Part shown: piece after piece, positions 1 through 47,926 of the stretch
Layout: every line of letters begins with the position of its first letter
Numbering within the stretch: position 1 is the stretch's first letter
Source of the DNA: Escherichia phage vB_Eco_ZCEC08
Sequence record: PP213477.1
Strand: one strand, 5' to 3'
Length of the DNA stretch: 47,926 nt
The notes under the pieces: generated by a model
Database searches by the model: none
Seen by the model: only the letters and a program-made list of their open reading frames with translations
Told to the model about the DNA's origin: nothing
Program-made: the position numbers and the translations under genes

Positions 1-1425
1 ATGGCTAGAAAAAGACTCTCAAGTGTGGCAATCGAAAAACTTGAACAGGCGGTTGGAAACTCAACTTCAAAGCCTGAGTCTGCTGTATTTGGCATTGTTA
101 ACAAACTGCTTGCCGATGGTACGCCTAATGTTATAAAGCGCCTAAAAATGACATCAACAGGCGTATCTGAAACAAACGAAGAACCAACAATCCTCATTCC
201 CGAGAGAATGGAATTACTGCTTTATCCTCGCCGTTTCAAAGTGTTCTATGGAGGTAGGGGCAGCGGAAAGACGGCTAACGTTGTTTCTTACCTTATAGAA
301 AAGGCAAGATTTCGCAACAGCCGCGTCGGATGTTTCCGTGAGATACAGAACTCAATCAAAGAATCAAGCTATGCCGAACTGGTTGATGAGATAAACAGGA
401 AAGGACACACTCAGGAATATCGTTGCGTGGATGGTGAAATAACCCACCATTCAACGAGGTCAAAGTTTGTTTTCCGTGGTTTGTGGCGAAATATAACCGC
501 CATTAAGGGTATGGCTGGCCTTACAGATGTATTCTGTGAAGAATCAGAAAATATCAGCCAGGTTTCATGGGATACGCTAATCCCAACAGTCCGCGCCGCT
601 GGCTCTGAAATTATTATTGTTTTTAACCCAAACAAAGAGACGGACCCGACATGGACTAACTTTGTTGCGCCTTATATTGACAAGATGGTTGACGGCATAT
701 ATCAGGATGATGACATCGTTGTTGTTAATGTTAATTACATCCACAACCCGTGGTTCACGGAAGAACTTAAGCAGCACATGAACCAGATGAAAGCTGTGGA
801 TTATGATCGCTACCTTTGGGTGTATGAAGGCTTATTCAACAAGCGGTCTGACGAAGCTGTTCTCGGGGGGAAATGGCAAACACTCGACTTTGAACCATCT
901 CCTGAGTGGGGTGGGCCTTACTACGGCATTGACTTTGGTTTTTCTCAGGATGCAACAGCAGCAACTGAATCATATGTAGAAGATTTGGGTGATGGACGAA
1001 GAAACCTGTATATCTATCGTGACTTTGCAAAGGTTGGCCTTGAGATAACTGACACGCCGGAAGCGATGCGCTCAGCATTCCCAAATTCAGAGAAGTACAG
1101 ATGGTATGGGGATTGCGCAAGACCTGAAACAATAAGCCATATACGACGCTCTGGATTCGATATTCATCCGTGCGCAAAATGGCCGGGGAGCATTGAGGAC
1201 GGTATTACGTGGCTGCGTGGGTGTGACAGGATTTACGTGCACTCAAGATGCAGGCACGTCATTGAAGAGATGACAATGTACAGCTATAAGGTGGACAAAT
1301 TAACAGGTAACATACTCCCTGATATAGTTGATAAATACAATCACGCGATTGATAGTTTACGCTATGGACTTGGAGATCACATCGTTCAACGCGGTAGCGG
1401 GATGCTAATCCGGCGCAGGCGATAA
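1..1425 (+). CDS. terL: terminase large subunit
   Basis: 474 aa; P-loop FYGGRGSGKTA near N-terminus; sits upstream of portal; preceded around the circle by candidate terS and an HNH gene. Confidence 0.85.
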   Translation: MARKRLSSVAIEKLEQAVGNSTSKPESAVFGIVNKLLADGTPNVIKRLKMTSTGVSETNEEPTILIPERMELLLYPRRFKVFYGGRGSGKTANVVSYLIEKARFRNSRVGCFREIQNSIKESSYAELVDEINRKGHTQEYRCVDGEITHHSTRSKFVFRGLWRNITAIKGMAGLTDVFCEESENISQVSWDTLIPTVRAAGSEIIIVFNPNKETDPTWTNFVAPYIDKMVDGIYQDDDIVVVNVNYIHNPWFTEELKQHMNQMKAVDYDRYLWVYEGLFNKRSDEAVLGGKWQTLDFEPSPEWGGPYYGIDFGFSQDATAATESYVEDLGDGRRNLYIYRDFAKVGLEITDTPEAMRSAFPNSEKYRWYGDCARPETISHIRRSGFDIHPCAKWPGSIEDGITWLRGCDRIYVHSRCRHVIEEMTMYSYKVDKLTGNILPDIVDKYNHAIDSLRYGLGDHIVQRGSGMLIRRRR

Positions 1426-1441
1426 ATCCGCATCACCACAC

Positions 1442-1470
1442 TTGACCAATCTACACCGAGCGCATAGTAT
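1442..1470 (+). promoter_or_regulatory. sigma70-like promoter (TTGACC - 17 nt - TAGTAT) followed by ATCTACATCA motif
   Basis: hexamers read directly; lies 30 nt upstream of the ATG at 1502. Confidence 0.4.
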
Positions 1471-1501
1471 AATCTACATCAGGATTATCGGAGATATCAC
1501 T

Positions 1502-1708
1502 ATGCGCAGCTATGCAGGATTTACACAGGAGGAAAAAGAACAGGTTTACTCACTGGCGCGGGCTGGTGTGCCAGATGAGGTGATATGCCGTCGGTATGAT
1601 ATTGACGAGGATTTCCTGCTGCGCGTCATTGATGATGTTTTCGTTAACCTGCAGGAGAAGCGCGGGTACAAGGGTATCTGTTGCAAGAATGATTTTTTGA
1701 GAGGGTGA
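1502..1708 (+). CDS. hypothetical protein (68 aa)
   Basis: internal ATG (residue 21 of ORF 1442..1708) preceded by GGAGA; first gene after terL. Confidence 0.45.
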   Translation: MRSYAGFTQEEKEQVYSLARAGVPDEVICRRYDIDEDFLLRVIDDVFVNLQEKRGYKGICCKNDFLRG

Positions 1709-1709
1709 T

Positions 1710-2117
1710 GTGGTTAATAATAAATTAAAGAAAATAATCCGCGATGCTGCGGATAAGAAATACACCAAAAAGATTGATATATCATTCATTGATGGTGCTG
1801 GCCTGTACAATCACGCCTGTCATCTGAATGCAGTAAACAAGGCTCGCGATGGGAGTTCGTGTGCAGTGGTTGAAGTTGTGGTGATTGATGATAAGTCAGT
1901 GATTGCACATTACATCAATATGCAGTCAGATGGCTCTTATGTTGATTACACGCTTGGCTGGCACTGGTCTGGTGCTGATTACAGGTTTGTTCGGTTCGTC
2001 CCGTTTGCCGAGTGGTCGGATATTACAGGTTCGTTAAGCAGACTAAAGGCTGAGCTGTGCAAACCAGTGGCTAAATGGCAGAAGTTGTTAATGATAACTG
2101 ATGGTGAACTTTGTTGA
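1710..2117 (+). CDS. hypothetical protein (135 aa, GTG start)
   Basis: ORF track; GAGGGTGA ribosome-binding site just upstream; stop/start coupled to neighbours. Confidence 0.5.
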   Translation: MVNNKLKKIIRDAADKKYTKKIDISFIDGAGLYNHACHLNAVNKARDGSSCAVVEVVVIDDKSVIAHYINMQSDGSYVDYTLGWHWSGADYRFVRFVPFAEWSDITGSLSRLKAELCKPVAKWQKLLMITDGELC

Positions 2118-2122
2118 GGTGA

Positions 2123-2314
2123 GTGATGATTATTGATGAAACGAAAAATTGTTATGAACTGCAAGTTAGTCATAGCTTTGGTGATTACCCTATCATGATG
2201 CTTACTTCATTCCGTGAAGGTGATGATGTTAACTCTATCGGTATTGACAAACACCAAGCCATGCAACTAATCGAAGCCATGAAACGCTGGGTTAATGGTG
2301 AGGAGATTGAGTGA
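2123..2314 (+). CDS. hypothetical protein (63 aa)
   Basis: ORF track; junction GAGGTGAGTGATG couples it to the upstream gene. Confidence 0.45.
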   Translation: MMIIDETKNCYELQVSHSFGDYPIMMLTSFREGDDVNSIGIDKHQAMQLIEAMKRWVNGEEIE

Positions 2315-2499
2315 TGAGCGTTTATTTTATTCATGCTGAAGTTATGTGGGGTGGTGATACCATCAAGAAGATTTCATGTATGGCCTCTACAAGTAATGCC
2401 ATTGAGGCGTTTAACTCATTCATGAGTTGTAGTGAGGTTAATGAGTTTAAACTTGGTGGGTATGATGTTGTCATTGATAAACTGGAAAAGGTGGAGTGA
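2311..2499 (+). CDS. hypothetical protein (62 aa)
   Basis: ORF track; start overlaps upstream stop. Confidence 0.45.
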   Translation: MMSVYFIHAEVMWGGDTIKKISCMASTSNAIEAFNSFMSCSEVNEFKLGGYDVVIDKLEKVE

Positions 2500-2660
2500 T
2501 GGCGCTATTCTGGTCGTTCTGGATTCCACTTAATTTTATGTTCTGGTGGTTTATAGCAGCCGGAGTGCAAGAGCCAAGCAAGATACATTTCATGATTAGT
2601 TCATTTTTCGCTGTGATGACTGGTGTTGTGCCATGCTTGTTGTATCAATATTTCAAATAG
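2499..2660 (+). CDS. small hydrophobic protein (53 aa)
   Basis: hand-translated MALFWSFWIPLNFMFWWFIAAG...; ATG overlaps upstream TGA (GTGATGG); below the ORF-track cutoff. Confidence 0.35.
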   Translation: MALFWSFWIPLNFMFWWFIAAGVQEPSKIHFMISSFFAVMTGVVPCLLYQYFK

Positions 2661-2670
2661 AGGTGGAGTG

Positions 2671-2868
2671 ATGCATTTCAAATCACTAAATACCATAAGG
2701 AACGAGATGGTTGGTGGCAAATATAAAAACCACAGAGACGAAGTAGTAACCGTTGTTAATGTTGTTGGCGCTGGCGGTGGTTATCAGGTCCATTTTAATT
2801 ACGGCATGCCATACAATGTGGTTTGCGGACTTGGCAAGTTCAGGCAGCGATACCCGCATAAGGTTTAG
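2671..2868 (+). CDS. hypothetical protein (65 aa)
   Basis: internal ATG (residue 17 of ORF 2623..2868) preceded by AGGTGGAGTG. Confidence 0.45.
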   Translation: MHFKSLNTIRNEMVGGKYKNHRDEVVTVVNVVGAGGGYQVHFNYGMPYNVVCGLGKFRQRYPHKV

Positions 2869-2889
2869 CCATATACCATCCATGCTATA

Positions 2890-2917
2890 ATCCCATCCAA
2901 CGTGATGGGATTTTTTA
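2890..2917 (+). terminator. rho-independent terminator candidate (CCCATC..GATGGG + T-run)
   Basis: hairpin followed by TTTTTTATT between the early small genes and portal. Confidence 0.5.
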
Positions 2918-2927
2918 TTGGTGACAT

Positions 2928-4340
2928 ATGTCAAAAATTGATGCACTAAACGCTTATATACGCGACCGCGTAGCGAACAATAACCGGGCGATCCAGCAGC
3001 AACGGCTTTGCGCTGGCGGGAAGAATCTGGACCAGAAGCGAGAGTTCATGTGGAAGGAACTTGGCTACCCGCAGGAAATCACCGCCGAGATGTTCCGCTA
3101 TGCCTATGAGCGACACCCAGCCGCCGCCGCTGGAATTAACCGCATTATTAATAAATGTTGGCAGAAATACCCTGAAGTTATCGAAGATGGCGAGGATGAC
3201 AAGAACTCAACGACATGGGAGCTGTCCATCAACGACATGATGAAGCGCGCCTACCCGTTCATCAAGGAGGCTGATAAGCGCAACGCCATCAACCGCTATT
3301 CCGCTGTTATCCTGCAAATCCGTGACGGCAAACAGTGGAGTGAGCCTGTAGACATTACAAAAACCCGCCGCATTAAAGATAAATCCATCGCTCGCTTTAT
3401 TCCGGTATGGGAAGAGCAGCTACGCGTTAGCGCATGGAATAACGACGAAACCAGCGAAGACTACGGGATGCCTGAGATGTACGAATATCAGGAAAGCGCC
3501 GTGGAGGACTTCGATAGCGATGGCAAGCCTGAGCGTTCCGTGCAGATTCACCCTGACCGCATCATCATTCTGGCTGAGGGTAGTTTTGACGGCAGTATGT
3601 TCAGTGGCATCCCGATGTTGCGTGCTGGCTACAATAGCCTTATCGACATGGCTAAGGTTTCAGGTAGTTCAGCAGAAGGATTCCTGAAGAATGCCAGCCG
3701 TCAACTGGCTGTTAACTACACGAAGGACAACGTAACGCCAGCAAGCCTTGCGCAGTCTATGGGTGTCGATATTGAAGAACTCACTGACATCATGAATGAG
3801 AACATCGAAGCGCTAAACTCAGGCATCGACGCAGCTATGTTCACAATGGGGGCGGATGCAAAGGTGCTTGCCGTAACGCCAGCCGACCCGAAACCAACAT
3901 GGGAAGTGGCTGCCAACCAGTTCGCTGCATCAATGGCGCTTCCGTTCACCGTCATTTTTGGTCAGCAAACCGGACGCCTTGCGAGTGATGAGGACAAGAT
4001 GCAGGAGGCGATGACAGCCAAGCAGCGCCGCGAAACGTGGGTTGATTATGTCATCTCAATGTTCGTTGAGCGCATGATTCAGTTCGGCATTGTCGATAAA
4101 GCACCGGCAAATGGCTACAAGGTTAAGTGGGATGATCTGCTTGCCCCATCAGAGCTGGATAAAGCTGAATTGCTGTCCAAGCTCGCCACTGCGAACAAGT
4201 CCTTCTTTGATGCTGGTCAATCTGCACTGCTGACCGTCGATGAAGCTCGCGGCATGGTTGGCATGGAGCCGATTGAGCTTGATGAAAGCTACCGCGAAGA
4301 CACACCACCGGAAGACGAAAATGAAGATACTCCGGTTTAA
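2928..4340 (+). CDS. portal protein
   Basis: 470 aa; position directly after terminase region and before head morphogenesis gene; acidic C-terminus. Confidence 0.7.
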
Positions 4341-5271
4341 CGCAAGACTTCCACAGCCGCGCATATCGCAGAGTCTTACCGACCCATTAGGCGCTGCGGC
4401 TCGCCTGCCGAAGATGGACAAGGTGATAACGCGAAAATACAAACAACTCATGGCTCGTGCGCTCGAGTTGTTTCGCACTATTCCGAGCAGTCAGGCTAAC
4501 GCAGAGTCAAGTGGCCTGTATTTCTACGATTTCAGTAGTGCGCGGGCCGCCACTTTTATGGATGAGTTGCAGGCGCTGATTGACGAGATTCTGCTGGAAG
4601 GTGATGATTTCGGTCACGGCAGGATGTGGGCCAATGTGTTCATCGGTGATGCATATCAGGCGGGAACGCAGAAGGCAAACTCAGAGCTATCAAGTCTTTC
4701 TCCGGTTTATGCTGAACAGCGACCGATTGCTGCGATACTCTACAGTGAGCCTTACCTGAACAGGCTGCAACTGGCGTACACATCCGGATATTCAGACTGG
4801 CGCGGACTGAGTGATTACTCCCGTCAGCAACTGGCATCCGTCATCATGGAAGGTATTGCCCGTGGTGCTAATCCTCGCGATGTTGAAGCTGATATTGTTA
4901 AGCGTGTGGATGTGTCTCATAGCTACGCGAAACAGTTGGCGCAGACTGAAATAACCGGAACGCTGCGACAGGCAAACAGGCGGGAGGTCATTGAGGCACG
5001 CGAAGAGCTAGGCATTGAGACGGTGATGCTGTGGCAGTCGGCATTGATGCGCACAACCCGCCAGACGCACGCGGCGAGACACGGCCGGTTTTACACGCCA
5101 GAAGAGATTGACACGTTTTATAGTGAGAATGGCAATAGATATAATTGCCACTGCGCACAGACTCCGGCTTTGTTAATGGGTGGTAAGCCGGTCATTCTTG
5201 AATCGTCGCAGGGAAGGCTTGATAAGCAGCGAGAAGCATGGCAATCAGCCAACAAAAAGCCCTCCAAGTGA
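4321..5271 (+). CDS. head morphogenesis protein (Mu F / SPP1 gp7-like)
   Basis: start moved to ATG overlapping portal stop; [16 protein letters not shown] resembles the F-family motif. Confidence 0.6.
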
Positions 5272-5290
5272 GGGCTTGGTTTTATTTCGA
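5256..5290. terminator. bidirectional rho-independent terminator
   Basis: AGCCCTC-CAAGT-GAGGGCT then TGGTTTTATTT; stop codon of the upstream gene lies in the hairpin; convergent genes on both sides. Confidence 0.55.
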
Positions 5291-5360
5291 TGGCTTATCG
5301 CATTTACTGCACCAACTATTAAGGCACATGCGCCCGCAATGCTTGCATATAGGCCACATA

Positions 5361-6011
5361 TCATTCCTCCAGTTTTACGCCGGGAATCTTGCCTGCCGCG
5401 ATGGCTTCATAAATTAGCTTGGCCTCATCCTCGCGCTTGTAATCTTGAGCTACCATTTCTAACACCGCGCAGATAGACTCAAGTACAGCCTCATGCTTCT
5501 TTTCTGCTTCTGTGCGTAATGGCTTTAGGCTTTCAGGAACGAAGCAGCATGATCGAACAGCACCACCCTCATCCCAGTAGCAAACAGCCACATCGTTTCC
5601 GTCCGTTGTTGTTTTGTGTGCCACAACTTCCATTTCAGTGCCGGCATCAGGAATCCAGGCATTGCGGTATCCTAACTTTGGATTGATGAAGAATTCTACT
5701 TTTGCACCAACTGGAGGTAGGCCTTCGCCGCTCCATGTTGGCTTTTGTGATGCTGCGAGTGCGGATTCGTATTGGCTTCTAGTTACCATTGCCTTCGTAC
5801 TGTCGCATGATAAAACAACATCATTATCAACTCGCCAGTATCCAACTAAACCCTTTCCTGTTCTGTGTCTCCAGCCAAATCCATTGTATCTTGGGTCATC
5901 ATAACGCCAGCAACAGAAATAGCCGTCGGCATCTTGCGTAACCACCACCCAGTTTTCGTTCCACCCACCACGCTTAGGTAATTCTTGAACTAACAGTTCG
6001 ATAAGTTTCAT
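5361..6011 (-). CDS. hypothetical protein (216 aa)
   Basis: ORF track; last gene of a minus-strand cassette. Confidence 0.55.
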   Translation of the reverse strand: MKLIELLVQELPKRGGWNENWVVVTQDADGYFCCWRYDDPRYNGFGWRHRTGKGLVGYWRVDNDVVLSCDSTKAMVTRSQYESALAASQKPTWSGEGLPPVGAKVEFFINPKLGYRNAWIPDAGTEMEVVAHKTTTDGNDVAVCYWDEGGAVRSCCFVPESLKPLRTEAEKKHEAVLESICAVLEMVAQDYKREDEAKLIYEAIAAGKIPGVKLEE

Positions 6012-6012
6012 T

Positions 6013-6264
6013 TCATTCTCCTAGCGCTTTGTTGATTGCACCCTGTGCTGATTTAATCACTTCTGGGTATGCGTCATTCCAGTTTTGCTTATACGCTTTA
6101 CTGAGCATTTTCTGCAAAGCCTCCAGAAGCTCAGGTGCTGCAGCGATGACGTTGGCATCATCCTTATTGGTAACATCGCACACGAATTGGTCGCCATTAC
6201 TATAGACCCCACCAAGTTCATCATCGTAATGCCACGACCCAGGGATTCCTTTAAATTCTTCCAT
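6013..6264 (-). CDS. Ead/Ea22-like family protein
   Basis: motif IAAAPELLEAL...INKALGE shared with ORF 37490..37771; ATG at residue 5 of the track ORF. Confidence 0.5.
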   Translation of the reverse strand: MEEFKGIPGSWHYDDELGGVYSNGDQFVCDVTNKDDANVIAAAPELLEALQKMLSKAYKQNWNDAYPEVIKSAQGAINKALGE

Positions 6265-6272
6265 CACCAACC

Positions 6273-6416
6273 TCACTTAATATATTCAACAATCTCAACT
6301 TCGCGCATCTGCACCAGACTAAATGGCGCAACCACCTTGCCGTACGGACGGATTTTGATTTGCTCAAGGCTGAACATTCTGCGACAACCGCTTTCTTTGA
6401 ATTTGACTATTGCCAT
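6273..6416 (-). CDS. small hypothetical protein (47 aa)
   Basis: hand-translated MAIVKFKESGCRRMFSLEQIK...; not in ORF track; first gene of the minus cassette. Confidence 0.3.
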   Translation of the reverse strand: MAIVKFKESGCRRMFSLEQIKIRPYGKVVAPFSLVQMREVEIVEYIK

Positions 6417-6440
6417 GATTTCTCCCTCACTCATCATTTA

Positions 6441-6477
6441 ATGTAGATACTATGCACCACCACTCAATCTACGTCAA
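6441..6477 (-). promoter_or_regulatory. candidate minus-strand promoter (TTGACG ... TAGTAT) with inverted ATCTAC motifs
   Basis: reverse complement reads TTGACGTAGATTGAGTGGTGGTGCATAGTATCTACAT. Confidence 0.35.
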
Positions 6478-6521
6478 TAGTCATTGTGATAGAATTAATC
6501 ATTATTTGAACTGGAGGCAGA

Positions 6522-6800
6522 ATGAAACTATCGCAACGAGGCGTGGAGACGTTTGGAATTACCGATGCCGTGGATATATCGCCTTACATCACTACCGAGA
6601 CAACGCAGAATCAGTTCGACGCGCTGGCAAGTCTTGCCACCGACATTGGCATTTACGCGTTCCGTAAATCAACGCTTCTGAAGAAGCACAACCTCCGCTG
6701 CTTCTCATGTGCTGTTGCGCATTTCATCGCGTGGGGCGAGAAGACTGGCGACAAAGCAAAACGCAAAGCTGAAAAAGAGGTTTACTGGTATGGCTATTAG
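6522..6800 (+). CDS. hypothetical protein (92 aa) upstream of endolysin
   Basis: ORF track; GGAGG upstream; not hydrophobic enough to call a holin. Confidence 0.45.
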   Translation: MKLSQRGVETFGITDAVDISPYITTETTQNQFDALASLATDIGIYAFRKSTLLKKHNLRCFSCAVAHFIAWGEKTGDKAKRKAEKEVYWYGY

Positions 6801-7254
6801 TAAAAACATGAAGGCGTTTCTGGATATGCTGGCGTACAGCGAGGGCACTGATAACGGGCGGCAGAAAACCAATAATCATGGTTATGATGTGATTGTTGGC
6901 GGCTCACTGTTTACCGACTATTCCGACCACCCGCGCAAGCTGATTAGCCTGCCAAGGCTGGGCATTAAATCCACCGCCGCCGGTCGCTATCAGGTACTGG
7001 CTAAGTTTTATGATGCGTACAAAAAGCAATTGCGTTTACCGGACTTCTCCCCCGCATCGCAGGACGCCATTGCAATGCAGCTAATCCGTGAATGCAAGGC
7101 CACCGCTGATATTGAGGCTGGTCGCATTGCTGATGCCATCCATAAATGCCGCTCCCGCTGGGCCTCATTGCCGGGCGCTGGGTATGGTCAGCATGAGCAG
7201 AAGCTGGATAAGCTGATTCGGGTATACAAAGAGGCTGGCGGAGCTGTGGCATGA
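6790..7254 (+). CDS. R: endolysin, lambda R-like lytic transglycosylase
   Basis: MAISKNMKAFLDMLAYSEGTDNGRQKTNNHGYDVIVGG...WASLPGAGYGQ matches the lambda R sequence as recalled from memory. Confidence 0.85.
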   Translation: MAISKNMKAFLDMLAYSEGTDNGRQKTNNHGYDVIVGGSLFTDYSDHPRKLISLPRLGIKSTAAGRYQVLAKFYDAYKKQLRLPDFSPASQDAIAMQLIRECKATADIEAGRIADAIHKCRSRWASLPGAGYGQHEQKLDKLIRVYKEAGGAVA

Positions 7255-7481
7255 AAAAGCTAAGCAACTGGCTGCTCGCCGCGTGGATTTCATTCTGCTC
7301 GCTGTTACAACTATGGCCTGATGCAATGATGCATGTGTGGGTAATGATGCCGGATGACCTGAAAGCAGCGCTACCGCCAATCGTGGTCAAAGGTGTGAGT
7401 TACTCCATCATGCTTGTCGGCATCCTCGGCAAAATGCACGGCATGAGGAAGGAAAACCGGAGGCTGCGCGATGGTGAGTGA
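7251..7481 (+). CDS. putative holin (two hydrophobic segments)
   Basis: 76 aa; hydrophobic stretches WLLAAWISFCSLLQLW and VSYSIMLVGILG, charged C-terminus; ATGA overlap with endolysin stop. Confidence 0.4.
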   Translation: MKKLSNWLLAAWISFCSLLQLWPDAMMHVWVMMPDDLKAALPPIVVKGVSYSIMLVGILGKMHGMRKENRRLRDGE

Positions 7482-7621
7482 GCAAAGAGATGTATTGGTG
7501 CTGGAATGGGTGCGCATAACCAGCAAGGAAGACAATATTGAGTCGGCGTGGCGCGCACTTAAAAATCGCTCACAATTGGTGCAGTTTGCAACTCGTCGGT
7601 GTTTTATATGGAGGTTGCGCA

Positions 7622-8113
7622 ATGATGTCGATTCTCGCTAAATACTGGCGACTGCTGGCAATTATTATAATTGTTGCTGCCTGCGCGCTATGGATTCGCG
7701 GAGAGGTTATAGACTACGGCGACCAGCGATACGCAGAAGGCAAAGCTCAAGCCATCGCAGACCAGAAGGCTGCAGACAAAAAAGAGGAGCAACGACGCAA
7801 TGCAGAACTGCAAAAGATTCAGTCCGACGCACAGCAAAGGATTGATGCTGCGCGCAATGATGCTGTTAATGCTGCTGCTAAGTCTGGCAGGTTGCAGCAA
7901 CAACTCACCAGTATCCGCAAGCAGCTCGTCGGATATTCCACCGCTGAGTCCATTGGCAACCCAGCCGCAGAAACCGGAGTTTTGCTTGCAGACGTGCTCC
8001 GCAAATCTGTCGAAAGAAATCAACAGCTGGCAGATTACGCTGACAGGGCGAGAGAGGCAGGATTGACGTGTGAGGCACAGTATAATTCTCTGCGTAATAA
8101 AAAAGCCCCGTGA
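7622..8113 (+). CDS. Rz: i-spanin (Rz-like)
   Basis: start at MMSILAKYWRLLAIIIIVAACALW (N-terminal TM segment) after GGAGG; coiled-coil periplasmic part; contains embedded Rz1 frame. Confidence 0.65.
   Translation: MMSILAKYWRLLAIIIIVAACALWIRGEVIDYGDQRYAEGKAQAIADQKAADKKEEQRRNAELQKIQSDAQQRIDAARNDAVNAAAKSGRLQQQLTSIRKQLVGYSTAESIGNPAAETGVLLADVLRKSVERNQQLADYADRAREAGLTCEAQYNSLRNKKAP
7845..8066 (+). CDS. Rz1: o-spanin (Rz1-like lipoprotein) embedded in Rz
   Basis: signal peptide MLRAMMLLMLLLSLAGC with lipobox LAGC; proline-rich mature region; lies wholly inside Rz in another frame. Confidence 0.65.
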   Translation: MLRAMMLLMLLLSLAGCSNNSPVSASSSSDIPPLSPLATQPQKPEFCLQTCSANLSKEINSWQITLTGRERQD

Positions 8114-8128
8114 TGGGGCTTTGTTTTA
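8100..8128. terminator. bidirectional rho-independent terminator
   Basis: AGCCCC-GTGA-TGGGGCT flanked by A-run and T-run; Rz stop codon in the loop. Confidence 0.55.
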
Positions 8129-8147
8129 ACCTTCTCCGTAGCCAATG

Positions 8148-8525
8148 TCACGCATAAAGCGCCTCCATCTTGTACCCAAACATAATTGCATTCTGATGCT
8201 CAGTGCTACCAGAAAACACCAGATAGCGTTTACCTCGATTATCCGTAACGATGTAGGCAGCTGGTGAGTTTTCCTTCCTAAATCTGGCTTCGTCATCACT
8301 CCCTTCATACATCCTCCCACTCGCTGGCAGATACAAATCGAATGTTTGAATTTCCGTTCCGCTGCATTCATTGCTACGTTCATTGAACAGGATAGCCAAT
8401 CTTGGGTTGCCATTGGAATGCTTTGCAGGGAATGCGATTCTCCAGCCATCGTACATATACTGACTTGGGTAGGATAGCCATGACTTACCGCGCCTACCCT
8501 CCGTAAGAATCGGCTTACTCGCCAT
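8148..8525 (-). CDS. hypothetical protein
   Basis: ORF track 8148..8573; start moved to MASKPIL (residue 17) with GGAGG upstream. Confidence 0.5.
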   Translation of the reverse strand: MASKPILTEGRRGKSWLSYPSQYMYDGWRIAFPAKHSNGNPRLAILFNERSNECSGTEIQTFDLYLPASGRMYEGSDDEARFRKENSPAAYIVTDNRGKRYLVFSGSTEHQNAIMFGYKMEALYA

Positions 8526-8790
8526 TATGATCCTCCACAATCCGCACCAGTGAGCACTCAAGATTCGGTGCATTGTAATTACCAGCCAGAAACAGCACGC
8601 TACCAGTGCTAATAAGCACCTGCTTCGCGTTCGCCTGCGACAGATTCTGCACGATGAATTGCGCTGTTTCTGTGCCGATTTTCAGCACTGCGCTGCCGTC
8701 GCTGTTCAGTGATACAAGTTGTGCGGAAGTGTCAGTAATGTTGGTGAAGTTCGCGTTTCGCTGCGCGATTGTGATGTCGCAAAAAGACAT
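8515..8790 (-). CDS. hypothetical protein (91 aa)
   Basis: ORF track. Confidence 0.5.
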   Translation of the reverse strand: MSFCDITIAQRNANFTNITDTSAQLVSLNSDGSAVLKIGTETAQFIVQNLSQANAKQVLISTGSVLFLAGNYNAPNLECSLVRIVEDHNGE

Positions 8791-9092
8791 TATTTAATCT
8801 CTCCGTTCAGTTCATTAACAATTAACGTTGCATAGCCAGCAATATCTTTCCAGCTGTCATCATAAGTCGGGTCGCCATTCAGAATGCGCCCAATCTTGTG
8901 CTGAATCATGTCGAGCGCCTCGCGTTGACTTGGTGTGAGATTGCGCCAGCCATCTACCTCGCGCATCACATCTTTCAACTCCTGCATAATTTCAGCGCCG
9001 TCTTTGAATTTACCGTATCGACTACCGCGTTCGGTGATGAGTCGCTCTGTTGCGTCAGTATGGCGCTTATCGCCCGTGATTTGTGAACTCAT
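8790..9092 (-). CDS. hypothetical protein (100 aa)
   Basis: ORF track. Confidence 0.5.
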   Translation of the reverse strand: MSSQITGDKRHTDATERLITERGSRYGKFKDGAEIMQELKDVMREVDGWRNLTPSQREALDMIQHKIGRILNGDPTYDDSWKDIAGYATLIVNELNGEIK

Positions 9093-9579
9093 TGTGATGC
9101 ATTCTCCTGAATTCTTTTATTTTTGCTTCTGCTTCTCTTATGTCGGAAAAGTAACCAACTGTGAATCTTTTGCCATTTACTCCAACTCTTGCATGCCACT
9201 TGTTGTGCGATGAACTCCAGTTAACCCCCTTGATACCGCTAGTGTTGTTTTTGTTCATTGCTTTGTTGTGGCTATTCTCAAATTTGCTGGCCTCCCTTAA
9301 ATTGCACGCCCTGTTGTCATTGCGAATGCCATTAATGTGGTCAATCATTTCACTTGCTGGCGCGCCATGAATGCATATCCATGCCAATCTGTGAGCAAGA
9401 AAAGCCCTACCGCAAAGAATTATTTGCACATATCCATCTGGCTTTAAGTAGCCAGCCACACTCCCTTTTTCTGCAATCCTATTCCTTGTCTTTAGCCATT
9501 TAAATTCCCCAGTTAGTGGATTGTAGTAAAGGTAACTCAATATAAACTCCCTACTCGGCTCATCTCTCCTATGCCTCAT
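9067..9579 (-). CDS. HNH homing endonuclease (AP2-domain type), paralogue 1
   Basis: HRLAW..., IDHINGIRNDNRACNLREAS, GVNWSSSHNKWHARV; paralogous to 10322..10861 and 47414..47926. Confidence 0.7.
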   Translation of the reverse strand: MRHRRDEPSREFILSYLYYNPLTGEFKWLKTRNRIAEKGSVAGYLKPDGYVQIILCGRAFLAHRLAWICIHGAPASEMIDHINGIRNDNRACNLREASKFENSHNKAMNKNNTSGIKGVNWSSSHNKWHARVGVNGKRFTVGYFSDIREAEAKIKEFRRMHHNEFTNHGR

Positions 9580-9782
9580 TTCTCATCCTCTTTCATTGTC
9601 ACCCTATTATTCTCGTCAACACTGAAGTTGGCCCGAATCAAATCATACATATCTTCCTTAGGCATATCAGCCAGCGCCACATAGCAACGGGCGAAGTAGC
9701 GAACATCACGGAGTGTCAGCGGTTGTCGCTTCTCCACAATGCTGGTGATAATGCCCATCGGCTCGCGTCGTGGTCTTGGCAT
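9576..9782 (-). CDS. hypothetical protein (68 aa)
   Basis: ORF track; first gene of the minus operon. Confidence 0.45.
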   Translation of the reverse strand: MPRPRREPMGIITSIVEKRQPLTLRDVRYFARCYVALADMPKEDMYDLIRANFSVDENNRVTMKEDEK

Positions 9783-9808
9783 ATTTACTACTCCTTCTCG
9801 AAAAACAT

Positions 9809-9853
9809 CTTGACGTTTCTACATCATTTAGTCAATACTTGTTGACGTAGATT
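9809..9853. promoter_or_regulatory. divergent regulatory region with inverted TCTACATCA / TGACGTAGA motifs
   Basis: CTTGACGTTTCTACATCATTTAGTCAATACTTGTTGACGTAGATTG between divergent genes. Confidence 0.3.
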
Positions 9854-9881
9854 GTACCACAACGGAAAAGGTGATGTGGAA

Positions 9882-10079
9882 ATGCGATACAAAGAAATAG
9901 CAGCGAGATACCAGAAGGAAGTTCGCGAGGTTATGGAAATCCTTAACGTTCGCGAGGATACCATTAAGTTTGTGGAAACCGCCATGTGTTCACTGGCGCT
10001 TGAAGCGGAGGTTGCGGGTCGTGAAAAGGCTGACGAACTTATATCTGCGGTGGTTTATAGTTCAACCAGTAACGGTTGA
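9882..10079 (+). CDS. hypothetical protein
   Basis: internal ATG (residue 11 of ORF 9852..10079) after AAAGGTGA. Confidence 0.45.
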   Translation: MRYKEIAARYQKEVREVMEILNVREDTIKFVETAMCSLALEAEVAGREKADELISAVVYSSTSNG

Positions 10080-10139
10080 AGATGAAGGTTATCTGTGCGT
10101 TGAGCACGTTGTTATCAAATTCTACGGGAGAAATTATAA

Positions 10140-10334
10140 ATGGCGCATGACGAACTGTACGAAGAATCGTTAATCCAGAGGTTGAATGAAGTTGAGCGCA
10201 CTCGCGAATGGCTGGAGTGCGAGTTACGAGAAGTGCGCAACCGCCTGCAACGCAAGCGCAGTCAGCAAAGAGATGTCATCGACTGGTCTGGGGGTACACC
10301 TAAATTTAACAATCTGGGAGAATGGTTGAAATGA
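10140..10334 (+). CDS. hypothetical protein (64 aa)
   Basis: ORF track. Confidence 0.4.
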   Translation: MAHDELYEESLIQRLNEVERTREWLECELREVRNRLQRKRSQQRDVIDWSGGTPKFNNLGEWLK

Positions 10335-10861
10335 GCAACATTAGTCAGGAAAGCATTTTAAAGTTCCTCCAGTATGATGAAAATACAGGAAACTTTCTAT
10401 GGATTGATAATTTCTCAAGAAAATCAAAGAAAGGGAAGGTGGCTGGAGGTATTACATCGCATGGGTATTGGAGAATTCAACTCCCCATCGGGAGGTTTTA
10501 CGCACACAGAATGGCGTGGATTGTTTGCAATGGAGATATACCAAACGGATATGAGATTGATCACATAAATGGGAACAAGAAAGATAATCGCATCAGCAAC
10601 CTAAGATTGGTCACAAGAGGTCAAAATGTTATGAATGTAGGCGTGAAAAACAATAATACAAGCGGAGTTAAGGATGTTGTTTGGGACTCTTCGCGAGAAA
10701 GGTGGGGGGTTCAAATTACAGCCAATGGCAAGCATTATTATGGAGGTAGATTCTCGTCAATAACACAAGCAAAAGAGGAGAGGAACAGGCTCATAAAGAT
10801 GGTTCACGGGAAATTTTTGAATACAAAAGGTGAGCAATATGACACTACTAATGAACGATGA
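10322..10861 (+). CDS. HNH homing endonuclease (AP2-domain type), paralogue 2
   Basis: HRMAW..., IDHINGNKKDNRISNLRLVT, GVKDVVWDSSRERWGVQI. Confidence 0.7.
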   Translation: MVEMSNISQESILKFLQYDENTGNFLWIDNFSRKSKKGKVAGGITSHGYWRIQLPIGRFYAHRMAWIVCNGDIPNGYEIDHINGNKKDNRISNLRLVTRGQNVMNVGVKNNNTSGVKDVVWDSSRERWGVQITANGKHYYGGRFSSITQAKEERNRLIKMVHGKFLNTKGEQYDTTNER

Positions 10862-11075
10862 GAAATTACTTGAATGCCCGTTTTGTGGTTGTGATGACGT
10901 AAGTGTTATTGATGACGGCGAATGGTTGCACGTTGAGTGCGGAGATTGTTTTTGCCGCACTGACTCGTATTGCTGCGCATCCACGGCAATGAAGAAATGG
11001 AACACAAGAGGTGGACACCTCTACACTTCCGACGACTTCAATCAGGCAGCAGAGGAGCGCGATTATGGATTATAA
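10830..11075 (+). CDS. Lar-like restriction alleviation protein (zinc ribbon)
   Basis: N-terminal LLECPFCGCDD...C..C pattern typical of the Lar family; exact start uncertain. Confidence 0.45.
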   Translation: MSNMTLLMNDEKLLECPFCGCDDVSVIDDGEWLHVECGDCFCRTDSYCCASTAMKKWNTRGGHLYTSDDFNQAAEERDYGL

Positions 11076-11553
11076 ATCACAAATCATGCGCGTGATTGTC
11101 AATCATCCAGGGGCAACGCGTGCATATATTGAAAAGCATTGCGGAGGTAAGCATTCAAGCACCACAACGCACCGTTTACATGAGATGCTTGCGCTTGGAT
11201 TCATTCGTCGAGAGAAGTCCGTGATTCGTGGTGGTAAGTGGCAGTATAAGTATTTCATCTCTGAGGATGCAGCAGGTATTGATGATGCGATTAAGTGCCA
11301 TTTGCTTGATAACGCTGGCGCAGAGGTGAAAGAAATCAGTGCAGCCACTGACCTTGATTACCGAATTGTAAAAAGCCGCATCCGCATTATGTTTCATAAC
11401 GGTGATGTGACGCGAAGCTATGACCACCACAAGAAGCTGTGGCGTTACTCATGGAAGGAGCAGGAAGTAAATATGAGCAATCTGTTTAATTCACTTCTTC
11501 GCAGCGCAAGAGGTCATTATGGGAAAAGCGAAACGCAAGAAGCAGGAGTATGA
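11065..11553 (+). CDS. hypothetical protein
   Basis: internal ATG (residue 19 of ORF 11011..11553) overlapping upstream stop. Confidence 0.5.
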   Translation: MDYKSQIMRVIVNHPGATRAYIEKHCGGKHSSTTTHRLHEMLALGFIRREKSVIRGGKWQYKYFISEDAAGIDDAIKCHLLDNAGAEVKEISAATDLDYRIVKSRIRIMFHNGDVTRSYDHHKKLWRYSWKEQEVNMSNLFNSLLRSARGHYGKSETQEAGV

Positions 11554-11678
11554 GCAATTACCGCCATGCAAAATGTCAGGAATGCCGCAACAGGAGGATG
11601 TGATTCTCACCGAAGCTGAGTGGCGCAAGGTGGCGAGGGTGCAAATCATGTTCCGCAAACTTGCTGAGGATGTACTAA

Positions 11679-12083
11679 ATGAGATGGGCTATTAAGCATA
11701 AATCTGGCAGAACTCTGTTTGTGACATCAGATGAGTTTATTGCCAATAACCGTAAAGAGATGGGCTGGATAGTGGAGGAAGTGAAGATGACGAGTAGAGA
11801 GCAGTTTGAAAAAGAAATGAGTGACAAGTATGAGTGGTTCAGTGATGCGATCGCTTGTGCTGATTTTTGCGGTGACGATGATGATGGCTACTATGTTGGC
11901 GGTGATTACCTCTATTATGGGAAGTCATGTTCAGAGGCTTTGTTTTGGTTATGGCGAGGATGGCAGGCATCGCGCGCAGCAATTGAGATTCAAGCGTGTC
12001 CATGTCCAAACGATCATGGCCCGAATGTTGATGACCATTATCGCGAGCAAATTAATAACGCAGGCTTAAAGGTGAAAAAATGA
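11679..12083 (+). CDS. hypothetical protein (134 aa)
   Basis: ORF track. Confidence 0.5.
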   Translation: MRWAIKHKSGRTLFVTSDEFIANNRKEMGWIVEEVKMTSREQFEKEMSDKYEWFSDAIACADFCGDDDDGYYVGGDYLYYGKSCSEALFWLWRGWQASRAAIEIQACPCPNDHGPNVDDHYREQINNAGLKVKK

Positions 12084-12406
12084 TTATCCAGTTAAACGAC
12101 ATCATGAAAGCAGATATCATTCAGCTTGAAGATTATGACATGCAACTGGCGTTTGAAATCGAAACTGTCGAGCGTCAACTGCAGTATGCTGATAAGAAGA
12201 ATGATCGCGTCTGGCACGAGAAAGCACTTAAGGCGCGCGACCACATGAAGCGCACGCGAGCACTCATTAAAACTCGTCTTGATAAGCTATATTTTGGCGA
12301 AGAGCGAATGCTGCATGGCGCTATACTGGCGCAAATCCGCAAGGAAATGCCGATTGGTAAGTTTATGACATACGTTCATCGCGCAAAGCAGGAGGCTGGG
12401 TTATGA
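12080..12406 (+). CDS. hypothetical protein (108 aa)
   Basis: ORF track; ATGA overlap with upstream gene. Confidence 0.5.
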   Translation: MIIQLNDIMKADIIQLEDYDMQLAFEIETVERQLQYADKKNDRVWHEKALKARDHMKRTRALIKTRLDKLYFGEERMLHGAILAQIRKEMPIGKFMTYVHRAKQEAGL

Positions 12407-12516
12407 TGGACTTCCTGAACTGGTTCGCTGACCACTGGATTTTAACTTTATTCTCCTGCTATTTATTATTTGCTGGCCTAGAGGAATTGATTAGAGCATG
12501 GAGGGGGAAGCCATGA
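12403..12516 (+). CDS. small hydrophobic peptide (37 aa)
   Basis: hand-translated MMDFLNWFADHWILTLFSCYLLFAGL...; overlaps upstream stop. Confidence 0.3.
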   Translation: MMDFLNWFADHWILTLFSCYLLFAGLEELIRAWRGKP

Positions 12517-12659
12517 TTCCATTACTGTTGATATTATCAGCCTACGCATTCGCGCGGGTATTTGAGGCCGATACTCTGTACCAGATGATTTGTTATGGCG
12601 CGCTGTTCTGCCTATCAGGTGCTGCGCTTGCATTTATGGATGATGTGATTTCAGAATAA
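12513..12659 (+). CDS. small hydrophobic peptide (48 aa)
   Basis: hand-translated MIPLLLILSAYAFARVF...GALFCLSGAALAF; ATGA overlap. Confidence 0.3.
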   Translation: MIPLLLILSAYAFARVFEADTLYQMICYGALFCLSGAALAFMDDVISE

Positions 12660-12714
12660 CTCCGTATATCTTTTGTTCATCATGGGCTGCTATCATTTAA
12701 TCAGGAGGTAGCCC

Positions 12715-12837
12715 ATGAACATAATCCCTATCACTTACTTTCTCACGCTATACGCACTCACCAATTCGCCATTGTTTGCACTGGCTACCGCCTCGTGGTG
12801 CTATATCTCCCTGTGTTATAATTCGACCACAAACTAA
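12715..12837 (+). CDS. small hydrophobic peptide (40 aa)
   Basis: hand-translated MNIIPITYFLTLYALTNSPLFALATASW...; AGGAGG upstream. Confidence 0.3.
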   Translation: MNIIPITYFLTLYALTNSPLFALATASWCYISLCYNSTTN

Positions 12838-12852
12838 CCGTGGAGCTACGCG

Positions 12853-14606
<1,754 letters not shown>

Positions 14607-14608
14607 TA

Positions 14609-15682
14609 ATGGAAAAGATTATTTTTACCAAAGACCTGGTAGCCAACTCCGCAGTGGTGGCTGACCAGTGGAAACATCTCACCATCGACCGCAAGGTGTT
14701 CTGCAACGCAGAAGCTGAGCTGGCGAAAACTTACGGTGTTAACGCCACTGCACTGGTAACGAAAGATTACTGGCGCGACGTGGATAACGTCACCACCCGC
14801 GTTTTCCGTAACGAAGCTGGTCAGGACATGATGGCCGACCTGATGGGCATCGCGGCAAACATCAATATCGGTAAGACTGTAGCAATCAGCCGCATTGCTT
14901 CCGATGCTGGTAAGGTCGTCCGCACCCTGTCTGGTCAGGAGCCGGAAGATTTGGATAAAACTCGCTACGATTACACTGGCGATGTGATTCCAATCTTCAA
15001 GACTGGCTACAGCCGCGAATGGCGTGAACTGCTGGGTATGCAGTCTGAAGGTTTTGACCCACTGCTGGACGATCAGGCTAACGTTACCTTTAACCTGCGT
15101 TCCGACATGGCGCAGTACCTGCTGACTGGCGACCAGACCCTGAACGTGAACGGCGTTTACACTGGTTACGGTATCACCAACCACCCGAACACTATTCAGG
15201 TTAACCTGAATGCTTCCGGCGGCCTGAATATCGACCTGCAAACCGCAACACCAGATGAAATCGTGACCTTCTTCAATCAGGATTTCCAGGCTATTCTTGA
15301 TGCGCAGAACGTATTTGAGCAGGTGACTCTGTGGGTTTCCCCGGCAGTGCGTCGCAGCTTCATGCGTCCGTATTCTGATGCAGCAGGCTTCAAAGGCGGC
15401 ACAGTTGAGCAGTACATCACGCAGTTCGGCAATGGTCGCATCGGCAAGATTGGCACCAACTTCCTGCTGACTGGTAACCATTTCGTTGGCTATGTTCGCA
15501 ACGACATGTACATCCGTCCGCGTGTTGCTCAGCCTGTCTCCACCTATGCGGCGGCACGTGTCAACCCGCACGATAACTTCAACTTCCTCGTGTGGTCAGC
15601 TTTTGGGCTTCAGGTGAGACGCGATTTTGCAGGGAAGTCAAAAGTGTTTAATGGTTACGGGACGCAAACACCATTGGCTTAA
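14609..15682 (+). CDS. major capsid protein
   Basis: 357 aa; position after scaffold/decoration genes; followed by a strong terminator. Confidence 0.7.
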   Translation: MEKIIFTKDLVANSAVVADQWKHLTIDRKVFCNAEAELAKTYGVNATALVTKDYWRDVDNVTTRVFRNEAGQDMMADLMGIAANINIGKTVAISRIASDAGKVVRTLSGQEPEDLDKTRYDYTGDVIPIFKTGYSREWRELLGMQSEGFDPLLDDQANVTFNLRSDMAQYLLTGDQTLNVNGVYTGYGITNHPNTIQVNLNASGGLNIDLQTATPDEIVTFFNQDFQAILDAQNVFEQVTLWVSPAVRRSFMRPYSDAAGFKGGTVEQYITQFGNGRIGKIGTNFLLTGNHFVGYVRNDMYIRPRVAQPVSTYAAARVNPHDNFNFLVWSAFGLQVRRDFAGKSKVFNGYGTQTPLA

Positions 15683-15689
15683 GATGTAA

Positions 15690-15718
15690 TTTAAAGGGGG
15701 CATCAGCCCCCTTCTTTA
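15690..15718. terminator. bidirectional rho-independent terminator
   Basis: GGGGGC-ATCA-GCCCCC then TTCTTTAT; stop of the convergent minus gene lies in the loop. Confidence 0.5.
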
Positions 15719-16518
15719 TACCTGATTTCACCATACACCATGTATTGCAGCATGTAGCAGAATTCCCATTGCGTCATATCCTTGCGCAGCCACTTTCTGT
15801 TTTTCTTCCAGTTGAACTCTGCCGGCTCAGCTTTGAGGTTATGTAGTGAATTCACCAGCTCTGGGTAGACAAGGTTGTTTTTTACAAACCAGTCCACTGG
15901 AAGTATGTGATCTATATGCCAGCAACTACGGTTATCAAAGCTCATCCATGGCTCCATAGTTGACTCTATGTGTTTTATAAAATCACTTTTTGTATAACCA
16001 AGCACATCATCAACGGTTTTATCAATGACAACGTCGGACAACCTCATATCAATTCTTTCAAGCATCTTCCTTAGGAACACGTGGTGGGGGTGTTTCTTTT
16101 GCCATTGCTTGACGTTATCCAGAGCCTTTTTGTTGCCTTTCTCAGAGTAATACCATTTACGGTACGCATCCCTTCTTCTTCTGAGAAATTCCTCCATCTT
16201 TTTTATGTCTGAGCTTAATCTTTTTTTGTATTTCTTGTGAAACTCCCTATCTCTCTCTTTCTTCATTGCCTTGAATTCTGGATTGTTTTTATTTTTTAAC
16301 CACTCTTCTTTGTTTTTCTGCCTCATCTTTTCTTTGTATTCAGTAGTAGACCTTCTTGCTCTTGTTCTTTCGTATACGCAATGCTTGCATCCTCCTGATG
16401 CTGTAAAAAACACAGTTCCACCGCATACAGAGCATGGAACCCATTCGCATACAAATTGCTTCAATCCAGCAACCCTTGCTTCTTGCGCAGCTTCTTTTCT
16501 TGTCTTCATAAAAGTCAC
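15703..16518 (-). CDS. HNH-like nuclease with N-terminal zinc ribbon
   Basis: CxxC...CxxC at N-terminus, lysine-rich middle, C-terminal WHIDHILP...LHNLKA...N motif. Confidence 0.45.
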   Translation of the reverse strand: MTFMKTRKEAAQEARVAGLKQFVCEWVPCSVCGGTVFFTASGGCKHCVYERTRARRSTTEYKEKMRQKNKEEWLKNKNNPEFKAMKKERDREFHKKYKKRLSSDIKKMEEFLRRRRDAYRKWYYSEKGNKKALDNVKQWQKKHPHHVFLRKMLERIDMRLSDVVIDKTVDDVLGYTKSDFIKHIESTMEPWMSFDNRSCWHIDHILPVDWFVKNNLVYPELVNSLHNLKAEPAEFNWKKNRKWLRKDMTQWEFCYMLQYMVYGEIRYKEGG

Positions 16519-16596
16519 TCCTAATTTGGTTTTATATTACTACAGGTGTAATGAGTGTGCTACAATTAATCAGCATTAACTCACGAGGATATTTAA

Positions 16597-16794
16597 ATGG
16601 CTAAATACGAAGTCATCGCACGCGGAATCTTTGTTAAAGAGAAGGGAAAGATTCGTGAATTGCAGCTTGGCGAGGTGATTACCGAACCAGACGAGCATCT
16701 GCTACCAAAACTGCGCATCATGCCAGAGCTGGAAAAGTCTTTCGAAGTCGCAACCCCACAACAAAAGACGACAAAGAAAAAGAAAGCAGAGTAA
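16597..16794 (+). CDS. hypothetical protein (65 aa)
   Basis: ORF track; own terminator downstream. Confidence 0.45.
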   Translation: MAKYEVIARGIFVKEKGKIRELQLGEVITEPDEHLLPKLRIMPELEKSFEVATPQQKTTKKKKAE

Positions 16795-16799
16795 ACTGA

Positions 16800-16826
16800 A
16801 CCCGCATTATGCGGGTTTTTTATTTG
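16800..16826 (+). terminator. rho-independent terminator
   Basis: ACCCGCA-TTAT-GCGGGT followed by TTTTTTATTT. Confidence 0.55.
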
Positions 16827-16949
16827 GATCTTCTATGACTGTAAGATGAGACATAGCTTATTCGCATAACATCACTTGATACTGCGGTGCAGAATATCAA
16901 TGCGTATGTCTCGTGGTTTGAGGATGATACTTATCTTGCGTGATAAAAG

Positions 16950-16976
16950 AAAAGCCCCGTAAAGGGGCTTTTTATT
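16950..16976. terminator. bidirectional rho-independent terminator
   Basis: AAAAGCCCC-GTAA-AGGGGCTTTTT; ends the minus operon 20130->16978. Confidence 0.55.
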
Positions 16977-16977
16977 G

Positions 16978-17514
16978 CTACAGAAGCATAGGCATAACAA
17001 CAATCTTCGCAGTCTCACCAGATGGCGCATTAAGACAGCAAACTGCGGCATTTGTGTTTCCATTCAGTTCAATTTTGACGCCACAGAATTTAGGATTAAA
17101 CAGCTTCGCCACTTTCTCGATATCCACGAGATAACCAGCATTGAAGCCAATTTTCTCTGCTGCTTTCGTTTCCTTTGGTATAACGCGATCAATATCAGGG
17201 AATCGTCCGTCAATCTCTTCGCAGATACCAGCGCCAACAATCACACCAGCTTCATCATAATACGTTGCAATTTTCGACTTTGTATCAATGATGGCGTAGT
17301 CATAGCGTTTTGTTGGTGACTTGCCAATCTTGATAATCACATTTTCTGTCAGCTTATTGTCATGGCTTCCGCCAATGAATGCGCGATGACCGTCAGTTGA
17401 TGCAATGCGACCATCAGGCATAAAGCAGATGCCATTCAGGTAGTAGCGCACATCATTGCGCGCCTGAAATATTAATGCTGACTCAAGTAATAGTTTGCTT
17501 ATTTTTAGTTTCAT
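16978..17514 (-). CDS. DNA polymerase III beta-clamp (DnaN) single-domain homologue
   Basis: motifs TDGHRAF, FPDIDRVIP and C-terminal VVMPMLL resemble the DnaN C-terminal domain (TDGHRLA, FPDY.RV.P, MPMRL); only about 179 aa. Confidence 0.5.
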   Translation of the reverse strand: MKLKISKLLLESALIFQARNDVRYYLNGICFMPDGRIASTDGHRAFIGGSHDNKLTENVIIKIGKSPTKRYDYAIIDTKSKIATYYDEAGVIVGAGICEEIDGRFPDIDRVIPKETKAAEKIGFNAGYLVDIEKVAKLFNPKFCGVKIELNGNTNAAVCCLNAPSGETAKIVVMPMLL

Positions 17515-17687
17515 CACTTCACCTTAATCATATGCTGTTTTGCAACCTTCAGGCACTCTTCGAAAATGCCTCCCTTCTTAGCGCTCTGATTGCGCTTGTA
17601 ATACTGAATCGCCGCATCAATTGCCATCTGGTCAATGTCAGGCAGCTTGTTGCGAAGTTGTTTTTCAATGAATTGTTCTGGTGTCAT
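17514..17687 (-). CDS. small hypothetical protein (57 aa)
   Basis: hand-translated MTPEQFIEKQLRNKLPDIDQMAIDAAIQYYKRNQ...; couples methyltransferase and clamp-like genes. Confidence 0.3.
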   Translation of the reverse strand: MTPEQFIEKQLRNKLPDIDQMAIDAAIQYYKRNQSAKKGGIFEECLKVAKQHMIKVK

Positions 17688-18487
17688 TAAACGGACCTCA
17701 TGAATGCTTTAATGAATTCTGCTGCGACTTGTGGAACTATGGCATTACCATAACCGCGCAATCGTCCCACTCTTGCGGATACCCCATGAGTTGCCTCGCA
17801 AAATCCGCCTGGTATGACTCTAGTTTCCTTATCTGCTCCATGGTTGGGTTTCCATGAATCCCATAAACATGAAGCCACATCTGGCGATAAAGAGTATCGT
17901 TCCTGAATTTCCCGTCCTTTCTGTAAAATGACTTGCTGAGATTCCCGTAATCCTTCCATCCTCGCGCCGTTGGTGTCGCCCATCCTCGCGCCAAAGATGA
18001 TTCTTTTCCTTTCCTGTGGAGAGCCGACGCTGCAAGCTGGCAATACTGACGCCCCGCAGGCGTAGCCTTTGTCTTCCAGGTTAAGGAATACAAAATCGAG
18101 CCAGTGCTTCCCAATTGCTGCTGCAACCTGCTCTCCAAACAGCAATTCAGGCTTGCACTCTCTGATGAGCCTGAGAAATGCTGGGGCAAGGTGTCGATCG
18201 TCGTCAAATCCGAGAGACTTACCGGCAACGCTAAACGGCTGGCAAGGTGGTGATCCTGTCCAGAGTCGAGTGCTTTCTGGTATTCCTGCCAGCTGGAGTG
18301 CAAGGGGCCACCCTCCGATTCCGGCAAAGAAGTGACACTGTGTAAATCCTTCCAGGTCTGAAGGGGTGACTTCGGTGATTGATCGTTCATCGACATATCC
18401 GTAAGGAATTAGTTTATTGTTAATTAATTCACGCAGCCATGCCGCTGCGCCCTTGTCCCACTCATTGTAATAGTGGACCATCATCAC
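17687..18487 (-). CDS. DNA (cytosine-5) methyltransferase
   Basis: motif I FFAGIGG, motif IV PPCQPFSVAGK, GEQV (ENV-like) motif. Confidence 0.8.
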   Translation of the reverse strand: MMMVHYYNEWDKGAAAWLRELINNKLIPYGYVDERSITEVTPSDLEGFTQCHFFAGIGGWPLALQLAGIPESTRLWTGSPPCQPFSVAGKSLGFDDDRHLAPAFLRLIRECKPELLFGEQVAAAIGKHWLDFVFLNLEDKGYACGASVLPACSVGSPQERKRIIFGARMGDTNGARMEGLRESQQVILQKGREIQERYSLSPDVASCLWDSWKPNHGADKETRVIPGGFCEATHGVSARVGRLRGYGNAIVPQVAAEFIKAFMRSV

Positions 18488-19293
18488 ATCTTCTCCAGAA
18501 TTGCCATCACCTCGTGAATATCAGCAACAGGAATCTTGATAAACTCCTCATTCTCTGCCACTACATGACCAGCAAGAAGAATAACGTGGTCAGCTGGCTT
18601 CAGTAACTCAATCAGTCGGTCTACTGGCTTAATCTTTTTCGACTTAAGCACCTTCGCCGTTACCTTATCCTTGCCTTGCGCCTTCGCTTCTTCGACTGCC
18701 TCGTCGATAACTTTAACCGCATCATCGCCATGTTCGCGAGTTACTGCTACGGCATTTGCATAGCTGATTTGCCCTGCACTGATTCGCGCTTTTACTTCGG
18801 CTGGCACATCACCCAGTGACAGGTGCATCTGCACGTCAGAAACTGAGCGCCCTACCTTCTTGGCGATTTCCTCGTTGGTCCAGCCAAAACCCTTCAGTCG
18901 CGTGTAAGCCTTTGCGCGTTCAAACGGGTCAAGCTGCTTACCCTGACTGGACGACACCATGAAGGCGATTTTATCTGCTTCGCCTCCTGTGAAATCCTTG
19001 CACTCAATACGAACAATTGGTGCGCCACGCTCAATGGCACGCAATGCGCCTAGATAGCGATGCTGACCATCAAGAATGCGGATTCCCTTCTCATCAGGAA
19101 TAACTGTTAATGCTGGTAATGGCTGACCTGATTCCCAGCACTGCGCGAAATACTCCACATGCTGCTCGTCTGCTTCGCGGATGTTGTATCCCGGCTCCAG
19201 ATAGATTTGCTCCACTGGCACGAGATAGGTTTTGTTAACAGCGATTCCGTTGCGCGTTTCTTTGTCTGAATAGATTTTGCTAAGTGTTTTCAT
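18484..19293 (-). CDS. ParB-like nuclease domain protein
   Basis: ILDGQHRY (ParB/Srx DGxHR motif) plus helix-turn-helix-like TNEEIAKKVGRSVSDV; start moved to residue 32 (MKTLSK). Confidence 0.65.
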   Translation of the reverse strand: MKTLSKIYSDKETRNGIAVNKTYLVPVEQIYLEPGYNIREADEQHVEYFAQCWESGQPLPALTVIPDEKGIRILDGQHRYLGALRAIERGAPIVRIECKDFTGGEADKIAFMVSSSQGKQLDPFERAKAYTRLKGFGWTNEEIAKKVGRSVSDVQMHLSLGDVPAEVKARISAGQISYANAVAVTREHGDDAVKVIDEAVEEAKAQGKDKVTAKVLKSKKIKPVDRLIELLKPADHVILLAGHVVAENEEFIKIPVADIHEVMAILEKM

Positions 19294-19294
19294 A

Positions 19295-19486
19295 TCATTC
19301 ACCACTTTCTTCCAATAATTGCTCGTAATATGCGACGTACTCATTAGCAAGATGGTACAGGCGCTCAGCAGACTTGCGTTCTGCATTACTTAAGTCACCA
19401 ATAGACTCAATGTTGCCAATTGCATCAACACAATCATTGAAGTCTTGCTCTGTATTACGAAATCGACAGTAGGACATGTTTGCCAT
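19295..19486 (-). CDS. hypothetical protein (63 aa)
   Basis: ORF track. Confidence 0.4.
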   Translation of the reverse strand: MANMSYCRFRNTEQDFNDCVDAIGNIESIGDLSNAERKSAERLYHLANEYVAYYEQLLEESGE

Positions 19487-19488
19487 GA

Positions 19489-20130
19489 TTAATCCTCATC
19501 ACCAGAATTAGCAATATCGTAAAACTGACCGTAGGTTATCTGCTTAAAGTTATCAGGTATCGTTACCTGTCCGTGACCTTCATCTTTTGTATTTGGCACA
19601 GCAAAAATCAAACAATCATCCTTTTTCGGGTGTTTGCCTCCATAAGTAGAAAGCATTGCAAAACCAAATCCGCGACCAGATTTCTCACCAATGCCGGTAC
19701 GTGCGATGCCATAATGGTTAACAATGTAGTCCTTCCATTCTGGCAATAACTTTAATTTCTCGTTTGCCTCGCGCATCACTGCGTCCAGCTTTTTGTTGTA
19801 TTCACGACCATCCTTTGTGTTTCCTTTCCCACGAACAATAACCACGCGCTGACCTTCCCAAAAATCTTCACGTTTTATTGTTACAGGGCATGGAAATTCA
19901 AATTTATTGCTCCACGCAAAACTCTCAAGCAGGCCACCGCCAACAGCGCCCCAACTGCGCGTTGTGGTAAATGCGACAGCTCCAACCTTTTTCATTGCGT
20001 CACCGAGAATTTCATTGCGGCGATTCTTGATGTCATCGTATGCGTCGATTAGTTTCTTAACATCATCACCTTCAACCATGTAATAATCATAATGTTTTGC
20101 GTTACTACTCATCTTCATCACCTCTAACAT
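19489..20130 (-). CDS. hypothetical protein (213 aa); start may be 18 nt downstream
   Basis: ORF track; GAGGTG precedes the third in-frame ATG; no motif recognised. Confidence 0.5.
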   Translation of the reverse strand: MLEVMKMSSNAKHYDYYMVEGDDVKKLIDAYDDIKNRRNEILGDAMKKVGAVAFTTTRSWGAVGGGLLESFAWSNKFEFPCPVTIKREDFWEGQRVVIVRGKGNTKDGREYNKKLDAVMREANEKLKLLPEWKDYIVNHYGIARTGIGEKSGRGFGFAMLSTYGGKHPKKDDCLIFAVPNTKDEGHGQVTIPDNFKQITYGQFYDIANSGDED

Positions 20131-20139
20131 TTATTGTTG

Positions 20140-20200
20140 TTTCTACGTCACTAACTATAAACGCCACATCAATCTACGTCAACAGGAATATGCTAAAATC
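20140..20200. promoter_or_regulatory. divergent promoter region with two direct TCTACGTCA motifs and an extended -10 (TGCTAAAAT)
   Basis: GTTTCTACGTCA and TCAATCTACGTCAA about 32 bp apart; TGnTAAAAT upstream of the plus-strand genes. Confidence 0.35.
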
Positions 20201-20229
20201 ATGCTAATCAAACAACAGGAGATTTAAAC

Positions 20230-20349
20230 ATGGGTTCAACCAACTCACCATCTCGTTCGCGCGCTACTGGCAACACAAAAACTGGCGGCAAAACTGGCGT
20301 GGTGAAGCCAAACGGCTCTACCCGTTCACCATCGCGCGGTAAAAAATAA
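20230..20349 (+). CDS. small basic Ser/Thr/Gly-rich peptide (39 aa)
   Basis: hand-translated MGSTNSPSRSRATGNTKTGGKTGVVKPNGSTRSPSRGKK; RBS-like AACAGGAG upstream. Confidence 0.3.
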   Translation: MGSTNSPSRSRATGNTKTGGKTGVVKPNGSTRSPSRGKK

Positions 20350-20789
20350 TGTTCGGCGCAGATGTTGCCATCATGATCATGTATGTGCTTGGATTTGCCT
20401 GCACGGGCATGGTTGCGTTTCTGGTGTTCATTCCGGCAATGGTGATGTCTGTGTATCTTGGATGGGTGCTTGTTGATTCATTTCCCGCCGAATATCTGTA
20501 TTACCTTGCGCAGTGTATGGTCTGGTTGTTTCCGGCTATTGCGCTGCGTAAAAGTACAAAGATGGCGCTCTGCGTGCTGACGATGAGCCTTTACGAATGG
20601 CTGGTTGCGATAGAGTCATTCGTATGGGAATTTATCACGCCTGTAGAAACGCCGCTTCATGCGCAGTACGCATTTATTATTATCGGCATCCATCTGTTCA
20701 TCCTTTCCATCACTTTTAAATGGGGCGGCGAAATTGGACATTATTCTTGGCGTGGTTGCCATCGTTTTTTCGCTGATTCAAATCTATAA
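20349..20789 (+). CDS. polytopic membrane protein (146 aa)
   Basis: several hydrophobic segments; ATG overlaps upstream stop (TAATG). Confidence 0.5.
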   Translation: MFGADVAIMIMYVLGFACTGMVAFLVFIPAMVMSVYLGWVLVDSFPAEYLYYLAQCMVWLFPAIALRKSTKMALCVLTMSLYEWLVAIESFVWEFITPVETPLHAQYAFIIIGIHLFILSITFKWGGEIGHYSWRGCHRFFADSNL

Positions 20790-20821
20790 GTGCTGGAAAC
20801 ATATTATCAGCGAGACTCGCA

Positions 20822-21106
20822 ATGAACGAAACACTAAGACAGGCCGCAGAGCAAGTTATAAGCGGGACGACGGGGCAGGTGATTGACAAGGCTGGATATG
20901 CCTCCATTGGTACTGGTATTGGACTGAAAGTTGCAGAGCAAACGCCTGTCACGCAGTCTTATTTTGAGGCTATGATTCCACACAGTCTGACAGAGTGGGC
21001 GGCAGTAGCGTCAATCCTCGGCGCCCTGTCTCTGGTAATAAAGAACCTCTTTGAAATGTGGTGGAAGGTACGGGAGTCAAAAAAAAATGGCAGCACCAAC
21101 ACCTGA
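20822..21106 (+). CDS. hypothetical protein with C-terminal hydrophobic segment
   Basis: ORF track; WAAVASILGALSLVIKNLF. Confidence 0.4.
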   Translation: MNETLRQAAEQVISGTTGQVIDKAGYASIGTGIGLKVAEQTPVTQSYFEAMIPHSLTEWAAVASILGALSLVIKNLFEMWWKVRESKKNGSTNT

Positions 21107-21479
21107 AGAATTAGTAAGCCAGATGGCATCCCGTGGGATAACTATCACCACGACGGATGCGTCCGGTATTCTGTGCCTTGTGGCGTCAATCAGTGAATGC
21201 CTTGAGCTGAACTATCCAAACGATGAATGCCGACAAAATGCGATCATGTTGTGGGCTTCCATCCTGATTAGCGCAAATACTGCTGGTCGCTACGTTACCA
21301 GCCAAAGCGCACCATCTGGAGCATCACAATCATTCGCGTATGGCAGTAAGCCGTGGGTGGCGCTGTACAATCAGATGAAACTACTGGATACAGCAGGATG
21401 CACTGGCGATTTAGTGGAAGACCCGGACGGCGGCGGCAAGCCGTGGTTTGCGGTTGTGCGTGGGAGTAAATGCAAATGA
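21087..21479 (+). CDS. putative head-tail connector protein
   Basis: position upstream of head-tail joining and tail genes; start moved to MAAPTPEEL (residue 13). Confidence 0.4.
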   Translation: MAAPTPEELVSQMASRGITITTTDASGILCLVASISECLELNYPNDECRQNAIMLWASILISANTAGRYVTSQSAPSGASQSFAYGSKPWVALYNQMKLLDTAGCTGDLVEDPDGGGKPWFAVVRGSKCK

Positions 21480-21817
21480 CTTCACTGGCTAACTGGAGCT
21501 ACACGCAACCATGCACCATCTGGCACAAAAGAGGCACTGACAAGTACGGCAAGCCAACTTTTGACGCGCCAGTGAGCATCATGTGCGATTATGGCTTTAA
21601 CGATGATGTATCGACCGATGCGAAAGGCAATGAGATTGTGCAGAAAAATACATTCTGGACAGAATACACTGACGCTAATGTTGGTGATTACATCATGATT
21701 GGCACGGTGACAGAAGCTGACCCGCTGGCGGCTGGCGCAAATCAGATTCTGAATGTGATTAACTATGGCTCAACTTTCAACAGGTCAGAGCCACCTGACT
21801 TTGCACTGGTGACATAA
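21470..21817 (+). CDS. putative head-tail joining protein
   Basis: 115 aa; overlapping starts within the head-tail module; call by position. Confidence 0.4.
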   Translation: MQMTSLANWSYTQPCTIWHKRGTDKYGKPTFDAPVSIMCDYGFNDDVSTDAKGNEIVQKNTFWTEYTDANVGDYIMIGTVTEADPLAAGANQILNVINYGSTFNRSEPPDFALVT

Positions 21818-22215
21818 TGCCAGCGAAATTAAGAGGCGTCCGACAGGCCGTAGAGAGAACATCGCAGATTGTGGATGAGATAATCGCCACGAAAGCTGTG
21901 CGTGCAATTAAGTCAGCGACATACATCATCCGCACCGAATCAGCCACGCTAACGCCAATTGATACATCAACGCTAATTAACAGTCAGTTTGATACCGTGG
22001 AAGTTAGCGGAACGCGAATCACTGGCAAGGTTGGCTACTCTGCAAAATATGCACTGTACGTCCACAATGCCAGCGGTAAACTTGCAGGGAAACCGCGCAG
22101 CAACGGCAACGGCACGTATTGGTCGCCGGGTGGTGAACCACAATTCCTGACCAAAGCAGCGCAACGCACAAAAGACCTTGTTGATAGCGTGATTAAGAAG
22201 GAGATGACACTCTAA
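21817..22215 (+). CDS. HK97 gp10-like head-tail joining protein
   Basis: 132 aa; TESATLTPIDTSTLINS resembles the gp10-family PxDTG.LRNS motif. Confidence 0.5.
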   Translation: MPAKLRGVRQAVERTSQIVDEIIATKAVRAIKSATYIIRTESATLTPIDTSTLINSQFDTVEVSGTRITGKVGYSAKYALYVHNASGKLAGKPRSNGNGTYWSPGGEPQFLTKAAQRTKDLVDSVIKKEMTL

Positions 22216-22589
22216 TGAATATGCTTGAACTGGTTGATGCATATCTTCAGGATGCAGGATTGTACGATGGCTGGACTTCGCAGCTGCAGTTCTGGAATGA
22301 CACCGGAGATGGAAGTGAGCAATTTATTGTTCTGCAATCCAACGGTGGCACTCAGGTTATGGATGGCCTCGGCGGTGACTTCTATTTTTCGCTGTATGTT
22401 GTTGGCAAACAAGGCCAATACAATGTTGCTGATGTTGATTCGAAGGCCAATGAGATTATCGAATACATCAAAACACACCCGATTGATTCATGCGTTAACT
22501 ACATCCAGTTGCAAGCGCCACTTGGCAGGGCAATGCTGACGGAAGAAAAAAGACCAGTGCATGAACTGCTATTGCGTGTTGTGAAATAA
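22215..22589 (+). CDS. putative tail terminator protein
   Basis: 124 aa; last gene before the terminator and tail genes; call by position. Confidence 0.4.
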   Translation: MNMLELVDAYLQDAGLYDGWTSQLQFWNDTGDGSEQFIVLQSNGGTQVMDGLGGDFYFSLYVVGKQGQYNVADVDSKANEIIEYIKTHPIDSCVNYIQLQAPLGRAMLTEEKRPVHELLLRVVK

Positions 22590-22590
22590 A

Positions 22591-22616
22591 TAAAGCCGCA
22601 TGAAGCGGCTTTTAAT
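22591..22616. terminator. bidirectional rho-independent terminator
   Basis: AGCCGC-ATGA-AGCGGCT then TTTAATTT; abuts the 3' end of the minus-strand tRNA-like gene. Confidence 0.5.
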
Positions 22617-22617
22617 T

Positions 22618-22694
22618 TGGTGGACACGGACGGATTTGAACCTTCAATCAGCCGATTATTAGTCGGTTGCTTTAACCAATTAAGCTACGCGTCC
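22618..22694 (-). tRNA. tRNA-like gene, isotype undetermined (hand fold gives anticodon AAU)
   Basis: minus strand reads GGACGCG-TA-GCTT-AATTGGTTA-AAGC-A-ACCGA-CTAATAA-TCGGC-TGATT-GAAGG-TTCAAAT-CCGTC-CGTGTCC-ACCA: 7-bp acceptor stem (one G.U), 4-bp D stem, T-loop TTCAAAT, encoded CCA; one mismatch each in anticodon and T stems. Confidence 0.5.
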
Positions 22695-23192
22695 ATAAGT
22701 GCTGGTTTAAGCATTGCCAGCGTGCTTTCTTAACATCCAGCCCCGTAACCCATACATACCCCTACATATGATTGCGATAATGCTGGATATTAAGTGTTGT
22801 GGTGGCCGGTGCTGATCTCCGGCATAAGGCGCTTATTCGGCGGCGTCGAGCTTGCTTATTCGCTTGAGCCATCCTCGTGAGTCAGCCACGTCCCACTGCG
22901 CATCAGCCTGCGCATTCACCACAACGGAAAGAGCACTGATGCGCTCACTTGGGACTCCTTAGCCATAACCCACGGGCTTCTGGTACACCAATGCTCTTAC
23001 CTGTTGTGTTCCCTGACTTATTAATCACACCTCAGGGACGCAGTGCGCCGAATTTGTTTACAAGGAATCGGAAGACCTTGCTGACTTACAGGCTATTACG
23101 CCGCCATCAGAACAACATCATCGTTTGCATTTATCTTTGTGGTCAGTTTCTAAAAAGTCCGCAAAGTCGCTCACGAAAACTATCTGAAATAC

Positions 23193-23236
23193 AATCTACA
23201 CCACAAAATAATCGCTGTCAACACCTGTGATATAAT
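23193..23236. promoter_or_regulatory. back-to-back promoters: minus TTGACA-17-TAGATT and plus extended -10 TGATATAAT
   Basis: hexamers read directly; plus promoter precedes the major tail gene; minus promoter points into the non-coding region and tRNA. Confidence 0.45.
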
Positions 23237-23272
23237 CACCACGTTAGCAGCTAACACAATTCGGAGATCGAA

Positions 23273-23992
23273 ATGGCTATTTGTGCAAATGATAAAGGCG
23301 TTCTGGTCGGTCGCATGACCCGACTGTTCCTTGCTGAAGGGTGCGGCGACGCAGTTCCGGATGCAGGCGACTGGAAGTATTTAGGCTCAACCACCAGTAA
23401 AGGCGTTGACTACTCGCCGCAGACCACTACGTCGGAAGCGGATACCGCTGGCGGCTTTGTTTCTACTCTCGTTACCAGCTCTGATATGACCATCAGTGCA
23501 GAGGTAGAAATCCGCAAGAATGACCCGAGCGATGAGTTTGGCTTCCATCGTCTTGTTGAGATTTACACCACTGAACTGAAGGTTCGCCGCCAGCCTTCCT
23601 TGTGGGTGCGTCAGGTGACTGGTGCAACTATCGTTACCGCGTATTGCAACATCACCAGCATCAGCTACGAAGGTGGCACGAACGATATCGTTACTGGTAG
23701 CCTTGAGTTTAAGGTTTACGATTCTGACAGCGTTACCGTAGAAAGCCTTGAACCTCTGGCATTCACTACCGACCTGCAATCAACTGGCACGGCCGGAAGC
23801 CCGTTAACCGTTGCTGTTGAAGGTGGCGTTACTCCTTACACTTATGTATGGCGCAAAGATGGCGCAGTTGTTGGTGGTGAGTCTGGCGCATCTCTGGCAA
23901 GCCCTACCGCTGGCGTGTATACCGTCACGGTAACTGATTCATCTACCGACCCGGAAATTATCATCAGTACGGCGTGCACGGTATCCTCATAA
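23273..23992 (+). CDS. major tail protein with C-terminal Ig-like domain
   Basis: 239 aa; position before the tail chaperone and tape measure; C-terminal Thr/Val-rich Ig-like repeat. Confidence 0.6.
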   Translation: MAICANDKGVLVGRMTRLFLAEGCGDAVPDAGDWKYLGSTTSKGVDYSPQTTTSEADTAGGFVSTLVTSSDMTISAEVEIRKNDPSDEFGFHRLVEIYTTELKVRRQPSLWVRQVTGATIVTAYCNITSISYEGGTNDIVTGSLEFKVYDSDSVTVESLEPLAFTTDLQSTGTAGSPLTVAVEGGVTPYTYVWRKDGAVVGGESGASLASPTAGVYTVTVTDSSTDPEIIISTACTVSS

Positions 23993-24025
23993 AGAAAAGC
24001 CCCGAAAGGGGCTTTGTTTTATTCT
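23992..24025. terminator. bidirectional rho-independent terminator
   Basis: AAAGCCCC-GAAA-GGGGCTTTGTTTT between convergent genes. Confidence 0.55.
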
Positions 24026-24219
24026 TGTGGTGGTTCTGGCGGATTGGCCCAGTGGGTAGCTGGAATTCCGTGACAGCAGTCCAATTCACTAACAAATATC
24101 TTGCTGCCAATATTATCGACAGCTTTACATACCGCAGTTCTAACAACACCGCGAAATGCTGTAAGAACCATCGTTCCTTCTTCTGGCATTCGCTCACTAC
24201 ACTTAATCCACTGGCTCAT
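24019..24219 (-). CDS. DUF551-like small protein
   Basis: MSQWIKCSERMPEEGTMVL... fits the W-I-x-x-x-E-R-M-P-E-x-G pattern of DUF551 phage proteins. Confidence 0.5.
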   Translation of the reverse strand: MSQWIKCSERMPEEGTMVLTAFRGVVRTAVCKAVDNIGSKIFVSELDCCHGIPATHWANPPEPPQE

Positions 24220-24359
24220 ATCACCTTGTCCTCATCAAAAATCACGCCAATAACGCGAAGTAAGTCTTTCGCCATGCGTTCCGCTTCTTCATAATCGTAA
24301 CCTGCATCAACATACAGTTCAGTGTAGAAAATCAGGTCAGCTTTTGTTTGTTCGTTCAT
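24216..24359 (-). CDS. small hypothetical protein (47 aa)
   Basis: hand-translated MNEQTKADLIFYTELYVDAGYDYEEAERMAKDLL...; ATGA overlaps at both ends. Confidence 0.3.
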   Translation of the reverse strand: MNEQTKADLIFYTELYVDAGYDYEEAERMAKDLLRVIGVIFDEDKVI

Positions 24360-24550
24360 TTCTTGTCGCCACTGTTAACTAATGCCCAAACAAGTGCCGC
24401 AACCCATCCAATGAAGCTCCATCCGACAAGAATATTCAATACACAGATTGCTGTCGTGTTTGTGTGCTTTCTTTGCAATGCCACAAATGACGGGAGAAGA
24501 TAAGCAAATATAACCAATCCAGCAAAAAGCAACAAAATAACAACATCCAT
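24356..24550 (-). CDS. small two-pass membrane protein (64 aa)
   Basis: two hydrophobic segments separated by QRKHTNT; GAGGTG upstream; first gene of the moron operon. Confidence 0.5.
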   Translation of the reverse strand: MDVVILLLFAGLVIFAYLLPSFVALQRKHTNTTAICVLNILVGWSFIGWVAALVWALVNSGDKK

Positions 24551-24585
24551 AACTCACCTCATTCATATCTCGTTTCGATGATTTG

Positions 24586-24633
24586 AATCTACATCACCAC
24601 CCCGCAGGTGTCAACACCACTGAGATGATATAA
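24586..24633. promoter_or_regulatory. back-to-back promoters: minus TTGACA-17-TAGATT and plus extended -10 TGATATAAT
   Basis: same architecture as 23193..23236; drives the minus moron operon and the plus tail chaperone gene. Confidence 0.5.
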
Positions 24634-24654
24634 TCAACATCAGTCAAATTCAGG

Positions 24655-25371
24655 ATGCAAAATATGAGCAATCGCACGCCACTAACAGAAATCGGGGAGA
24701 TGCGCATCTCGCTTTCTGACAGGAGTTTTTTCTTTAAGCCATCATTCCGCGCAATGAATGAAATCGGCACGCCAAAAGAAATCGTCGAGGTATACGCTAA
24801 GCTCAATGGCATTGATTATGTTGCGCCGCTGCAGCACGTCGAATACCTGCCGTTTGGCGCGCAGATGCAGGTTATGAAAACCATCAGCAAGCCAGTGTAT
24901 GGTCGACATGTACTGGGTGCGGCCTATATTGTCATGCAATCATGCTGTGAAGATGATGTTTCCGTGTTGATTGGTGGCTGGAAACCAACTCCACGCGGCG
25001 TGCGATATGTTCCAGGCATCATGCCAGTGAGCGACATTATTATTATTGCGCGCAACCTGATGCAGCACGGCATCATCGGTAAGTCACCACTCAAAGTGCC
25101 TGAGCGCCTGGAGGAGCAAGGCAAGAAAACCACAAACGAGTTTCATGCGTCGCAATACATCATCTCAGCACGCACGCATTTCGACATGACTCGCGATGAG
25201 GCCGAAAACCTGTCCATGACAGAGTTTCAGATGATGATTAAGAATAAATATCCAGAGCCGAAAGGGTTAACTAAAGAAGAACGTGCGGCTGAGTACGATC
25301 AGGCTAAAGCTGACCGCGAGCGCATGAAGGCGCTGGCTGAACGCAAAGCGAAAAAAGCGAGGAATACATAA
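24655..25371 (+). CDS. putative tail assembly chaperone (start may be 24664)
   Basis: 238 aa immediately upstream of tape measure with TAATG overlap; Lys/Glu-rich C-terminus; call by position. Confidence 0.4.
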   Translation: MQNMSNRTPLTEIGEMRISLSDRSFFFKPSFRAMNEIGTPKEIVEVYAKLNGIDYVAPLQHVEYLPFGAQMQVMKTISKPVYGRHVLGAAYIVMQSCCEDDVSVLIGGWKPTPRGVRYVPGIMPVSDIIIIARNLMQHGIIGKSPLKVPERLEEQGKKTTNEFHASQYIISARTHFDMTRDEAENLSMTEFQMMIKNKYPEPKGLTKEERAAEYDQAKADRERMKALAERKAKKARNT

Positions 25372-27739
25372 TGGCTGAAGAAGTCGGCGGAATTGTCTAT
25401 GAAGTCGGGATGGATGTTAAAGGTCTGAAAGCTGGCGCGACAACAGCCAATAAGACTTTAGATGACCTTGAGTCATCACTAAACAAGACTACCGGAGAAC
25501 TCAACAAGCTGGACAAAGGCGCGCGCAATGCTGGCAGCGGAATAAAGAATGCTGGCGGCGCAGCTTCAGGACTCAAGACCAGTATGTCGATGCTAGCTGG
25601 CGCAATATCCGTGTCACTGATTATCGAATGGGGCAAGCGATTCCTTGAGGTTGCCGATAACATGACGCAGCTTCAGGCAAGGATTGCTCGCCTGTCAACT
25701 GATGCGAAAACCGCGAACGAAACATTCAGCGCACTGGCAAATATCGCCTCAACCACTGGCGCAAGCCTCAGCGACACGACGAAACTGTGGGAAACATTGA
25801 CGTCATCACTGAAAGAGGCTGGCGCGACAAATGCGCAGGTTCTTAACCTTACAGATACCCTGCAAAAAATAGGTCGAATCGGCGGGTCATCAACTGAAGA
25901 AATGGCTAACGCCCTGCGTCAGTTCGGTCAGTCAATCGCTTCTGGCACAATCCGTGCAGAAGAATTTAACTCTATCCTTGAGCAGATGCCTGAACTTGCG
26001 CGCCAGATAGCGGCTGGGCTTGGCATTTCAATGGGTGAACTTCGCGCCAGAATGCTCGATGGCAAGCTGACAGCAGAAGATGCACTGAATGCCATTCAGG
26101 ACAGAACAAGCGTCGTCAATGCTGAGTTCGCAAAACTACCGCGCTCTATATCTCAGGCTACTGGAAGTCTTGAAACATCATTTGCAAAAATGATAGCAAG
26201 CATAAACGATGCAACCGGAGCCAGCTCCACTTTTGTTTCTGTTATTGATTCTATCACTTCAGCAATAAACAGACTTACTGGTCAAACTGTAAGTGCAGCA
26301 GAGGTTATTTCTGATTTGACGTCAACAGCCGAAATGTTCAGTCGCAGGGCTAGAACTTGGTCATGGGTTGGCATTGACGGATGGGCGGCACAAAATCAGG
26401 CAATAGCTGCGGTAGCAAATCAGGCTGCAACTTTGGTATCAGATATGGATGCCGTAACTAAGTCAACAGGAGAGGCAGCAAAAGCTCAGGCGCATTTGAC
26501 AGTGCCTAAAGCGGCAGAGAAAGACAAAAAAGGAAAAGGTAAAAGCGCAGAAGAGCGACAAGCTGAGTCAGTAGCTGAAAAGCTGGAGAAATTACGCCAG
26601 CAAACCATGCTCAATGCAGCATCTACCAGCGAACTATCCCGCGAGCAAGCCATCCTCAATGCGCAGCAATCGCTTGGCAAGGCAGCAACTCAGGAGCAGA
26701 TAAAACTGGCGGGGGAGTACGCTGCGAAGATTTGGGACCAGAAAAACGCACTGAAGGAGCAGGCAGAAGCTGAGAAGGAAAAGCAGCGCGTAGAAAAATC
26801 ATATCAAGGGTTGCGCGCCATTGCGTCGCCAACAACTGGCATTGATAGTGAATACCAGCAACGAATGGCTGACCTTGACGCCTACGCCGCAGCGTATCCG
26901 CAGAAAATCACGGAAATTGAACAGACTCGCGCAGCAATTGAAGCGCAATACCGCCAACAGCGAATGGACGCTATGTGGGCTGAATGGCAGCAACAAAGCC
27001 TCGGCGCGCAACTGTTCGGTACCGCTCTTGATTCAGCAATGAGTACGGCATCAAACAGCATCACCGGATTGCTGACAGGAACAATGAGCGTTCAGGATGC
27101 CATGCGCAGTCTCGGCTCTACGGTACTCAACTCTCTGGTAAATAGTTTCGTCGAGATGGGTGTGCGGTGGGTTAAATCTGCTGTTATGGGTCAGACTGCA
27201 CAGGTTGCAGCCACAGCGACAACCACAGCGGCGCAAACGGCAGGACTGGCAACCACAACAGCAGCATCCACTGCGGCGGCAGCAACCACTACGGCAGCAT
27301 GGACTCCTGCAGCAATCGTAGCATCAATCGGCTCATTCGGCGGGGCGGCTGCAATTGGGGTAGGTGCCGTTCTCGGAGCGCTGGCGATGGGCATTGCTGG
27401 CAAGCGTAAAAATGGTGGCCCTGTTAGTGCCGGAAGTATGTACGAAGTGGGCGAAAATGGCTTGCCTGAAATATTCCAGGCGTCCAACGGTCGCCAGTAT
27501 ATGATTCCCGGTAACGACGGCTCAGTTATCAGCAACAAAGACCTGACAGGCGGCAGCAGTGGTGTTGTAGTTTATAATAGCATTATCAATAACAGCTCAG
27601 CGCAGGTTAGCAGTAGCGCCAGAGATAACGGTGACGGCAGCGTGACAATTGAGACGATTGTGAGTGATATTTCGGAAAATGGCCCAATAGGGCAAGCCAT
27701 TTCAAGAAACTACAATACCAACAGGAGAGCAACCGAATA

Positions 27740-27740
<1 letters not shown>
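25371..27740 (+). CDS. tail tape measure protein
   Basis: 789 aa; long predicted helical regions; Ala/Thr-rich hydrophobic segment near C-terminus; position. Confidence 0.8.
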
Positions 27741-31544
<3,804 letters not shown>

Positions 31545-31583
31545 TACAATATACATCAAATTCACAAAGGAGCATTTATTATA

Positions 31584-34163
31584 ATGGCTACCACACCAAC
31601 CAACCTGCCTATACCCAGTGAGTCACCAAGGGATTTGAAATTCAATGCGGGGAAAATAGACGAAGTTGTCAACTCTGACGCGCATTACTACACCGATCGC
31701 TTTGGTGTACGCCGATGGACAATTGCTGGATTTCAGTACACCGCAGAAGAAGCTATACGTAAATATGGCTACATCACTATGGACAGCTTCGAAGATGGTG
31801 CGACACTGACGCTTCCCAATCAGACACTGCGTTATGAAGCAAATGGAGAATATTATCGCTGGGATGGTGAGTTACCCAAAGTAGTGCCAGCTGGTTCAAC
31901 TCCAGACAGCACGGGTGAGGTTAAATTAGGAGCTTGGGTTAGTGTTGGTGATGCGTCATTGCGCGCCGATATTGCAAAACCAACCGGAACAAATTTAATT
32001 GGCGCAAAAAACGGGGAAACACTGTCTACAGTCCTGGGTAGTCGTTGGGCTAATTCGGGCGCAGATAAAAAAGAAATTCGTTTTGACCTGCCATTACTAT
32101 TCCCAGATTACGATGCGATTCTGGCGGCACACCCTGACTGGACGTTTATTTATCCAGGGTCATTCTGTATCGGGGATGATGGCAAAATCTATATTGCATA
32201 CGGCCCAAGTAATAACGCAGCGACGGAACGTTTCGTTGTAGTTTACTCAGGGGAAGGTGAATACTTAGGGTATCTCCAGACTAATAATGGAGGCACCGGG
32301 GTAAATGGTTCTGCGGTATCCGAGGGGATTATCGTAACCAATTACTATGGTTCACTTAAGTTATTCCTGGGATCCTACGATGGTAACTTAGCTGAGTTTG
32401 ATATCTCAGCGGTGACCTACGGCACCACGATTAGCTATACAGCCTTGCATCAGGTAGGTCTGTATAACCAGTTCTCCTTCCACAATGGAATGTGGGCAGT
32501 TGAACAGGCCATCCCAGCGTTGGGCATTAACCGCCAACGTAATGCTATTGCGTACTTCAACTCCGCATTTGCATTAACTGGCTTCACGGAATTTTCTCCG
32601 TATGACGCTGGATACATCACGGAAACTACTACTAATTATGGGTCACTTCAAACTAAGCGACAAGCAATCTGTTTAGCTCCTGGTGTTTTGATTATGGCAT
32701 TCGGTGGTGTGTACATTACAGGAACAACTGTAGAAGCGCCTACTAATTATCAGGGGGTAAAAGCGTTCAGCACCGATGGGCACAAAATGGTAGAGGCAGT
32801 AATTCCTCCTACTGGTTTTATTAGTGTCCTGGATGCTAAAGGCTTAACGACTTCTCGTATAGAGAATGAGGGCATCTGCTATTCAAATGGTGAAGTGTTC
32901 ACCTTATGGATCTATAACGACCGAACCACCTCGAATGCGTATACGCATGGAATCCTAATTACCAAAGAGTATTCCAATTTCCCGGACTTGGATTTTTCTG
33001 CGGTGACAACGGTATCCCCAGGTTACGATACCATTCGGATGGCTTCTGGGGTTTATCCACGAATTCTCGCAGGCGACGTACTCTATAACCCTCTGACCGG
33101 TATTGCCATGACTTCGTTGTCAGCAGTATTGGACTTTATGCGATTGTCCGGGCAGAAGGCAGTTACTATCTATACATCAAGCACCGGTCTTACAGACCTG
33201 GCTGGAGTTGCCTACCCAATCGGGATAGAGCTTCATATTAGCAACCTGAATAACCAGAGCTTCTCTATAGATCAGACCGGGCCAACTACCCGTAAAACTG
33301 TTCGTGTTACTTATGACACCTCCGGTTACACAGTAGTTACTGCGGCTACTGGTTTGGAGACTTACCGTTTAACTTTAAACAATACTGACTCTGGGTCTTC
33401 AACTCAGGGGCGTATCGCTGCCAGAGCTTTCGGTAACACAAATTTAACCGAAGCAGAACAGATTCTTGTCCTCGATCAACAAAGTTCCGCATCTGCACAT
33501 TCTCTTATTTTAGGTGGCGGCTCTTCATTATTTAAGAGTGCTACGACTATTAGTTTTGCTACTAATCCGTCGCCCGCAACCCTAGGTGGCACTATTCGAT
33601 GGCGTTTAGATGATACATCTCTACGTCCATACACAGATAATGCTTACAATTTAGGTAATCCATCATTACGTGTGGCTCAAGTATTCGCGGCAATTGGTAC
33701 TATTAATACGTCTGATTCCCGTGAAAAAACTGATCCTTCTGAAATATCGGATGATATCCTTGATGCCTGGGGCGATGTACAGGTGATCACTTATAAGTGG
33801 TTAGCTTCTATCGCATCTAAAGGGGAGGACTCTGCTCGTTGGCATTTTGGGGTAATTGCCCAACAGGTTCGTGACACGTTCATCAAGCATGGATTGGATG
33901 GTACTGCCTTTGGCCTGCTTTGTTACGACGAGTGGGAAGATGAATATGAACCTGAGTTCGTTGATGAGATTGTTACTGTTAATATTGATGGTGTCGATAC
34001 CGAAGTTACCCGTCAAGTGGAAACCGGTAATACCCTACTTACTAGAGCTGCCGGTAATCGCTGGGGCATTCGTCCCGATCAGTGTTTCTGGTTGGAGGCC
34101 GCTTATCAGCGACGCCGCTGTGATCGTATTGAAGAGCGATTAAAAAAACTGGAGGCTAAGTAA
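31584..34163 (+). CDS. tail fibre with C-terminal intramolecular chaperone (peptidase S74-like) domain
   Basis: 859 aa; C-terminal DSREKTDPSEI...WHFGVIAQQV...RLKKLEAK resembles self-cleaving chaperone domains of tail fibres and endosialidases. Confidence 0.65.
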   Translation: MATTPTNLPIPSESPRDLKFNAGKIDEVVNSDAHYYTDRFGVRRWTIAGFQYTAEEAIRKYGYITMDSFEDGATLTLPNQTLRYEANGEYYRWDGELPKVVPAGSTPDSTGEVKLGAWVSVGDASLRADIAKPTGTNLIGAKNGETLSTVLGSRWANSGADKKEIRFDLPLLFPDYDAILAAHPDWTFIYPGSFCIGDDGKIYIAYGPSNNAATERFVVVYSGEGEYLGYLQTNNGGTGVNGSAVSEGIIVTNYYGSLKLFLGSYDGNLAEFDISAVTYGTTISYTALHQVGLYNQFSFHNGMWAVEQAIPALGINRQRNAIAYFNSAFALTGFTEFSPYDAGYITETTTNYGSLQTKRQAICLAPGVLIMAFGGVYITGTTVEAPTNYQGVKAFSTDGHKMVEAVIPPTGFISVLDAKGLTTSRIENEGICYSNGEVFTLWIYNDRTTSNAYTHGILITKEYSNFPDLDFSAVTTVSPGYDTIRMASGVYPRILAGDVLYNPLTGIAMTSLSAVLDFMRLSGQKAVTIYTSSTGLTDLAGVAYPIGIELHISNLNNQSFSIDQTGPTTRKTVRVTYDTSGYTVVTAATGLETYRLTLNNTDSGSSTQGRIAARAFGNTNLTEAEQILVLDQQSSASAHSLILGGGSSLFKSATTISFATNPSPATLGGTIRWRLDDTSLRPYTDNAYNLGNPSLRVAQVFAAIGTINTSDSREKTDPSEISDDILDAWGDVQVITYKWLASIASKGEDSARWHFGVIAQQVRDTFIKHGLDGTAFGLLCYDEWEDEYEPEFVDEIVTVNIDGVDTEVTRQVETGNTLLTRAAGNRWGIRPDQCFWLEAAYQRRRCDRIEERLKKLEAK

Positions 34164-34389
34164 TGCATGATTTTCCCCATTATTACATGCGGGGGCCGCT
34201 GTCATTATCCAAAGCGGAATTGGCATTGTGTTAGGTATGTGGGGTGCAGGAGGCGCGCCAATATACCTTGGTGGGGTGGATTCGACTGGCGAGCATGGGA
34301 CTTACCTAGTCTATTGGATTAGTTAGTACCAGTGTTAGCATATACTGTAGTTTGGGTTATTACGGCTTATATTTCCTAACAATAATCAC

Positions 34390-34412
34390 TAAACCCCGCT
34401 TCGGCGGGGTTA
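34390..34412. terminator. bidirectional terminator candidate
   Basis: CCCCGC-TTCG-GCGGGG then TTAGTTTTATC, between convergent tail fibre and SSB genes. Confidence 0.5.
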
Positions 34413-34421
34413 GTTTTATCA

Positions 34422-34910
34422 TCAGAACGGAATGTCGTCGTCGAAGTCCATCGGAGGCTCGTTGCCTCCTTGTGGGCTTTGTTGTTTTGGTGGCTGCTGT
34501 TGCTGTCGTTGCGGTTGCTGCCCTGATTGCTGGCGTGGTTGCTGACCAGAATCGTCACGTTTACCACCAAGCATCTGCATGACGCCGCCAATCTGCGGAA
34601 TGACAATCTCAGTGGTGTATTTGTCCACACCGTTGCTGTCAGTCCACTTACGAGTGCGCAGTTGGCCTTCGATATAAACCTGCGAGCCTTTGCGAAGGTA
34701 TTCTCCTGCAACTTCCGCAAGTTTTCCAAAGATGACCACGCGATGCCATTCAGTCTGTTCTTTCTTTTCTCCTGTCTGCTTATCTTTCCATTGCTCAGAT
34801 GTTGCAACAGAAAGGTTGGCAATTGAAGAGCCTGATGCTGAATATTTAACTTCAGGGTCGTTACCAACTCGACCAAGGATTATGCACTTATTAATACCAA
34901 TCGAAGACAT
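34422..34910 (-). CDS. ssb: single-stranded DNA-binding protein
   Basis: OB-fold N-terminus, Gln/Pro-rich linker and acidic tail ending DDDIPF. Confidence 0.9.
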
Positions 34911-35428
34911 TACTTGAATCTCCCGTTTTTATCTCTTAATCTGCCATTATGATTCTCTGTGGCGTGTAATGATGCGTGCTCTGACTTCGTCATAAGCATT
35001 AGGTTACTTGGATGGTTGTTTGTTTTATCATGGTCTATATGATGAACGCATTCATTGTGAAACAACCTCCTCCCAATAATGCCTTCCATAACTACGACAT
35101 GCTCTCCTCTTCCTTTGTTTTCACCCATAGTTATCTCGACATAACCATTCGGTTTTACAGAGCGACCCTTGCCAACTCCTTTCTTTGATTTTGATATATT
35201 TTGCTTCCATTCTTCAGTAAACTTTCGTTTTTTACCCCTAAGTCCTGAACCAAGTCTTCCCTCTGCGGCAGCAATTCTTATTGCATCTCCTCTGCTTCTC
35301 AATATTCCGGCTTTCTTAAATCTAAACCTCAATGTTGACATGGCTATTCCTGTTTCATTGGAGATTTGAGGGATGCTCATGCCAGACAAATACATATCAA
35401 ACTCATTCATATGCACCTCCTTGTGCAA
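34910..35428 (-). CDS. HNH homing endonuclease
   Basis: C-terminal [23 protein letters not shown]; N-terminal helix-turn-helix-like region. Confidence 0.7.
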
Positions 35429-35490
35429 TATAGTAATTTACAACCATTAAGTCAACTTTTAATTACTTTATTTACGCCGCGTGCCATTTA

Positions 35491-36540
35491 TCAAAATCCT
35501 TCAATTGGAGTTGGTTTATGTTCGGTTTTGGTTTCTTCCTGTGGCTCTGGCGGTTGTGGTTGTGGTTTAGCCAGTTTTGCAGGGTTGAAATTATCCTGCG
35601 GAGTGATTACCACAGGAGATAATTGCTCATCATTGATGAAAGACTCAATGCGATCGTATTCTGCGGCTGAAGCAGCGAGAGACGGCCATATTGCGCGAAT
35701 CTTATCTTTCAGGTTATCAGGTATTGATTTTGCTTCTTCCTTCAAGCCTTCCATGCCTTTTGCTGCTGAAAGCTGAAGTCGTGAACGCCATGACTCAAAT
35801 TCTTCGTCAACTTTAACGCCAGAGTCAACCCATTTGATGAGTCCGCGACCGTGAGCCTCGCCAATATATCCATGACGAACACTTTCACGACCAGACTCAA
35901 AGAAGATGGGGCGTAGTTCTTCTGGTAATTTGGTGAACTCCTGAATTTTCCCTCCATCGTGCATCATCATGCTCACGGTCATCTCGAACATAAAATCTTT
36001 CTCGCACACTGGCTGTAACCCAAGCGATACAGGCTCCTTCGGATTTGCGAAGTCAGTTTTCTGGCGAGCACGAAGACATACAATGATATGCATATTGCTT
36101 TGCAGCATGGCGTTCATGAACTTCTTGTGTTCAGCTTTTGCACGCTTCCAGTCAGCCATCTTTTTGCCGTTAAGAAGCGGCTTTTCAGCAATCTCTGTGC
36201 AGCTTCCTTCCCCTTCCCATTCGTGCGAACCTGAATCAATAACAAGAACCTTAACGCCGGCAGCCTGAAACTCTTCAATGGCCTGACGGTAGCGAGCGGG
36301 GCTGAATGGTGCATACATATCAGCGTGCAGAAATTTGCCATCAAGGATGTTTGAGTACAAGCGACCACGACCATTTTCAGTGTCAAGGAATCCGATTTCT
36401 TCTGGTGAGTCAACCATGCCTCTCGCCAGCTTAAGTGCGCTATATGTTTTTCCGCTACCAGACTGACCTGAAATACCTATTACCACGCGAGAACCTGAAC
36501 GCTCTGCTGGTTTAATATTGAGAATACCCATTTGCATCAC
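35491..36540 (-). CDS. RecA-like / Sak4-like ATPase (recombination module)
   Basis: Walker A GISGQSGSGKT; located between exonuclease and SSB. Confidence 0.5.
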   Translation of the reverse strand: MMQMGILNIKPAERSGSRVVIGISGQSGSGKTYSALKLARGMVDSPEEIGFLDTENGRGRLYSNILDGKFLHADMYAPFSPARYRQAIEEFQAAGVKVLVIDSGSHEWEGEGSCTEIAEKPLLNGKKMADWKRAKAEHKKFMNAMLQSNMHIIVCLRARQKTDFANPKEPVSLGLQPVCEKDFMFEMTVSMMMHDGGKIQEFTKLPEELRPIFFESGRESVRHGYIGEAHGRGLIKWVDSGVKVDEEFESWRSRLQLSAAKGMEGLKEEAKSIPDNLKDKIRAIWPSLAASAAEYDRIESFINDEQLSPVVITPQDNFNPAKLAKPQPQPPEPQEETKTEHKPTPIEGF

Positions 36541-36548
36541 CTCACTAA

Positions 36549-37487
36549 TTATAAATTAAATTGCTTCTTGAACCATTCAGGCGTTTCCATTTCGATAACA
36601 GGATTACCCATTGAATAACCCGGCCACGAATTGGCTTTTTTGCACGCCTTGTAAATTTCCATTGCACCATTCAACTGAATGCGACCGATTCGTAATTGCT
36701 CTTCAGTCAAACGAATCAAAGCAGGAATAAATGGAGCTTTCTTTTCCTGCACGAGAAGATTCACAGAGCGTGGCGCATAACCGTATGCAGCAACAAACAT
36801 ATCGTGTTGCATAGCCATTTTCATAAAGTAGCCAAGTCGCGCAGCATGACGGAAAAACTCTTCAGGCTTGGCGCTCACTGCCGTTTTGTAGTCAATAATG
36901 TCACCACCTTTTGTCAGGCAGTCAAAACGAACTTTTGCTTTTTCTCCGTTAAGTTCACCGAGAATTGACACTTCAGCATAAGCGCCAGCAAGAAGGCTGC
37001 TGTAGTAGCTGTTTGCGTGTATTACAGCACGCATTTGCTGAATTGCGTCATAATCACTACCTTCCAGCATCTGCTTTCCTGCAGCAGCTTTTTCAGCATC
37101 TTCACGGATGACATCGTAAATTTTCACTGGTTCGCCAGTCGCCTGAATAATTTTGATTACCTCAGCTTTCGACTTCCCTGATAGTCCTTTAATGCCACGC
37201 TCTTTCGCCCATGAGTTCATGTCACTAACTGTAACAAGCAGGTCATCACCAAAATCTTCTTTTGTTGGCATTCGCGCATATTCTGCATCGAAACGCTCAG
37301 GTTCAAGTAGTGCAGTATGGCTTCCAGTTCCGAAGATAAGAGCTTTTGATTGCTCATCTTCTTCGTCTTTGTAGCGCCATGCTGCTGGGCATCTGTCAAG
37401 TATATTCCATAATCCAGAACCATTAATGTGCTCTGTGTCGGCATGGTACTGTTCGTTTGTGAGTTCATTGTTGAAGTAGACTTTCAT
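36549..37487 (-). CDS. PD-(D/E)XK family exonuclease
   Basis: 312 aa; IIDYKT motif consistent with PD-(D/E)XK nuclease; adjacent to ATPase and SSB. Confidence 0.5.
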   Translation of the reverse strand: MKVYFNNELTNEQYHADTEHINGSGLWNILDRCPAAWRYKDEEDEQSKALIFGTGSHTALLEPERFDAEYARMPTKEDFGDDLLVTVSDMNSWAKERGIKGLSGKSKAEVIKIIQATGEPVKIYDVIREDAEKAAAGKQMLEGSDYDAIQQMRAVIHANSYYSSLLAGAYAEVSILGELNGEKAKVRFDCLTKGGDIIDYKTAVSAKPEEFFRHAARLGYFMKMAMQHDMFVAAYGYAPRSVNLLVQEKKAPFIPALIRLTEEQLRIGRIQLNGAMEIYKACKKANSWPGYSMGNPVIEMETPEWFKKQFNL

Positions 37488-37489
37488 AG

Positions 37490-37771
37490 TTATTTGCCTA
37501 ACGCTTTGTTGATTGCTGTAATCGCTTGATTATGTGCGTCACGAGAAATACCATTATTTACCCATCCTAGACATGCTTGCAAAGCACTCAAGAGTTCTGG
37601 GGCGGCGGCTATGAGGTATGCATTGTGCCACTGCTCATCTTTATCCCCGTTATATGTTGGCGTGCTGGCAATATCAACTCCACCATCAGCTACAATATCA
37701 GGCGAATTGTCATCACCAACCACTACTCTCCACGCACCTTTAGTACCTTTGAATTCGTTACTCATCTTCAT
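37490..37771 (-). CDS. Ead/Ea22-like family protein
   Basis: IAAAPELLSALQ...INKALGK shared with 6013..6264. Confidence 0.5.
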   Translation of the reverse strand: MKMSNEFKGTKGAWRVVVGDDNSPDIVADGGVDIASTPTYNGDKDEQWHNAYLIAAAPELLSALQACLGWVNNGISRDAHNQAITAINKALGK

Positions 37772-37803
37772 TACCTCACTTGTTATTGTCAGTTGAATCT
37801 ACA

Positions 37804-38229
37804 TCAATCTACATCGAAAGGCAAGCCAAAATAGAAAAGCGTGGCTTTTTTTAGTTCATCAAGACCATAAGCGATGGCAGCATAATGACCAAGCCTGCAC
37901 ATCTCTGTTAGCACTGCTGATTGATCCTTGCTCACCCTGCTTTTGCTTTTATCGCGGCGCTTTGCTTCAATCATCCCACAACTGTGATTTACCCCCGGAG
38001 TCATTATCACATTGTCGCCTATACCAGCCTTAACCCCCATCTTCTGGCGCTTCAATACAAACTGGACGCGGCTGGATGTTCCTGTTTCATTCGGGACGTG
38101 AAACCAGAGCACATCAGGGAAACGGTGTTGCATCCATGTTCCATAACCCATCTGGTCAGTCTCCTCTTTTGGGCATTCTCCTCGATAACCGCTATCAAAT
38201 ACCCATATACCGCTATCAAGCTGCTTCAC
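37804..38229 (-). CDS. VRR-NUC domain nuclease
   Basis: FHVPNETG...MGVKAGIGDNVIM...IEAKRRD...SKDQ pattern. Confidence 0.6.
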   Translation of the reverse strand: MKQLDSGIWVFDSGYRGECPKEETDQMGYGTWMQHRFPDVLWFHVPNETGTSSRVQFVLKRQKMGVKAGIGDNVIMTPGVNHSCGMIEAKRRDKSKSRVSKDQSAVLTEMCRLGHYAAIAYGLDELKKATLFYFGLPFDVD

Positions 38230-38239
38230 TTTGTTATCC

Positions 38240-40144
38240 TTAAAATTCTTTTCGGTGGATTATGTCGCGACCTTTATCATTAATGCGATGCGTGATGCGT
38301 TTTGGCGCTTTAATCAACCCCGCATACATCATGAACTGCTTGGCGTTCTGGCATTTCAATATTTTCCCAGCCATTGACTTATCATCAAGGTGTGGGAATA
38401 CAGCCTTTGCCTTGAACATGTTTTTCATGTGAGTTGCGCCGCCATAAGGGTAGAAAACTTCATTAGCCCAGCCTTCTTTGCCATCACAACGGTTAATCCA
38501 GTAGCGATATAAAATCCCCTCTCCGTCCTTCGTTAGTTGAACCTTGAAATCCATAACATCAGCCCACTCGTTATCTGTATAAGCACGCTCATTCAGTGCC
38601 GAATTAGGGTCGCGCAACACGTGATCGCAATGTCTGCAATAGCGCGCAGTGGGGTCGTTTTTAGTGCCGCAACCATCATCAAAAATCCGGATTCCGTGCT
38701 TATCAAAACCGCAACGGATGTAACTGAAAAATTCTTCGCAGCGACCATCTGGAGATAGCGGGTCTTTCCCTATGCATCGACGCGCATATGGGCTGTTCAT
38801 TGTTCCACATGTATGACACGGAACTTGTTCGCCACTGCGTTTTGAACGTTGCGCTTCAGCCTCTTCCAGAATCGGGTCTTCATACAGCTGACCAAGCTCA
38901 AACATCGTGCCAGAGAAATCAAGAACCAGATGGTCTTCTTTATGATACCCGGCATCAATTTGCTCTTTCTTCAGTAGGCGCATTCCGCGACCAAGAAGCT
39001 GGACAAGGAGAGTTAGCGACATTATTTTTCGCAATATGCAGCTCGTATCCCATAACGGTATATTTACGCCAGTGGTAAGGGCGGCTATCTGGAATGTGAA
39101 TTTTTTACGCCCGGTGTATGCATCTTTTAGAGCCTTCCTTCTGGCTTTTGACCCCATATCTTCTGTAACTATTGAATAACTTCCTTCGGGTAGGTATTTT
39201 GCCGCCTCCTGACAATGTTTTTTACCAGCACATGTAATCAGTACGCCGTTTCTGTTTTTAGTCAACTCCATAACCTTGAGCATGATTTTCTGCGTCAACG
39301 TACCTTGCTCAAGAATTTCTTTCTGCATCTGCTTGAGCTGCTCGGCGGTAAAGTCCTGAGTACCATCAACATCTGAACCATGAAAATCCGAAAGGTCATA
39401 ATGCAGACTATCAACATCATGAAGACCAAAAATTGTTGGAACAAGAAAACCGTTTTCAACCATGTACTTGGTGTCTATGTTGATAATCTCTTTCTTCCAG
39501 AAAGCGCCTTTTATTGATGTAGTTCCGCGAAACGGTGAGCCTGTATAACCTATTATTCTCAACTCATGGCCATGCTTATCTTTACACCTTTTCATTAGCT
39601 CATTAATTATCACTGCATACTGCGTATCACCATTATTAACAACATCAATGTCATTAACCATATGATTTTCATCGATCAGCAGGAATCTTGGGCAAAAGTC
39701 AGAGAGCGCACCTTTTGCAATAACATTCCCATGCTCATCTTTTTTATCAAACAAAGCATTTACAACAGTACCCTCAGAACCACAGATTATTGGGTACGTA
39801 GAACTTTTCCTACCCAACGAAGCACTGAATAGCGAGTTTCTAACACCAAGCAACCATAGCTCTTCCGCATCTTGCTCCACTATTTCGCCCTGTCTTGATA
39901 AAATCATCCCTGAATAGCCCATCTCCTGAAAACGCTTTGCTATCATGGCAATCATCAGTGACTTTCCGCTACCGACACTTGCTGTTACATAGCTTGGGCC
40001 AACATAATGACGAATCACATCGCCAGTTAACTTATATATCAACCACTGATAGGGTCTTGGCTCGATATCACCAGTATCCAGATAAGATTTCAGCAGATTA
40101 ATATCAATCTCTGAAATCATTTTGTCGATTTTATGCATTACCAA
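38240..40144 (-). CDS. superfamily 2 DNA helicase with C-terminal zinc-ribbon region
   Basis: Walker A SVGSGKS, motif II LIDENH, TGSPFRG; Cys-rich C-terminal part. Confidence 0.7.
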   Translation of the reverse strand: MVMHKIDKMISEIDINLLKSYLDTGDIEPRPYQWLIYKLTGDVIRHYVGPSYVTASVGSGKSLMIAMIAKRFQEMGYSGMILSRQGEIVEQDAEELWLLGVRNSLFSASLGRKSSTYPIICGSEGTVVNALFDKKDEHGNVIAKGALSDFCPRFLLIDENHMVNDIDVVNNGDTQYAVIINELMKRCKDKHGHELRIIGYTGSPFRGTTSIKGAFWKKEIINIDTKYMVENGFLVPTIFGLHDVDSLHYDLSDFHGSDVDGTQDFTAEQLKQMQKEILEQGTLTQKIMLKVMELTKNRNGVLITCAGKKHCQEAAKYLPEGSYSIVTEDMGSKARRKALKDAYTGRKKFTFQIAALTTGVNIPLWDTSCILRKIMSLTLLVQLLGRGMRLLKKEQIDAGYHKEDHLVLDFSGTMFELGQLYEDPILEEAEAQRSKRSGEQVPCHTCGTMNSPYARRCIGKDPLSPDGRCEEFFSYIRCGFDKHGIRIFDDGCGTKNDPTARYCRHCDHVLRDPNSALNERAYTDNEWADVMDFKVQLTKDGEGILYRYWINRCDGKEGWANEVFYPYGGATHMKNMFKAKAVFPHLDDKSMAGKILKCQNAKQFMMYAGLIKAPKRITHRINDKGRDIIHRKEF

Positions 40145-40401
40145 ATCCTCGCACCAAGACGTTCAATTGTTTGTTTCTTTGTTTCATCATCTATTCCGCT
40201 ATAAAAATACATATAACTAAGATTCCATAGATAATCTTCTGGTCGCTCATCGGCAAACAAATCATCCCACTCAAAAATCCATTCTCCAGTTCTCTGTCTT
40301 CTGTATATGGTTAGCCATGTATTGCTTCGTGGCGGGTATCCGAAGGCAACAGGGATTGGCTTGCCATGAAAAATCCTCTTAAAAATGCTATCAAGGAACA
40401 C
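40138..40401 (-). CDS. hypothetical protein (87 aa)
   Basis: ORF track; start overlaps helicase start region. Confidence 0.45.
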   Translation of the reverse strand: MFLDSIFKRIFHGKPIPVAFGYPPRSNTWLTIYRRQRTGEWIFEWDDLFADERPEDYLWNLSYMYFYSGIDDETKKQTIERLGARIW

Positions 40402-40416
40402 TGCTATATCCTTTTA

Positions 40417-40446
40417 TTGATGTTTCTACGTCAGTTAGCTTATACT
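40417..40446 (+). promoter_or_regulatory. sigma70-like promoter (TTGATG - 18 nt - TATACT) with TCTAC motifs
   Basis: hexamers read directly; about 30 nt upstream of primase ATG. Confidence 0.4.
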
Positions 40447-40476
40447 CAATCTACACCAACAATCAAGGGTCAATTT

Positions 40477-41430
40477 ATGAGATACGACTGGAAAGACATT
40501 GAGCCAAAAATGCTCGGCAACTGGCAGGCTGCCATCATGTCTATCGTCAATGTGGATAGCAGAGTTTTCAATGGCAAGCACCAGCCTTGCCCTTCATGCT
40601 CCGGCAAAGACAGGTATCGCTTTGATGATAGCTTCGAAACAAAGGGCGATGGCGGCGCAATATGCAATCAGTGCGGGTCCGGCAGCGGCATGAACTGGCT
40701 GATGAAACTCTCCGGAATGAGCTTTCCTGAAGCGCTGGAGGCACTTGGTGGATTCCTGAATATGCACCCGCGTGAAAAGCTGGAGGCAATCAGGAAAGAG
40801 CTACCGAAGATAAATCACAGCGATGACTTCATCACCGAGCAGGAAGTCGCAGCAATCATGGCTAAAACGACTCGTGTCGCGATGAATGAGTGGACTTTGA
40901 TAAATGGTATTGGTTGCGACGTTAACGTCACCAGAGGCAAATCTGGAGAACTTATTGCGGTTGAGATGATGCGAGCTGACACAATGAAACTGTGCAACGT
41001 GGCATTCATTGGCATGGATGGTGATTCAATCAGAACGTTTTTCCGCGCAGGATACAACAAGGACTCAGCCATCAACGGCAAACTCACGCGCGGCGCGATA
41101 AGCCCAATCGGAGAAGACAACGGGAAGTTCATTTACCTGGTATCTGATTATGCCGATGCGTGGAAATGCCACTACTTCACTGGCGCTCATGCCTGGTGCT
41201 GCTGGTCGCCGGAAAACATGTGGGAGGTTGTGCGCTCGGTTAGCGATGAAACGAAGGCGAGATTGCGCTGCATAGTTAATTATAAATTTGACGAGCTTTG
41301 CGCTGCGGGAAATGCAGGACTTCCGGTGATGCTACCTGATGATGCTGACACAATCAGGATGGCGAAGCGAATCAGAAGAAAGATTTATGACGCTGGCGAG
41401 TTGATAGAGAAAATGTCAGTCATCAGATAA
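40477..41430 (+). CDS. DNA primase (zinc-ribbon type)
   Basis: start moved to MRYDWKD (residue 38); CPSCSGKDRYRFDD...CNQCGSG zinc-ribbon motif typical of phage primases. Confidence 0.6.
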   Translation: MRYDWKDIEPKMLGNWQAAIMSIVNVDSRVFNGKHQPCPSCSGKDRYRFDDSFETKGDGGAICNQCGSGSGMNWLMKLSGMSFPEALEALGGFLNMHPREKLEAIRKELPKINHSDDFITEQEVAAIMAKTTRVAMNEWTLINGIGCDVNVTRGKSGELIAVEMMRADTMKLCNVAFIGMDGDSIRTFFRAGYNKDSAINGKLTRGAISPIGEDNGKFIYLVSDYADAWKCHYFTGAHAWCCWSPENMWEVVRSVSDETKARLRCIVNYKFDELCAAGNAGLPVMLPDDADTIRMAKRIRRKIYDAGELIEKMSVIR

Positions 41431-41432
41431 AA

Positions 41433-41458
41433 TAAACCCTCCATCTGGAGGGTTTTTG
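41433..41458. terminator. bidirectional rho-independent terminator
   Basis: ACCCTCCA-TCTG-GAGGGT then TTTTGTT. Confidence 0.55.
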
Positions 41459-41875
41459 TTATTCTTTGAACTCTGGCGCTTCAGTCCAGAAAGCTACATT
41501 TCGCAGCGACTTACCAGTGTGATTGCACCAGTATATTCCTGAGTCGTCATACCTGGCAGTAACCTTGACGCGATCAGCATCAATAATAACAACCTCCTGT
41601 CCATCTTTAGGGTCGAAAAGACGCGCATCTTTCCAGTTGGCAATCTCATTAAAGGAAAGAAGAATATAGCCGGGAAGATAATCTCCGACATCATCGATGT
41701 GATCTATGGCTCTCTCCGTTCTCTCTCCTGTGTAGCCTCCATTCCACTCATAAAGAATGATAGTGTCTCCAACCTTAAAATCACGGCCCTTCTTTATTAT
41801 TTCAGCTTTCTTGTGCCCGGTAACTACAGGCCAGAAGTGCTCAGGTAAAATTTTAAGTTCGTGTGTTTTGCTCAT
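41459..41875 (-). CDS. ASCH-like / DUF3850-like protein
   Basis: THELKILPEHFWPVVTGHKKAEIIKKGRDFKVGDTIILYEW pattern. Confidence 0.45.
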   Translation of the reverse strand: MSKTHELKILPEHFWPVVTGHKKAEIIKKGRDFKVGDTIILYEWNGGYTGERTERAIDHIDDVGDYLPGYILLSFNEIANWKDARLFDPKDGQEVVIIDADRVKVTARYDDSGIYWCNHTGKSLRNVAFWTEAPEFKE

Positions 41876-43467
41876 TTCAAACCCCTCATAAATCTCATGC
41901 GCTTAACAGCAGCAGAAAGATAATTTCTAACCGTTGAGTTCATTCGCAGACCATCCCATGAGCCATCACCGCACATCTTTATAGCTCTTGGGTTATCCCT
42001 GTCCAGCATTAGTGGTGAATGCTTATTTTCCTCAATAGCAAGAAGAACCTCATAAACAAACTTATCAGGTGTTAGTGTGATGTTATTAGAGTCAGCAGAA
42101 TTGATTATCTTTTTAATTCTATCACGACACAGCTTGTTCTTTATAACAGACAAGTAAGGCGTTTTAATGAATGCCTGTGATTCACAAATTCGCTTAATTT
42201 TTTCTACAATGTTCTCCCATTCAGTATTTTCAAGTCCATCAAACTCCTGTTCGCCCTCAAGGAATCTTTGCAGACCAGCGAGATGCTCAAGAACTACGAT
42301 ATATCCCCATTCGACATGCTCCATCGTAACTGCTGGCGTCATTCCACGGCGACTTGACAGATCTGCGTAAGCCGCAAGCGTTGCAAGGTCTACAATCATT
42401 AGCCCCATGCGCGGGATAACGTCACCAACAACACCATCGCGATCACCAAGCTCACTTTCCAGTTTCATAGACAGAGATCTGTGCAGTTTTTTCACATCAT
42501 CATCAGCCCATACAGCGTTAGTTTTCGCGGTAAGAATCCTACCCTTCCACTCATTGATTATTTTTCTTGAAAGTGTGCCGCTAGCTTCCACATCCTTCAT
42601 CGCTGGCATTTCCTCACCAGCAAGATGTCCAAGCTGAAACAGCACTCGCCCCATGCCGCCATCTTTCTGCCATGAACGCGCAGCATCTATTCCCTGCTCT
42701 GGAGTGACAGTAATCAGCGGAACAAATTTTGCGTTTTCAATTCCACCGTCTTTTGTTGCAAGTTCGTACTCATTCATTGCCGACTTGAGCGCGCGCCCAA
42801 CGCTGTGGTCCATCATCGCAAGGCGCTTATAATCTATGACGCCTTTCCCATCATCACCACCAGTAAGTGGCACTATCCATCCCTCAGCACTTGCTGCCGC
42901 CATGATGCGTTTTGGGTTTTGTTCCCAAGTAAGGTTTTCAAGCAGCTCCTTGATTATTGGTCTGTTAGGCACCCACACGCCGCCATCAGTGAGGCCTCTA
43001 TACCACGCCATAGTACCGCCAAGATATGCATTGCGCGGGTTGTTCCAGTCTTCAAGATGTTGTTTGTCATCGTTCACAACGTAGAGCAAAGAACCACCTC
43101 CAGCAATCAGGTCTAACTGCATCTGTTTCGTCGAGGTTGATTTAGATGCGCAAACTCTGGAGCCAATTCCCAGTGCATTGGAATATGCCCTAACGAAACT
43201 CACAGGGGCACCCTTACCTGCACCAGAGCGAGCCACCAGAAATATACCAGTATTGCAGATACTACCTGTTGGACCAATCAAATATCGTCCAGCCATCGCC
43301 TGAGTAAGACCCAAGGCACCAGTTAAGCGATATCTCTCCCCATCATTACGGCGCTCAAAGTTTTTCGCAATCTCATCCATAAACTCACCAAGTGCACCAG
43401 GAGCCTTCCTGTTTATACCCATAGCCATAGAATCAAAATCAATAGCGCCCATCAATATACTCTCCAT
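41872..43467 (-). CDS. hypothetical replication-module protein (531 aa)
   Basis: ORF track; degenerate P-loop-like LVARSGAGKGA; function not recognised. Confidence 0.5.
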   Translation of the reverse strand: MESILMGAIDFDSMAMGINRKAPGALGEFMDEIAKNFERRNDGERYRLTGALGLTQAMAGRYLIGPTGSICNTGIFLVARSGAGKGAPVSFVRAYSNALGIGSRVCASKSTSTKQMQLDLIAGGGSLLYVVNDDKQHLEDWNNPRNAYLGGTMAWYRGLTDGGVWVPNRPIIKELLENLTWEQNPKRIMAAASAEGWIVPLTGGDDGKGVIDYKRLAMMDHSVGRALKSAMNEYELATKDGGIENAKFVPLITVTPEQGIDAARSWQKDGGMGRVLFQLGHLAGEEMPAMKDVEASGTLSRKIINEWKGRILTAKTNAVWADDDVKKLHRSLSMKLESELGDRDGVVGDVIPRMGLMIVDLATLAAYADLSSRRGMTPAVTMEHVEWGYIVVLEHLAGLQRFLEGEQEFDGLENTEWENIVEKIKRICESQAFIKTPYLSVIKNKLCRDRIKKIINSADSNNITLTPDKFVYEVLLAIEENKHSPLMLDRDNPRAIKMCGDGSWDGLRMNSTVRNYLSAAVKRMRFMRGLK

Positions 43468-43781
43468 ACTCGCAAGAATTTGCCAGGGATAATACCTTGT
43501 TTCACCGTTAACACAGCGCCAACCCTGTCCGCCTCAATTTTTAGCGCCTTCTGAAGTGACGTCATTGTCATCTGAAAACCTCGCTCTATATCGTATGCGT
43601 AGCACCCATCTCTTCTACCAATCAAAATTGAAGTTGAATACCCGTTCTCAAAGTAAAACTGACACCCATCAGGAGCGGTAAGATTATTTATCACGTCGTG
43701 AGCAAGCGATGTCGTTACAGGGAATATAGGCGCGCAACTCATACCTACCTCACTCAACTCGCTTAATGTGCAAAACTTCAT
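43452..43781 (-). CDS. hypothetical protein
   Basis: ORF track. Confidence 0.4.
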   Translation of the reverse strand: MKFCTLSELSEVGMSCAPIFPVTTSLAHDVINNLTAPDGCQFYFENGYSTSILIGRRDGCYAYDIERGFQMTMTSLQKALKIEADRVGAVLTVKQGIIPGKFLRVWRVY

Positions 43782-43980
43782 CGAAATATGAGCACGTTCT
43801 GAATTTCATCCCAAAATCCTCACCAACCCTTCCGAGACACGCGCGAAATCTTTCAACAGACAGACCTTTATATGCAATGTCCTCATAAGCAATCGAATTA
43901 ACCTGACCAACATCCATATGTTTTGCAACGCGATACACAAACTCCATCTTTGAACCATCACGATACATTTTGTTTCTCAT
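43750..43980 (-). CDS. hypothetical protein (first gene of the replication operon)
   Basis: ORF track 43750..44013; start moved to the ATG that follows GGAGGT. Confidence 0.4.
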   Translation of the reverse strand: MRNKMYRDGSKMEFVYRVAKHMDVGQVNSIAYEDIAYKGLSVERFRACLGRVGEDFGMKFRTCSYFDEVLHIKRVE

Positions 43981-44013
43981 AGTAACCTCCATCTGAATTC
44001 CAGCAGTAACCAT

Positions 44014-44635
44014 AGATAAAAAATAAAATTAACGCAACACAAAACAGGTCTAACCAGCAACAATAGCTACCACACTTAATAACTGGTCAGACCACCATCC
44101 CGTATCTGATATATGTGGATGGCGCCTGTCGTTCAATTTGAACTCGATTTTTACCTAATTTACCGTATATTTATCGGTCGGTTTTTTGCATAAATAATTG
44201 ATTTATAGTATTTTACCTGTTTTACCGTAACTCTAAGGAGTATTTTCATCATTAAGAGTGGTAGTATATTAATTGGTCTAATTTTAAAGAAATCTAATAA
44301 AATCAATATATTAATATAAAAGAATAGCTTACTTACTTCTATAGTATTTACCTGGTAAAACCGGTAACTCCTCCGAAGGCCGCGTCATTACTGGATTCAT
44401 TTTTACCGCCTGTAGGTAAATACAGTAGTTTTCAATCCGTTATTGCTCTTCTAAGCTGTTGATTACCGGTACTTTATTTGGGAAACCGGCATTTACCGGT
44501 TTTTGTGGTGTGATTAATAATCGAGCAACTGGTCCTGTTTCACCAGAACCAACTAATGCGACGCCTGAAAATCATGTTGACGTAGAATCATCATTGATGT
44601 AGATTGAACTAATCGAAACAAACGAGGGTGAAGAG
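44014..44635. repeat. AT-rich non-coding region with iteron-like TTTACC(G) repeats and ACCGGT palindromes; candidate origin
   Basis: direct TTTACC copies near 44148, 44159, 44211, 44221, 44347, 44401; inverted copy near 44415; ACCGGT near 44360, 44465, 44495; no ORF of 60 aa or more. Confidence 0.35.
44577..44605 (+). promoter_or_regulatory. sigma70-like promoter TTGACG-17-TAGATT
   Basis: hexamers read directly; about 30 nt upstream of the ATG at 44636. Confidence 0.45.
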
Positions 44636-44782
44636 ATGAAAATCAAAGACCGAGAAGAATTTGAAGATGCTCAGGCTATGGCGCGCATTGCAGTTGAGCG
44701 CACAAATAACAGTATACCTGCCGACGCATTCTGGAACGCAGCAATGCAGGCGTTAATCTCAGCATATGGCTTAAGCAAATGA
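44636..44782 (+). CDS. small hypothetical protein (48 aa)
   Basis: hand-translated MKIKDREEFEDAQAMARIAVERTNNSIPADAFW...; GAGGGTGAAGAG upstream. Confidence 0.4.
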   Translation: MKIKDREEFEDAQAMARIAVERTNNSIPADAFWNAAMQALISAYGLSK

Positions 44783-44874
44783 CAGGCGCATCATTCGAAC
44801 TTATCGCCAGTCTGGTTATCGTGGCATTCGTCATTATCGCAGTGGCAGTTTCAAAATCAGGGTATAAGGAGTAG
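44779..44874 (+). CDS. small hydrophobic peptide (31 aa)
   Basis: hand-translated MTGASFELIASLVIVAFVIIAVAVSKSGYKE; ATGA overlap. Confidence 0.3.
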   Translation: MTGASFELIASLVIVAFVIIAVAVSKSGYKE

Positions 44875-44962
44875 AAAAATGAGCAACTGGCATAACGAAC
44901 ACATCATGCAGTGGTTTCGCCGTCGCATTAAGTCAATTACTAACTCTTATGAGGTTTAACAA

Positions 44963-45145
44963 ATGGCAAAGACTATATATCGTCGCGAGAAGCTGGAACC
45001 TGAACTCGGTCACGTTGGCGCGCAGAACTTTATGAGCAAGCAGGCACGCAATGCAATGGAATCTATCCGAGTGAATCGCGTTGTGCGCGTGTTTAATGGT
45101 GAAGGCAAGCGAAGAGTAATGGATGAGCTGATTATCGTGTTCTGA
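44963..45145 (+). CDS. hypothetical protein (60 aa)
   Basis: ORF track. Confidence 0.4.
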   Translation: MAKTIYRREKLEPELGHVGAQNFMSKQARNAMESIRVNRVVRVFNGEGKRRVMDELIIVF

Positions 45146-45181
45146 CCTCGATTCAGGTGACTTATTTTTAATGGTGATGAT

Positions 45182-45409
45182 ATGGCAAAAGTGAAAACAT
45201 ACGAGTTCTGGCTTGCACAGAACAAAATGTATGCAAGCAAGGAAATCAAGAGAGCACGCTGGTGGAATAAATTGTTAATCCTGTCCGGCTGCATAGTGCT
45301 GGCAAAGTGCAAATTCAAAGCGATTGACATCACCGATGAGGATGCGCTCACAATCGCAAAGATTGAGTTTGAAGAAGATGGATATCACGAAGAAATTATT
45401 GGGGGTTAG
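45182..45409 (+). CDS. hypothetical protein (75 aa)
   Basis: ORF track. Confidence 0.45.
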   Translation: MAKVKTYEFWLAQNKMYASKEIKRARWWNKLLILSGCIVLAKCKFKAIDITDEDALTIAKIEFEEDGYHEEIIGG

Positions 45410-45412
45410 GGT

Positions 45413-45766
45413 ATGAGTGAAGTTAATTACCAGGCACTGCGTGGGATAGCAAAACAAGCAACACAAGGCGAATGGGTCGCATTTATTTCGCAGGGTACTG
45501 GTACGTATGCGGTGCATACGCCAGGTGATAAACGATGTGAAGACATTATCAAATGGACCGGCTTTGATGGACAGAAAAACGCAAAGAACAACGCTCGTTA
45601 TATCGCAGCTTTAAACCCAGCAGTGGTTCAGGCACTACTGGATGAACTGGAAGCTCAAAGTAAACGCATTGCAGAACTGGAGTCTGCATTAAATCGCCAT
45701 TATGAGATCCCTGACGTTTATGATATGGCGATAAAGCAATTCGAAAGCCTGGCTAAAAGTGAATAG
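45413..45766 (+). CDS. Ead/Ea22-like family protein (third paralogue)
   Basis: ARYIAALNPAVVQALLDELEAQSKRIAELE matches the Ea22-type IAA..P..V.ALLD.LEA motif. Confidence 0.5.
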   Translation: MSEVNYQALRGIAKQATQGEWVAFISQGTGTYAVHTPGDKRCEDIIKWTGFDGQKNAKNNARYIAALNPAVVQALLDELEAQSKRIAELESALNRHYEIPDVYDMAIKQFESLAKSE

Positions 45767-45829
45767 CTACCCGTTCATATTAATTATCAGTGCGCTCTAT
45801 GTGGCGCACGCTTTAGTGGAGGCATACTC

Positions 45830-45937
45830 ATGAACAACCACAAACGACGCCGATACACCACTGGCGCTAAAATCTTCCTTGCTGTTTATGTGCTGGCCCT
45901 GGTGGCAGCCATTGCAGGAGTTGTGCATTATGTTTAA
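45830..45937 (+). CDS. small hydrophobic peptide (35 aa)
   Basis: hand-translated MNNHKRRRYTTGAKIFLAVYVLALVAAIAGVVHYV; GGAGG upstream. Confidence 0.3.
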   Translation: MNNHKRRRYTTGAKIFLAVYVLALVAAIAGVVHYV

Positions 45938-46109
45938 CGATATCAGCGACGCAATGCAGAACATGTGGGAACGCTACTGGAACAGCATGAAGACATGTCA
46001 CTACATGATGGTACAGATAGGTAGTTACATTGAGGTTGTTCCTGACAATGGTGTGCACGACATTAAGTACATGTGCTCAACGAGGGATTATGCTAATGCA
46101 AACCACTAA
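45930..46109 (+). CDS. hypothetical protein
   Basis: internal ATG (residue 18 of ORF 45879..46109) overlapping upstream stop. Confidence 0.35.
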   Translation: MFNDISDAMQNMWERYWNSMKTCHYMMVQIGSYIEVVPDNGVHDIKYMCSTRDYANANH

Positions 46110-46263
46110 ACAGAAAGTCTGGCAACTCGCAAAGCAGCACGAATTAGACGATTTCATCGAGAAGGTTGCAAAGACATTCCCTGACGCGCTTGAAGTCGTT
46201 CATGTGCAGACGCGAAATGAAAATGCATGGTGCTACACAAAAAATCATACAAATGGTAGATGA
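46096..46263 (+). CDS. hypothetical protein
   Basis: internal ATG (residue 23 of ORF 46030..46263). Confidence 0.35.
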   Translation: MQTTKQKVWQLAKQHELDDFIEKVAKTFPDALEVVHVQTRNENAWCYTKNHTNGR

Positions 46264-46264
46264 A

Positions 46265-46690
46265 ATGAAGCTAACAAAAAAACAACGCGAAGAGCTACGC
46301 ATGAAGTTCGGTGGTCGCTGTGCTTATTGTGGGTGTGAGCTACCCGAGAAAGGTTGGCATGCAGACCATGTTGAACCAGTGCTACGTAAATCTGAGCAGT
46401 GCATGAAGGCAGCGGCGAAAGGGATTTTCAAGCTGAAGGCAACCGGTGAGCTATATCGACCAGAAGCCGAGCGACTGGAAAACCTTTACCCTGCGTGCGC
46501 CCCCTGCAATCTGATGAAAACTTCCTATTCCCTGGAAATGTTCAGGAAGCAGGTATCTCTTCAGGTTGCTCGTGGGCGCAAAAGCAGCATGAATTTCCGC
46601 ACTGCAGAGCGTTTCGGTCTTATCGCCGTGGTGGAGAGACCAGTTGTTTTCTGGTTTGAGAAATACCAGGAAGAGAACGAAAAAAAATAA
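46265..46690 (+). CDS. HNH endonuclease (start uncertain, ORF track 46166..46690)
   Basis: CAYCGCEL...WHADHVEPV...NLYPACAPCNLMK. Confidence 0.6.
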   Translation: MKLTKKQREELRMKFGGRCAYCGCELPEKGWHADHVEPVLRKSEQCMKAAAKGIFKLKATGELYRPEAERLENLYPACAPCNLMKTSYSLEMFRKQVSLQVARGRKSSMNFRTAERFGLIAVVERPVVFWFEKYQEENEKK

Positions 46691-46777
46691 ATGTGTTTAT
46701 GATGCTCTGTTGGCAAGCGCGATAATGATGGTGTACAATAAACGCATAACCACCATTGCTTTCACTTATATCATCAC

Positions 46778-46810
46778 CCAACCTTTAACCCGCCTTGTGC
46801 GGGTTCTTTT
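46778..46810 (+). terminator. rho-independent terminator
   Basis: CCCGC-CTTGT-GCGGG followed by TTCTTTTTT. Confidence 0.5.
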
Positions 46811-46870
46811 TTATCTACGTCTATGTGTTAAAATTAGCGTATGTGAGTTACTTAAAGAACACAAAAAGAC

Positions 46871-47311
46871 ATGGCGAATCCAAATCCAAAACACAAGTTT
46901 TCCTCTACAAATCAACCGCCTCCGCGCGGTAAGAGTTATCGCACAGTGCTGCTTGAGGCGCTTCGTGCTGCAAATACACCGATGAATGAGATTGAATTCG
47001 TCACGTATTACATCAATAGGGCCATGACATGCGAAGACGCTCAGGCAACTGGTATGCTTCGAGAGATATTCCTGCGGCTCAACCCAATTCCTAAGCCTGT
47101 AGCTCCTCCTGTGGAGTTTGACTTCCCTGCTGACGGAACTCCGGTTCAGAAAATGGATGCAATCATCAAGGGTGTCTCCACTGGCGTCGTGCCTGCTGAC
47201 ATCGGCAAGATGATGGCTGACATTATCAAGTCTGGCCTTGATATTCAGGAAACCACCGAACTCGCAGCGCGACTTGAGCGACTGGAGAAATTGCTGGAAC
47301 AGCAACAGTAA
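46871..47311 (+). CDS. putative terminase small subunit
   Basis: 146 aa upstream of terL around the circle, separated only by an HNH gene; assignment by position and size only. Confidence 0.35.
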   Translation: MANPNPKHKFSSTNQPPPRGKSYRTVLLEALRAANTPMNEIEFVTYYINRAMTCEDAQATGMLREIFLRLNPIPKPVAPPVEFDFPADGTPVQKMDAIIKGVSTGVVPADIGKMMADIIKSGLDIQETTELAARLERLEKLLEQQQ

Positions 47312-47413
47312 CTGATTTATAATAATTAATGCGGCAAAGGGTAGCTCCCTGCCCGGATTGGTCTCCGGGCTGCCGCATCCATCCAGTGACCGCCTTTAAC
47401 CGAGGATTCAATA

Positions 47414-47926
47414 ATGCGACCCTTAAAAGAAGAAAAACTCACGCAAGACAGGCTAAAAGAGTTGCTGCATTATAACCATGATACTGGTATTTTCACATGG
47501 GTTCAGCGCGCCTCAAAAAGCGTAAGAGTTGGTAATTCAGCTGGCAGTAAGAATAAGTCAGGCTATATAGATATACGCATCGATAAGTCTTTACACAAAG
47601 CTCATCGGCTTGCGTGGCTTTACATTTATGGTGTGTGGCCCAATGGGAAAATAGATCACATCAATAACGTGAAGACAGATAACAGAATCTGCAACCTGAG
47701 AGAAGCAAGCAATAATGAAAACGGATGGAATGCTGGTAAACCATCGACAAATACGTCAGGAGTAAAAGGTGTGAGTTGGGATGCAGAGAAAAATAAATGG
47801 AAGGCGCATTGCAGGGTTTTTGGGAAAAAATATACAGTAGGTAGGTTTTCATCAAAAGAATATGCTGAGAGAGCCGTGGCGGAGTTCAGAGAGAAACATC
47901 ACGGGGAGTTTTTTAATCATGGCTAG
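47414..47926 (+). CDS. HNH homing endonuclease (AP2-domain type), paralogue 3
   Basis: HRLAW..., IDHINNVKTDNRICNLREAS, GVSWDAEKNKWKAHCRV; stop lies inside the repeated ATGGCTAG that also starts terL. Confidence 0.7.
   Translation: MRPLKEEKLTQDRLKELLHYNHDTGIFTWVQRASKSVRVGNSAGSKNKSGYIDIRIDKSLHKAHRLAWLYIYGVWPNGKIDHINNVKTDNRICNLREASNNENGWNAGKPSTNTSGVKGVSWDAEKNKWKAHCRVFGKKYTVGRFSSKEYAERAVAEFREKHHGEFFNHG

Follow-up and report, generated by a model that had tools for sequence, protein, structure and literature searches.

The 8 bases shared by the two ends of record PP213477.1 (Escherichia phage vB_Eco_ZCEC08; the whole stretch of 47,926 nucleotides is called the window here) are almost certainly a bookkeeping product of opening a circular assembly at the terL start, the virion DNA being most likely headful-packaged and free of fixed termini at either window end. 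The duplicate itself is a correct and ordinary observation and not a real DNA feature, and the biology beneath it (an HNH/terL gene overlap and a permuted, probably headful genome) is already known for the phage group.

The end duplicate and its gene boundaries

As a sequence-only reading of the window had stated, bases 1..8 and 47919..47926 both read ATGGCTAG (Table 1). This is the longest exact terminal repeat of the window (8/8 identical), and its two terminal copies are the only ones, with none elsewhere in the window on either strand. Nothing longer, whether exact or imperfect, emerged when the first 5 kb were compared with the last, apart from 11-12-mers attributable to chance. The limits of the octamer are exact gene limits: it opens with the A of the terL ATG and closes with the G of the TAG that ends the HNH gene. 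The 8-nt out-of-frame overlap proposed for the two genes is thus present as described, with ..AAT CAT GGC TAG lying over ATG GCT AGA and the terL ATG at offset +1 in the HNH frame, and the unique length follows as claimed (47,926 - 8 = 47,918 bp). In the genome of Escherichia phage HC6, both end copies align to one single copy, at 529..536.

Table 1. Positions of the terminal repeat, the genes around the HNH/terL junction and the associated sequence elements
Feature	Position	Strand	Remarks
ATGGCTAG, copy 1	1..8	+	terL codons 1-2 plus 2 nt; record start at terL ATG
ATGGCTAG, copy 2	47919..47926	+	Final 8 nt of HNH gene (..cAT GGC TAG)
Single-copy junction sequence, ..TTTAATCATGGCTAGAAAAAGAC..			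Circle with one ATGGCTAG copy
terL, large terminase subunit, 474 aa	1..1425	+	Begins ATG GCT AGA; Pfam and TIGR01547
terL 5' tract linked to HNH cassette	1..25	+	Allele comparison
p146, conserved helical 146-aa protein, candidate small terminase subunit	46871..47311	+	Position only
Variable segment carrying HNH gene	47305..47918	+	Homology to Bas77 interrupted
HNH endonuclease gene, 170 aa	47414..47926	+	Ends AAT CAT GGC TAG; last 8 nt overlap terL in circle
GGGGAG, likely terL Shine-Dalgarno	47903..47908	+	10 nt upstream of ATG at 47919
HNH-linked allele, terS-terL junction, ATGGCTAGAAAAAGACTCTCAAGTG..
HNH-free allele (Seszw_1 or Bas77), terS-terL junction, ATGGCTCGTAAACG..

The duplicate most likely arose in the following way. 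The complete genome of a Skatevirus-like siphovirus would have come out of assembly as a circle, which was then cut, manually or by a script, so as to make terL base 1 the new first position. In the circle the upstream HNH gene ends 8 nt inside terL, and a record drawn to begin with the whole of terL and to finish with the whole HNH gene would hold both genes intact, so that the 8 shared bases would appear once at either end. On paper, the real sequence is a 47,918-bp circle. The duplicate is bounded by annotated gene limits here and likewise in the record of Salmonella phage vB_SenS_ST1UNAM. The manner in which the submitter edited the record is our guess, supported by one observation, the same pattern in ST1UNAM. 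Among relatives, starting a record at the first base of a terminase gene is a documented convention (PMC11990801), and in the case of Skate a PCR spanning the contig ends was used for closure (PMC6606912).

Related records and continuity of the junction

The closest record is that of ST1UNAM (OQ469755), with about 97-99% identity over colinear blocks. It begins with the terL ATG, ends with the HNH stop codon and carries the same ATGGCTAG at both ends, but represents a separate isolate of 47,877 bp in which several mosaic blocks are replaced; window positions 1713-2488 and 41470-44571, for example, have no match in it. The Escherichia phages HC6 (OL362274), 6947 (ON637251) and HC8A (PQ280049) share the HNH/terL junction, with its annotated 8-nt overlap, and are colinear after rotation. 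In their records the first base lies about 500 bp upstream of the window's start point, ahead of the HNH gene, so that the junction is shown once and an end duplicate is lacking. More widely, the window shares TerL, the portal and the p146 ORF upstream of terL with the Skatevirus/Roufvirus-type siphoviruses (the proposed 'Skateviridae', including Skate, LPST10, KlebP_265 and ZCKp20p), whose genomes measure 45-49 kb and whose assemblies are circular.

A query of 800 bp was made by joining the window ends with one ATGGCTAG copy removed. This de-duplicated junction is matched along all 800/800 bp, as one unbroken alignment of 99.8% identity, by HC6, 6947 and HC8A. At least 80% of it is covered in 26 GenBank records, where it lies at widely differing positions and on either strand. 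The circular junction that had been claimed therefore reads through, with its register kept, in many independent genomes. The overlap of 8 nt is annotated in both annotated relatives that were checked, HC6 (HNH 24..536, terL 529..1953) and LPST10, the latter being a circular record. Whole-genome comparison showed the window to be a rotation of HC6 in which each record closes the other's break: window 47391..47926 corresponds to HC6 1..536 and window 1..1712 to HC6 529..2240, while position 47390|47391 of the window is where the end of the HC6 record meets its start.

The same arrangement was seen in independent assemblies. Within the assembly collection, 82 blocks contain the exact HNH protein, and ten independent contigs encoding the identical protein were taken from Logan, ENA and NCBI. 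All ten place HNH at 10001-10513 and terL at 10506-11930, with the overlap at an interior position, and all ten give junction-spanning alignments of 2.8-3.9 kb in register, gap-free in 8/10. Each contains a single ATGGCTAG, and the tandem form ATGGCTAGATGGCTAG is absent from all 10. The break points of these metagenomic contigs were considered as evidence of permutation and rejected, since the look-up ranks those with most flanking DNA first and thereby biases where breaks fall.

The large terminase subunit and the mode of packaging

TerL matches the Pfam families Terminase_3 (6e-36) and Terminase_3C, as well as TIGR01547 (PBSX-family TerL; 126 bits, cut-off 105), and is 100% identical in amino-acid sequence to the TerL of ST1UNAM. 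Its closest solved chains are 4IDH for the N-terminal/ATPase domain (E 2e-35) and 2WBN for the nuclease domain (4.5e-8), which we take to be Sf6 gp2 and SPP1 G2P, respectively, both from headful packagers. Set beside the headful (pac) systems of Sf6/P22 and SPP1, the phage is alike in these ATPase and nuclease matches, and the records of its relatives open at widely scattered positions and close each other's breaks, whereas the small terminase candidate found here is without detectable similarity to known small subunits.

By analogy with these systems and with sequenced relatives, the virion DNA is most likely linear, terminally redundant, circularly permuted and packaged by a headful mechanism, in which case there would be no fixed termini at the window ends. 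KlebP_265, whose TerL is 61% identical to that of the window over its full length, yielded no termini in PhageTerm analysis, and its genome was regarded as permuted with terminal redundancy (PMC11769527), while the Roufvirus-like ZCKp20p was assigned headful packaging by PhageTerm (PMC9901506). The conclusion that the window ends are not physical genome ends thus appears well supported, if indirectly, by the type of TerL and by PhageTerm analysis of two relatives, the latter having only about 60% TerL identity. Packaging data for Skatevirus sensu stricto are absent from the publications on Skate, IME207, KFSST1, PSH-1, the CECAV phages and ASO78B, as well as from the 2024 Foods study of two lytic Salmonella phages (PMC11476292).

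The hexamer GGGGAG upstream of the second ATGGCTAG copy is conserved in HC6, LPST10 and IME207 and likely serves as the ribosome-binding site of terL. In the linear record, terL stands at the very start without upstream sequence and its GGGGAG lies at the opposite end.

Other explanations of the repeat

The view that virion DNA truly carries these 8 bp as a direct repeat at its termini, with physical window ends, is suggested by the existence of the repeat alone and is highly improbable. Direct terminal repeats that serve packaging measure, as far as known, upwards of about a hundred bp, whereas the window ends share 8 nt and no longer repeat of the T7 type; moreover, these 8 bp coincide to the base with a start and a stop codon, the single-copy junction is continuous in the 26 GenBank records and the 10 independent contigs, TerL resembles headful terminases and relatives show no termini. 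Equally improbable is the prospect that ATGGCTAG represents a cohesive (cos) overhang of 8 nt, entered at both ends by the submitter. Its length falls within the range of cos overhangs, and an HNH gene beside a terminase gene recalls the HK97-type cos phages, but the octamer is not conserved, HNH-free relatives with a closely related terL reading ATGGCTCG instead. The affiliation of TerL with the Terminase_3/PBSX family and with the chains 4IDH and 2WBN also speaks against an overhang, as do the absence of fixed termini in the PhageTerm analyses of relatives and the homing type of the HNH_3 protein, which some close relatives carry and others lack; furthermore, an exact fit of an overhang to the gene boundaries would need coincidence.

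A simple assembler overlap left on the ends of a circular contig, without any deliberate opening at terL, would likewise make the record a circle, and De Bruijn graph assemblers do leave end repeats of this kind. Such a remnant would be of k-mer length, tens of bases instead of 8, and could fall anywhere, but here its limits are the first base of terL and the end of the HNH stop codon, and ST1UNAM shows the same gene-bounded pattern; this origin is very unlikely as well. Least tenable of all is a likeness of the two ends by chance, the probability of an end match being 1.6e-5 as expected from base composition and 2.7e-5 from random 8-mer pairs drawn from the window, and relatives having a single copy to which both ends align; this reading can practically be dismissed. 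The opening of a circular assembly at terL remains the preferred explanation.

For users of the record, the consequence is one of record hygiene only: the genome is in truth 47,918 bp long, not 47,926 bp, and the 8-bp repeat should not be taken for a terminal repeat or a cos site. The PP213477.1 and ST1UNAM records could mislead tools that read completeness or packaging type off terminal repeats. In addition, the linear record parts terL from its likely ribosome-binding site and splits the HNH cassette, so that both are easily overlooked.

The HNH gene as a mobile cassette

The HNH protein matches Pfam HNH_3 (1e-13; 51 bits against a cut-off of 24.8) and the HNH endonuclease family phrog_99 (1e-67), and shows a weak AP2 match below the Pfam cut-off. 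The gene behaves as a mobile cassette situated between the candidate small-terminase gene and terL, together with a recoded stretch of the first 25 nt of terL. Homology to the HNH-free phage Bas77 (98.4%) ends at 47304 and restarts at 47919; in Bas77 the intervening segment is replaced by about 150 nt with a 52-aa hydrophobic ORF. The same 52-aa ORF occupies the same position in BS5, while in Seszw_1 the segment is replaced by nothing. Counted per 30-nt block, terL nt 1-30 shows 0 differences among HNH-carrying genomes and 8-10 in HNH-free ones, and the two junction alleles are listed in Table 1. HNH abuts terL in 9/9 contigs with the window's terL allele and in 0/19 with the other allele. As the cassette includes the recoded terL 5' tract, the record break cuts through it.

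In comparison with free-standing phage HNH homing endonuclease genes, the HNH_3 catalytic domain is shared and the gene occurs sporadically at one fixed locus among close relatives, with a linked terL flank, whereas the AP2-type DNA-binding domain falls here below the Pfam cut-off. These features suggest, with somewhat better than even confidence, that HNH invades HNH-free relatives by homing at their terS-terL junction, the recoded terL tract shielding the genome that carries the gene. A homing HNH gene at the terS-terL junction is an ordinary kind of element. The 8-nt overlap may also couple translation of HNH to that of terL.

Recruitment of HNH into packaging, for example in the initiating or the headful cut, as for the HNH proteins of HK97-type cos phages, would, if true, be a novelty in a phage whose TerL is of the headful type, but is judged very improbable. 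An HNH accessory of the HK97 type is obligatory, whereas HNH is missing in 19/19 other-allele contigs, and the TerL of the window belongs to the Terminase_3/PBSX family and not to the cos type of HK97.

The candidate small terminase subunit

The gene p146, upstream of the HNH cassette, encodes a protein for which family and fold searches returned no family or fold match; it is proposed as a candidate small terminase subunit by its position. Its homologues adjoin terL closely: that of Seszw_1 overlaps terL directly by 11 nt, and in 3 IMG/VR contigs the homologue stops 1-7 nt ahead of the terL ATG.

The terminal octamer and its flanking genes

As the sequence-only reading had stated, bases 1..8 and 47919..47926 of the window both read ATGGCTAG, and 8 bases is also the length of the longest exact terminal repeat. 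A search of both strands revealed no copies of ATGGCTAG within the window besides the two terminal ones, and when the outermost 5 kb at either end were compared at high sensitivity, no longer or imperfect terminal repeat emerged. The HNH endonuclease gene at the window end closes with AAT CAT GGC TAG and the large terminase gene, terL, opens with ATG GCT AGA, so the octamer is bounded exactly by gene edges: it begins with the A of the terL ATG and finishes with the G of the HNH TAG. The frames of the two genes differ by one base, in keeping with the out-of-frame overlap proposed in the same reading; the 8-nt overlap is also annotated in HC6 and LPST10 (see below).

In the linear record, which starts at the terL ATG, nothing precedes the terL copy at position 1; GGGGAG at 47903-47908, 10 nt 5' of the ATG at 47919, is likely the terL ribosome-binding site. 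The terL product also matches the TIGR01547 PBSX-family TerL model (126 bits, cut-off 105), and the HNH protein shows a weak Pfam match to AP2, below the cut-off.

Coordinates of the features discussed
Feature	Position	Strand	Assignment or remark
terL, large terminase subunit	1..1425		Pfam Terminase_3 (6e-36) and Terminase_3C
170-aa ORF	9067..9579	-	block colinear with ST1UNAM 8904..9416
tRNA-Ile, anticodon AAT	22618..22694	-	single gene; strand opposite to flanking head-tail genes
Further HNH-type ORF	46166..46690	+	phrog_2118, Pfam HNH
146-aa conserved protein, all-helical	46871..47311	+	candidate small terminase subunit by position
HNH endonuclease	47414..47926		Pfam HNH_3 (1e-13); phrog_99
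Putative mobile unit	47305..47918 and 1..25 (first ~25 nt of terL)		contiguous in the circle

Continuity of the junction

The window end was joined to its start with one octamer copy removed, and 800 bp across this junction were compared with GenBank phages. In the Escherichia phages HC6, 6947 and HC8A, the de-duplicated junction was matched in one piece (800/800 bp, 99.8 %), and at least 80 % of the query was covered in 26 records, among which the position of the junction is widely scattered and both strands are represented. HC6 is annotated with HNH at 24..536 and terL at 529..1953, and the same 8-nt overlap is shared by the annotated genes in the circular record of LPST10, an HNH-carrying relative. 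Whole-genome comparison showed the window to be a rotation of HC6. Window 45824..47390 corresponds to the end of the HC6 record and 47391..47926 to HC6 1..536, and the HC6 record break is therefore continuous inside the window; since window 1..1712 corresponds to HC6 529..2240, both octamer copies land on a single HC6 copy.

As an independent check, contigs encoding exactly the window's HNH protein, which is indexed in 82 blocks of an assembly collection, were looked up, and ten long ones from Logan, ENA and NCBI assemblies were compared. In all ten, terL begins 8 nt inside the HNH end and the de-duplicated junction aligns in register over 2.8-3.9 kb at 98-99 % identity; eight alignments are gap-free, and two contain small indels away from the junction. 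Tandem ATGGCTAGATGGCTAG, the product of literally joining the window end to end, was present in none of these ten contigs.

Origin of the duplicate

The repeat is an artefact of record linearisation and no feature of the phage DNA, and the underlying biology has been described before in this group of phages. For relatives of the phage, it is a stated convention that a circular contig is opened at the first base of a terminase gene (PMC11990801). Most simply, the circle would have been cut at the terL ATG while the last gene, HNH, was kept whole, whereby the 8 shared bases would have been written twice. The closest record, that of Salmonella phage vB_SenS_ST1UNAM (OQ469755; ST1UNAM here), encodes a TerL protein 100 % identical to that of the window and likewise opens at the terL ATG and closes at the HNH stop codon, with ATGGCTAG at both ends. 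The sequence-only reading was right to interpret the repeat as a linearisation duplicate at the terL start; its view of the record as a circularised genome is upheld by the HC6 rotation and by junction continuity in the 26 GenBank records and ten contigs, and its unique length of 47,918 bp stands. The stated length of OQ469755 (47,877 bp) is 8 bp too long owing to the same duplicate.

A chance match of the ends is excluded by its probability, 1.6e-5 from base composition and 2.7e-5 from random 8-mer pairs drawn from the window, and by the alignment of both copies to one copy in relatives. An overlap left at the contig ends by the assembler would be expected to be as long as the k-mer and to lie at an arbitrary point, neither of which fits the repeat. 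A true 8-bp terminal repeat of the phage DNA and a cos overhang written at both ends both fail as explanations on the exact coincidence of the repeat with gene boundaries, on the continuous junction in many genomes and on the headful-like type of TerL. Moreover, the octamer is not conserved, HNH-free relatives having ATGGCTCG instead.

Among solved structures, TerL is closest to chain 4IDH over the N-terminal ATPase domain (E 2e-35) and to chain 2WBN over the nuclease domain; these are Sf6 gp2 and SPP1 G2P, from two headful packagers. The TerL of KlebP_265 is 61 % identical to that of the window over its full length, and in KlebP_265 PhageTerm found no termini, the DNA being judged terminally redundant and permuted (PMC11769527). 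The Roufvirus-like ZCKp20p was classified as headful by PhageTerm (PMC9901506), and the Skate contig was closed via PCR across its ends (PMC6606912). On the basis of these relatives, we think that the virion DNA is probably headful-packaged and circularly permuted, in which case no fixed terminus would coincide with either window end.

The HNH cassette and the linked terL flank

Between the 146-aa ORF and terL, the HNH gene forms a variable cassette. In the HNH-free relative Bas77, homology to the window ends at 47304 and restarts at 47919, the gap holding a 52-aa hydrophobic ORF that is also annotated there in BS5, while in Seszw_1 a 98.6 % identical homologue of the 146-aa ORF overlaps terL by 11 nt with nothing between. 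This direct overlap with terL in HNH-free relatives makes the 146-aa ORF a candidate small terminase subunit, an assignment that is positional only, as sequence-family and fold searches yielded no match. The N-terminus of the protein bears the motif MANPNPKxKFSSxNQP and its C-terminal helix is long; its homologues, where named or traceable, are all from phage or phage-like contigs. The authors of the KlebP_265 study did not find a small terminase subunit (PMC11769527).

Across the HNH-carrying genomes examined, terL nt 1-30 do not vary, and this holds for IME207 too, which has an HNH body of another type than the window's; in HNH-free genomes, 8-10 of these positions differ. LPST10 and Bas77 have downstream terL polymorphisms in common despite their differing 5' tracts. 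Among evaluable IMG/VR contigs, an HNH gene abuts terL in 9/9 with the terL allele ATGGCTAGAAAAAGACTCTCAAGTGTGGC and in 0/19 with ATGGCTCGTAAACGNCTNTCCGC (Fisher exact probability 1.4e-7 by our own arithmetic, in which independence is overstated because the genomes are related). In this set, roughly the first 25 nt of terL and the presence of HNH co-segregate without exception. The HNH genes of the ATGGCTAGAAAAAGACTCTCAAGTGTGGC contigs are of two types, ~92 % and ~44 % identical to the window HNH; these types, only ~44 % identical to each other, agree in their 3' ends and in the adjoining terL flank. A free-standing homing endonuclease whose flank is protected or co-converted would be expected to leave this pattern, and the sequences suggest that the terL flank may be the recoded or co-converted target site of such a putative enzyme. 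The artificial record break falls within the putative mobile unit.

Other genome features

With two further HNH-type ORFs (table), the genome contains several such endonuclease genes. ST1UNAM 8904..9416 is annotated as a homing-endonuclease zinc-binding loop protein, and related contigs have a 170-aa HNH_3 gene at the position corresponding to the window's 170-aa ORF.

Blocks exchanged among phages of Salmonella, Escherichia and Klebsiella make up a mosaic genome. Window 1713..2488, 10337..10995 and 41470..44571 have no megablast match to HC6 or ST1UNAM, the two closest genomes examined, and 41927-44571 mostly matches ASO78B and Bas81 (~91 %). A tRNA-Ile is also annotated in HC6, at the place corresponding to that of the window.

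Follow-up and report, generated by a model that had tools for sequence, protein, structure and literature searches.

Gp71 of the temperate mycobacteriophage L5 acts at operators and 'stoperators', asymmetric 13-bp sites of which there are about 30 per genome. In phage phi29, the p4 sites lie at the divergent early A2b and A2c and late A3 promoters, where one bound regulator covers the early −35 region just upstream of the opposite late promoter, so that the early promoter is repressed and the late one favoured. KorB of plasmid RK2, a global repressor with a ParB-family helix-turn-helix (HTH), has 12 OB operators over promoter regions. We know of no work on transcription control in the Skatevirus and Roufvirus-type phages, which are common on Salmonella, E. 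coli and Klebsiella, serve as biocontrol and therapy candidates and are represented in the BASEL collection; our literature search found no transcriptome or start-site study of this clade. In TLS and T1, a 21-nt intergenic direct repeat, aaATAGCACnnnTTGnTAAAA, has been described, the function of which its authors list as an open question (PMC11447400).

We analysed a window of 47,926 nucleotides, the complete genome of the Skatevirus-like siphovirus vB_Eco_ZCEC08 (PP213477.1). It carries a 12–14-bp sequence, TCAATCTACRTCAA (motif M; in full, (T)CAATCTACRTCAA(C)), in about 17–20 copies. A preliminary description had reported such a motif in at least ten intergenic regions, and the copies do fall in ten; its positions hold to within 1–3 nt, and its two subtypes were borne out (GTTTCTACRTCA at 9815, 20139 and 40422, and CAATCTACRYCA elsewhere). 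The intergenic enrichment for which it proposed a test was also found. ATCTACRTCA occurs 7 times against 0.16 expected, a count reached by 0 of 100 shuffled sequences, and TCTACRYCA occurs 14 times against 1.13 expected; allowing up to two mismatches, AATCTACRTCA has 51 matches against 24.7 expected. An unbiased k-mer scan for over-representation placed TCTACGTCA and its extensions at the top for k = 8, 9 and 10, and all six copies of TCTACGTCA are intergenic. Intergenic DNA makes up 11.1% of the window and holds 15 of the 18 copies of the TCTACRYC core (binomial p = 2.8e-12). M is asymmetric, with an internal direct repeat, TCAA-N6-TCAA. Because its reverse complement reads as a −35-like hexamer, TTGAYG, fused to a −10-like hexamer, TAGATT, a copy is able to act as either element. 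The copies and their positions relative to predicted sigma70-type promoters are listed below; scores are from a position weight matrix scan for TTGACA-like and TATAAT-like hexamers 16–18 nt apart.

1448–1458, plus strand: copy AATCTACACCG, directly 3' of the −35 hexamer TTGACC (1442–1447) of a predicted rightward promoter, TTGACC-17-TAGTAT, score 12.3
1471–1481, plus strand: copy AATCTACATCA, directly 3' of the −10 hexamer TAGTAT (1465–1470), spanning the expected start site
6439–6449, minus strand: degenerate copy TATCTACATTA, overlapping the −10 hexamer (TAGTAT/CATAGT) and start site of a predicted leftward promoter
6466–6477, plus strand: copy AATCTACGTCAA, with reverse complement TTGACG as −35 of that leftward promoter
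9816–9826, plus strand: copy TTTCTACATCA, directly 3' of the −35 hexamer TTGACG (9810–9815) of a predicted rightward early promoter
9842–9853, minus strand: inverted copy (plus strand TTGACGTAGATT), 3 nt past the −10 hexamer AATACT (9834–9839), over the expected start site
20140–20150, plus strand: copy TTTCTACGTCA, on the minus strand 3 nt past the −10 hexamer TATAGT of a predicted leftward promoter, over its start site
20171–20182, plus strand: copy AATCTACGTCAA, with reverse complement TTGACG as −35 of the predicted leftward ParB-operon promoter, TTGACG-17-TATAGT, score 14.2, 10/12 match
23193–23203, plus strand: copy AATCTACACCA, with reverse complement TAGATT as −10 of a predicted leftward promoter, TTGACA-17-TAGATT (23221 to 23193), score 14.2
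24586–24596, plus strand: copy AATCTACATCA, with reverse complement TAGATT as −10 of a predicted leftward promoter, TTGACA-17-TAGATT (24614 to 24586), score 14.2
37796–37816, plus strand: two tandem copies 10 bp apart, the first with reverse complement TAGATT as −10 and the second filling the spacer
40423–40433, plus strand: copy TTTCTACGTCA, directly 3' of the −35 hexamer TTGATG (40417–40422) of a predicted rightward primase promoter, score 11.4
40448–40458, plus strand: copy AATCTACACCA, 1 nt past the −10 hexamer TATACT (40441–40446), over the start site
44577–44588, minus strand: inverted copy (plus strand TTGACGTAGAAT), providing the −35 of a predicted rightward early promoter, score 12.9
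44594–44605, minus strand: inverted copy (plus strand TGATGTAGATT), providing the −10 hexamer TAGATT of the same promoter
46812–46822, plus strand: copy TATCTACGTCT, directly 3' of a terminator hairpin and ahead of a putative small terminase gene
13707–13738, plus strand: weak member, motif-like GTTCTACATCA and TGGTAAAAT within the prohead protease/scaffold gene, conserved in seszw; a possible internal promoter

The nine M-associated promoters score 9.6–14.2. Seven intergenic promoters score at least 12; five of them, as well as four weaker ones, use or abut M. An independent scanner ranked the three M-type promoters of 19.9–24.8 kb first (10/12 matches each). The preliminary description was also right that copies coincide with −35-like and −10-like hexamers, often at a spacing of 17 nt. 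We infer that these hexamers are active promoters. Each predicted M promoter points to a gene start or tRNA 25–500 nt downstream, and those of consensus type all face non-structural genes. The promoter at 9816 belongs to an operon encoding a tandem winged-helix protein, the one running from 23221 to 23193 is predicted to drive a leader and tRNA-Ile, the one from 24614 to 24586 is predicted to serve a superinfection-immunity gene cluster, and the leftward promoter at 37796 (TTGCCT-17-TAGATT, score 10.4) precedes recombination genes. Two strong sigma70-like promoters lack M (35455, minus strand; 46710, plus strand). In the strongest of the promoters, a copy of M forms the −35 or the −10 itself or directly follows one of these hexamers, and five registers occur, in both orientations. 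Forward and inverted copies occur inside single promoters, for example 9816(+)/9853(−), and some copies, those at 23193, 24586 and 37796 among them, belong to a promoter that reads from the other strand.

Upstream of the structural and lysis genes are extended −10 elements that lack a −35; these genes appear to use a separate promoter class, which we take as late. Most of these late-type promoters have no M upstream (2883, 12814, 16558, 28960 and 31542). Downstream of the copy at 46812, an extended −10, TGTTAAAAT (46826–46834), begins after 3 nt and its −10 hexamer after 6 nt. At the divergent loci of 6.4, 20.1, 23.2 and 24.6 kb, the copy in the early promoter is also near an opposite extended −10 promoter of the form TGnTAnAAT, about 30–50 bp upstream of its start, and these opposite promoters serve lysis, head–tail or tail genes. 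In the rightward lysis-gene element TGATAGAAT (6487–6495), the −10 hexamer TAGAAT lies 13 nt downstream of the copy at 6466; the corresponding distance from the copy at 20171 to TAAAAT, the −10 hexamer of the rightward element TGCTAAAAT (20191–20199), is 12 nt. The geometry of these four loci is p4-like, and each may be a switch. Unlike M, the p4 sites are inverted repeats, to which dimers bind along with p6, and no p4 homologue was identified in the window.

A comparison with related phages, as proposed in the preliminary description, showed M to be clade-wide at the same syntenic sites, with 12–16 copies in each of ST1UNAM, HC6, Bas77, IME207, DP01 and pIS4-A. These include relatives as far removed as Klebsiella phage DP01 and Aeromonas phage pIS4-A. 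Both keep the copy at 1471 and an invariant 16-nt block at 6466, and at the position equivalent to 37796 DP01 has TTGATG-17-TAGATT. Footprinting of the window against DP01 revealed 78% identity in M columns and 52% in other intergenic columns (odds ratio 3.3, p = 2.7e-10), with promoter hexamers, at 76%, similar to M. Part of this conservation is explicable by promoter function alone, since M holds good −35-like and −10-like hexamers. The half of M that is not serving as a hexamer is also conserved: TGRYG precedes the −10 in all four TTGNNN-N16-18-TAGATT promoters (chance 0.004 per site) and TAGAWT follows TTGACG −35 elements (chance 0.0006), in both the window and diverged genomes.

M is a real and previously undescribed regulatory element. 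An element contacted by polymerase is not expected in five registers and both orientations. Because M shows both, and because the half dispensable for RNA polymerase is conserved, M is probably an operator for a sequence-specific regulator, superimposed on the core of the host-sigma70-type promoters of non-structural operons, which we take to be early. Of the preliminary reading of M as a promoter family, an operator set or both, which our results support, 'both' is thus favoured, as it also is by the overlap with the hexamers. The regulator is most probably phage-encoded, and M is most likely its putative docking site for switching early genes off. Bound at the −35, the −10, the spacer or the start site, such a protein would exclude RNA polymerase; shut-off or feedback control of early transcription is a likely function because occupancy at any M position would have this effect. 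At the four divergent loci, binding could shift the balance from early to late transcription, either passively or by activation.

The proposed arrangement resembles that of lambda Cro with OR and OL, in which an early regulator lowers the early promoters that its operators overlap and regulates itself negatively (as we propose for M), although in lambda the operators are pseudo-palindromes of 17 bp at two clusters whereas M is asymmetric and dispersed over ten loci. Like L5 stoperators, M is an asymmetric site of about 12–13 bp with many copies in short intergenic regions, one class of which overlaps the −35 (the L5 site holds TGTCAA, the complement of TTGACA); each suggests a monomer-type binder with global transcriptional control. 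However, L5 sites have a single orientation relative to transcription and lie inside transcription units, whereas M occurs in both orientations and within core promoters. L5 sites also belong to a temperate immunity system, whereas searches of relatives' annotation and domain screens revealed no integrase or CI-like repressor, and the lifestyle is virulent. On orientation and on lifestyle, we rejected M as an L5-type stoperator. The TLS/T1 repeat shares with M its restriction to one lineage of small virulent enterobacterial siphoviruses, its roughly 20 intergenic copies and its junction with −10-like elements. By contrast, its unit is rigid (a box plus TTGyTAAAA at fixed spacing), always points with transcription and differs in sequence; the window has 5 loose matches to ATAGCAC-N3-TTGnTAAAA against 5.2 expected, whereas T1 has 23 against 4.9, which excludes M as a member of this family.

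Two candidate DNA-binding proteins are encoded within operons that M would control.

11065–11553, plus strand: candidate regulator, 162-aa tandem winged-helix protein
18484–19293, minus strand: candidate regulator, 269-aa ParB/KorB-HTH protein

The tandem winged-helix protein fits an asymmetric site best in its architecture. It has diverged to 35% identity, and its gene is deleted in the viable mutant seszw_260L, while all M copies are retained in seszw mutants. The ParB-like protein matches HTH_ParB (E = 2.4e-11) and a KorB domain (E = 5.9e-6), as well as Spo0J, Noc and KorB in the PDB. It belongs to the core gene set of the clade, with 80% conservation, and none of the Salmonella-phage clade records that we found lacks it, the genome-reduced seszw mutants included. 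Proteins with a ParB-type HTH normally bind palindromes, which M is not; the outgroup phage ECOO78, with a ParB 48% identical, has a true palindrome, AACAAT-S-ATTGTT. The RK2 OB site is likewise a 13-bp palindrome and lies beside or far from promoters rather than within their hexamers, and KorB itself is a clamp that depends on CTP and carries a GERR motif, whereas the N-terminal motif of the window protein is DGQHR. As a rough division, the ParB/KorB-like protein is a serious but tentative candidate and the tandem winged-helix protein a rather doubtful one, and there is a nearly even chance that the regulator is another small phage protein or a host factor. We consider it unlikely that, in a strictly virulent siphovirus, a ParB/KorB-family protein switches transcription globally from early to late through about 20 asymmetric operators that double as −35 or −10 elements of the early promoters.

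Several other explanations of M were weighed against an operator. M may simply be a shared, selected sigma70 promoter core to which no dedicated regulator binds, its hexamers and flanks tuning polymerase binding and perhaps being kept uniform by recombination between promoters. The use of TTGAYG and TAGATT as the −35 and −10 of the best-scoring promoters is consistent with this, and the paralogous leaders downstream of two copies indicate that promoter modules have been duplicated. We nevertheless regard it as unlikely, because one 12-mer takes five registers and both orientations, forward copies cover the spacer and +1, positions at which sigma70 shows no similar preference for sequence, and the TG of M falls at −14/−13, which is not the extended −10 position; moreover, the unused half is kept across genomes in which other intergenic DNA is only 52% identical. 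It is less probable still that M is an activator or sigma-appropriation box, of the T4 MotA or class II type, through which middle or late promoters without a −35 would attract modified host polymerase. Structural-gene promoters do lack this element, and at 6466, 20171 and their DP01 and pIS4-A orthologues M ends 11–13 nt upstream of an extended −10, but this fixed spacing, at which the MotA box replaces the −35, is found in only 2 of about 17 copies, the others being 3–7, 15, 27 or 32 nt from the −10 or on the opposite strand. Most late-type promoters lack M upstream, and Pfam and PHROGs screens of about 40 proteins, many of them small and without an assignable fold, revealed no MotA-, AsiA- or sigma-like match.

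Binding by a conserved host protein, exploited by the phage to time or boost its promoters, could explain why M does not vary among phages of Salmonella, Escherichia, Klebsiella, Citrobacter and, reportedly, Aeromonas, when the tandem winged-helix candidate has diverged so far. This is improbable, as T1 shares hosts with these phages yet has no copy of M in its genome, and M is not known to fit the consensus of any transcription factor or sigma of E. coli (DnaA, IHF, CRP, Fis, MetJ, NarL, marbox or alternative sigmas). The retention of the ParB-family protein throughout the clade would suit a parS-like loading site for genome organization, replication or packaging, with promoter overlap being secondary. 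That role is very improbable given the base-pair-precise placement of M against −35 and −10 hexamers at ten loci and the DGQHR motif in place of the GERR CTP-binding box; as M is asymmetric rather than a 13–16-bp palindrome, we rejected it as a parS or OB site.

M is the basis of a testable genome-wide promoter and operator map, comprising about ten putative early transcription units, a separate putative late class with an extended −10 and four candidate early/late switch points. M also reduces the regulator candidates to a few proteins, and the existing seszw deletion mutants already provide a strain without the tandem winged-helix gene. For phage engineering, M copies mark sequences to leave intact and offer compact regulated promoters. 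Should the ParB/KorB-like protein prove to be the switch, a KorB-like global silencer would have moved from plasmid maintenance to a lytic programme, acting at non-palindromic sites.

Both forms of the motif, ATCTACRTCA and TCTACRYCA, were strongly over-represented in the window. We counted seven copies of the first form (0.16 expected) and 14 of the second (1.13 expected), and no shuffled sequence reached either count. An unbiased k-mer scan of the window, with expectations from a third-order Markov model, placed TCTACGTCA and its extensions at rank 1 at k=8, 9 and 10. On a gene map projected from the annotation of Salmonella phage vB_SenS_ST1UNAM, with gaps filled by ORFs, 11.1% of the window is intergenic; 15 of 18 TCTACRYC cores (binomial p=2.8e-12) and all six exact copies of TCTACGTCA lay in this fraction. 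The intergenic recurrence given in the preliminary description was borne out, its two subtypes were correct, and all of its coordinates were right to within 1-3 nt. The extended consensus, (T)(C/G)AATCTAC(A/G)(T/C)CAA(C/T)A, contains a direct repeat, TCAA-N6-TCAA, with a spacing of one helical turn. We used strict copies alone; loose-threshold iterative refinement of a PWM drifted to coding noise (60 hits versus 21 in shuffles).

The window is the complete 47,926-bp genome of a small virulent siphovirus. Over 85% of its first 12 kb it is 96.9% identical to ST1UNAM; identity is about 94% to Escherichia phage HC6 and about 90% to the BASEL phages Bas77-79 and to IME207. In PMC11990801 the group goes under 'Skatevirus and relatives', and Roufvirus serves as its outgroup. 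At least four HNH homing-endonuclease genes are present:

9067-9579, minus strand: HNH homing endonuclease
10322-10861, plus strand: HNH homing endonuclease, missing from ST1UNAM, the nearest relative
46202-46690, plus strand: HNH homing endonuclease
47414-47926, plus strand: HNH homing endonuclease

The gene without an ST1UNAM counterpart is consistent with mobile insertions that could explain much of the 15% of sequence not aligning with that phage.

The motif is conserved across the clade, as comparison with related genomes confirmed. Its 9-mer core, expected about once per genome, occurs 14-16 times in ST1UNAM, HC6, Bas77 and IME207, and Klebsiella phage DP01 and Aeromonas phage pIS4-A (Roufvirus) have 12 copies each, all in matching syntenic intergenic regions; phage T1 has no copy. 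We aligned nine orthologous intergenic regions pairwise between the window and DP01; column identity was 78% for motif copies, 76% for other promoter hexamers and 52% for the remaining intergenic sequence (motif versus remaining columns, Fisher OR 3.3, p=2.7e-10), by which measure the copies are phylogenetic footprints. A scan of viral_contigs with the 14-mer returned Skatevirus-like contigs and chance singles, with no clearly distinct motif-bearing clade, and a literature search for the motif strings gave, among the results listed, unrelated primer matches only.

The reverse complement of the motif, TTGAYG|TAGATT, is a -35-like hexamer joined to a -10-like hexamer. We scored -35/spacer/-10 combinations on both strands; promoters here are consensus matches. 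Seven of the eight predicted promoters scoring >=12 were intergenic, and five of these seven use or abut a motif copy. Between 19.9 and 24.8 kb there are three leftward promoters of the motif type, and an independent scanner had them as its best matches, at 10/12. The copies take four arrangements relative to the predicted hexamers:

20182, minus strand (TTGACG-17-TATAGT); 44577, plus strand; 6477, minus strand: motif copy is the -35
23221 and 24614, minus strand (both TTGACA-17-TAGATT); 37824, minus strand (TTGCCT-17-TAGATT); 44600, plus strand: motif copy is the -10
1442, 9810, 40417 and 20134: forward copy starts exactly 3' of the -35 hexamer, also in the DP01 and pIS4-A orthologues
1471, 40448 and 6449 (minus strand), with inverted copies at 9842 and 20150: copy starts at or just past the -10, across the expected start site

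Three copies that look antisense are accounted for by predicted minus-strand promoters:

23193, minus strand: promoter leading to tRNA-Ile (22618-22694, minus strand)
24586, minus strand: promoter leading to the superinfection-immunity cluster
37796, minus strand: promoter leading to recombination genes

The tRNA-Ile (anticodon AAT) is without annotation in ST1UNAM. On its 5' side lies the promoter TTGACA-17-TAGATT (23221 to 23193), followed by a minus-strand leader some 500 nt long, of which the block 23120-23190 is kept in DP01 and pIS4-A; a minus-strand terminator (22612-22592) completes the region 22592-23221. Elsewhere, two paralogous minus-strand 5' leaders (20101-20140 and 37754-37795), CAAC(A/TG)ACAATAA...GAGGT(G/A)ATGAAGATGAGTA, each lie directly 3' of a motif copy, and the first genes of both operons start MKMS, which indicates that a promoter-leader module was duplicated. 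Within the prohead protease/scaffold gene (12853-14139), at 13707-13738 on the plus strand, a motif-like GTTCTACATCA precedes the -10 hexamer of TGGTAAAAT by 15 nt. This arrangement is kept in seszw, and its possible role is that of an internal promoter serving a nested scaffold product or the decoration and capsid genes.

An element contacted by polymerase keeps a single register and a single orientation; the 12-mer motif is found in five registers and in either orientation. TGRYG precedes each of the four TTGNNN-N16-18-TAGATT promoters of the window (about 0.004 per site by chance), which puts TG at -14/-13 and not at the extended -10 position, and TAGAWT comes after TTGACG -35 elements (about 0.0006 per site by chance). 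The two patterns are also seen in Bas77, IME207, DP01, pIS4-A and seszw; the half of the motif that is dispensable for sigma70 is kept. With the variable register and orientation, this marks the motif as more than a promoter family and is the mark of a second reader of the DNA, a predicted operator superimposed on the promoter hexamers. We rejected a function in RNA, since the -10 itself is formed by several copies, which are untranscribed, and orientation to transcription varies; Rfam matched no family except tRNA. We know of no host-factor consensus that matches the motif.

Among published elements, aaATAGCACnnnTTGnTAAAA, a repeat of 21 nt in phage TLS, comes closest; its authors list its function as an open question and mention its presence in T1 as an 'unpublished observation' (PMC11447400). 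Our count in phage T1, 23 matches to the TLS-type ATAGCAC-N3-TTGyTAAAA against 4.9 expected (about 20 sites), confirms that observation:

1450, 2269, 4344, 4864, 6531, 36444 and 38953, among others, in phage T1: TLS-type repeat

This repeat presumably fits the MarA/SoxS/Rob marbox consensus AYnGCACnnWnnRYYAAAY and could serve AraC-type activation by host or phage. It is absent from the window, and it is a rigid, co-directional unit of box plus extended -10, so that the motif is a different element outside that family. L5 stoperators resemble the motif in asymmetry and copy number but differ in their single orientation and temperate context; the 11-13 nt spacing of MotA boxes is matched by two copies only; and KorB OB and parS sites are palindromic, unlike the motif. 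We would class the motif among phage operator sets that overlap promoters of host type.

Two proteins are candidate binders:

11065-11553: tandem winged-helix (wHTH) protein, 162 aa, phrog_1687, annotated 'MarR family'
18484-19293: ParB/KorB-HTH protein, 269 aa

For an asymmetric bipartite site such as the motif, a tandem winged-helix monomer would be a good match. Residues Y99, K103, R105 and R107 of its second recognition helix are invariant. Against this candidate, the gene is found solely in this clade, is only 36% conserved and is missing from a viable mutant (see below). The ParB/KorB-HTH protein is 80% identical in pIS4-A and 98% in seszw_260L, and a precedent is KorB of RK2, which belongs to the ParB family and acts as a global repressor through a dozen operators. 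Sites of ParB-type proteins are palindromes, and it counts against ParB as the binder that the motif is not, as does an N-terminal DGQHR in place of GERR. Outgroup phage ECOO78, with a 48% identical ParB, lacks the motif and has the palindrome AACAAT-S-ATTGTT in its place; as a test of co-occurrence this is uninformative. ECOO78 holds seven copies of (A)ACAAT-S-ATTGT(T) (about 0.2 expected; for example 14571, 17693, 19909 and 24243), one just upstream of its ParB-like gene, making the palindrome a candidate parS or operator of that homologue.

Gene dispensability was judged from one inspected mutant genome and from record counts of deposited genomes. The mutant, seszw_260L (37.4 kb), is a viable genome-reduced Skatevirus from the CiPGr study (PMC9825161). 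The wHTH gene is cleanly deleted from it (1735-1775 versus 11065-11553 in the window), together with the methylase, RusA and an EaC-like gene, while ParB and all motif copies (about 15) are kept. Record counts among Salmonella phages (wHTH 80, ParB 127, primase locus 125) suggest that the wHTH gene is missing in about 45 seszw mutants and that ParB/KorB-HTH is in every clade record. The public mutant series is a ready resource for testing regulator candidates. About 40 further small proteins were compared with Pfam and PHROGs; none had a DNA-binding signature, and none resembled Cro, a sigma or anti-sigma factor, or MotA. The phrog_1273/PF27050 paralogues, which sit beside motif promoters, were dropped for want of such a signature:

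37490-37765, minus strand: phrog_1273/PF27050 protein, LIAAAPELLxAL...AINKALG
6013-6264, minus strand: paralogue with the same motif

In seszw, DP01 and pIS4-A, a homologue is encoded immediately 5' of the ParB gene.

All consensus promoters with the motif face non-structural genes: small host-takeover genes, Lar, ParB, methylase, RusA, recombination genes, helicase, primase and Imm. The structural, lysis and putative terS genes have an extended -10 without a -35, 35-160 nt upstream:

2883, 6487, 12814, 16558, 20191, 23228, 24626, 28960, 31542 and 46826, plus strand: extended -10, TGnTAnAAT

Enrichment of TGnTAnAAT over the whole genome is weak (15 versus 8.5) and its placement consistent; these elements are likely a second, late promoter class. 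A weak motif-like AAT(C/A)(A/T)ACATCA follows several of them on the 3' side (for example 24632 and 31548). At four divergent loci, the copy forming a predicted early -35 or -10 also precedes the start of the opposing late promoter, by about 30-50 bp, the geometry of phi29 p4; the likeness to lambda Cro is looser. From this layout we infer the early/late assignment and repression: in the best model, an early-made regulator would bind the motif, shut the early promoters and, at the four divergent loci, shift polymerase to the late ones. The uncommon trait of the motif would be an operator sequence that doubles as either promoter hexamer.

Follow-up and report, generated by a model that had tools for sequence, protein, structure and literature searches.

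A leftward four-gene cassette between the head and lysis genes of Escherichia phage vB_Eco_ZCEC08 is probably a host-interaction accessory operon

A short run of minus-strand genes lies between the head-morphogenesis gene Mu-F and the lysis genes of Escherichia phage vB_Eco_ZCEC08, and we asked what kind of locus it represents. The window in this study is the whole stretch of DNA analysed, 47,926 nt from record PP213477.1. This phage is a virulent siphophage of the Skatevirus group; Skatevirus phages are described as lytic or virulent, and no integrase or repressor is annotated in ST1UNAM, whose genome is 96% identical. The minus-strand genes form a leftward operon of four genes (47, 83, 216 and 25 aa) with a promoter and a terminator of its own. 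We consider it most probable (about 0.6) that the locus is a dispensable, early-type host-interaction accessory operon of a virulent Skatevirus-group phage. Its features, in the order of leftward transcription, are as follows.

6487..6495, plus strand: TGATAGAAT, a putative extended -10 element of the lysis genes, which run rightward; read from the sequence
6449..6477, minus strand: candidate sigma-70-like cassette promoter, with -35 TTGACG (6477..6472), a 17-nt spacer and -10 CATAGT (6454..6449)
6477..6467, minus strand: copy of the recurrent motif, TTGACGTAGAT, overlapping the -35
6438..6448, plus strand: copy of the recurrent motif, TTAATGTAGAT, spanning the putative +1
6273..6416, minus strand: p47, first gene, 47 aa; phrog_21280, E 6.4e-25
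6013..6264, minus strand: p83, 83 aa with the ATG at 6264 as start (87 aa if the GTG at 6276 is used; homologs have 83 aa)
5361..6011, minus strand: p216, 216 aa, modular; phrog_7798, E 7.9e-64
p216 residues 1-17: conserved N-cap
p216 residues 18-74: variable module V1
p216 residues 75-102: conserved linker
p216 residues about 103-163: variable module V2, modelled as an SH3/Tudor-like barrel
p216 residues 173-198: variable helix V3
p216 residues 199-216: conserved C-cap
5282..5359, minus strand: unannotated 25-aa micro-ORF MWPICKHCGRMCLNSWCSKCDKPSK, Cys-rich, with a CxxC...CxxC pattern
5247..5287, both strands: predicted bidirectional intrinsic terminator, a stem-loop (5257..5277) with U-tracts on each strand

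Gene content and protein families

The original prediction comprised a 47-aa ORF, an Ea22-like protein and a 216-aa protein. All three ORFs proved to be real genes, but the fourth gene, of 25 aa, had been overlooked. The gaps between p47, p83 and p216 are 1-8 nt, and a Shine-Dalgarno sequence is located ahead of each gene. Comparison with relatives revealed purifying selection within lineages, with dN/dS values of 0.2-0.4 for p47, about 0.33 for p83 and, against close relatives, 0.05-0.06 for p216; conservation as coding sequence, which had been proposed as a check of the prediction, was thus confirmed over a range of 0.05-0.4. The idea that these ORFs are chance frames in a non-coding spacer could draw on the annotation of their products solely as hypothetical proteins. 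However, it is already refuted by the selection analysis, it agrees neither with the gene spacing and Shine-Dalgarno sequences nor with the homologs and structure models described below, and its probability is close to nil.

The ATG of the micro-ORF lies 1 nt past the p216 stop codon, its Shine-Dalgarno sequence GGAGGA falls within the final p216 codons, and its stop codon is positioned 4 nt ahead of the terminator stem. The micro-ORF is present in five phages, and all five Cys residues are retained. When four of the five copies were compared, the summed pN/pS was 0.11 in the micro-ORF frame, 5.9 in the frame of a 39-aa ORF and 1.26 in the third frame. The 39-aa ORF (5245..5364), which appeared in the mechanical ORF list, was rejected as a wrong frame owing to this value of 5.9.

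The Ea22-like identity suggested for the middle gene had to be abandoned. By sequence comparison, p83 is a P22 Orf78-type protein (Pfam PF27050, Phage_P22_Y8K6), an assignment made through the annotation of its homologs and the match to P22 orf78. PF27050 is recorded in a precomputed table for all of at least 120 p83 homologs, one of them 96% identical to p83, and the p83 homolog profile detected P22 orf78, a gene of the left early (PL) operon, at E 3.2e-11. Neither Ea22 nor EaD was found at E values up to 10, whether by BLASTP from p83 or with a profile of 117 homologs at maximum sensitivity, and the hhalign probability was 0.15%. The NCBIfam scan of the cassette proteins yielded nothing meaningful and no match to the Ea22 family. 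The architecture differs as well: Ea22 is a three-part protein of about 180-200 aa with a central coiled coil (PMC10834534), whereas p83 has 83 aa, and its model predicts a small three-stranded sheet followed by helices, with no long coiled coil. The location of p83, between Mu-F and the lysis genes in a phage without integrase or repressor, also counted against an Ea22-like protein. p83 belongs to phrog_1273 (E 9.8e-20), which, like phrog_21280 and phrog_7798, is labelled 'unknown function', and its profile search of solved structures returned nothing credible. An obligate pairing of p83 with p216 was rejected as well, given that only 10 of the 66 non-syntenic loci contained both genes within the stretch covered. 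As to p47, it is confined to this phage group, and a Pfam domain was found in none of its 40 homologs.

Residues 1-215 of p216 match positions 1-220 of the 221 in the phrog_7798 profile. The family consists of approximately 1,576 clusters at 50% identity and has no known (Pfam) domain; ten longer or fused members recovered by an exhaustive search contain no such domain, and none was present in three insertion variants or in the homologs from Skate and 64795_sal3 (sal3). Conservation along the protein is strikingly uneven: the caps are 86-94% identical, V1, in which identity is only 21%, splits into 20 clusters, and 29 combinations of V1 and V2 occur. In the model, V2 is predicted to be a small SH3/Tudor-like beta-barrel that superposes on solved barrels. 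Thus, the profile and structure searches recommended for the 216-aa protein produced phrog_7798 and a barrel fold and no match that would assign a function. Nothing credible emerged when solved structures were searched with the p216 profile; no relationship to Ea22 or EaD was detected by BLASTP, profile searching or hhalign, and complete E. coli genomes, searched at the DNA level, contained no match to p216-type genes. In general, the cassette proteins gave confident structure models, and their homologs number in the thousands.

We also considered that p216 could be a SUKH-type immunity or inhibitor protein directed against a host or phage toxin. A weak SMI1_KNR4 match to residues 11-71 (E 0.028, 15.4 bits) points in this direction, and the p216 family shows the polymorphism that is common among immunity families. 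The match was rejected, its score lying below the cut-off of 25.4 bits for SUKH-1 (PF09346); it recurred in only 7 of 118 family members, 0.028 being the best E value. We therefore regard a SUKH-type function as very unlikely.

Promoter, recurrent motif and terminator

A minus-strand promoter with inverted ATCTAC motifs had been predicted upstream of the cassette, and a matching candidate site was indeed located at 6477..6449, within a 105-bp intergenic gap. In 22 of the 25 syntenic relatives it is either identical or altered at no more than two positions, despite differences in the first gene downstream; the -10 variants are CATAAT and TATTGT, with A2 and T6 retained. In a consensus scan compared with shuffled sequences, sigma-70-like sites were not enriched in the window (10 found, 8.4 expected). 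Host RNA polymerase would probably initiate at this conserved sigma-70-type promoter, placing the start of the cassette transcript near 6441.

The inverted pair GTAGAT (6443..6448) and ATCTAC (6467..6472) occurs once, against 0.01 pairs expected. We found that ATCTAC belongs to a genome-wide 9-mer, TGAYGTAGA, which is present in 12 copies against 0.59 expected, and in Skate in 11 copies against 0.9 at equivalent sites. In the candidate cassette promoter, TGAYGTAGAT appears to cover the -35, and a second, inverted copy the putative start site. The motif stands at the head of most non-structural transcription units, including those for replication and recombination, and it is likewise found ahead of the cassette in the clade whose Mu-F is 64-77% identical. 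Sharing this motif with the replication and recombination units makes the cassette promoter part of the phage's own programme, and the motif also heads small-gene units, so that the cassette is most likely expressed in the early or middle programme. A motif-binding factor may switch the cassette in concert with these other units. The product labelled 'transcription factor' in ST1UNAM is an HNH endonuclease and thus provides no candidate regulator. Moreover, since the motif serves as the -35 in some promoters and as the -10 (TAGATT) in others, it could form part of the core promoters instead of serving as an operator. In the empty site of the relative L101, a single case, both motif copies are mutated. 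A text search of the literature for TGAYGTAGA returned only unrelated titles among the matches listed.

The block 6439..6520 is near-invariant in five phages and includes the candidate extended -10 of the lysis genes at 6487..6495, which the consensus scan did not recover.

The bidirectional terminator predicted at about 5256..5290 agrees with what we observed. The hairpin at 5257..5277 has an 8-bp stem with five G-C pairs, is flanked by T-runs on both strands and folds at -23.5 kcal/mol (z-score -4.0), thus displaying the G+C-rich hairpin and U-tract of a Rho-independent terminator. It is conserved in relatives, and the Skate record annotates a terminator at this position. The terminator is common to the cassette and the convergent portal/Mu-F unit, and its stem contains the stop codon of Mu-F (5269..5271). 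Transcription of the four translationally packed genes would therefore be expected to stop at a hairpin that also ends the convergent head-gene unit. A match to the Trp operon leader (RF00513) in this region was rejected: its score was 26.6 bits against a gathering threshold of 41, the terminator hairpin carries the alignment, and no tandem Trp codons are present.

Variability of the site and its relation to morons

The distance between Mu-F and the lysis genes ranged from 214 to 2515 bp across 69 loci, the site itself being fixed. Among these loci, about 55 carried a substantial p216-family gene, 8 had none and 3 had a 36-aa remnant. Between loci the flanking genes are 85-98% identical, compared with 29-68% for p216 and 31-86% for p83. 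The site and the promoter are retained clade-wide, even in the branch with Mu-F only 64-77% identical. The comparison with relatives lacking the cassette, also recommended at the outset, was provided by L101: there, Mu-F shares 94% identity and is separated from the lysis genes by just 214 bp, which contain no cassette gene. This empty site retains the terminator and the promoter region. The promoter and terminator form fixed boundaries, and relatives have exchanged, reshuffled or lost the genes that lie between them.

Viable genome-reduced mutants of the Skatevirus phage seszw lack genes 69-72 (PMC9825161), among them a gene of the p83 family and a homolog of p216 with 47% identity. Most cassette genes are therefore probably dispensable in the laboratory, as judged from this relative. 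The p47 homolog, seszw gene 73, was kept in the reduced genome, as was the upstream neighbour of p47, implying that dispensability need not extend to the whole cassette.

The cassette had been proposed to be a moron interrupting the plus-strand late operon. In its classical sense, this would mean a recently acquired foreign cassette that benefits the lysogen or the host. The form of the locus fits: at the sequence level a promoter and a terminator of its own flank the genes, these genes run against those on either side, the content varies and is dispensable in seszw, and the flanking genes are adjacent in L101. In addition, p216 and p83 homologs are found in early accessory regions of prophages, where the p216 homologs adjoin int/xis or recT/exo, and the GC content of the cassette is 5-6 points lower than that of the directly flanking genes (about 52%). 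However, the composition is not distinct from that of the phage, the cassette GC being 46.4% and the genome mean 46.5%. The promoter and site are conserved across the clade, and the promoter carries the phage-wide motif. The group is lytic and no lysogeny module is annotated in ST1UNAM, so the classical rationale of expression from a prophage does not apply to this virulent phage. Nor is a single late operon interrupted, because the terminator and promoter region separate the flanking genes even in the empty site. A classical moron is therefore a rather unlikely explanation, and the best reading is that the cassette is moron-like in form and is not a lysogenic-conversion moron.

Another explanation is that the cassette tunes its neighbours, the lysis timing or the head genes, either through its products, e.g., in an antiholin-like or endolysin-regulating role, or by convergent or divergent transcription interfering with Mu-F and the lysis promoters. 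This would suit its position between head-morphogenesis and lysis genes, the invariant 80-bp divergent control region that it shares with the lysis genes, and the terminator that it shares with Mu-F. However, the content of the cassette is hypervariable and sometimes absent, the p216 and p83 homologs were deleted in the viable seszw mutants, both families are also found in early regions of prophages, distant from lysis and head genes, and inspection of the p216, p83 and p47 sequences revealed no evident membrane segment. We consider a role in neighbour regulation improbable.

Proposed role and comparison with known systems

Its fixed boundaries, gene exchange and laboratory dispensability lead us to read the cassette as a host-interaction accessory locus, with a possible role in host takeover, counter-defence or inter-phage competition. 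Homology and fold matches assigned a function to none of the four proteins, and PADLOC, the library of which models defence and not counter-defence, gave no match to the cassette proteins. Skatevirus phages are reported to be markedly sensitive to the restriction-modification (RM) and Old defence systems, which implies that any counter-defence role is not directed against those systems. p216 may be a modular binding protein whose caps engage a conserved partner and whose swapped inner modules engage variable targets. As a tentative extension, to which we attach a low probability, the p216 family could form a shuffled adaptor system, with the N- and C-terminal parts clamping onto a single conserved machine of the host or the phage and the inner domains retargeting it to various host proteins, e.g., defence sensors. 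The fixed-promoter site would then be a counter-defence diversification locus in virulent and temperate enterobacterial phages, and the terminal micro-proteins, for which the Cys-rich 25-mer and a hydrophobic 26-mer are alternatives, would be cofactors.

If the accessory-operon reading is correct, the locus is a delimited plug-in site with an invariant promoter and terminator in a phage group used for biocontrol of Salmonella and E. coli, and most genes at this site are removable in the related phage seszw, which is of interest for engineering. The p216 family is large and dark, and its design of caps and swappable modules suggests an arms-race interface. For annotation, the analysis adds two conserved micro-genes overlooked by gene-calling programs and corrects the 'Ead/Ea22' label that is spreading among records.

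Morons of lambdoid and HK97-like phages are promoter-gene-terminator units located between conserved genes. The cassette resembles them in its promoter-like site and terminator, antisense orientation, variability, dispensability in a relative and the empty site of a close relative, and differs in belonging to a virulent phage with no prophage-state expression, in its clade-wide site, in a promoter that carries the phage's own recurrent motif and in its genome-mean composition. The class I genes 0.3-0.7 of T7 constitute a promoter-proximal variable early locus for host takeover and counter-defence. The cassette is similar in having a host-type promoter and small dispensable genes with high turnover among relatives; unlike the T7 locus, it encodes no protein matching a known counter-defence protein, and its phage group is reportedly sensitive to RM and Old. 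It also recalls the exo-xis region of lambda (Ea22, Ea8.5) and the ea/orf genes of the P22 PL operon, which are non-essential, early and without an assigned function: p83 and P22 Orf78 are true homologs, and p216-family genes occupy such early accessory regions in prophages. p83 and p216 have no detectable homology to Ea22 or EaD, and the cassette, unlike these regions, has the head and lysis genes of a virulent phage as its neighbours; in such a phage the pro-lysogenic role of Ea22 (PMC7093339) would have no meaning. In design, p216 nevertheless resembles Ea22, whose conserved ends surround a variable body (PMC10834534). As an accessory region of a phage, the locus is of an ordinary type; it adds a few new details and leaves the current understanding of such loci in place.

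Gene anatomy and coding status of the cassette

The leftward small-gene operon between the Mu-F head gene and the lysis genes, whose proteins p47, p83 and p216 are named by their lengths, comprises the following elements:

6477..6449, minus strand: sigma-70-like promoter TTGACG-17-CATAGT, detected in the promoter scan
6273..6416, minus strand: p47 ORF, 47 aa, with a Shine-Dalgarno sequence
ATG at 6264, minus strand: p83 ORF, 83 aa as in its homologs (87 aa from the GTG at 6276), with a Shine-Dalgarno sequence
5361..6011, minus strand: p216 ORF, 216 aa, with a Shine-Dalgarno sequence
5282..5359, minus strand: fourth gene, a 25-aa micro-ORF MWPICKHCGRMCLNSWCSKCDKPSK
5257..5277, both strands: terminator, 8-bp stem with 5 G-C pairs and T-runs on either side

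The gaps among the cassette ORFs are 1-8 nt. The original prediction of a minus-strand promoter with inverted ATCTAC motifs and of a bidirectional terminator was borne out at the sequence level. Promoter-like sites are not enriched in the stretch as a class (10 versus 8.4 expected), so the scan by itself is no proof and conservation is what counts. The putative 37-nt promoter element TTGACGTAGATTGAGTGGTGGTGCATAGTATCTACAT is unchanged or carries at most two changes in 22 of the 25 syntenic loci, and it is kept even though these loci differ in their first cassette gene; the -10 variants of the relatives (CATAAT, TATTGT) retain A2 and T6. The inverted pair GTAGAT (6443..6448) and ATCTAC (6467..6472) was found once, compared with 0.01 expected. 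The terminator, with T-runs on both strands and a fold z-score of -4.0, is conserved in five phages, and the Skate record annotates a terminator there.

The three larger ORFs had been predicted to be coding, and purifying selection was seen in all of them. Compared with Salmonella phage vB_SenS_ST1UNAM and HC6, p216 has 20-21 synonymous and 4-5 non-synonymous differences (dN/dS 0.05-0.06), and in comparisons with relatives about 87% identical p47 has a ratio of 0.20-0.38 and p83 one of about 0.33. The 83-nt spacer from the p216 stop to the terminator stem also contains a 39-aa ORF, which we rejected as a gene because nearly all of its differences from relatives are non-synonymous (pN/pS 5.9). 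The 25-aa micro-ORF lies in another frame: its ATG is 1 nt past the p216 stop, GGAGGA is located 5 nt upstream, and its stop codon is 4 nt ahead of the terminator stem. It is present in five phages, where all five cysteines are retained via synonymous TGC/TGT changes, and pairwise comparison of four of the five copies yields a summed pN/pS of 0.11 for the 25-aa frame; the corresponding value is 5.9 for the 39-aa frame and 1.26 for the remaining one. Most relatives carry another spacer, encoding a 26-aa hydrophobic micro-ORF MIKTIFSVVEILCYAIIIFVLCMLIR with its stop immediately 5' of the terminator (pN/pS 0.10, 14 distinct DNA versions), which replaces the Cys-rich one in L092, L102, L104, L111, L115, L118-L121 and other relatives' loci, as well as in HC6, Skate and sal3. 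Neither micro-ORF is annotated in the database records examined.

The p83 and p216 families

The 83-aa protein had been called Ea22-like, and this assignment failed. No match to lambda Ea22 or P22 EaD was obtained at E up to 10, either by BLASTP with p83 or with a 117-sequence p83 profile at maximum sensitivity, and hhalign gave a probability of 0.15%. The profile instead matched P22 orf78 (E 3.2e-11), a gene of the left early (PL) operon located between ral and gene 17. Pfam PF27050 'Phage_P22_Y8K6' was found on all p83 homologs listed, and the label 'Ead protein' is used in the ZK22 record only.

For p216, in agreement with the earlier statement that it has no recognisable motif, Pfam, NCBIfam and PADLOC offered no fitting family; its match is phrog_7798 (E 7.9e-64), which is labelled 'unknown function'. 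In a 90%-clustered collection the family numbers 2,284 members, and at 50% identity 1,576 representatives (E ≤ 1e-3). Matches occur in 246 records of the annotated phage collection, and every annotated match among the 40 rows sampled across their ranking is 'hypothetical'. The alignment reveals a near-invariant N-cap MKLIDLLVQELPKRGGW, a near-invariant C-cap IYDAIAAGKIPGVKLED and a conserved linker (IVTRxQYESALAASQKPAWNGEGLPPVG), which enclose three variable segments, V1, V2 and V3. Across 118 members, identity is 86-94% in the caps, 21% in V1 (20 clusters) and 34% in V3 (13 clusters), while V2 forms 10 clusters and V1 and V2 occur in 29 combinations. Some members carry an additional inserted module; no recognisable added domain was detected in ten longer ones. 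An identity as SUKH-1 was discarded, since the match was sub-threshold and limited to 7 of the 118 members.

Homologs of p216 are located in early accessory regions, both in prophage-like loci of viral contigs and in Erwinia, Yokenella and Pseudescherichia genomes, with int/xis adjoining or with recT/exo and a cI-like repressor nearby. In 10 of 66 such loci the stretch examined also includes a p83-family gene in the same orientation. Thus, the 'Ea' intuition was right on the temperate-phage neighbourhood but wrong on the family. In two prophage-type loci a gene for a P22 EaG-like zinc-ribbon protein (MICPKCGS...) is situated 350-560 nt upstream of the p216 homolog:

L031:2471-2644, EaG-like zinc-ribbon gene
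L048:2264-2437, EaG-like zinc-ribbon gene

Together with the Cys-rich micro-ORF, these neighbours hint that small zinc-binding proteins may repeatedly accompany the family, in a sample far too small to say.

Fixed boundaries, changing content and dispensability

We gathered 69 loci via the Mu-F head gene (64-97% identical), in which 214 to 2,515 bp lie between the Mu-F stop and the lysis genes. A substantial p216-family gene converges on Mu-F in about 55 of them and none is present in 8. Three loci contain p47 and a 36-aa in-frame remnant alone, the latter ending in the p216 C-cap. Two of these remnants and, in another locus, an empty site are located as follows:

L115:4531-4641 and L119:4532-4642, remnant ORF MRLIMTQREVYQLFSEYEIIYDAIAAGKIPGVKLDD
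L101:4442-4660 (IMGVR_UViG_642483487), empty site

At its start the remnant resembles the MRLVM that opens the p83 GTG frame of the window, a likeness suggesting that an internal deletion may have fused p83-type and p216 genes. At the empty site, the Mu-F stop and the lysis-gene ATG are only 214 bp apart with no gene between them, and what remains is the promoter block, the terminator and a degenerate version of the micro-ORF spacer. The two motif copies have changed to GTAGGC and ATCTGC and the terminator has a weaker stem, whereas the -35 hexamer is intact; this single case fits a relaxation of constraint once the cassette was lost.

In a close group of about 25 loci, the flanks are conserved (Mu-F 91-96%, the 92-aa lysozyme-like protein 83-93% and the holin mostly 85-98% identical), whereas identity falls to 29-68% in p216 and to 31-86% in p83, where p83 is present at all. 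This implies fixed boundaries with fast-changing content. Relative to ST1UNAM, Mu-F (4240..5271) has a synonymous divergence of 0.59; on the 5361..6800 side the value is 0.16 for p216 and 0 for each of p83, p47 and the gene of the 92-aa lysozyme-like protein, and such a jump indicates a recent recombination boundary at or near the terminator.

The lysis side of the site contains two tandem endolysin-like genes, at the position of which HC6 has one 146-aa lysozyme:

6522..6800, plus strand: 92-aa putative enzyme, matching the Phage_lysozyme profile at positions 55-114 of 125 only
6788..7254, plus strand: lambda-R-type transglycosylase

In seszw the cassette corresponds to genes 69-74, gene 70 being the p216 homolog (47% identical). 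A CRISPR-based genome-reduction study reported viable seszw mutants that had spontaneously lost 'genes 69-71' (PMC9825161). The deposited mutant seszw_300S (36,991 bp) is without genes 69-72 and retains the p47 homolog (gene 73) as well as gene 74, and the same 59% coverage of the region is seen in many other deposited seszw mutants. Thus, plaque growth on the laboratory host requires neither the p216-type nor the p83-type genes.

A genome-wide motif and the status of the cassette

The sequence TGAYGTAGA occurs 12 times in the window (0.59 expected) and 11 times in Skate (0.9 expected), at equivalent positions. The copies of the window are:

1473, minus strand: intergenic, just downstream of the large terminase gene
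6468, minus strand: heads the cassette under study
9818 (minus) and 9843 (plus): two divergent small-gene units
13709: a further copy
20142 and 20173, minus strand: unit with EaC, ParB-like, methylase and clamp genes
24588, minus strand: unit containing a superinfection-immunity gene
37798, minus strand: exonuclease, recombinase and SSB unit
40425, minus strand: helicase unit
44578 and 44595, plus strand: small-gene unit

Eleven of the 12 copies are intergenic, the majority head non-structural units, and pairs that differ in spacing and orientation are frequent. In a more distant clade (Mu-F 64-77% identical) the cassette is likewise headed by the motif. The motif provides the -35 (TTGACG) in some promoters and the -10 (TAGATT) in others, 17 nt after TTGACA, TTGACG or TTGCCT; in the cassette a second, inverted copy overlies the inferred start site. 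The motif may be an operator or a promoter signature. One of the motif-headed units encodes a 300-aa ParB/KorB-type helix-turn-helix protein (18484..19386, minus strand; ParB HTH E 2.9e-11, KorB E 4.4e-06), which, speculatively, is a candidate motif binder or global DNA-binding regulator.

Directly after the lysis genes lies a second leftward small-gene cassette of the same architecture (8126..9790, minus strand), with its own bidirectional terminator (8102..8122) and a motif-bearing promoter at 9818 (minus strand); among its products are a DUF6378 protein and an HNH/AP2 endonuclease (9067..9579). The genome as a whole has at least three HNH-type genes, dispersed along its length. The product of 10322..10861 (plus strand) is a 'transcription factor' in the ST1UNAM record, a label that we rejected as Pfam gives an HNH_3 homing endonuclease (E 3.6e-20).

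The cassette had been regarded as a moron, and in form it is one. Beyond form this reading does not hold: whether operator or promoter signature, a motif shared genome-wide would wire the cassette into the phage's own programme, unlike autonomous foreign DNA. The GC content of the cassette is 46.4%, compared with a genome mean of 46.5%, and only the adjoining portal/Mu-F and lysis genes have a higher value, about 52%; the GC skew reverses sign across the cassette, as expected from minus-strand genes. Short units on either strand make up the genome like a patchwork, and several small-gene units already split head, lysis and tail genes from one another. The cassette region is 96.1% identical to that of ST1UNAM across its full length, and the kin of the phage include Skate, ZK22 and seszw (Skatevirus), 64795_sal3 (Saltrevirus), HC6 and swi2. 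The annotated genes of ST1UNAM include helicase, primase, recombinase, SSB and numerous small genes, and no integrase or repressor is among them.

The original observation was largely right. Anatomy, coding status, variability and dispensability of the cassette are shown, and it is best interpreted as a dispensable operon at a conserved plug-in site, which in timing, regulation and function would be of an early, host-interaction type, with p216 as its putative modular binding protein. Its interest is modest; the kind of locus is already known, and the cassette is one more member.

Follow-up and report, generated by a model that had tools for sequence, protein, structure and literature searches.

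The genome of Escherichia phage vB_Eco_ZCEC08, analysed here over a stretch of 47,926 nucleotides (PP213477.1; hereafter the window), carries a conspicuous motif in three dispersed small genes, and the question is what these genes share and what they do. The original prediction took them for three Ead/Ea22-like paralogues and proposed a duplicated adaptor or regulatory domain. All three genes, referred to as ORF1, ORF2, and ORF3 (Table 1), were found at the predicted positions, and their motifs were confirmed: IAAAPELL(E/S)ALQ and a C-terminal AINKALG(E/K) are common to ORF1 and ORF2, and the related motif YIAALNPAVVQALLDELEA is present in ORF3. The gene order was also as described, with ORF1 ahead of a 216-aa ORF, ORF2 ahead of an exonuclease gene, and ORF3 in a cluster of small early ORFs. 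When the 862 six-frame ORFs of the window were searched with an HMM of the family containing ORF1 and ORF2 (family A), these two (E = 1.9e-22 and 6e-37, respectively) were followed by ORF3 alone (E = 0.0095; the next match had E = 2). Thus, the window contains exactly three copies. For ORF2, the second ATG at 37765, giving 91 aa, is favoured by the Shine-Dalgarno spacing and by the annotated homologue P0001.

Table 1. Positions of the three ORFs and of the associated features in the window
Feature	Position	Strand	Length	Assignment and context
ORF1	6013..6264	-	83 aa from ATG	family A (phrog_1273, PF27050-type, P22 orf78 type)
ORF2	37490..37771	-	93 aa	family A paralogue between a VRR-NUC-like gene and exonuclease VIII
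ORF3	45413..45766	+	117 aa	Ead/Ea22 family (PF13935 match)
ORF3 segment	45413..45682	+		N-domain and start of coiled coil; import from the lambdoid prophage/phage-plasmid gene pool
Protein of unknown function	5361..6011	-	216 aa	phrog_7798; translationally coupled to ORF1
Small ORF	6273..6437	-	54 aa	phrog_21280; opens the small operon 54 aa - ORF1 - 216 aa, read leftward
Promoter-like site	6477..6449			operon 54 aa - ORF1 - 216 aa
Bidirectional terminator	5257..5279			operon 54 aa - ORF1 - 216 aa
Exonuclease VIII-type PD-(D/E)XK nuclease	36549..37487	-		phrog_412 (E = 3e-92), DUF3799; directly downstream of ORF2

ORF1 and ORF2 align over their full length (37% identity, E = 3e-10, BLASTP); therefore, their likeness reaches well past the short motif, a point on which the predicted relationship depended. 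Both match phrog_1273 end to end (ORF1, E = 9.8e-20, residues 5–87 to profile positions 3–100 of 103; ORF2, E = 1.1e-19). P0001, whose sequence equals that of ORF2, has a precomputed PF27050 assignment, and PF27050 is carried by all 120 ORF2 homologues among the matches listed; ORF1 is called PF27050-type via phrog_1273. The invariant family-A anchors (F6, G8, W13, P57, L59, and the C-terminal A-x-x-A-I-N-K-A-L-G) are all found in both proteins, as is the pattern M.EFKGTxGxW ... ANAxLIAAAPELLEAL ... AINKALGE. ORF1 is laid out as GxW, an acidic beta-core, the helix-Pro-helix NVIAAAPELLEAL, and a C-terminal helix ending in AINKALGE. The AF2 model of ORF2 (pLDDT 87.8) has strands at 13–17, 23–27, and 32–35, followed by helices at 43–54, 56–67, and 76–89. 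In the Pfam scans, PF13935 (Ead_Ea22) was matched by neither ORF1 nor ORF2 at E ≤ 10 and was absent from the families matched by 97 family-A members at E ≤ 1. NCBIfam and PADLOC gave no match to any of the three ORFs or to the 54-aa and 216-aa operon partners of ORF1, and PDB sequence searches with family A and Ead/Ea22 gave nothing meaningful. Judged by their sequences, ORF1 and ORF2 are true but old paralogues in a sister family of Ead/Ea22.

The positions of these genes bear on the adaptor idea, according to which the shared domain acts on the product of the immediately downstream gene (the 216-aa protein, exonuclease VIII, or the early ORFs). The junctions are tight: the ORF1 stop lies 1 nt ahead of the 216-aa ORF start, the ORF2 stop lies 2 nt ahead of the exonuclease start, and in about 27 of 74 family-A loci there is an overlap of 1–4 nt with the following gene. 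The idea is also favoured by the ORF1/216-aa pair, the only conserved one, which is kept in three genera (Swiduovirus, Skatevirus, and that of ZCEC08), and by the ParB-like gene that immediately follows a family-A gene in Skate, swi2, and 5 IMG/VR loci. The relatives of the 216-aa protein are Skate gp11 (E = 2e-23; ends conserved, middle mosaic) and swi2 gp46 (65% identity). However, in a survey of 80 diverse viral family-A loci, the downstream genes, clustered for 74 of them, fell into 51 unrelated clusters and the upstream genes into 60, and the recurrent neighbours (TraR/DksA zinc finger, ParB-like, DUF551, MazG, and RecT) are mutually unrelated. Moreover, the ORF2/exonuclease pairing occurs in ZCEC08 and ST1UNAM only; in other close relatives, the slot between the VRR-NUC and exonuclease genes holds an HNH endonuclease (HC6) or a 58-aa ORF (swi2 and Skate). 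We infer that ORF2 was inserted on its own as a cassette and is not bound to the exonuclease in any obligate way. A neighbour conserved across temperate and virulent phages was also rejected, because ST104 orf19 and the 216-aa protein are unrelated and the neighbours form as many as 51 clusters. In general, therefore, an adaptor role towards the downstream gene is not supported, and we consider this explanation improbable. At the same 80 loci, no same-strand Ead/Ea22-type gene was found within 3 kb of the family-A genes.

ORF3 belongs elsewhere. It matches PF13935 with 87.8 bits (E = 1.3e-24, profile positions 1–100 of 139), far above the Pfam gathering threshold of 27 bits, so that the anticipated Ea22-type match was obtained for this protein; all 108 representatives collected with it match PF13935 as well, and it is already annotated as an 'Ead/Ea22-like protein' in vB_Eco_ZCEC08. 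The Ead/Ea22 signature consists of a central coiled coil preceded by a short N-terminal region (PMC10834534). The AF2 model of ORF3 (pLDDT 86.1) has helices at 6–15, 57–66, 69–97, and 100–116 and strands at 22–26 and 31–35, corresponding to an N-terminal helix, a GxW beta-hairpin, the NARYIAALNP helix, a long coiled-coil helix, and a short tail. The helix at 69–97, continuous after the N-domain and modelled with pLDDT 92–97, agrees with the signature; a comparable helix is absent from ORF1 and ORF2, which thus do not show the signature. From sequence, ORF3 is a bona fide Ead/Ea22 protein. Past the coiled coil, only 20 residues remain, which contain one short helix (100–116); there is no further domain. 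Since many Ead/Ea22 members of 91–145 aa are equally short, a C-terminal domain is not universal in this family.

The relationship between family A and Ead/Ea22 is hardly visible in pairwise comparison: ORF3 has no BLASTP match to ORF1, and its match to ORF2 (E = 0.021 only) is confined to the motif. The two families might accordingly be unrelated, NAxxIAAxP..LL and GxW being convergent or a chance likeness of alanine-rich helices; it also fits this explanation that no family-A member reaches PF13935, that an Ead HMM scores ORF2 and ORF1 in the window at only E = 1.1 and 3.3, and that a low-diversity Ead profile aligned only the 25-column motif (85%). A diverse Ead profile, however, aligned with family A over 60–64 columns including both anchors (hhalign probability 94.6–95.9%, E = 6e-9 to 7e-8). 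The score of 45.8 lies about 14 SD above those of 100 column-shuffled controls (11.6 ± 2.5, maximum 19.8), and the GxW block stayed in register in the profile alignment when the IAAAP motif was removed. In addition, phrog_1138 and phrog_1667 are matched weakly by ORF1 and strongly by ORF3. Structure prediction, suggested at the outset as a check, also speaks against unrelated families: the AF2 models of ORF2 and ORF3, both confident and independent, have an identical order of elements, and in the BFVD fold searches, eight targets were common to the best-50 lists of both models, with A0A8G1P4I9 at E < 0.01 in both. Furthermore, temperate phages carry both families in one niche of the genome, the early-left (pL) accessory region; ST104 ORF18 has ral, sieB, 17, and kil as neighbours, and the family-A gene of mEp213 lies just after N. 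A few submitters already label family-A genes 'Ead', which is likewise at odds with two unrelated families. We regard unrelated origins as very unlikely, and the profile and model comparisons support a remote homology of family A and Ead/Ea22 in one old superfamily. The common unit is about 60 residues long and consists of GxW, a beta-hairpin or meander (two or three strands), and a helix-Pro-helix (NAxxIAAxP..LLxAL), in which NAxxIAA lies on the first helix, the proline kink comes next, and the second helix carries ..LLxAL... The prediction of three Ead/Ea22-like paralogues, therefore, holds as to one homologous domain and the place of ORF3 in the Ea22 profile, but not as to ORF1 and ORF2, which fail to match PF13935.

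That the module is an AP2-like DNA-binding domain (three-stranded sheet plus helix) of small transcription or DNA regulators was rejected as very unlikely, because the AP2 profile comparison showed no relationship (1–2%), and the strands that would face DNA are acidic and hypervariable instead of forming a basic DNA-contacting sheet; the AP2/ERF domain (PF00847), which occurs in HNH-AP2 homing endonucleases of the ZCEC08 genome itself, differs from the module in both profile and charge.

We also examined how the window came to carry three copies. In the motif shared by ORF1 and ORF2, almost every synonymous site differs, and this divergence indicates selection on the protein rather than identity of the DNA. 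The nearest relatives of ORF2 are in other genera: it is 59% identical to the genes that Skatevirus phages carry in the ORF1-type slot, versus 37% for ORF1 itself. These two findings led us to reject gene conversion or a recent duplication within the genome. As for ORF3, its first ~90 codons match ead/Ea22-like genes of E. coli prophages and phage-plasmids with 88–91% identity at the DNA level; such matches were found in 269 of 5426 E. coli genomes. The duplication within the ZCEC08 genome that had been proposed is thus contradicted by ORF2, closer to Skatevirus genes, and by ORF3, whose N-domain DNA is ~90% like prophage genes. The gene occupying the ORF3 slot in ST1UNAM has only MSEV, RIAELE, and the QFESLAKSE tail in common with ORF3, and the import junction lies in the RIAELE coiled-coil stretch; by this comparison, the imported segment replaces the N-terminus of an unrelated resident gene. 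Family genes are found in both virulent and temperate phages and move between them. The three genes are ordinary, horizontally shuffled phage accessory genes.

Exchange also occurs within the genes. Family A comprises 52 core types and 39 tail types; ORF1 (pI 4.47) has core type 49 and tail type 1, the tail of ORF2 occurs with 11 different cores, and P0003 combines an ORF2-type core with an ORF1-type tail. On the sequence evidence, family A is a reassorting two-cassette mosaic, in which cores and C-terminal tails swap freely around a conserved junction. The beta-core between the two anchors is variable in sequence, 18–60 residues long, and acidic (median pI of the family, 5.0; core net charge, −5). 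Conservation, both inside each family and from one to the other, falls on core-forming residues (Gly, Trp, Ala, Ile, Leu, and Pro), and no catalytic-type constellation was found among the conserved columns of family A and Ead/Ea22.

Taken from sequences and models, these features suggest that the three proteins are most likely nonessential protein-binding accessory proteins. The explanation that we favour, and hold to be reasonably probable, is an old superfamily of small acidic non-enzymatic accessory proteins, each with a scaffold and a variable binding surface, serving as dispensable modulators of host takeover. The conserved anchors would form the folding scaffold. In family A, the variable acidic beta-core would serve as the binding surface for a host or phage protein at an early stage of infection; in Ead/Ea22, the coiled coil with its variable tail would provide such a protein-binding surface at this stage. 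ORF1 may have the co-conserved 216-aa protein as its working partner. The proteins would act in host takeover, superinfection, or defence evasion, and would be neither enzymes nor DNA binders. The ea22 gene of lambda is early-transcribed and nonessential, and its product is tetrameric, the CTD alone being inactive (PMC10834534, PMC7093339, PMC10695390); two-hybrid screens gave no partner for it (PMC7093339). By analogy, ORF3 probably forms an oligomer through its coiled coil. The experiments on tetramerisation and on the prolysogenic effect concern lambda and Stx phages only (PMC10834534, PMC7093339), and ZCEC08 is reported to be strictly lytic, without lysogeny (PMC12001532); hence, the prolysogenic effect, the sole phenotype described for Ea22, cannot apply literally to ORF3. 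Literature searches on PF27050, DUF6221, and an involvement of Ea22-like proteins in defence yielded no functional information.

A bolder possibility, which we consider doubtful, is that family A, and by extension the N-terminal module of Ead/Ea22, is a natural display scaffold for anti-defence or host-takeover decoys, each variant directed against a different host factor or defence protein. Invariant N-terminal, central, and C-terminal anchors would surround the hypervariable acidic beta-core, and diversity would arise through cassette exchange at the conserved junction, often with two or three copies per genome. If so, these proteins would form a class of modular decoys that is widespread but has so far escaped recognition. 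The results mostly clarify annotation, in that they account for the threefold occurrence of a conspicuous motif in a candidate phage for therapy, and leave current views of phage biology unchanged. Two 'hypothetical proteins' (ORF1 and ORF2) are placed in one superfamily with Ead/Ea22. The N-segment of ORF3 is a recent import from the E. coli lambdoid prophage/phage-plasmid pool and directly demonstrates that genes pass between temperate elements and a phage intended for therapeutic use. The connection of PF27050 with the Ead/Ea22 N-terminus, together with the core/tail reassortment, provides a handle for experiments on very common, functionally blank early proteins.

Compared with PF27050/phrog_1273 (P22 orf78, ST104 ORF18, and mEp213_049 type), no feature sets the ORF1 and ORF2 proteins apart; the site of ORF2 inside a recombination operon is peculiar to ZCEC08 and ST1UNAM. 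What ORF1 and ORF2 have in common with Ead/Ea22, as seen in profile comparison, is limited to the N-terminal module of ~60 residues; they carry their own C-terminal helix and no coiled coil. ORF3 shares the mosaic habit of Ead/Ea22 (PF13935/IPR025153; lambda Ea22 and P22 Ead), a common N-part with a swappable C-part. However, it is shorter than lambda Ea22 (117 versus 182 aa) and lacks the variable, acidic, dimeric C-terminal domain of the latter. DUF6221 (PF19730), a family of small actinobacteriophage and actinobacterial proteins, was matched by none of the three ORFs in the Pfam scan, but 20 of the 108 Ead/Ea22 representatives also match it (best E = 4.6e-4), and the ORF3 model matched many proteins of Mycobacterium, Gordonia, and Arthrobacter phages in BFVD. 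These matches suggest a wider superfamily.

All three ORFs were found where the original prediction had placed them. Their label there, Ead/Ea22-like paralogues, holds for a domain shared at the superfamily level and is otherwise too strong: as judged from sequence profiles and predicted structures, we conclude that ORF1, ORF2 and ORF3 have one homologous module in common yet fall into two families. ORF1 and ORF2 align over their full lengths (37% identity, E = 3e-10), and both match phrog_1273 end to end (E ~ 1e-19). PF27050, a recent Pfam family, is carried by a database protein identical to ORF2 (91-aa form) and by its 120 listed homologues; the ORF1/ORF2 family is referred to as family A hereafter. 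The Ea22-profile match on which the original prediction was made to depend was found for ORF3, which scored 87.8 bits against Pfam Ead_Ea22 (cut-off, 27 bits), and for neither ORF1 nor ORF2, nor for any of 97 family-A members. The ORF3 product is 100% identical to the NCBI 'Ead/Ea22-like protein [Escherichia phage vB_Eco_ZCEC08]'; in BLASTP, it showed no similarity to ORF1 and reached ORF2 only at E = 0.021. The same 9-nt AAGTGAGGT Shine-Dalgarno context precedes both ORF1 and ORF2. For ORF2, the second ATG (37765) is the better spaced; starting there would give a 91-aa product, as annotated in Salmonella phage vB_SenS_ST1UNAM (ST1UNAM), the nearest record to the window in the phage collection (97-98% DNA identity).

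Positions of the ORFs and of related features in the window and in other phage loci (L001, ST1UNAM; L008, Skate; L009, swi2)
Feature	Location	Strand	Product
ORF1	window 6013..6264	-	83 aa
ORF2	window 37490..37771	-	93 aa
ORF3	window 45413..45766	+	117 aa
ST1UNAM counterpart of ORF3	L001 45202..45483
Shine-Dalgarno context, ORF1	window 6265..6280	-
Shine-Dalgarno context, ORF2	window 37772..37790	-
Second family-A gene, first of ParB-like operon	L008 19077..19448	-
Second family-A gene, first of ParB-like operon	L009 15785..16093	+
phrog_7798 protein	window 5361..6011	-	216 aa
phrog_7798 protein	L008 6709..7548		279 aa
phrog_7798 protein	L009 28749..29399
VRR-NUC-like/exonuclease VIII junction	window 37488..37803; L005; L006; L008 37502..37678
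DUF551 observation	L073; one further IMG/VR locus; L009 10849..11049
AP2-type ORFs and further HNH endonuclease	window 47414..47926; 9070..9582; 10310..10858; 46166..46690	+; -; +; +

The common module was recognized by profile comparison. A family-A alignment of ORF1, ORF2 and diverse homologues was set against a diverse Ead/Ea22 N-domain alignment, for which ORF3 residues 1-82 were searched exhaustively against 1.84 billion representatives (294 hits at E ≤ 0.001). The two matched with a probability of 94.6-95.9% (E 6e-9 to 7e-8); the 60-64 matched columns begin at KGTxGxW and reach the NAxxIAAxP..LLxAL helix. The real Ead profile scored 45.8, as compared with 11.6 ± 2.5 (maximum 19.8) for 100 column-shuffled Ead profiles and 25.5 for the reversed-profile control, and the GxW block stayed in register after removal of the IAAAP motif. 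Of the window's 862 six-frame ORFs, the family-A HMM ranked ORF2 first, ORF1 second and ORF3 third (E = 0.0095), and the following hit had E = 2. The structure prediction called for originally gave confident AlphaFold2 models of ORF2 and ORF3 (pLDDT 87.8 and 86.1) with the same element order: the GxW tryptophan opens strand 1, and then come a hairpin or meander, the NAxxIAA helix and, past a proline break, another helix. In ORF3 this last helix is prolonged into a 29-residue one of coiled-coil type, and an N-terminal helix is added; in ORF2 a separate C-terminal helix is added. In Foldseek searches of BFVD, eight targets were common to the two top-50 lists, and A0A8G1P4I9 was found at E < 0.01 with both models. 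DUF6221 was also touched by 20 Ead/Ea22 representatives. The identity and homology parts of this reading are well supported; the PF27050-Ead/Ea22 link is a modest point that may be new, unless Pfam already records it. The database protein P0380 (1270 aa, with glycine/aspartate-rich repeats), seven stretches of which match ORF3 residues 16-58 (E = 8e-13, 28% identity), was left out of the alignments; composition or repeats probably account for this match.

The original prediction took the copies for duplicates. They are not the outcome of duplication within the ZCEC08 genome. The shared motif (ATCGCTGCAGCACCTGAGCTTCTG in ORF1 versus ATAGCCGCCGCCCCAGAACTCTTG in ORF2) differs at nearly every synonymous position, so that what is conserved is the protein sequence, and the two genes diverged long ago. 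Besides ST1UNAM, ORF2's nearest kin (59% identity) are Skatevirus genes in the ORF1 slot, beside the lysis cassette. ORF3 is a chimera of a prophage-type N-domain and a resident-gene tail. Among 5426 complete E. coli genomes, 269 have ead/Ea22-like genes with 88-91% DNA identity to positions 45413..45682, on chromosomes as well as ~47-kb plasmids, and the match between ORF3 and the same-slot ST1UNAM gene ('EaE protein') is confined to four residues at the start, RIAELE and the tail QFESLAKSE. Read from these sequences, a prophage-derived Ead/Ea22 N-domain took the place of the N-terminal part of a resident 'EaE'-type gene, of which the first four codons and the QFESLAKSE tail were kept; the junction lies within the RIAELE coiled-coil stretch common to both genes.

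Skate and swi2 each carry two family-A genes, the second directly upstream of a ParB-like gene; the ST1UNAM annotation puts an 'EaC protein' gene there. Thus the first position of early operons appears to be one where accessory genes are exchanged. Family-A pairs within 6 kb were found in 6 of 80 viral loci. The junction of the VRR-NUC-like and exonuclease VIII genes, where ORF2 lies in ZCEC08 and ST1UNAM, is a hot spot for insertions; HC6, 6947, HC8A and Bas77-79 have an HNH endonuclease there, and swi2 and Skate a 58-aa ORF. At least three window ORFs contain an AP2-type domain (NTSG.KGV.W....KW.A) such as also occurs in the genome's HNH homing endonucleases, and a further HNH endonuclease is present; these ORFs fit the strongly mosaic order of genes that relatives show.

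Mosaicism was also found within family A. When 116 sequences were split at the conserved junction, the cores fell into 52 types and the tails into 39, combined in many ways: 11 different cores occur with ORF2's tail, four tail types with ORF2's core type, and the database protein P0003 pairs exactly an ORF2-type core with an ORF1-type tail. Violations of the four-gamete test were seen for three core pairs. This cassette reassortment is a modest point that may be new. Invariant or nearly so are F6, G8, W13, the LIAAAPELLxAL stretch and the terminal A..AINKALG in family A, and W21, W48, G50, P69 and I64-A65 in Ead/Ea22; these residues are of the core type, and no conserved polar constellation suggesting catalysis was found in either alignment. 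The GxW-to-helix segment of family A varies from 18 to 60 residues and is acidic (median net charge -5); for family A as a whole, the median pI is 5.0 (ORF1, 4.47; ORF2, 5.10).

The proposal of an adaptor for the downstream gene proved too strong. Among 80 diverse IMG/VR family-A loci, no general partner was found, the downstream genes forming 51 clusters among 74 and the upstream genes 60 clusters. Recurrent downstream genes encode a TraR/DksA zinc finger (8 loci), ParB-like (5), DUF551 (2), MazG (2) and RecT (1) proteins. A small leftward operon, flanked by a promoter-like site and a terminator, encodes a 54-aa product, ORF1 and a 216-aa protein in that order. The last of these (phrog_7798) has counterparts at the same place in both swi2 (65% identity) and Skate, and is itself mosaic: its ends (KLIxLLVxELPKRGGW ... 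IYxAIAAGKIPGVKL) are conserved and its middle is replaced in Skate. The ORF1/216-aa pair may be functional. In two viral loci, the gene immediately downstream of the family-A gene encodes DUF551 on its own. The same domain is also fused to the C-terminus in 2 of 108 Ead/Ea22 representatives, as in Ea22 V2 (PMC10834534); this gene-fusion hint could mean that the module and DUF551 work together.

As to function, the preferred reading is that the shared module would be a non-enzymatic binding module whose conserved anchors form the scaffold; family A would owe its specificity to the variable core, and Ead/Ea22 to the coiled coil and tail, and the targets would be host or phage proteins early in infection. 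As a detailed account, this mechanism is possible, with the chances leaning against it. Lambda Ea22, for which the literature identifies no partner, is a nonessential, early-transcribed tetramer with a prolysogenic effect that requires its N-terminal and coiled-coil parts (PMC10834534, PMC7093339, PMC10695390). ZCEC08, whose complete genome makes up the 47,926-bp window, is described in print as a virulent siphophage without lysogenic behaviour, akin to Macdonaldcampvirus and Swiduovirus (PMC12001532). The three genes are ordinary phage accessory genes, exchanged horizontally, in a published genome. In temperate phages, family A belongs to the early-left operon, as ORF18 (P22 orf78-like) among ral, sieB, 17 and kil in ST104 and just after N in mEp213, and there it occupies the accessory region that also carries ead and ea22.

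Follow-up and report, generated by a model that had tools for sequence, protein, structure and literature searches.

Lysis by phage lambda relies on the S-R-Rz/Rz1 cassette, located downstream of a Q-dependent late promoter, in which the holin releases a soluble endolysin and a spanin then acts, the o-spanin gene being embedded out of frame. The same logic is found in the lysis cassette of Escherichia phage vB_Eco_ZCEC08, but the order holin–endolysin–spanin of lambda is replaced by endolysin–holin–spanin, and the setting is a virulent phage, with the cassette sitting within its divided head-gene region. This layout was already described in 2019 for Salmonella phage Skate (MH321493), whose annotation comprises a class II holin, a transglycosylase endolysin, an i-spanin and an embedded o-spanin (PMC6606912), and the ZCEC08 cassette itself was annotated and published in the genome paper (PMC12001532). 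In the published accounts of both phages the 92-aa ORF that opens the cassette is an active lysozyme, and a 56-aa ORF between the holin and Rz genes (hereafter orf56) is passed over. These two small ORFs are the main subject here; the first is a GH24 lysozyme from which the catalytic lobe has been deleted, and the second is carried by a 151-bp indel with duplicated start signals of the Rz gene.

The window analysed is the whole stretch of 47,926 nucleotides of record PP213477.1, which is the complete ZCEC08 genome. The cassette is a compact plus-strand unit of ~1.6 kb (6522–8113), in which each predicted ORF was found in place after small corrections (Table 1), and its ORF pattern, as read from the sequence, is not due to chance. 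Upstream are the genes of TerL (1–1425), the portal (2928–4340) and a Mu-F-like protein (4240–5271), and downstream those of a DUF2213 protein (12853–14139), a decoration protein and the major capsid protein (14609–15682). The placement between head genes given in the initial annotation is therefore right on a coarse scale but not for the immediate neighbours, which are blocks of small minus-strand genes. That annotation also called the layout atypical for lambdoid phages, which is true but beside the point, since ZCEC08 is a virulent Skate/E1-like siphophage and not a lambdoid phage. By sequence comparison, gene order and position are the norm in the Skate/E1-like group. The cassette recurs in 166 phage records; Skate, 64795_sal3, C1, KFS-SE2 and ST1UNAM have the same gene content and order as ZCEC08 (for orf56, see below), Skate-group cassettes share 90–97% DNA identity with it, and in Skate and its relatives the cassette likewise comes after the Mu-F-like gene and before the protease/capsid genes.

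Table 1. Features of the ZCEC08 lysis cassette, in positions of the window
Feature	Position	Strand	Basis or remarks
Candidate extended -10 promoter box (TGaTAGAAT)	6487..6495	+	Read from sequence; in 84-bp divergent intergenic region
92-aa ORF, internally deleted GH24 lysozyme (ORF13)	6522..6800	+	Pfam Phage_lysozyme, phrog_10457
Endolysin, 154-aa soluble lambda-R-type lytic transglycosylase, predicted (ORF14)	6790..7254	+	Lambda R homology, phrog_90
Holin, 76 aa, class II, two TMDs, predicted (ORF15)	7251..7481	+	DUF7940, phrog_13249
Left copy of 17-nt direct repeat, GGAGGCTGCGCGATGGT	7459..7475	+	Shine-Dalgarno and ATG; serves the 56-aa ORF
56-aa ORF, basic (pI 10), soluble (ORF16)	7471..7641 (stop included)	+	dN/dS, open frame across copies
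151-bp indel between long-form and short-form cassettes	7476..7626	+	Alignment A1
Right copy of direct repeat, GGAGGTTGCGCAATGAT	7610..7626	+	Ribosome-binding site and start codon for Rz
i-spanin, Rz-like, 163 aa, DUF2514 family	7622..8113	+	DUF2514, phrog_312
o-spanin precursor, Rz1-like, 88 aa	7800..8066	+	phrog_11621, lipobox LAGC
GC-rich hairpin, AAAGCCCCGTGATGGGGCTTT	8102..8122	.	Overlaps Rz stop codon; inverted repeat I5

Genes overlap by 4–20 nt throughout the cassette, and therefore their translation is probably coupled. The unit is delimited by terminators at 5257–5277 and 8102–8122 in the terminator scan and by an invariant upstream region. The GC-rich hairpin at its end, listed on the minus strand by the scan, has a terminator annotated at the equivalent position in Skate, and is likely a bidirectional terminator, at which the cassette would end on one strand and the convergent block of minus-strand genes on the other. 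At the other end, the promoter-like box and its surroundings are invariant among ZCEC08, HC6, L016 and Skate (alignment A5). The box is without a good -35 element and was not listed by the consensus promoter scan, in which promoter-like sites were fewer than in shuffled sequences; by its resemblance to an extended -10 element it may be the promoter of the lysis unit.

Among the lysis proteins of ZCEC08, the endolysin is the only close homologue of a lambda protein. Its likeness to lambda R, noted in the initial annotation, amounts to 66% identity across 154 aa (E 7e-74), so that the two are true homologues, and residues 4–154 match the lambda lysozyme structures 1am7/3d3d (E 6e-62). The catalytic Glu is kept, with Glu19 of the lambda WSEGT motif, the catalytic residue in the lambda lysozyme structures, aligned with Glu18 of YSEGT in ZCEC08. 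Together with the phrog_90 match (PHROGs), these features identify the protein as a lambda-R-type lytic transglycosylase, its chemistry being predicted. A hydrophobicity scan found no hydrophobic segment (maximum KD19 0.38); the enzyme is soluble, without a signal or SAR sequence, and therefore should depend on the holin. Its dN/dS is 0.028, and its gene, opening at ATG 6790, has its first 11 nt in common with the end of the 92-aa ORF.

The holin matches Pfam DUF7940 and phrog_13249 'holin' (E 1.2e-49). By these matches and its topology it is classed as a class II holin, dissimilar to lambda S, and hole formation is predicted. The two transmembrane segments first proposed for this 76-aa protein were recovered by hydrophobicity analysis at residues 6–22 and 44–60, and, on a crude scale applied also to lambda S105, score no lower than its three TMDs. 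A dual-start motif, as in lambda S and S21, was not found at the N-terminus (MKKLSNW, the next Met being residue 26); such a motif is not obligatory among holins. The C-terminal tail is charged (MRKENRRLRDGE), the start of the gene shares 4 nt with the end of the endolysin gene, and the protein is nearly invariant across the 19 loci compared (dN/dS 0.028). DeepTMHMM likewise gave two transmembrane helices, with both termini inside (PMC12001532).

The pair of spanin genes had been recognised from the letters alone as Rz with an out-of-frame embedded lipoprotein gene, and family matches bear this out. For Rz these are DUF2514 (E 4e-30) and phrog_312 (E 1.5e-49), with the start placed at ATG 7622 (the mechanical ORF opens earlier, at TTG 7538). 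An N-terminal TMD at about residues 9–25 (KD 2.44 by hydrophobicity analysis) is followed by a ~138-residue hydrophilic domain rich in Ala, Gln and Arg, a layout that fits a type II inner-membrane protein with a periplasmic domain, and Cys149, near the C-terminus, is kept in the loci compared. The protein gave no match to the Pfam family of lambda Rz (Phage_lysis / Rz), and pairwise identity to lambda Rz is only 24%; ZCEC08 Rz is thus predicted to work like Rz yet belongs to a different i-spanin family. The Rz1 gene lies wholly inside the Rz gene, offset by 178 nt (+1 frame), and its product matches phrog_11621 (E 7.8e-36). A regular expression found the lipobox LAGC with Cys32, Ser at +2 and a mature part of 57 aa, in which a CxxxC motif (residues 62–66) is conserved. 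In 15 related loci LAGC is invariant and the ORF open, and the likeness to lambda Rz1 is confined to the signal peptide. Alignment to the lambda proteins, proposed at the outset as a check, shows a close relationship for R only. Neither outcome named beforehand as refuting, a holin-like ORF devoid of TM helices or an Rz1 frame devoid of a lipoprotein signal, was observed, since the helices and the lipobox are both there, and the functional assignments of the initial annotation are all supported. The pair forms, by its embedded architecture, a two-component spanin with a predicted lipoprotein.

Taken as a whole, the locus is very probably a late lysis operon that follows the standard Gram-negative route with two accessory small genes aboard. 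It would be self-contained, running from the promoter-like box to the hairpin terminator. In a first step, the class II holin would build up in the inner membrane, trigger and form holes; the transglycosylase would then exit through these holes and degrade the murein; finally, the i-spanin, anchored in the inner membrane, and the o-spanin, anchored in the outer membrane, would fuse the membranes or disrupt the outer one.

The ORF that precedes the endolysin gene was correctly located by the initial annotation, which left it and orf56 unexplained; both now have a partial explanation, the first as a GH24 remnant and the second as part of the 151-bp indel. The 92-aa ORF matches phrog_10457 and Pfam Phage_lysozyme, the Pfam match being confined to profile positions 55–114 of 125 (E 1.9e-10). 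When it is aligned with 25 full-length homologues (alignment A3), a gap of ~55 residues covers the FEG...D...TxGYGHT region, in other words the lobe with the catalytic Glu, Asp and Thr. At the same locus in L016, a 146-aa lysozyme is encoded, to residues 69–143 of which the ORF is 45% identical. Its sequence further matches PDB entries 6et6, 8app and 2anv. The AF2 model (pLDDT 95.6) is all-helical and without a beta-hairpin lobe, and therefore has no cleft. Foldseek places the model on the C-lobe of the P22, phage 21 and AbLys1 lysozymes (probability 1.00, TMq about 0.7), with an rmsd of about 2.1–2.5 Å over ~75 residues to 9kbq, 2anv and 9kbt. Compared with GH24 lysozymes of the T4/P22/phage 21 type, the protein shares the helical C-lobe in sequence and fold (32–38% identity), but is without the N-terminal catalytic lobe and also without ~15–20 residues near the C-terminus. 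The ORF is accordingly a GH24 lysozyme with its catalytic Glu/Asp/Thr lobe deleted, a status that appears to be new.

This bears on the published reading, in which the ORF encodes a further, active endolysin (glycosidase or 'glucosaminidase'), so that two hydrolases of the phage would cleave different bonds in murein. Such a reading is held by the ZCEC08 paper, which calls the ORF a lysozyme (PMC12001532), by the Skate annotation ('endolysin/glycosidase, has Ex5Dx8T motif') and by 'glucosaminidase'-type annotations in GenBank and PHROGs; moreover, the match to Pfam Phage_lysozyme exceeds the gathering score (41.6 bits versus 22.3), and the ORF is under purifying selection (see below). It is nevertheless highly improbable, as the Pfam match covers only the part of the profile beyond the absent segment with the catalytic Glu (FEG), Asp and Thr (TxGYGHT), and the all-helical model is devoid of a cleft. 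D15, which aligns with the catalytic Glu, gives way to Y or N in other family members, and E9 pairs with a Glu that is not catalytic in the full-length enzymes. T4L-type enzymes have the canonical catalytic motif E-x8-D/C-x5-T, and in 'Ex5Dx8T' the two spacings stand in the opposite order.

Loss of the catalytic lobe could also mean that the ORF is a decaying pseudogene without function, kept only because ribosomes that start on it, close to the promoter, would go on into the overlapping endolysin gene. The ORF plainly arose from a lysozyme by deletion, its end and the start of the endolysin gene have 11 nt in common, and its dN/dS (0.13 at a dS of 0.37) is 4–5 times that of the endolysin and holin genes. 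However, this value is coupled with a strong third-position bias of the variable columns (21/13/57 by codon position, p=1e-8), and therefore the amino acid sequence is conserved, beyond a mere open frame. All 29 hits at ≥79% identity are exactly 92 aa long, and the structural model is very confident. Decay is thus unlikely, and the sequence is still under purifying selection. The most divergent homologues, P0073 and P0069, come from contigs with fragmented gene calls across the cassette, resembling assembly error.

The origin of the 92-aa ORF is illuminated by sister cassettes, namely those of Escherichia phages HC6, 6947 and Bas81, Salmonella phages D10 and Pu29, and L016. They have a ZCEC08-like promoter region, holin and spanins, and their first gene shares its first 7 codons (MKLSQRG) with the 92-aa ORF. 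Where ZCEC08 has the 92-aa remnant followed by its lambda-R-like gene, the sisters have one catalytically complete 146-aa GH24 enzyme and no R-like gene. The boundaries of this endolysin-module swap are codon 8–9 of the first gene and the holin ATG. In the ancestry that we infer, the 92-aa ORF would be what is left of the ancestral GH24 endolysin of the group, retaining the ancestral promoter, ribosome-binding site and first 7–9 codons, while the catalytic N-lobe would have been deleted when, or after, the lambda-R-like gene arrived downstream. The product would persist as a folded, non-catalytic and still selected protein, for which an accessory or regulatory role in lysis is the best guess.

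The second small ORF had been proposed as a possible ~55-aa ORF bridging holin and Rz; the ORF is there, and its size is corrected to 56 aa. It belongs to a 151-bp segment that is present in ZCEC08, sal3, C1 and CECAV_048 and absent in Skate and ST1UNAM (alignment A1), the exact register of the indel within the 17-nt repeat being arbitrary. Skate and ST1UNAM accordingly have no orf56, and their holin is 79 aa long, ending in DVDSR. In 64795_sal3, 16/17 positions of the two repeat copies are identical. Among the 166 phage records matching the region, the segment occurs in eight, always at the same site, and DNA and tblastn searches over 50,697 phage records found it at the orthologous site only. 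No second copy exists in the ZCEC08 genome or in 5,426 E. coli genomes. The C-terminal end of orf56 corresponds to the tail of the short-form holin. A holin–orf56 fusion by +1 frameshifting, an idea prompted by the 151-nt insert shifting the frame by one, was set aside, there being a stop in the orf56 frame at 7444–7446 and no recognisable slippery site.

The segment might be a non-coding insertion (regulatory RNA, promoter or miniature mobile element) and orf56 not a gene at all. The variable columns are not significantly biased by codon position overall (22/15/28, p=0.14); the bias is confined to codons 23–49 (12/5/17, p=0.04), the N-terminal half showing none (10/10/11), which favours this alternative, as do the high conservation of the 3′ half of the segment as DNA, the lack of homologues anywhere else and the flanking 17-nt duplication, which looks like a target-site duplication. 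On the other hand, codons 23–49 do vary in a codon-like manner, and dN/dS is 0.32 in frame versus 0.85–1.06 when the same DNA is read in its two other frames; like all dN/dS values given here, these are summed over pairs and not phylogenetically independent. The ORF is open in 15/15 DNA copies, and its start perfectly reproduces the Shine-Dalgarno sequence of Rz, spacing included. In protein searches, which recover intact ORFs only and hence have an ascertainment bias, 40 clusters of 73–100% identity were found, 39 of 56 aa and one of 46 aa; three orf56 loci came from a viral contig scan and further loci from exact-protein look-ups. A structured RNA is unsupported, with no Rfam match at E≤1 and an unremarkable fold (z −1.3). 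The single-site occurrence of the segment, with no second copy in ZCEC08, phage records or E. coli, means that nothing points to active transposition, and a mobile-element origin was ruled out on this ground. Local tandem duplication was also ruled out as a source, the 151 bp showing no likeness to the flanking holin and Rz sequences. A non-coding insertion is thus a possible but disfavoured explanation. As a gene, orf56 is weakly constrained and could be a barely constrained by-product ORF.

If translated, orf56 is predicted to form a helical hairpin (AF2 pLDDT 76, helices 2–18 and 23–55), and a hydrophobicity scan found no hydrophobic segment. It matches no family in Pfam, PHROGs, NCBIfam or PADLOC, no fold in PDB or BFVD (Foldseek) and no remote homologue in a profile search of 1.84 billion representatives, and homology to an antiholin, a lysis regulator, or membrane or holin-derived sequence was not found. 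What hints at a part in lysis is solely the location of the gene among the lysis genes. ZCEC08 and ST1UNAM are 98–100% identical per 60-nt bin over 5640–9000, outside a patch at ~7476–7800 that contains orf56 and the 5′ end of Rz, and L016 has orf56 alongside its full GH24 gene. Orf56 passes between phages through recombination, and the endolysin-module and orf56 polymorphisms assort independently. The presence of an ORF on a 151-bp indel with duplicated Rz start signals appears to be new.

In the proposed scenario, a 151-bp insertion would have duplicated the Rz Shine-Dalgarno sequence and ATG, the ancestral form being deduced from parsimony and frequency rather than from a rooted tree. Orf56 would then be exchanged among related phages via homologous recombination and could be lost by deletion between the repeats; it is probably a group-restricted small protein and an optional lysis modulator. 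A bolder proposal is that both small ORFs are uncharacterised working lysis accessories, with the dead GH24 C-lobe as a non-enzymatic partner (e.g. in murein binding or in endolysin/holin modulation) and orf56 as a young, possibly newly arisen, optional timing modulator spreading on a 151-bp cassette with a copy of the translation-start signals at either end. In this full form the proposal is speculative and rather doubtful.

As such, the cassette holds nothing new, being the published module of a therapeutic-candidate phage with the textbook holin–endolysin–spanin route. What changes is the annotation of the first 'endolysin/lysozyme/glucosaminidase' gene in this group of phages (phrog_10457): without the catalytic lobe, its product should be neither counted as an enzyme nor cloned as an enzybiotic. 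The near-isogenic phages ZCEC08 and ST1UNAM, essentially identical over ~3.4 kb apart from the divergent patch, would suit a clean test of the effect of orf56 on lysis timing. More generally, the locus is a natural case of modular exchange in a lysis operon with precisely mapped junctions, in which a full GH24 enzyme alternates with a remnant plus a lambda-R-type endolysin, and a 151-bp small-gene segment is either present or absent.

The lysis cassette of ZCEC08 comprises a 92-aa ORF, an endolysin, a holin, a 56-aa ORF (orf56) and Rz with an embedded Rz1; all ORFs listed in the initial annotation were found in the window, and gene identities and architecture are direct observations. This cassette has already been described as ORFs 13-17 (PMC12001532), and Skate has the same architecture, with a class II holin, an endolysin of transglycosylase type and an i-/o-spanin pair in embedded arrangement (PMC6606912). 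The region is matched by 166 phage records, belonging to a group of siphophages of roughly 45-48 kb that includes Skate, 64795_sal3 (sal3), C1, KFS-SE2 and Bas77-79; its closest phage-collection record is Salmonella phage vB_SenS_ST1UNAM (97%). Phages of this group are virulent and non-lambdoid, and no lysogenic behaviour was reported for ZCEC08 (PMC12001532). The proposed location between head genes holds only at the coarse scale: small-gene blocks, which are the immediate neighbours, separate the cassette from the head genes on both sides; on the 3' side, a minus-strand block is followed by a plus-strand block of small genes before head genes resume. The cassette forms a transcription unit of its own inside a ~7.5-kb accessory region by which the head module is divided. 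This layout is common to Skate, ST1UNAM, sal3, C1 and CECAV_048, and the gene order and location of the cassette are normal for the group. The 84-bp region upstream is nearly invariant among relatives and contains TGaTAGAAT, by its sequence a candidate extended -10 promoter.

Features of the window and of related phage loci (L-numbers), in the coordinates of each sequence
Sequence	Feature	Position	Strand	Remark
Window	TerL	1-1425		upstream of cassette
Window	Portal	2928-4340		upstream of cassette
Window	Mu-F-like head morphogenesis protein	4240-5271		upstream of cassette
Window	Hairpin	5257-5277		after Mu-F-like gene
Window	Block of small genes	5361-6437	-	precedes cassette
Window	TGaTAGAAT	6487-6495
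Window	92-aa ORF	6522-6800	+
Window	Endolysin	6790-7254	+	ATG at 6790; 154 aa
Window	Direct repeat, GGAGGCTGCGCGATGGT	7459-7475		17 nt
Window	orf56	7471-7641	+
Window	151-bp segment	7476-7626
Window	Patch divergent from ST1UNAM	~7476-7800
Window	Direct repeat, GGAGGTTGCGCAATGAT	7610-7626		17 nt
Window	Rz	7622-8113	+
Window	Allelic stretch of Rz	7680-7800	+	residues ~24-45
Window	Rz1	7800-8066	+	fully within Rz, +1 frame
Window	Hairpin	8102-8122		ends cassette; overlaps Rz stop codon
Window	HNH_3 + AP2 ORF, 170 aa	9067-9579	-	within downstream minus-strand block
Window	DUF2213	12853-14139		downstream of cassette
Window	Decoration protein			downstream of DUF2213
Window	Major capsid protein	14609-15682		after decoration protein
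Window	tRNA-Ile, anticodon AAT	22618-22694	-
L012	TnpB-like gene	927-2018		cassette orientation
L012	HNH_3 + AP2 endonuclease-like gene	3728-4228		downstream slot
L013	Tad2-like (anti-Thoeris-type) gene	3808-4071	-	downstream slot
L011	DUF1353 gene	3640-3981		downstream slot
L021, L022	DUF1353 gene			downstream slot

The surroundings of the cassette vary. In L012 (Logan SRR33913808_767), a 363-aa TnpB-like gene (OrfB_IS605 and Cas12f1-like_TNB) is inserted in the 5' leader, after the conserved TGaTAGAAT box and ahead of the 92-aa ORF's ribosome-binding site; it would be a phage-borne solo TnpB, probably transcribed from the lysis promoter. The slot just 3' of the spanin genes also differs among relatives. 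In the window, the 170-aa ORF resembles a homing endonuclease, and its ST1UNAM equivalent is annotated as a homing-endonuclease fragment. The tRNA-Ile gene is the sole tRNA gene found, in agreement with the one tRNA reported for ZCEC08 (PMC12001532).

The claimed closeness of the endolysin to lambda R is borne out by 66% identity and by matches to lambda lysozyme in the PDB (1am7 and 3d3d, E 6e-62). The catalytic Glu of lambda R is kept in the motif YSEGT. Hydrophobicity analysis revealed no hydrophobic leader. Despite this identity, the protein has no Pfam-A match at E<=0.1 and no NCBIfam match, and is recognised only by PHROGs and the PDB sequence search. The 76-aa protein matches Pfam DUF7940 and PHROG holin family 13249, and its two predicted TM helices are supported by hydrophobic stretches (6-22 and 44-60) that, on one crude scale, score no lower than the three lambda S105 TMDs; it has been assigned as a class II holin, with two TM helices and cytoplasmic termini by DeepTMHMM (PMC12001532). 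Rz (DUF2514, phrog_312) has a single N-terminal TMD. The embedded, out-of-frame Rz1 (phrog_11621) does carry the anticipated lipobox: LAGC, followed by Ser at +2, does not vary across 15 related loci. The two outcomes set beforehand as refuting the annotation, a holin-like ORF without TM helices and an Rz1 frame without a lipoprotein signal, were thus checked, and neither refuted it. Relatives carry one of two distinct alleles of the i-spanin's membrane-proximal periplasmic stretch, IRGEVIDYGDQRYAEGKAQAIA and AANKVSSYGEQQYAAGYAKAVA, outside which Rz and Rz1 are similar; the window and the near-identical ST1UNAM have different forms.

In the first gene of the cassette, the 92-aa ORF, the Pfam Phage_lysozyme match is confined to profile positions 55-114 of 125. 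An alignment with 21 further 92-aa members of the family and 25 full-length lysozymes (141-160 aa) showed a gap of ~55 residues in the 92-aa family precisely where the full-length enzymes have their catalytic residues, Glu (FEG), Asp and Thr (TxGYGHT), and a second, smaller gap near the C-terminus; opposite the catalytic Glu, the family has D, Y or N. The Glu of the 'Ex5Dx8T' motif in the Skate record aligns to a non-catalytic position, and the canonical GH24 triad has the reverse spacing. The ORF is nevertheless not decaying despite the loss of its catalytic half: across 16 loci, dN/dS is 0.13 (dS 0.37) and the variable columns split 21/13/57 over the three codon positions (p=1e-8), the other two frames having dN/dS above 1 and many stops, and 29/29 database matches at >=79% identity are exactly 92 aa long. 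Its AlphaFold2 model is an all-helical domain (pLDDT 95.6, pTM 0.88) that superposes on the C-lobe of P22, phage 21 and Acinetobacter phage lysozymes.

In HC6, 6947 and other relatives, a complete 146-aa GH24 lysozyme occupies the same slot, and these phages have no lambda-R-like gene; HC6 and 6947 are assigned to the genus of ZCEC08 (PMC12001532). Both genes start with MKLSQRG, and the C-lobes are 45% identical. In DNA alignments, the modules are bounded by codon 8-9 of the first gene on one side and the ATG of the holin on the other. In our reading, the 92-aa ORF represents the group's ancestral endolysin, which an acquired lambda-type transglycosylase displaced, and this ancestral enzyme lost its catalytic lobe and was kept as a folded non-enzymatic protein. 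Endolysin-module and orf56 polymorphisms assort independently: the full GH24 gene occurs with orf56 in the related locus L016 and without it in HC6, and the remnant plus lambda-R-like gene with orf56 in the window and without it in Skate.

A six-phage alignment placed orf56 on a clean 151-bp indel between holin and Rz; the window, sal3, C1 and CECAV_048 have the segment, and Skate and ST1UNAM lack it. A 17-nt direct repeat flanks the indel (the sal3 copies are identical at 16/17 positions) and consists of the Shine-Dalgarno sequence and ATG of Rz, so that orf56 opens with a duplicate of the Rz start signal. As 151 = 3x50+1, the frame in which orf56 ends and its last residues (DVDSR, then stop) are those of the holin tail in cassettes lacking the segment; where it is present, the holin terminates early (...RLRDGE). 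The segment is rare and without known source: it occurs in only 8 phage records, every time at this site, with no second copy in the window and none in E. coli genomes, and a profile search of 1.84 billion representative proteins found nothing beyond the orf56 family. Between 5640 and 9000, the window and ST1UNAM are 98-100% identical in every 60-nt bin save one patch, formed by the 151 bp and the divergent 5' part of Rz; homologous recombination therefore carries the segment from phage to phage, and the flanking repeat would also allow its precise loss.

The evidence that orf56 encodes a protein is real, if modest. It is open in 15/15 DNA copies, with dN/dS of 0.32 in frame vs 0.85-1.06 in other frames; codons 23-49 have a codon-position bias (12/5/17, p=0.04) that codons 5-22 lack (10/10/11). 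The 40 protein clusters (73-100% identity; 39 of 56 aa, one of 46 aa) come from a search that detects open copies only. Structure prediction gives a basic helical hairpin (pLDDT 76) with no structural matches, and the segment has no Rfam match and no unusual RNA stability. The public annotation is 'hypothetical protein'.

From family membership, the operon would follow the standard three-step Gram-negative route, in which holes formed by the holin release the soluble transglycosylase, this enzyme breaks down murein, and disruption of the outer membrane falls to the spanins. Overlaps of 4-20 nt between the genes suggest that their translation is coupled. The position of the 92-aa and 56-aa proteins suggests a lysis role, probably as dispensable accessories. 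The endolysin is the sole close homologue of a lambda protein: Rz shares 24% identity with lambda Rz but is of a different Pfam family, similarity to lambda Rz1 is confined to the signal peptide, and pairwise comparison found none between the holin and lambda S. The cassette would work as lambda's does, yet except for R it is not built from lambda-family genes. Three points are undescribed in the ZCEC08 and Skate papers, namely that the first 'lysozyme' is catalytically dead and under purifying selection, that the endolysin module comes in alternative versions whose junctions are mapped, and that a 151-bp cassette has a small relative-less gene and duplicated start signals. Their value lies at the level of annotation and not in a new kind of system; the names endolysin, lysozyme and glucosaminidase are misleading for the 92-aa ORF, and pipelines reliant on Pfam-A and NCBIfam would leave the true endolysin without a name and label the dead remnant 'lysozyme'.

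Follow-up and report, generated by a model that had tools for sequence, protein, structure and literature searches.

Six HNH-type nuclease genes in a Skatevirus-like phage genome as probable homing cassettes, one of them overlapping the start of terL

HNH-type genes of the window

The window analysed here, 47,926 nucleotides of Escherichia phage vB_Eco_ZCEC08 (PP213477.1), is a complete Skatevirus-like siphophage genome opened at the terL start. The original prediction had counted at least six HNH genes in it, and six small HNH-type ORFs, denoted A to F, do lie where it had placed them. They are given below together with the terminase genes and the two cassettes next to these.

9067..9579, minus strand: HNH A, 170 aa, predicted HNH_3 nuclease with a putative AP2-like C-terminal domain
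10322..10861, plus strand: HNH B, predicted HNH_3 nuclease, paralogue of A and C
15703..16518, minus strand: nuclease F, with a zinc ribbon of four cysteines at the N-terminus, 15-aa helical repeats and, at the C-terminus, an HNH-like domain (WHIDH...N...N)
34910..35428, minus strand: HNH D, predicted HNH_3 nuclease with an N-terminal helix-turn-helix-like region
46236..46698, plus strand: E cassette, carrying HNH E
46265-46690, plus strand: HNH E, predicted PF01844-type nuclease with two CxxC pairs
46871..47311, plus strand: candidate small terminase subunit (terS), 146 aa, between E and C
47305..47926, plus strand: C cassette, consisting of an intergenic hairpin region and HNH C (47414-47926)
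47414..47926, plus strand: HNH C, predicted I-HmuI-like HNH_3 nuclease with a putative AP2-like domain
1..1425, plus strand: terL, Terminase_3 (Pfam, 6.4e-36)

Five of the six ORFs pass the Pfam gathering thresholds, which are 24.8 bits for HNH_3, 21.4 bits for PF01844 and 33.3 bits for AP2. Four do so with HNH_3, namely A (42.1 bits, 6.8e-11), B (71.8 bits, 3.6e-20), C (51.1 bits, 1e-13) and D (39.0 bits, 6e-10). The fifth, E, reaches 26.1 bits with PF01844, though no single stretch of it passes by itself. HNH A also matches phrog_99 (3.2e-64). Profile assignment thus places A to E, while F has no Pfam or NCBIfam match and is HNH-like by weaker lines (see below). In a six-frame translation of the window we found no more members of these families. 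Six such genes in 47.9 kb is the highest number among the seven genomes compared, the relatives having 2-4, and falls inside the range of 1-8 per genome published for Skunavirus phages (PMC12724721).

The start of A and the stop of its upstream ORF overlap in ATGA, and the likely start codon of B, the ATG at 10331, overlaps the stop of the ORF before it. The stop of D overlaps the start of ssb by 1 nt. The true start of D is probably the ATG at 35410, 5' of which lie its own TTGACT-17-TATATT promoter-like site and an AGGAGG ribosome-binding site. Nuclease F, for which the ATG at 16512 is probably the start, forms a self-contained cassette that is convergent to the major capsid gene.

The original prediction had described A, B and C as AP2-type paralogues. 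Their pairwise identities of 38.5-43.5% bear out the paralogy. The AP2 part holds for the family and fails for the single proteins: AP2 (PF00847) scores 23.0 bits in A and 22.1 bits in C, below the threshold, and has no match in B. The family profile (A3, 14 members) matches the AP2/ERF structures of WRI1 (7WQ5, 2.7e-4) and TEM1 (7ET4, 4e-3), and precomputed annotation gives PF00847 for many homologues of B, alongside PF13392. A C-terminal AP2-like domain is therefore suggested at the family-profile level only. Phage and cyanobacterial HNH-AP2 homing endonucleases were reportedly proposed by Magnani et al. in 2004 as ancestors of plant AP2/ERF. The order of domains in A, B and C, HNH followed by the AP2-like region, is the same as in those enzymes; unlike in them, AP2 is sub-threshold in A and C and undetected in B.

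Through HNH_3, A to D resemble I-HmuI, and profile A3 matches the I-HmuI structure (PDB 1U3E_M) with an E-value of 1.8e-5 over profile positions 29-104. In A, B and C the predicted AP2-like domain would replace the C-terminal modules of I-HmuI. All four proteins are full length with the motif IDHIN...DNR..NLR...N intact, and D81, N84, N90, N94 and N103 are unchanged across 14 paralogues.

Presence and absence among relatives

We compared the window with six whole-genome relatives that are 88-95% identical to it. All six genes are present in some close relatives and cleanly missing in others, with sharp boundaries. Among the six relatives, A and F are each found in ST1UNAM only (F at 77% identity), B in none, D in HC6 only, E in three and C in four, with a 44%-identical HNH allele in the C slot of IME207. 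Few records of the phage database contain orthologues, between 0 and about 27 among some 190 related records. The synteny comparison thus places the six genes as insertion polymorphisms rather than as genes at the same loci in all relatives.

The single insertions can be delimited as follows. The A site is occupied in KFS-SE2 by a 40%-identical HNH, and a 99% orthologue of A is found in the phage database only in ST1UNAM and EcoIv28_Lewi. Positions 10339-10983, at the B locus, do not align to any of the six relatives; B has no orthologue in 50,697 phage records, where the best full-length match is 44%, and one 95% orthologue at the same locus of a metagenome contig. The D cassette takes 594 bp in the window compared to 14 bp in ST1UNAM. 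Copies of D that are 99-100% identical occur in the phage database only in HC6, 6947, HC8A and the Klebsiella phages BUCT541 and KlebP_265, and the Klebsiella copies (99% identical) also abut ssb with the same junction. Against LPST10, IME207 and KFS-SE2, the E cassette stands out as a clean indel of about 464 bp. It has entered a small conserved ORF (46096-46263) 10 codons ahead of the stop, and the displaced original 3' end of this ORF is still present downstream of E. No more than 8 phage records have a copy of E with 99% identity or higher. In place of the C cassette, Bas77 has 150 bp with a 52-aa ORF and Seszw_1 has nothing. Between C and the IME207 allele the flanks are 80-100% identical and the gene interior only 40-60%. 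Divergent HNH alleles from different phages occupy two of the sites, A and C. The F cassette takes 923 bp compared to 47 bp in HC6; its copy in ST1UNAM is more divergent than the flanks and so gives no signature of recent transfer.

In the region of E, terS, C and terL, a block matches HC6 and ST1UNAM at 100% identity, compared to 94.5% genome-wide, and for E plus terS the identity to Bas77 is 99-100%, compared to 90% genome-wide. These blocks and a truncated HNH remnant in IME207 fit the life cycle of a homing endonuclease. Copies this similar in genomes that are otherwise about 90% identical argue for recent spread. Being cleanly present or absent in close relatives, the cassettes look like ordinary selfish homing endonucleases, and the repeated invasion by such enzymes that the original prediction had proposed is well supported. 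We consider it likely, from these sequence comparisons, that all six genes are free-standing cassettes of homing-type endonucleases, each gained independently at its own site. The presence/absence polymorphism could alternatively have come from ordinary recombination or deletion.

Nucleases E and F

For E and F, an alternative with a small chance of being right is that one or both are structure-specific recombination nucleases (endonuclease VII- or Rap/NinG-like), that is, accessory genes debranching replicating DNA. Both match PHROG families named 'endonuclease VII': F matches phrog_1035 (5.4e-25), and E, which matches phrog_2118 (6.6e-58), also matches phrog_1035 (5.3e-9) and phrog_2914 (8e-8). 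These names are labels and not tested functions. The D-H...N...N layout of the two proteins is that of a His-Me finger, as in T4 endonuclease VII (gp49). F differs from that enzyme in its extra zinc ribbon and 15-aa helical repeats, and neither protein matches Pfam Endonuclease_7 (PF02945) or NinG at E<=0.01.

E shows [CxxC]2, H-x-D-H, N and N-x2-K motifs, with CAYCG, WHADH, N73 and CAPCN..K invariant in 9 homologues. Proteins of the E type, 78-80% identical, are encoded by genes widespread in Salmonella chromosomes, and one E-type copy is named NinG by one source. E could therefore be a recombination-nuclease moron, and the own promoter-like and terminator elements of F are likewise moron-like. 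Against this, E is a precise 464-bp insertion at the expense of a conserved small ORF, as is typical when an element invades. Also, relatives annotate the homologue of another ORF of the window, 16978-17517 (no Pfam match), as a RusA-like resolvase.

Whether F belongs with the HNH enzymes was assessed along several weaker lines. Across 80 homologues, residues D202, H203, N222, N226 and N235 do not vary and W199 and H200 hardly do, which gives the motif W-H-I-D-H...N...N...N-x2-K. Members of the F family match HNH_4 (3 of 15) and PF01844 (3 of 10), in each case below threshold, and hhalign places the F motif on the HNH motif of E with a probability of 42% (E 2.6e-4). In the AF2 model (pLDDT 94.9), strands at 199-203 and 227-231 are followed by a helix at 232-238, and the conserved, putatively catalytic motif sits on this beta-beta-alpha element. 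A Foldseek search with the model has Cas9 HNH domains on top, the best at E 0.086, all of them non-significant. These lines, each sub-threshold or indirect, agree in suggesting a divergent HNH-like nuclease. For both E and F, we retain the reading as probable homing-type cassettes.

The terminase junction and homing

At the end of the window the gene order is E, candidate terS, C, terL. The product of 46871..47311 is called a candidate small terminase subunit only because its gene directly precedes terL and its C-terminus is a coiled coil; it has a match to phrog_9747 (function unknown) and none to a Pfam family. The first 8 nt of the window equal its last 8 nt, ATGGCTAG, and the TAG stop of C falls within the first three codons of terL. 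The overlap of C with terL is real, as had been noted from the sequence: in the contiguous records of LPST10, HC6, IME207 and KFS-SE2, the stop of an HNH gene and the start of terL share exactly 8 nt.

Two alleles of the terL 5' end (about 27 nt) can be distinguished, ATGGCTAGAAAAAGACTCTCAAGTGTGGCA in HNH-bearing genomes and ATGGCTCGTAAACGACTCTCCGCGCTGGCA in HNH-less ones, with 8 differences in 27 nt. In IMG/VR contigs, an HNH is found in 10 of 10 with the first allele and in 0 of 7 with the second (CGT) allele. A protected homing site would be expected to show such perfect covariation. The difference includes two amino-acid changes, S8/V9 and A8/L9, which means that the terL allele may also be linked to the HNH functionally.

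This arrangement raises the question of packaging, a role that the original prediction had considered for the terminase-adjacent enzyme. C, or E just upstream of the candidate terS, would then be a part of the packaging machine that aids TerL in cleaving concatemers. The four genes side by side, the overlap conserved across genera and the covarying terL N-terminus all suit such a role. E in particular is a small PF01844-type HNH with CxxC pairs upstream of the candidate terS, and in HK97 gp74 presumably lies upstream of terS in the same way. HK97 gp74, the GVE2 HNHE and Skunavirus HrdP are terminase-adjacent, as are E and C (PMC12967558, PMC5304195), and the packaging HNHs of the gp74/GVE2 type are small PF01844 proteins with a [CxxC]2 zinc site, as E is. 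However, true packaging HNHs are kept throughout their lineage (89 of 89 in Skunavirus, PMC12724721), whereas E and C are patchy. Three relatives have no C: Bas77 and Seszw_1, with a TerL 95-96% identical to that of the window, and swi2, with one 62% identical. E is absent from LPST10, KFS-SE2, IME207, Seszw_1 and swi2. Seszw_1 (TerL 96% identical) has neither, its terS homologue overlapping terL directly, and about half of the IMG/VR contigs with this terL have no HNH within 1.6 kb upstream. E-type relatives are located in replication or nin-type regions of unrelated phages. C, being I-HmuI-like, belongs to another HNH subfamily than gp74 and the GVE2 enzyme, and compared to those systems the TerL of the window is a Terminase_3. 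The packaging mechanism of the relative seszw is stated as unknown (PMC9825161). Overall, we regard a packaging role of either gene as unlikely, more so than the recombination alternative.

For C, a part as packaging factor of the HK97 gp74 or HrdP type is not supported, given its absence in relatives and its I-HmuI-like HNH_3 subfamily. As Seszw_1 is viable with no HNH on either side of the candidate terS, the sequence comparison suggests that C behaves like a homing endonuclease and not like a packaging factor.

That the six genes are decayed relics, or marker-exclusion weapons acting without copying, with no present homing function, is very improbable: the catalytic His is gone from related paralogues in KFS-SE2 and HC6 (IDRIN, IDYIN), IME207 carries a truncated HNH remnant and marker exclusion by such enzymes is reported in Skunavirus (PMC12724721), but A to D are complete, E and F retain all invariant residues and the near-identical copies described above point to recent spread.

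For homing by the six cassettes, we infer nuclease activity, target sites and the process itself by analogy with phage HNH homing enzymes such as I-HmuI. When a cassette-free relative infects the same cell, the enzyme would nick or cut the empty site, and recombinational repair would copy the cassette and flanking markers from the carrier genome. A difference in sequence at its own site would, we propose, protect the carrier. In the case of C, the terS-terL junction would be the empty site. The cassette would have landed exactly between both genes and kept the overlapping stop and start, so that translation of terL would stay coupled, and it would travel with the recoded terL 5' end.

The genes of the window are free-standing and without an intron, as are the I-HmuI-like HNHEs of Skunavirus, while I-HmuI itself is intron-encoded. 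In Skunavirus the number and position of these genes vary among close relatives and alleles cluster by site, as here (PMC12724721). The case is clear but ordinary, and a close parallel to this published lactococcal work.

HNH genes of the genome and their families

It had been predicted that the genome carries at least six HNH endonuclease genes, three of them AP2-type paralogues. All six ORFs (A-F) were confirmed, five of them as HNH genes through Pfam thresholds and F as a probable one by non-curated evidence, and three start codons were corrected to more probable positions (B to 10331, D to 35410 and F to 16512).

HNH-type ORFs and terminase genes of the window. Coordinates before start correction, strand and Pfam result are given.
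A: 9067-9579, minus strand, HNH_3, 42.1 bits (cut-off 24.8)
B: 10322-10861, plus strand, HNH_3, 71.8 bits
C: 47414-47926, plus strand, HNH_3, 51.1 bits, adjacent to terL
D: 34910-35428, minus strand, HNH_3, 39.0 bits
E: 46265-46690, plus strand, HNH (PF01844), 26.1 bits (cut-off 21.4)
F: 15703-16518, minus strand, no Pfam match
Candidate terS: 46871-47311, plus strand, between E and C
terL: 1-1425, plus strand

A, B and C alike matched phrog_99 (about 1e-60) and, at pairwise identities of 38.5-43.5%, are old paralogues rather than recent duplicates. A profile made with 14 A/B/C-type proteins of the window phage and its relatives matched the structure of the homing endonuclease I-HmuI (1.8e-5) as well as AP2/ERF domains (WRI1, 2.7e-4; TEM1, 4e-3), and many database homologues of B have precomputed AP2 and HNH_3 domains. 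The AP2-type label is therefore valid at the family level, together with the paralogy, but Pfam did not bear it out in single proteins, AP2 being under threshold in A and C individually and none being detected in B. E retains two CxxC pairs plus H-x-D-H, N and N-x2-K motifs. HMMs built from these HNH families found no extra copies in the window, NCBIfam gave no assignment above its cut-offs, and single-sequence searches of PDB with C, E and F returned nothing useful. In three HNH_3 paralogues of relatives (KFS-SE2 6664-7158 and 41987-42463, HC6 37498-38061), Arg or Tyr stands in place of the catalytic His of IDHIN (IDRIN, IDYIN), pointing to inactive copies.

F was treated apart because no curated profile matches it. 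It matched phrog_1035, a family with the name 'endonuclease VII', at 5.4e-25. At E<=1e-10 its profile search yielded 12,462 cluster representatives, and at E<=1e-3 it yielded 32,713; residues D202, H203, N222, N226 and N235 were invariant in 80 diverse relatives. Several F relatives had sub-threshold HNH matches, and hhalign superposed the F motif on the HNH motif of E with a probability of 42%. An earlier AF2 model from 15 sequences had a pLDDT of only 72.6 and its Foldseek matches were noise; the AlphaFold model from 80 sequences (pLDDT 94.9) has a strand-strand-helix element at the motif. We predict with good confidence that F is a divergent HNH-like nuclease. That E or F is rather an endonuclease VII-like or Rap-like nuclease seems unlikely; this reading draws mostly on PHROG names, and neither protein matches Pfam Endonuclease_7. 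Members of the F family have a conserved N-terminal zinc ribbon, GLKRYFTGKPCKxGH...C..C (window 15703-16518, homologues P0138-P0284), followed by tandem 15-aa repeats, [YW]-x3-N-K-E..., and then the nuclease domain. The copy number of the repeat ranges from about 1 to 11 in F homologues. F is annotated 'hypothetical' in all phage records among the search matches listed.

Presence and absence among relatives

The window (47,926 bp) comprises an entire siphophage genome, linearised at the start codon of terL. It is most closely related to Salmonella phage vB_SenS_ST1UNAM and E. coli phage HC6, with about 94.5% identity over the aligned 83-86% of the window, and LPST10, KFS-SE2, Bas77 and IME207 are next at 88-90% identity. 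LPST10 and KFS-SE2 belong to Skatevirus and IME207 to Shuimuvirus according to ICTV; the record of Bas77 has no genus, and its authors group it with Skatevirus.

All six genes are insertion polymorphisms among the close relatives compared, and the synteny check against relatives found none of them constant at its locus in all of these.

Occurrence of the six genes in relatives. "The six" denotes the whole-genome relatives ST1UNAM, HC6, LPST10, KFS-SE2, Bas77 and IME207.
A: orthologue only in ST1UNAM of the six, the phage database adding EcoIv28_Lewi; variable region; at this very spot KFS-SE2 has an HNH 40% identical to A
B: no orthologue among 50,697 phage records; 95% copy at the same locus in one metagenome contig; 10339-10983 alignable to none of the six
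C: HC6 and ST1UNAM 100%, KFS-SE2 93%, LPST10 92%; at least 60% identity in 27 phage records; IME207 has an allele 44% identical to C in the slot; 150 bp replaced relative to Bas77, nothing relative to Seszw_1
D: HC6-type phages and Klebsiella phages (99% identity); 594 bp versus 14 bp in ST1UNAM; constantly abuts the ssb start
E: HC6, ST1UNAM and Bas77 of the six; at least 99% in 8 phage records; clean 464-bp insertion
F: copies 97% identical in phage 64795_sal3 and 58-77% identical in about 12 records, including ST1UNAM (77%); 923 bp versus 47 bp in HC6; convergent with the capsid gene, as a self-contained cassette

Overlapping start and stop codons join A, B, C and D to their operons, and D and F have promoter-like signals of their own. 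A small conserved ORF is interrupted by the E cassette ten codons short of the ORF's stop, and since the displaced original end persists downstream, the direction of the event was insertion. Relatives have 2-4 HNH genes each, at other sites, and by our own tally from their annotation tables and an HMM scan about 12 distinct HNH sites are occupied across the group. Repeated invasion by homing endonucleases, as originally predicted, is supported by comparative evidence in the form of polymorphic, sharply bounded insertions. The stretch from E through terS and C to terL is 100% identical between the window and both HC6 and ST1UNAM, versus 94.5% genome-wide, and E with terS is 99-100% identical to Bas77, versus 90% genome-wide; such identities fit segments exchanged recently. 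In IME207, a truncated HNH_3 remnant (44685-44987, about 100 aa, E 2.7e-10, annotated hypothetical) is consistent with a decayed former endonuclease gene. Cutting by the six nucleases, their target sites and their copying are what we infer from such comparisons.

Two further differences were seen among these genomes. HC6 and Bas77 have an HNH_3 gene between an exonuclease VIII-like gene and the gene that follows it downstream on the strand in question (homologue of window 37804-38229), a site at which the window (37488-37762) and ST1UNAM have a 93-aa ORF without HNH signal. Within the replication module, a block of 3.1 kb (41470-44571) can be aligned to Bas77 but to none of the other five relatives; judged by alignment, this is mosaicism at the level of modules, and it has no connection with the HNH genes.

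The junction of terS and terL

The first 8 nt of the window, ATGGCTAG, recur as its last 8 nt, and the record of ST1UNAM has the same duplication. The contiguous records of LPST10, HC6, IME207 and KFS-SE2 have a plain 8-nt overlap of the HNH gene and terL, so the duplication is a product of record linearisation, and a biological terminal repeat was rejected; the predicted overlap of the last HNH ORF with the terL start is itself real. The two ends of the KFS-SE2 record (1-1460 and 47150-48608) share a repeat of about 1.4 kb, from the capsid gene to the resolvase, which probably arose when a circularly permuted genome was assembled.

An HNH gene lies at the terS-terL junction in the window and five other genomes, its stop overlapping terL by 8 nt in every case. 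The candidate terS overlaps terL directly by 11 nt in Seszw_1, and an ORF of about 50 aa separates the two in Bas77 and swi2; the HNH-less junction (Seszw_1/Bas77) reads ...CTGGAGCAGCAGAATGGCTCGTAAACGCCTATCCGCGCTGGCA.... Eight of the first 27 positions of terL differ between HNH-bearing and HNH-less genomes. Exact-pattern scans of IMG/VR for the terL 5' allele gave 10 'AGA' and 9 'CGT' contigs; an HNH_3 ORF abutted terL in all 10 of the former and in none of the 7 CGT contigs having 1.6 kb of upstream sequence. The IME207-type allele and C are only 40-60% identical within the gene, but the intergenic region upstream of it, roughly the last 25 nt and the terL allele are common to both. This pattern is as expected for homing at the empty junction, the putative target. 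C would target empty terS-terL junctions in relatives, and the carrier's own site would be recoded by its terL 5' allele.

Some features around the junction were noted separately. Compared with shuffled sequence, the intergenic hairpin upstream of C showed no significant gain in folding (z -1.57). Window 46710-46805, located between E cassette and candidate terS, has a promoter-like TTGGCA-18-TACAAT, in sequence conserved in LPST10, with a terminator-like hairpin and T run about 50 nt past it. In one IMG/VR relative (contig L022) a second HNH_3 ORF precedes the candidate terS, close to where E lies in the window. In Salmonella phage Segz_1, terL (5273-7697) is annotated as 840 aa; the window TerL aligns from residue 88 only, about 1.3 kb past the annotated start, and the long gene could reflect an intein, an insertion or an N-terminal fusion.

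The nuclease at this slot could have been drawn into terminase expression or cleavage, the slot then being not purely selfish. Two alleles only 44% identical occupy exactly one slot, and both always overlap terL by 8 nt and always come with TerL S8/V9 rather than A8/L9, which could reflect a co-adapted pair of HNH and TerL. A separate idea is that F represents a very large unannotated family of zinc ribbon, 15-aa helical repeats in variable number and HNN nuclease, whose repeats might determine how specifically or how far it acts on DNA. Taken together, we consider these readings very unlikely. That C or E is a packaging HNH acting with the terminase is highly improbable: HNHs of the HrdP, gp74 and GVE2 kind are kept in every lineage member (89/89 genomes in Skunavirus; PMC12724721) and phage sk1 requires HrdP (PMC12967558), whereas C is I-HmuI-like and about half of the related contigs lack it, E is absent from five relatives examined (LPST10, KFS-SE2, IME207, Seszw_1 and swi2), and Seszw_1, whose TerL is 96% identical, has neither. 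E, upstream of the candidate terS, was also rejected as a true gp74-like HNH because its clean insertion is absent from these five relatives, while other phages and Salmonella chromosomes carry its homologues in unrelated contexts. The suggested recruitment of the terL-adjacent HNH into packaging is thus unsupported. The main text of a genome-reduction paper on phage seszw makes no mention of HNH genes.

Meaning for related phages

The six HNH genes are a clear example of a known phenomenon, and the understanding of such elements is unchanged. A packaging function should not be assumed for an HNH gene just because it touches terL, and the terS-terL junction is predicted to be a concrete homing site. 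F, 'hypothetical' in the phage records among the matches listed, becomes a probable HNH-like nuclease of a very large family, which helps annotation. The main use of these results is in annotation and comparative genomics, and they give the HNH landscape that was lately described for Skunavirus phages a counterpart in a Gram-negative phage.
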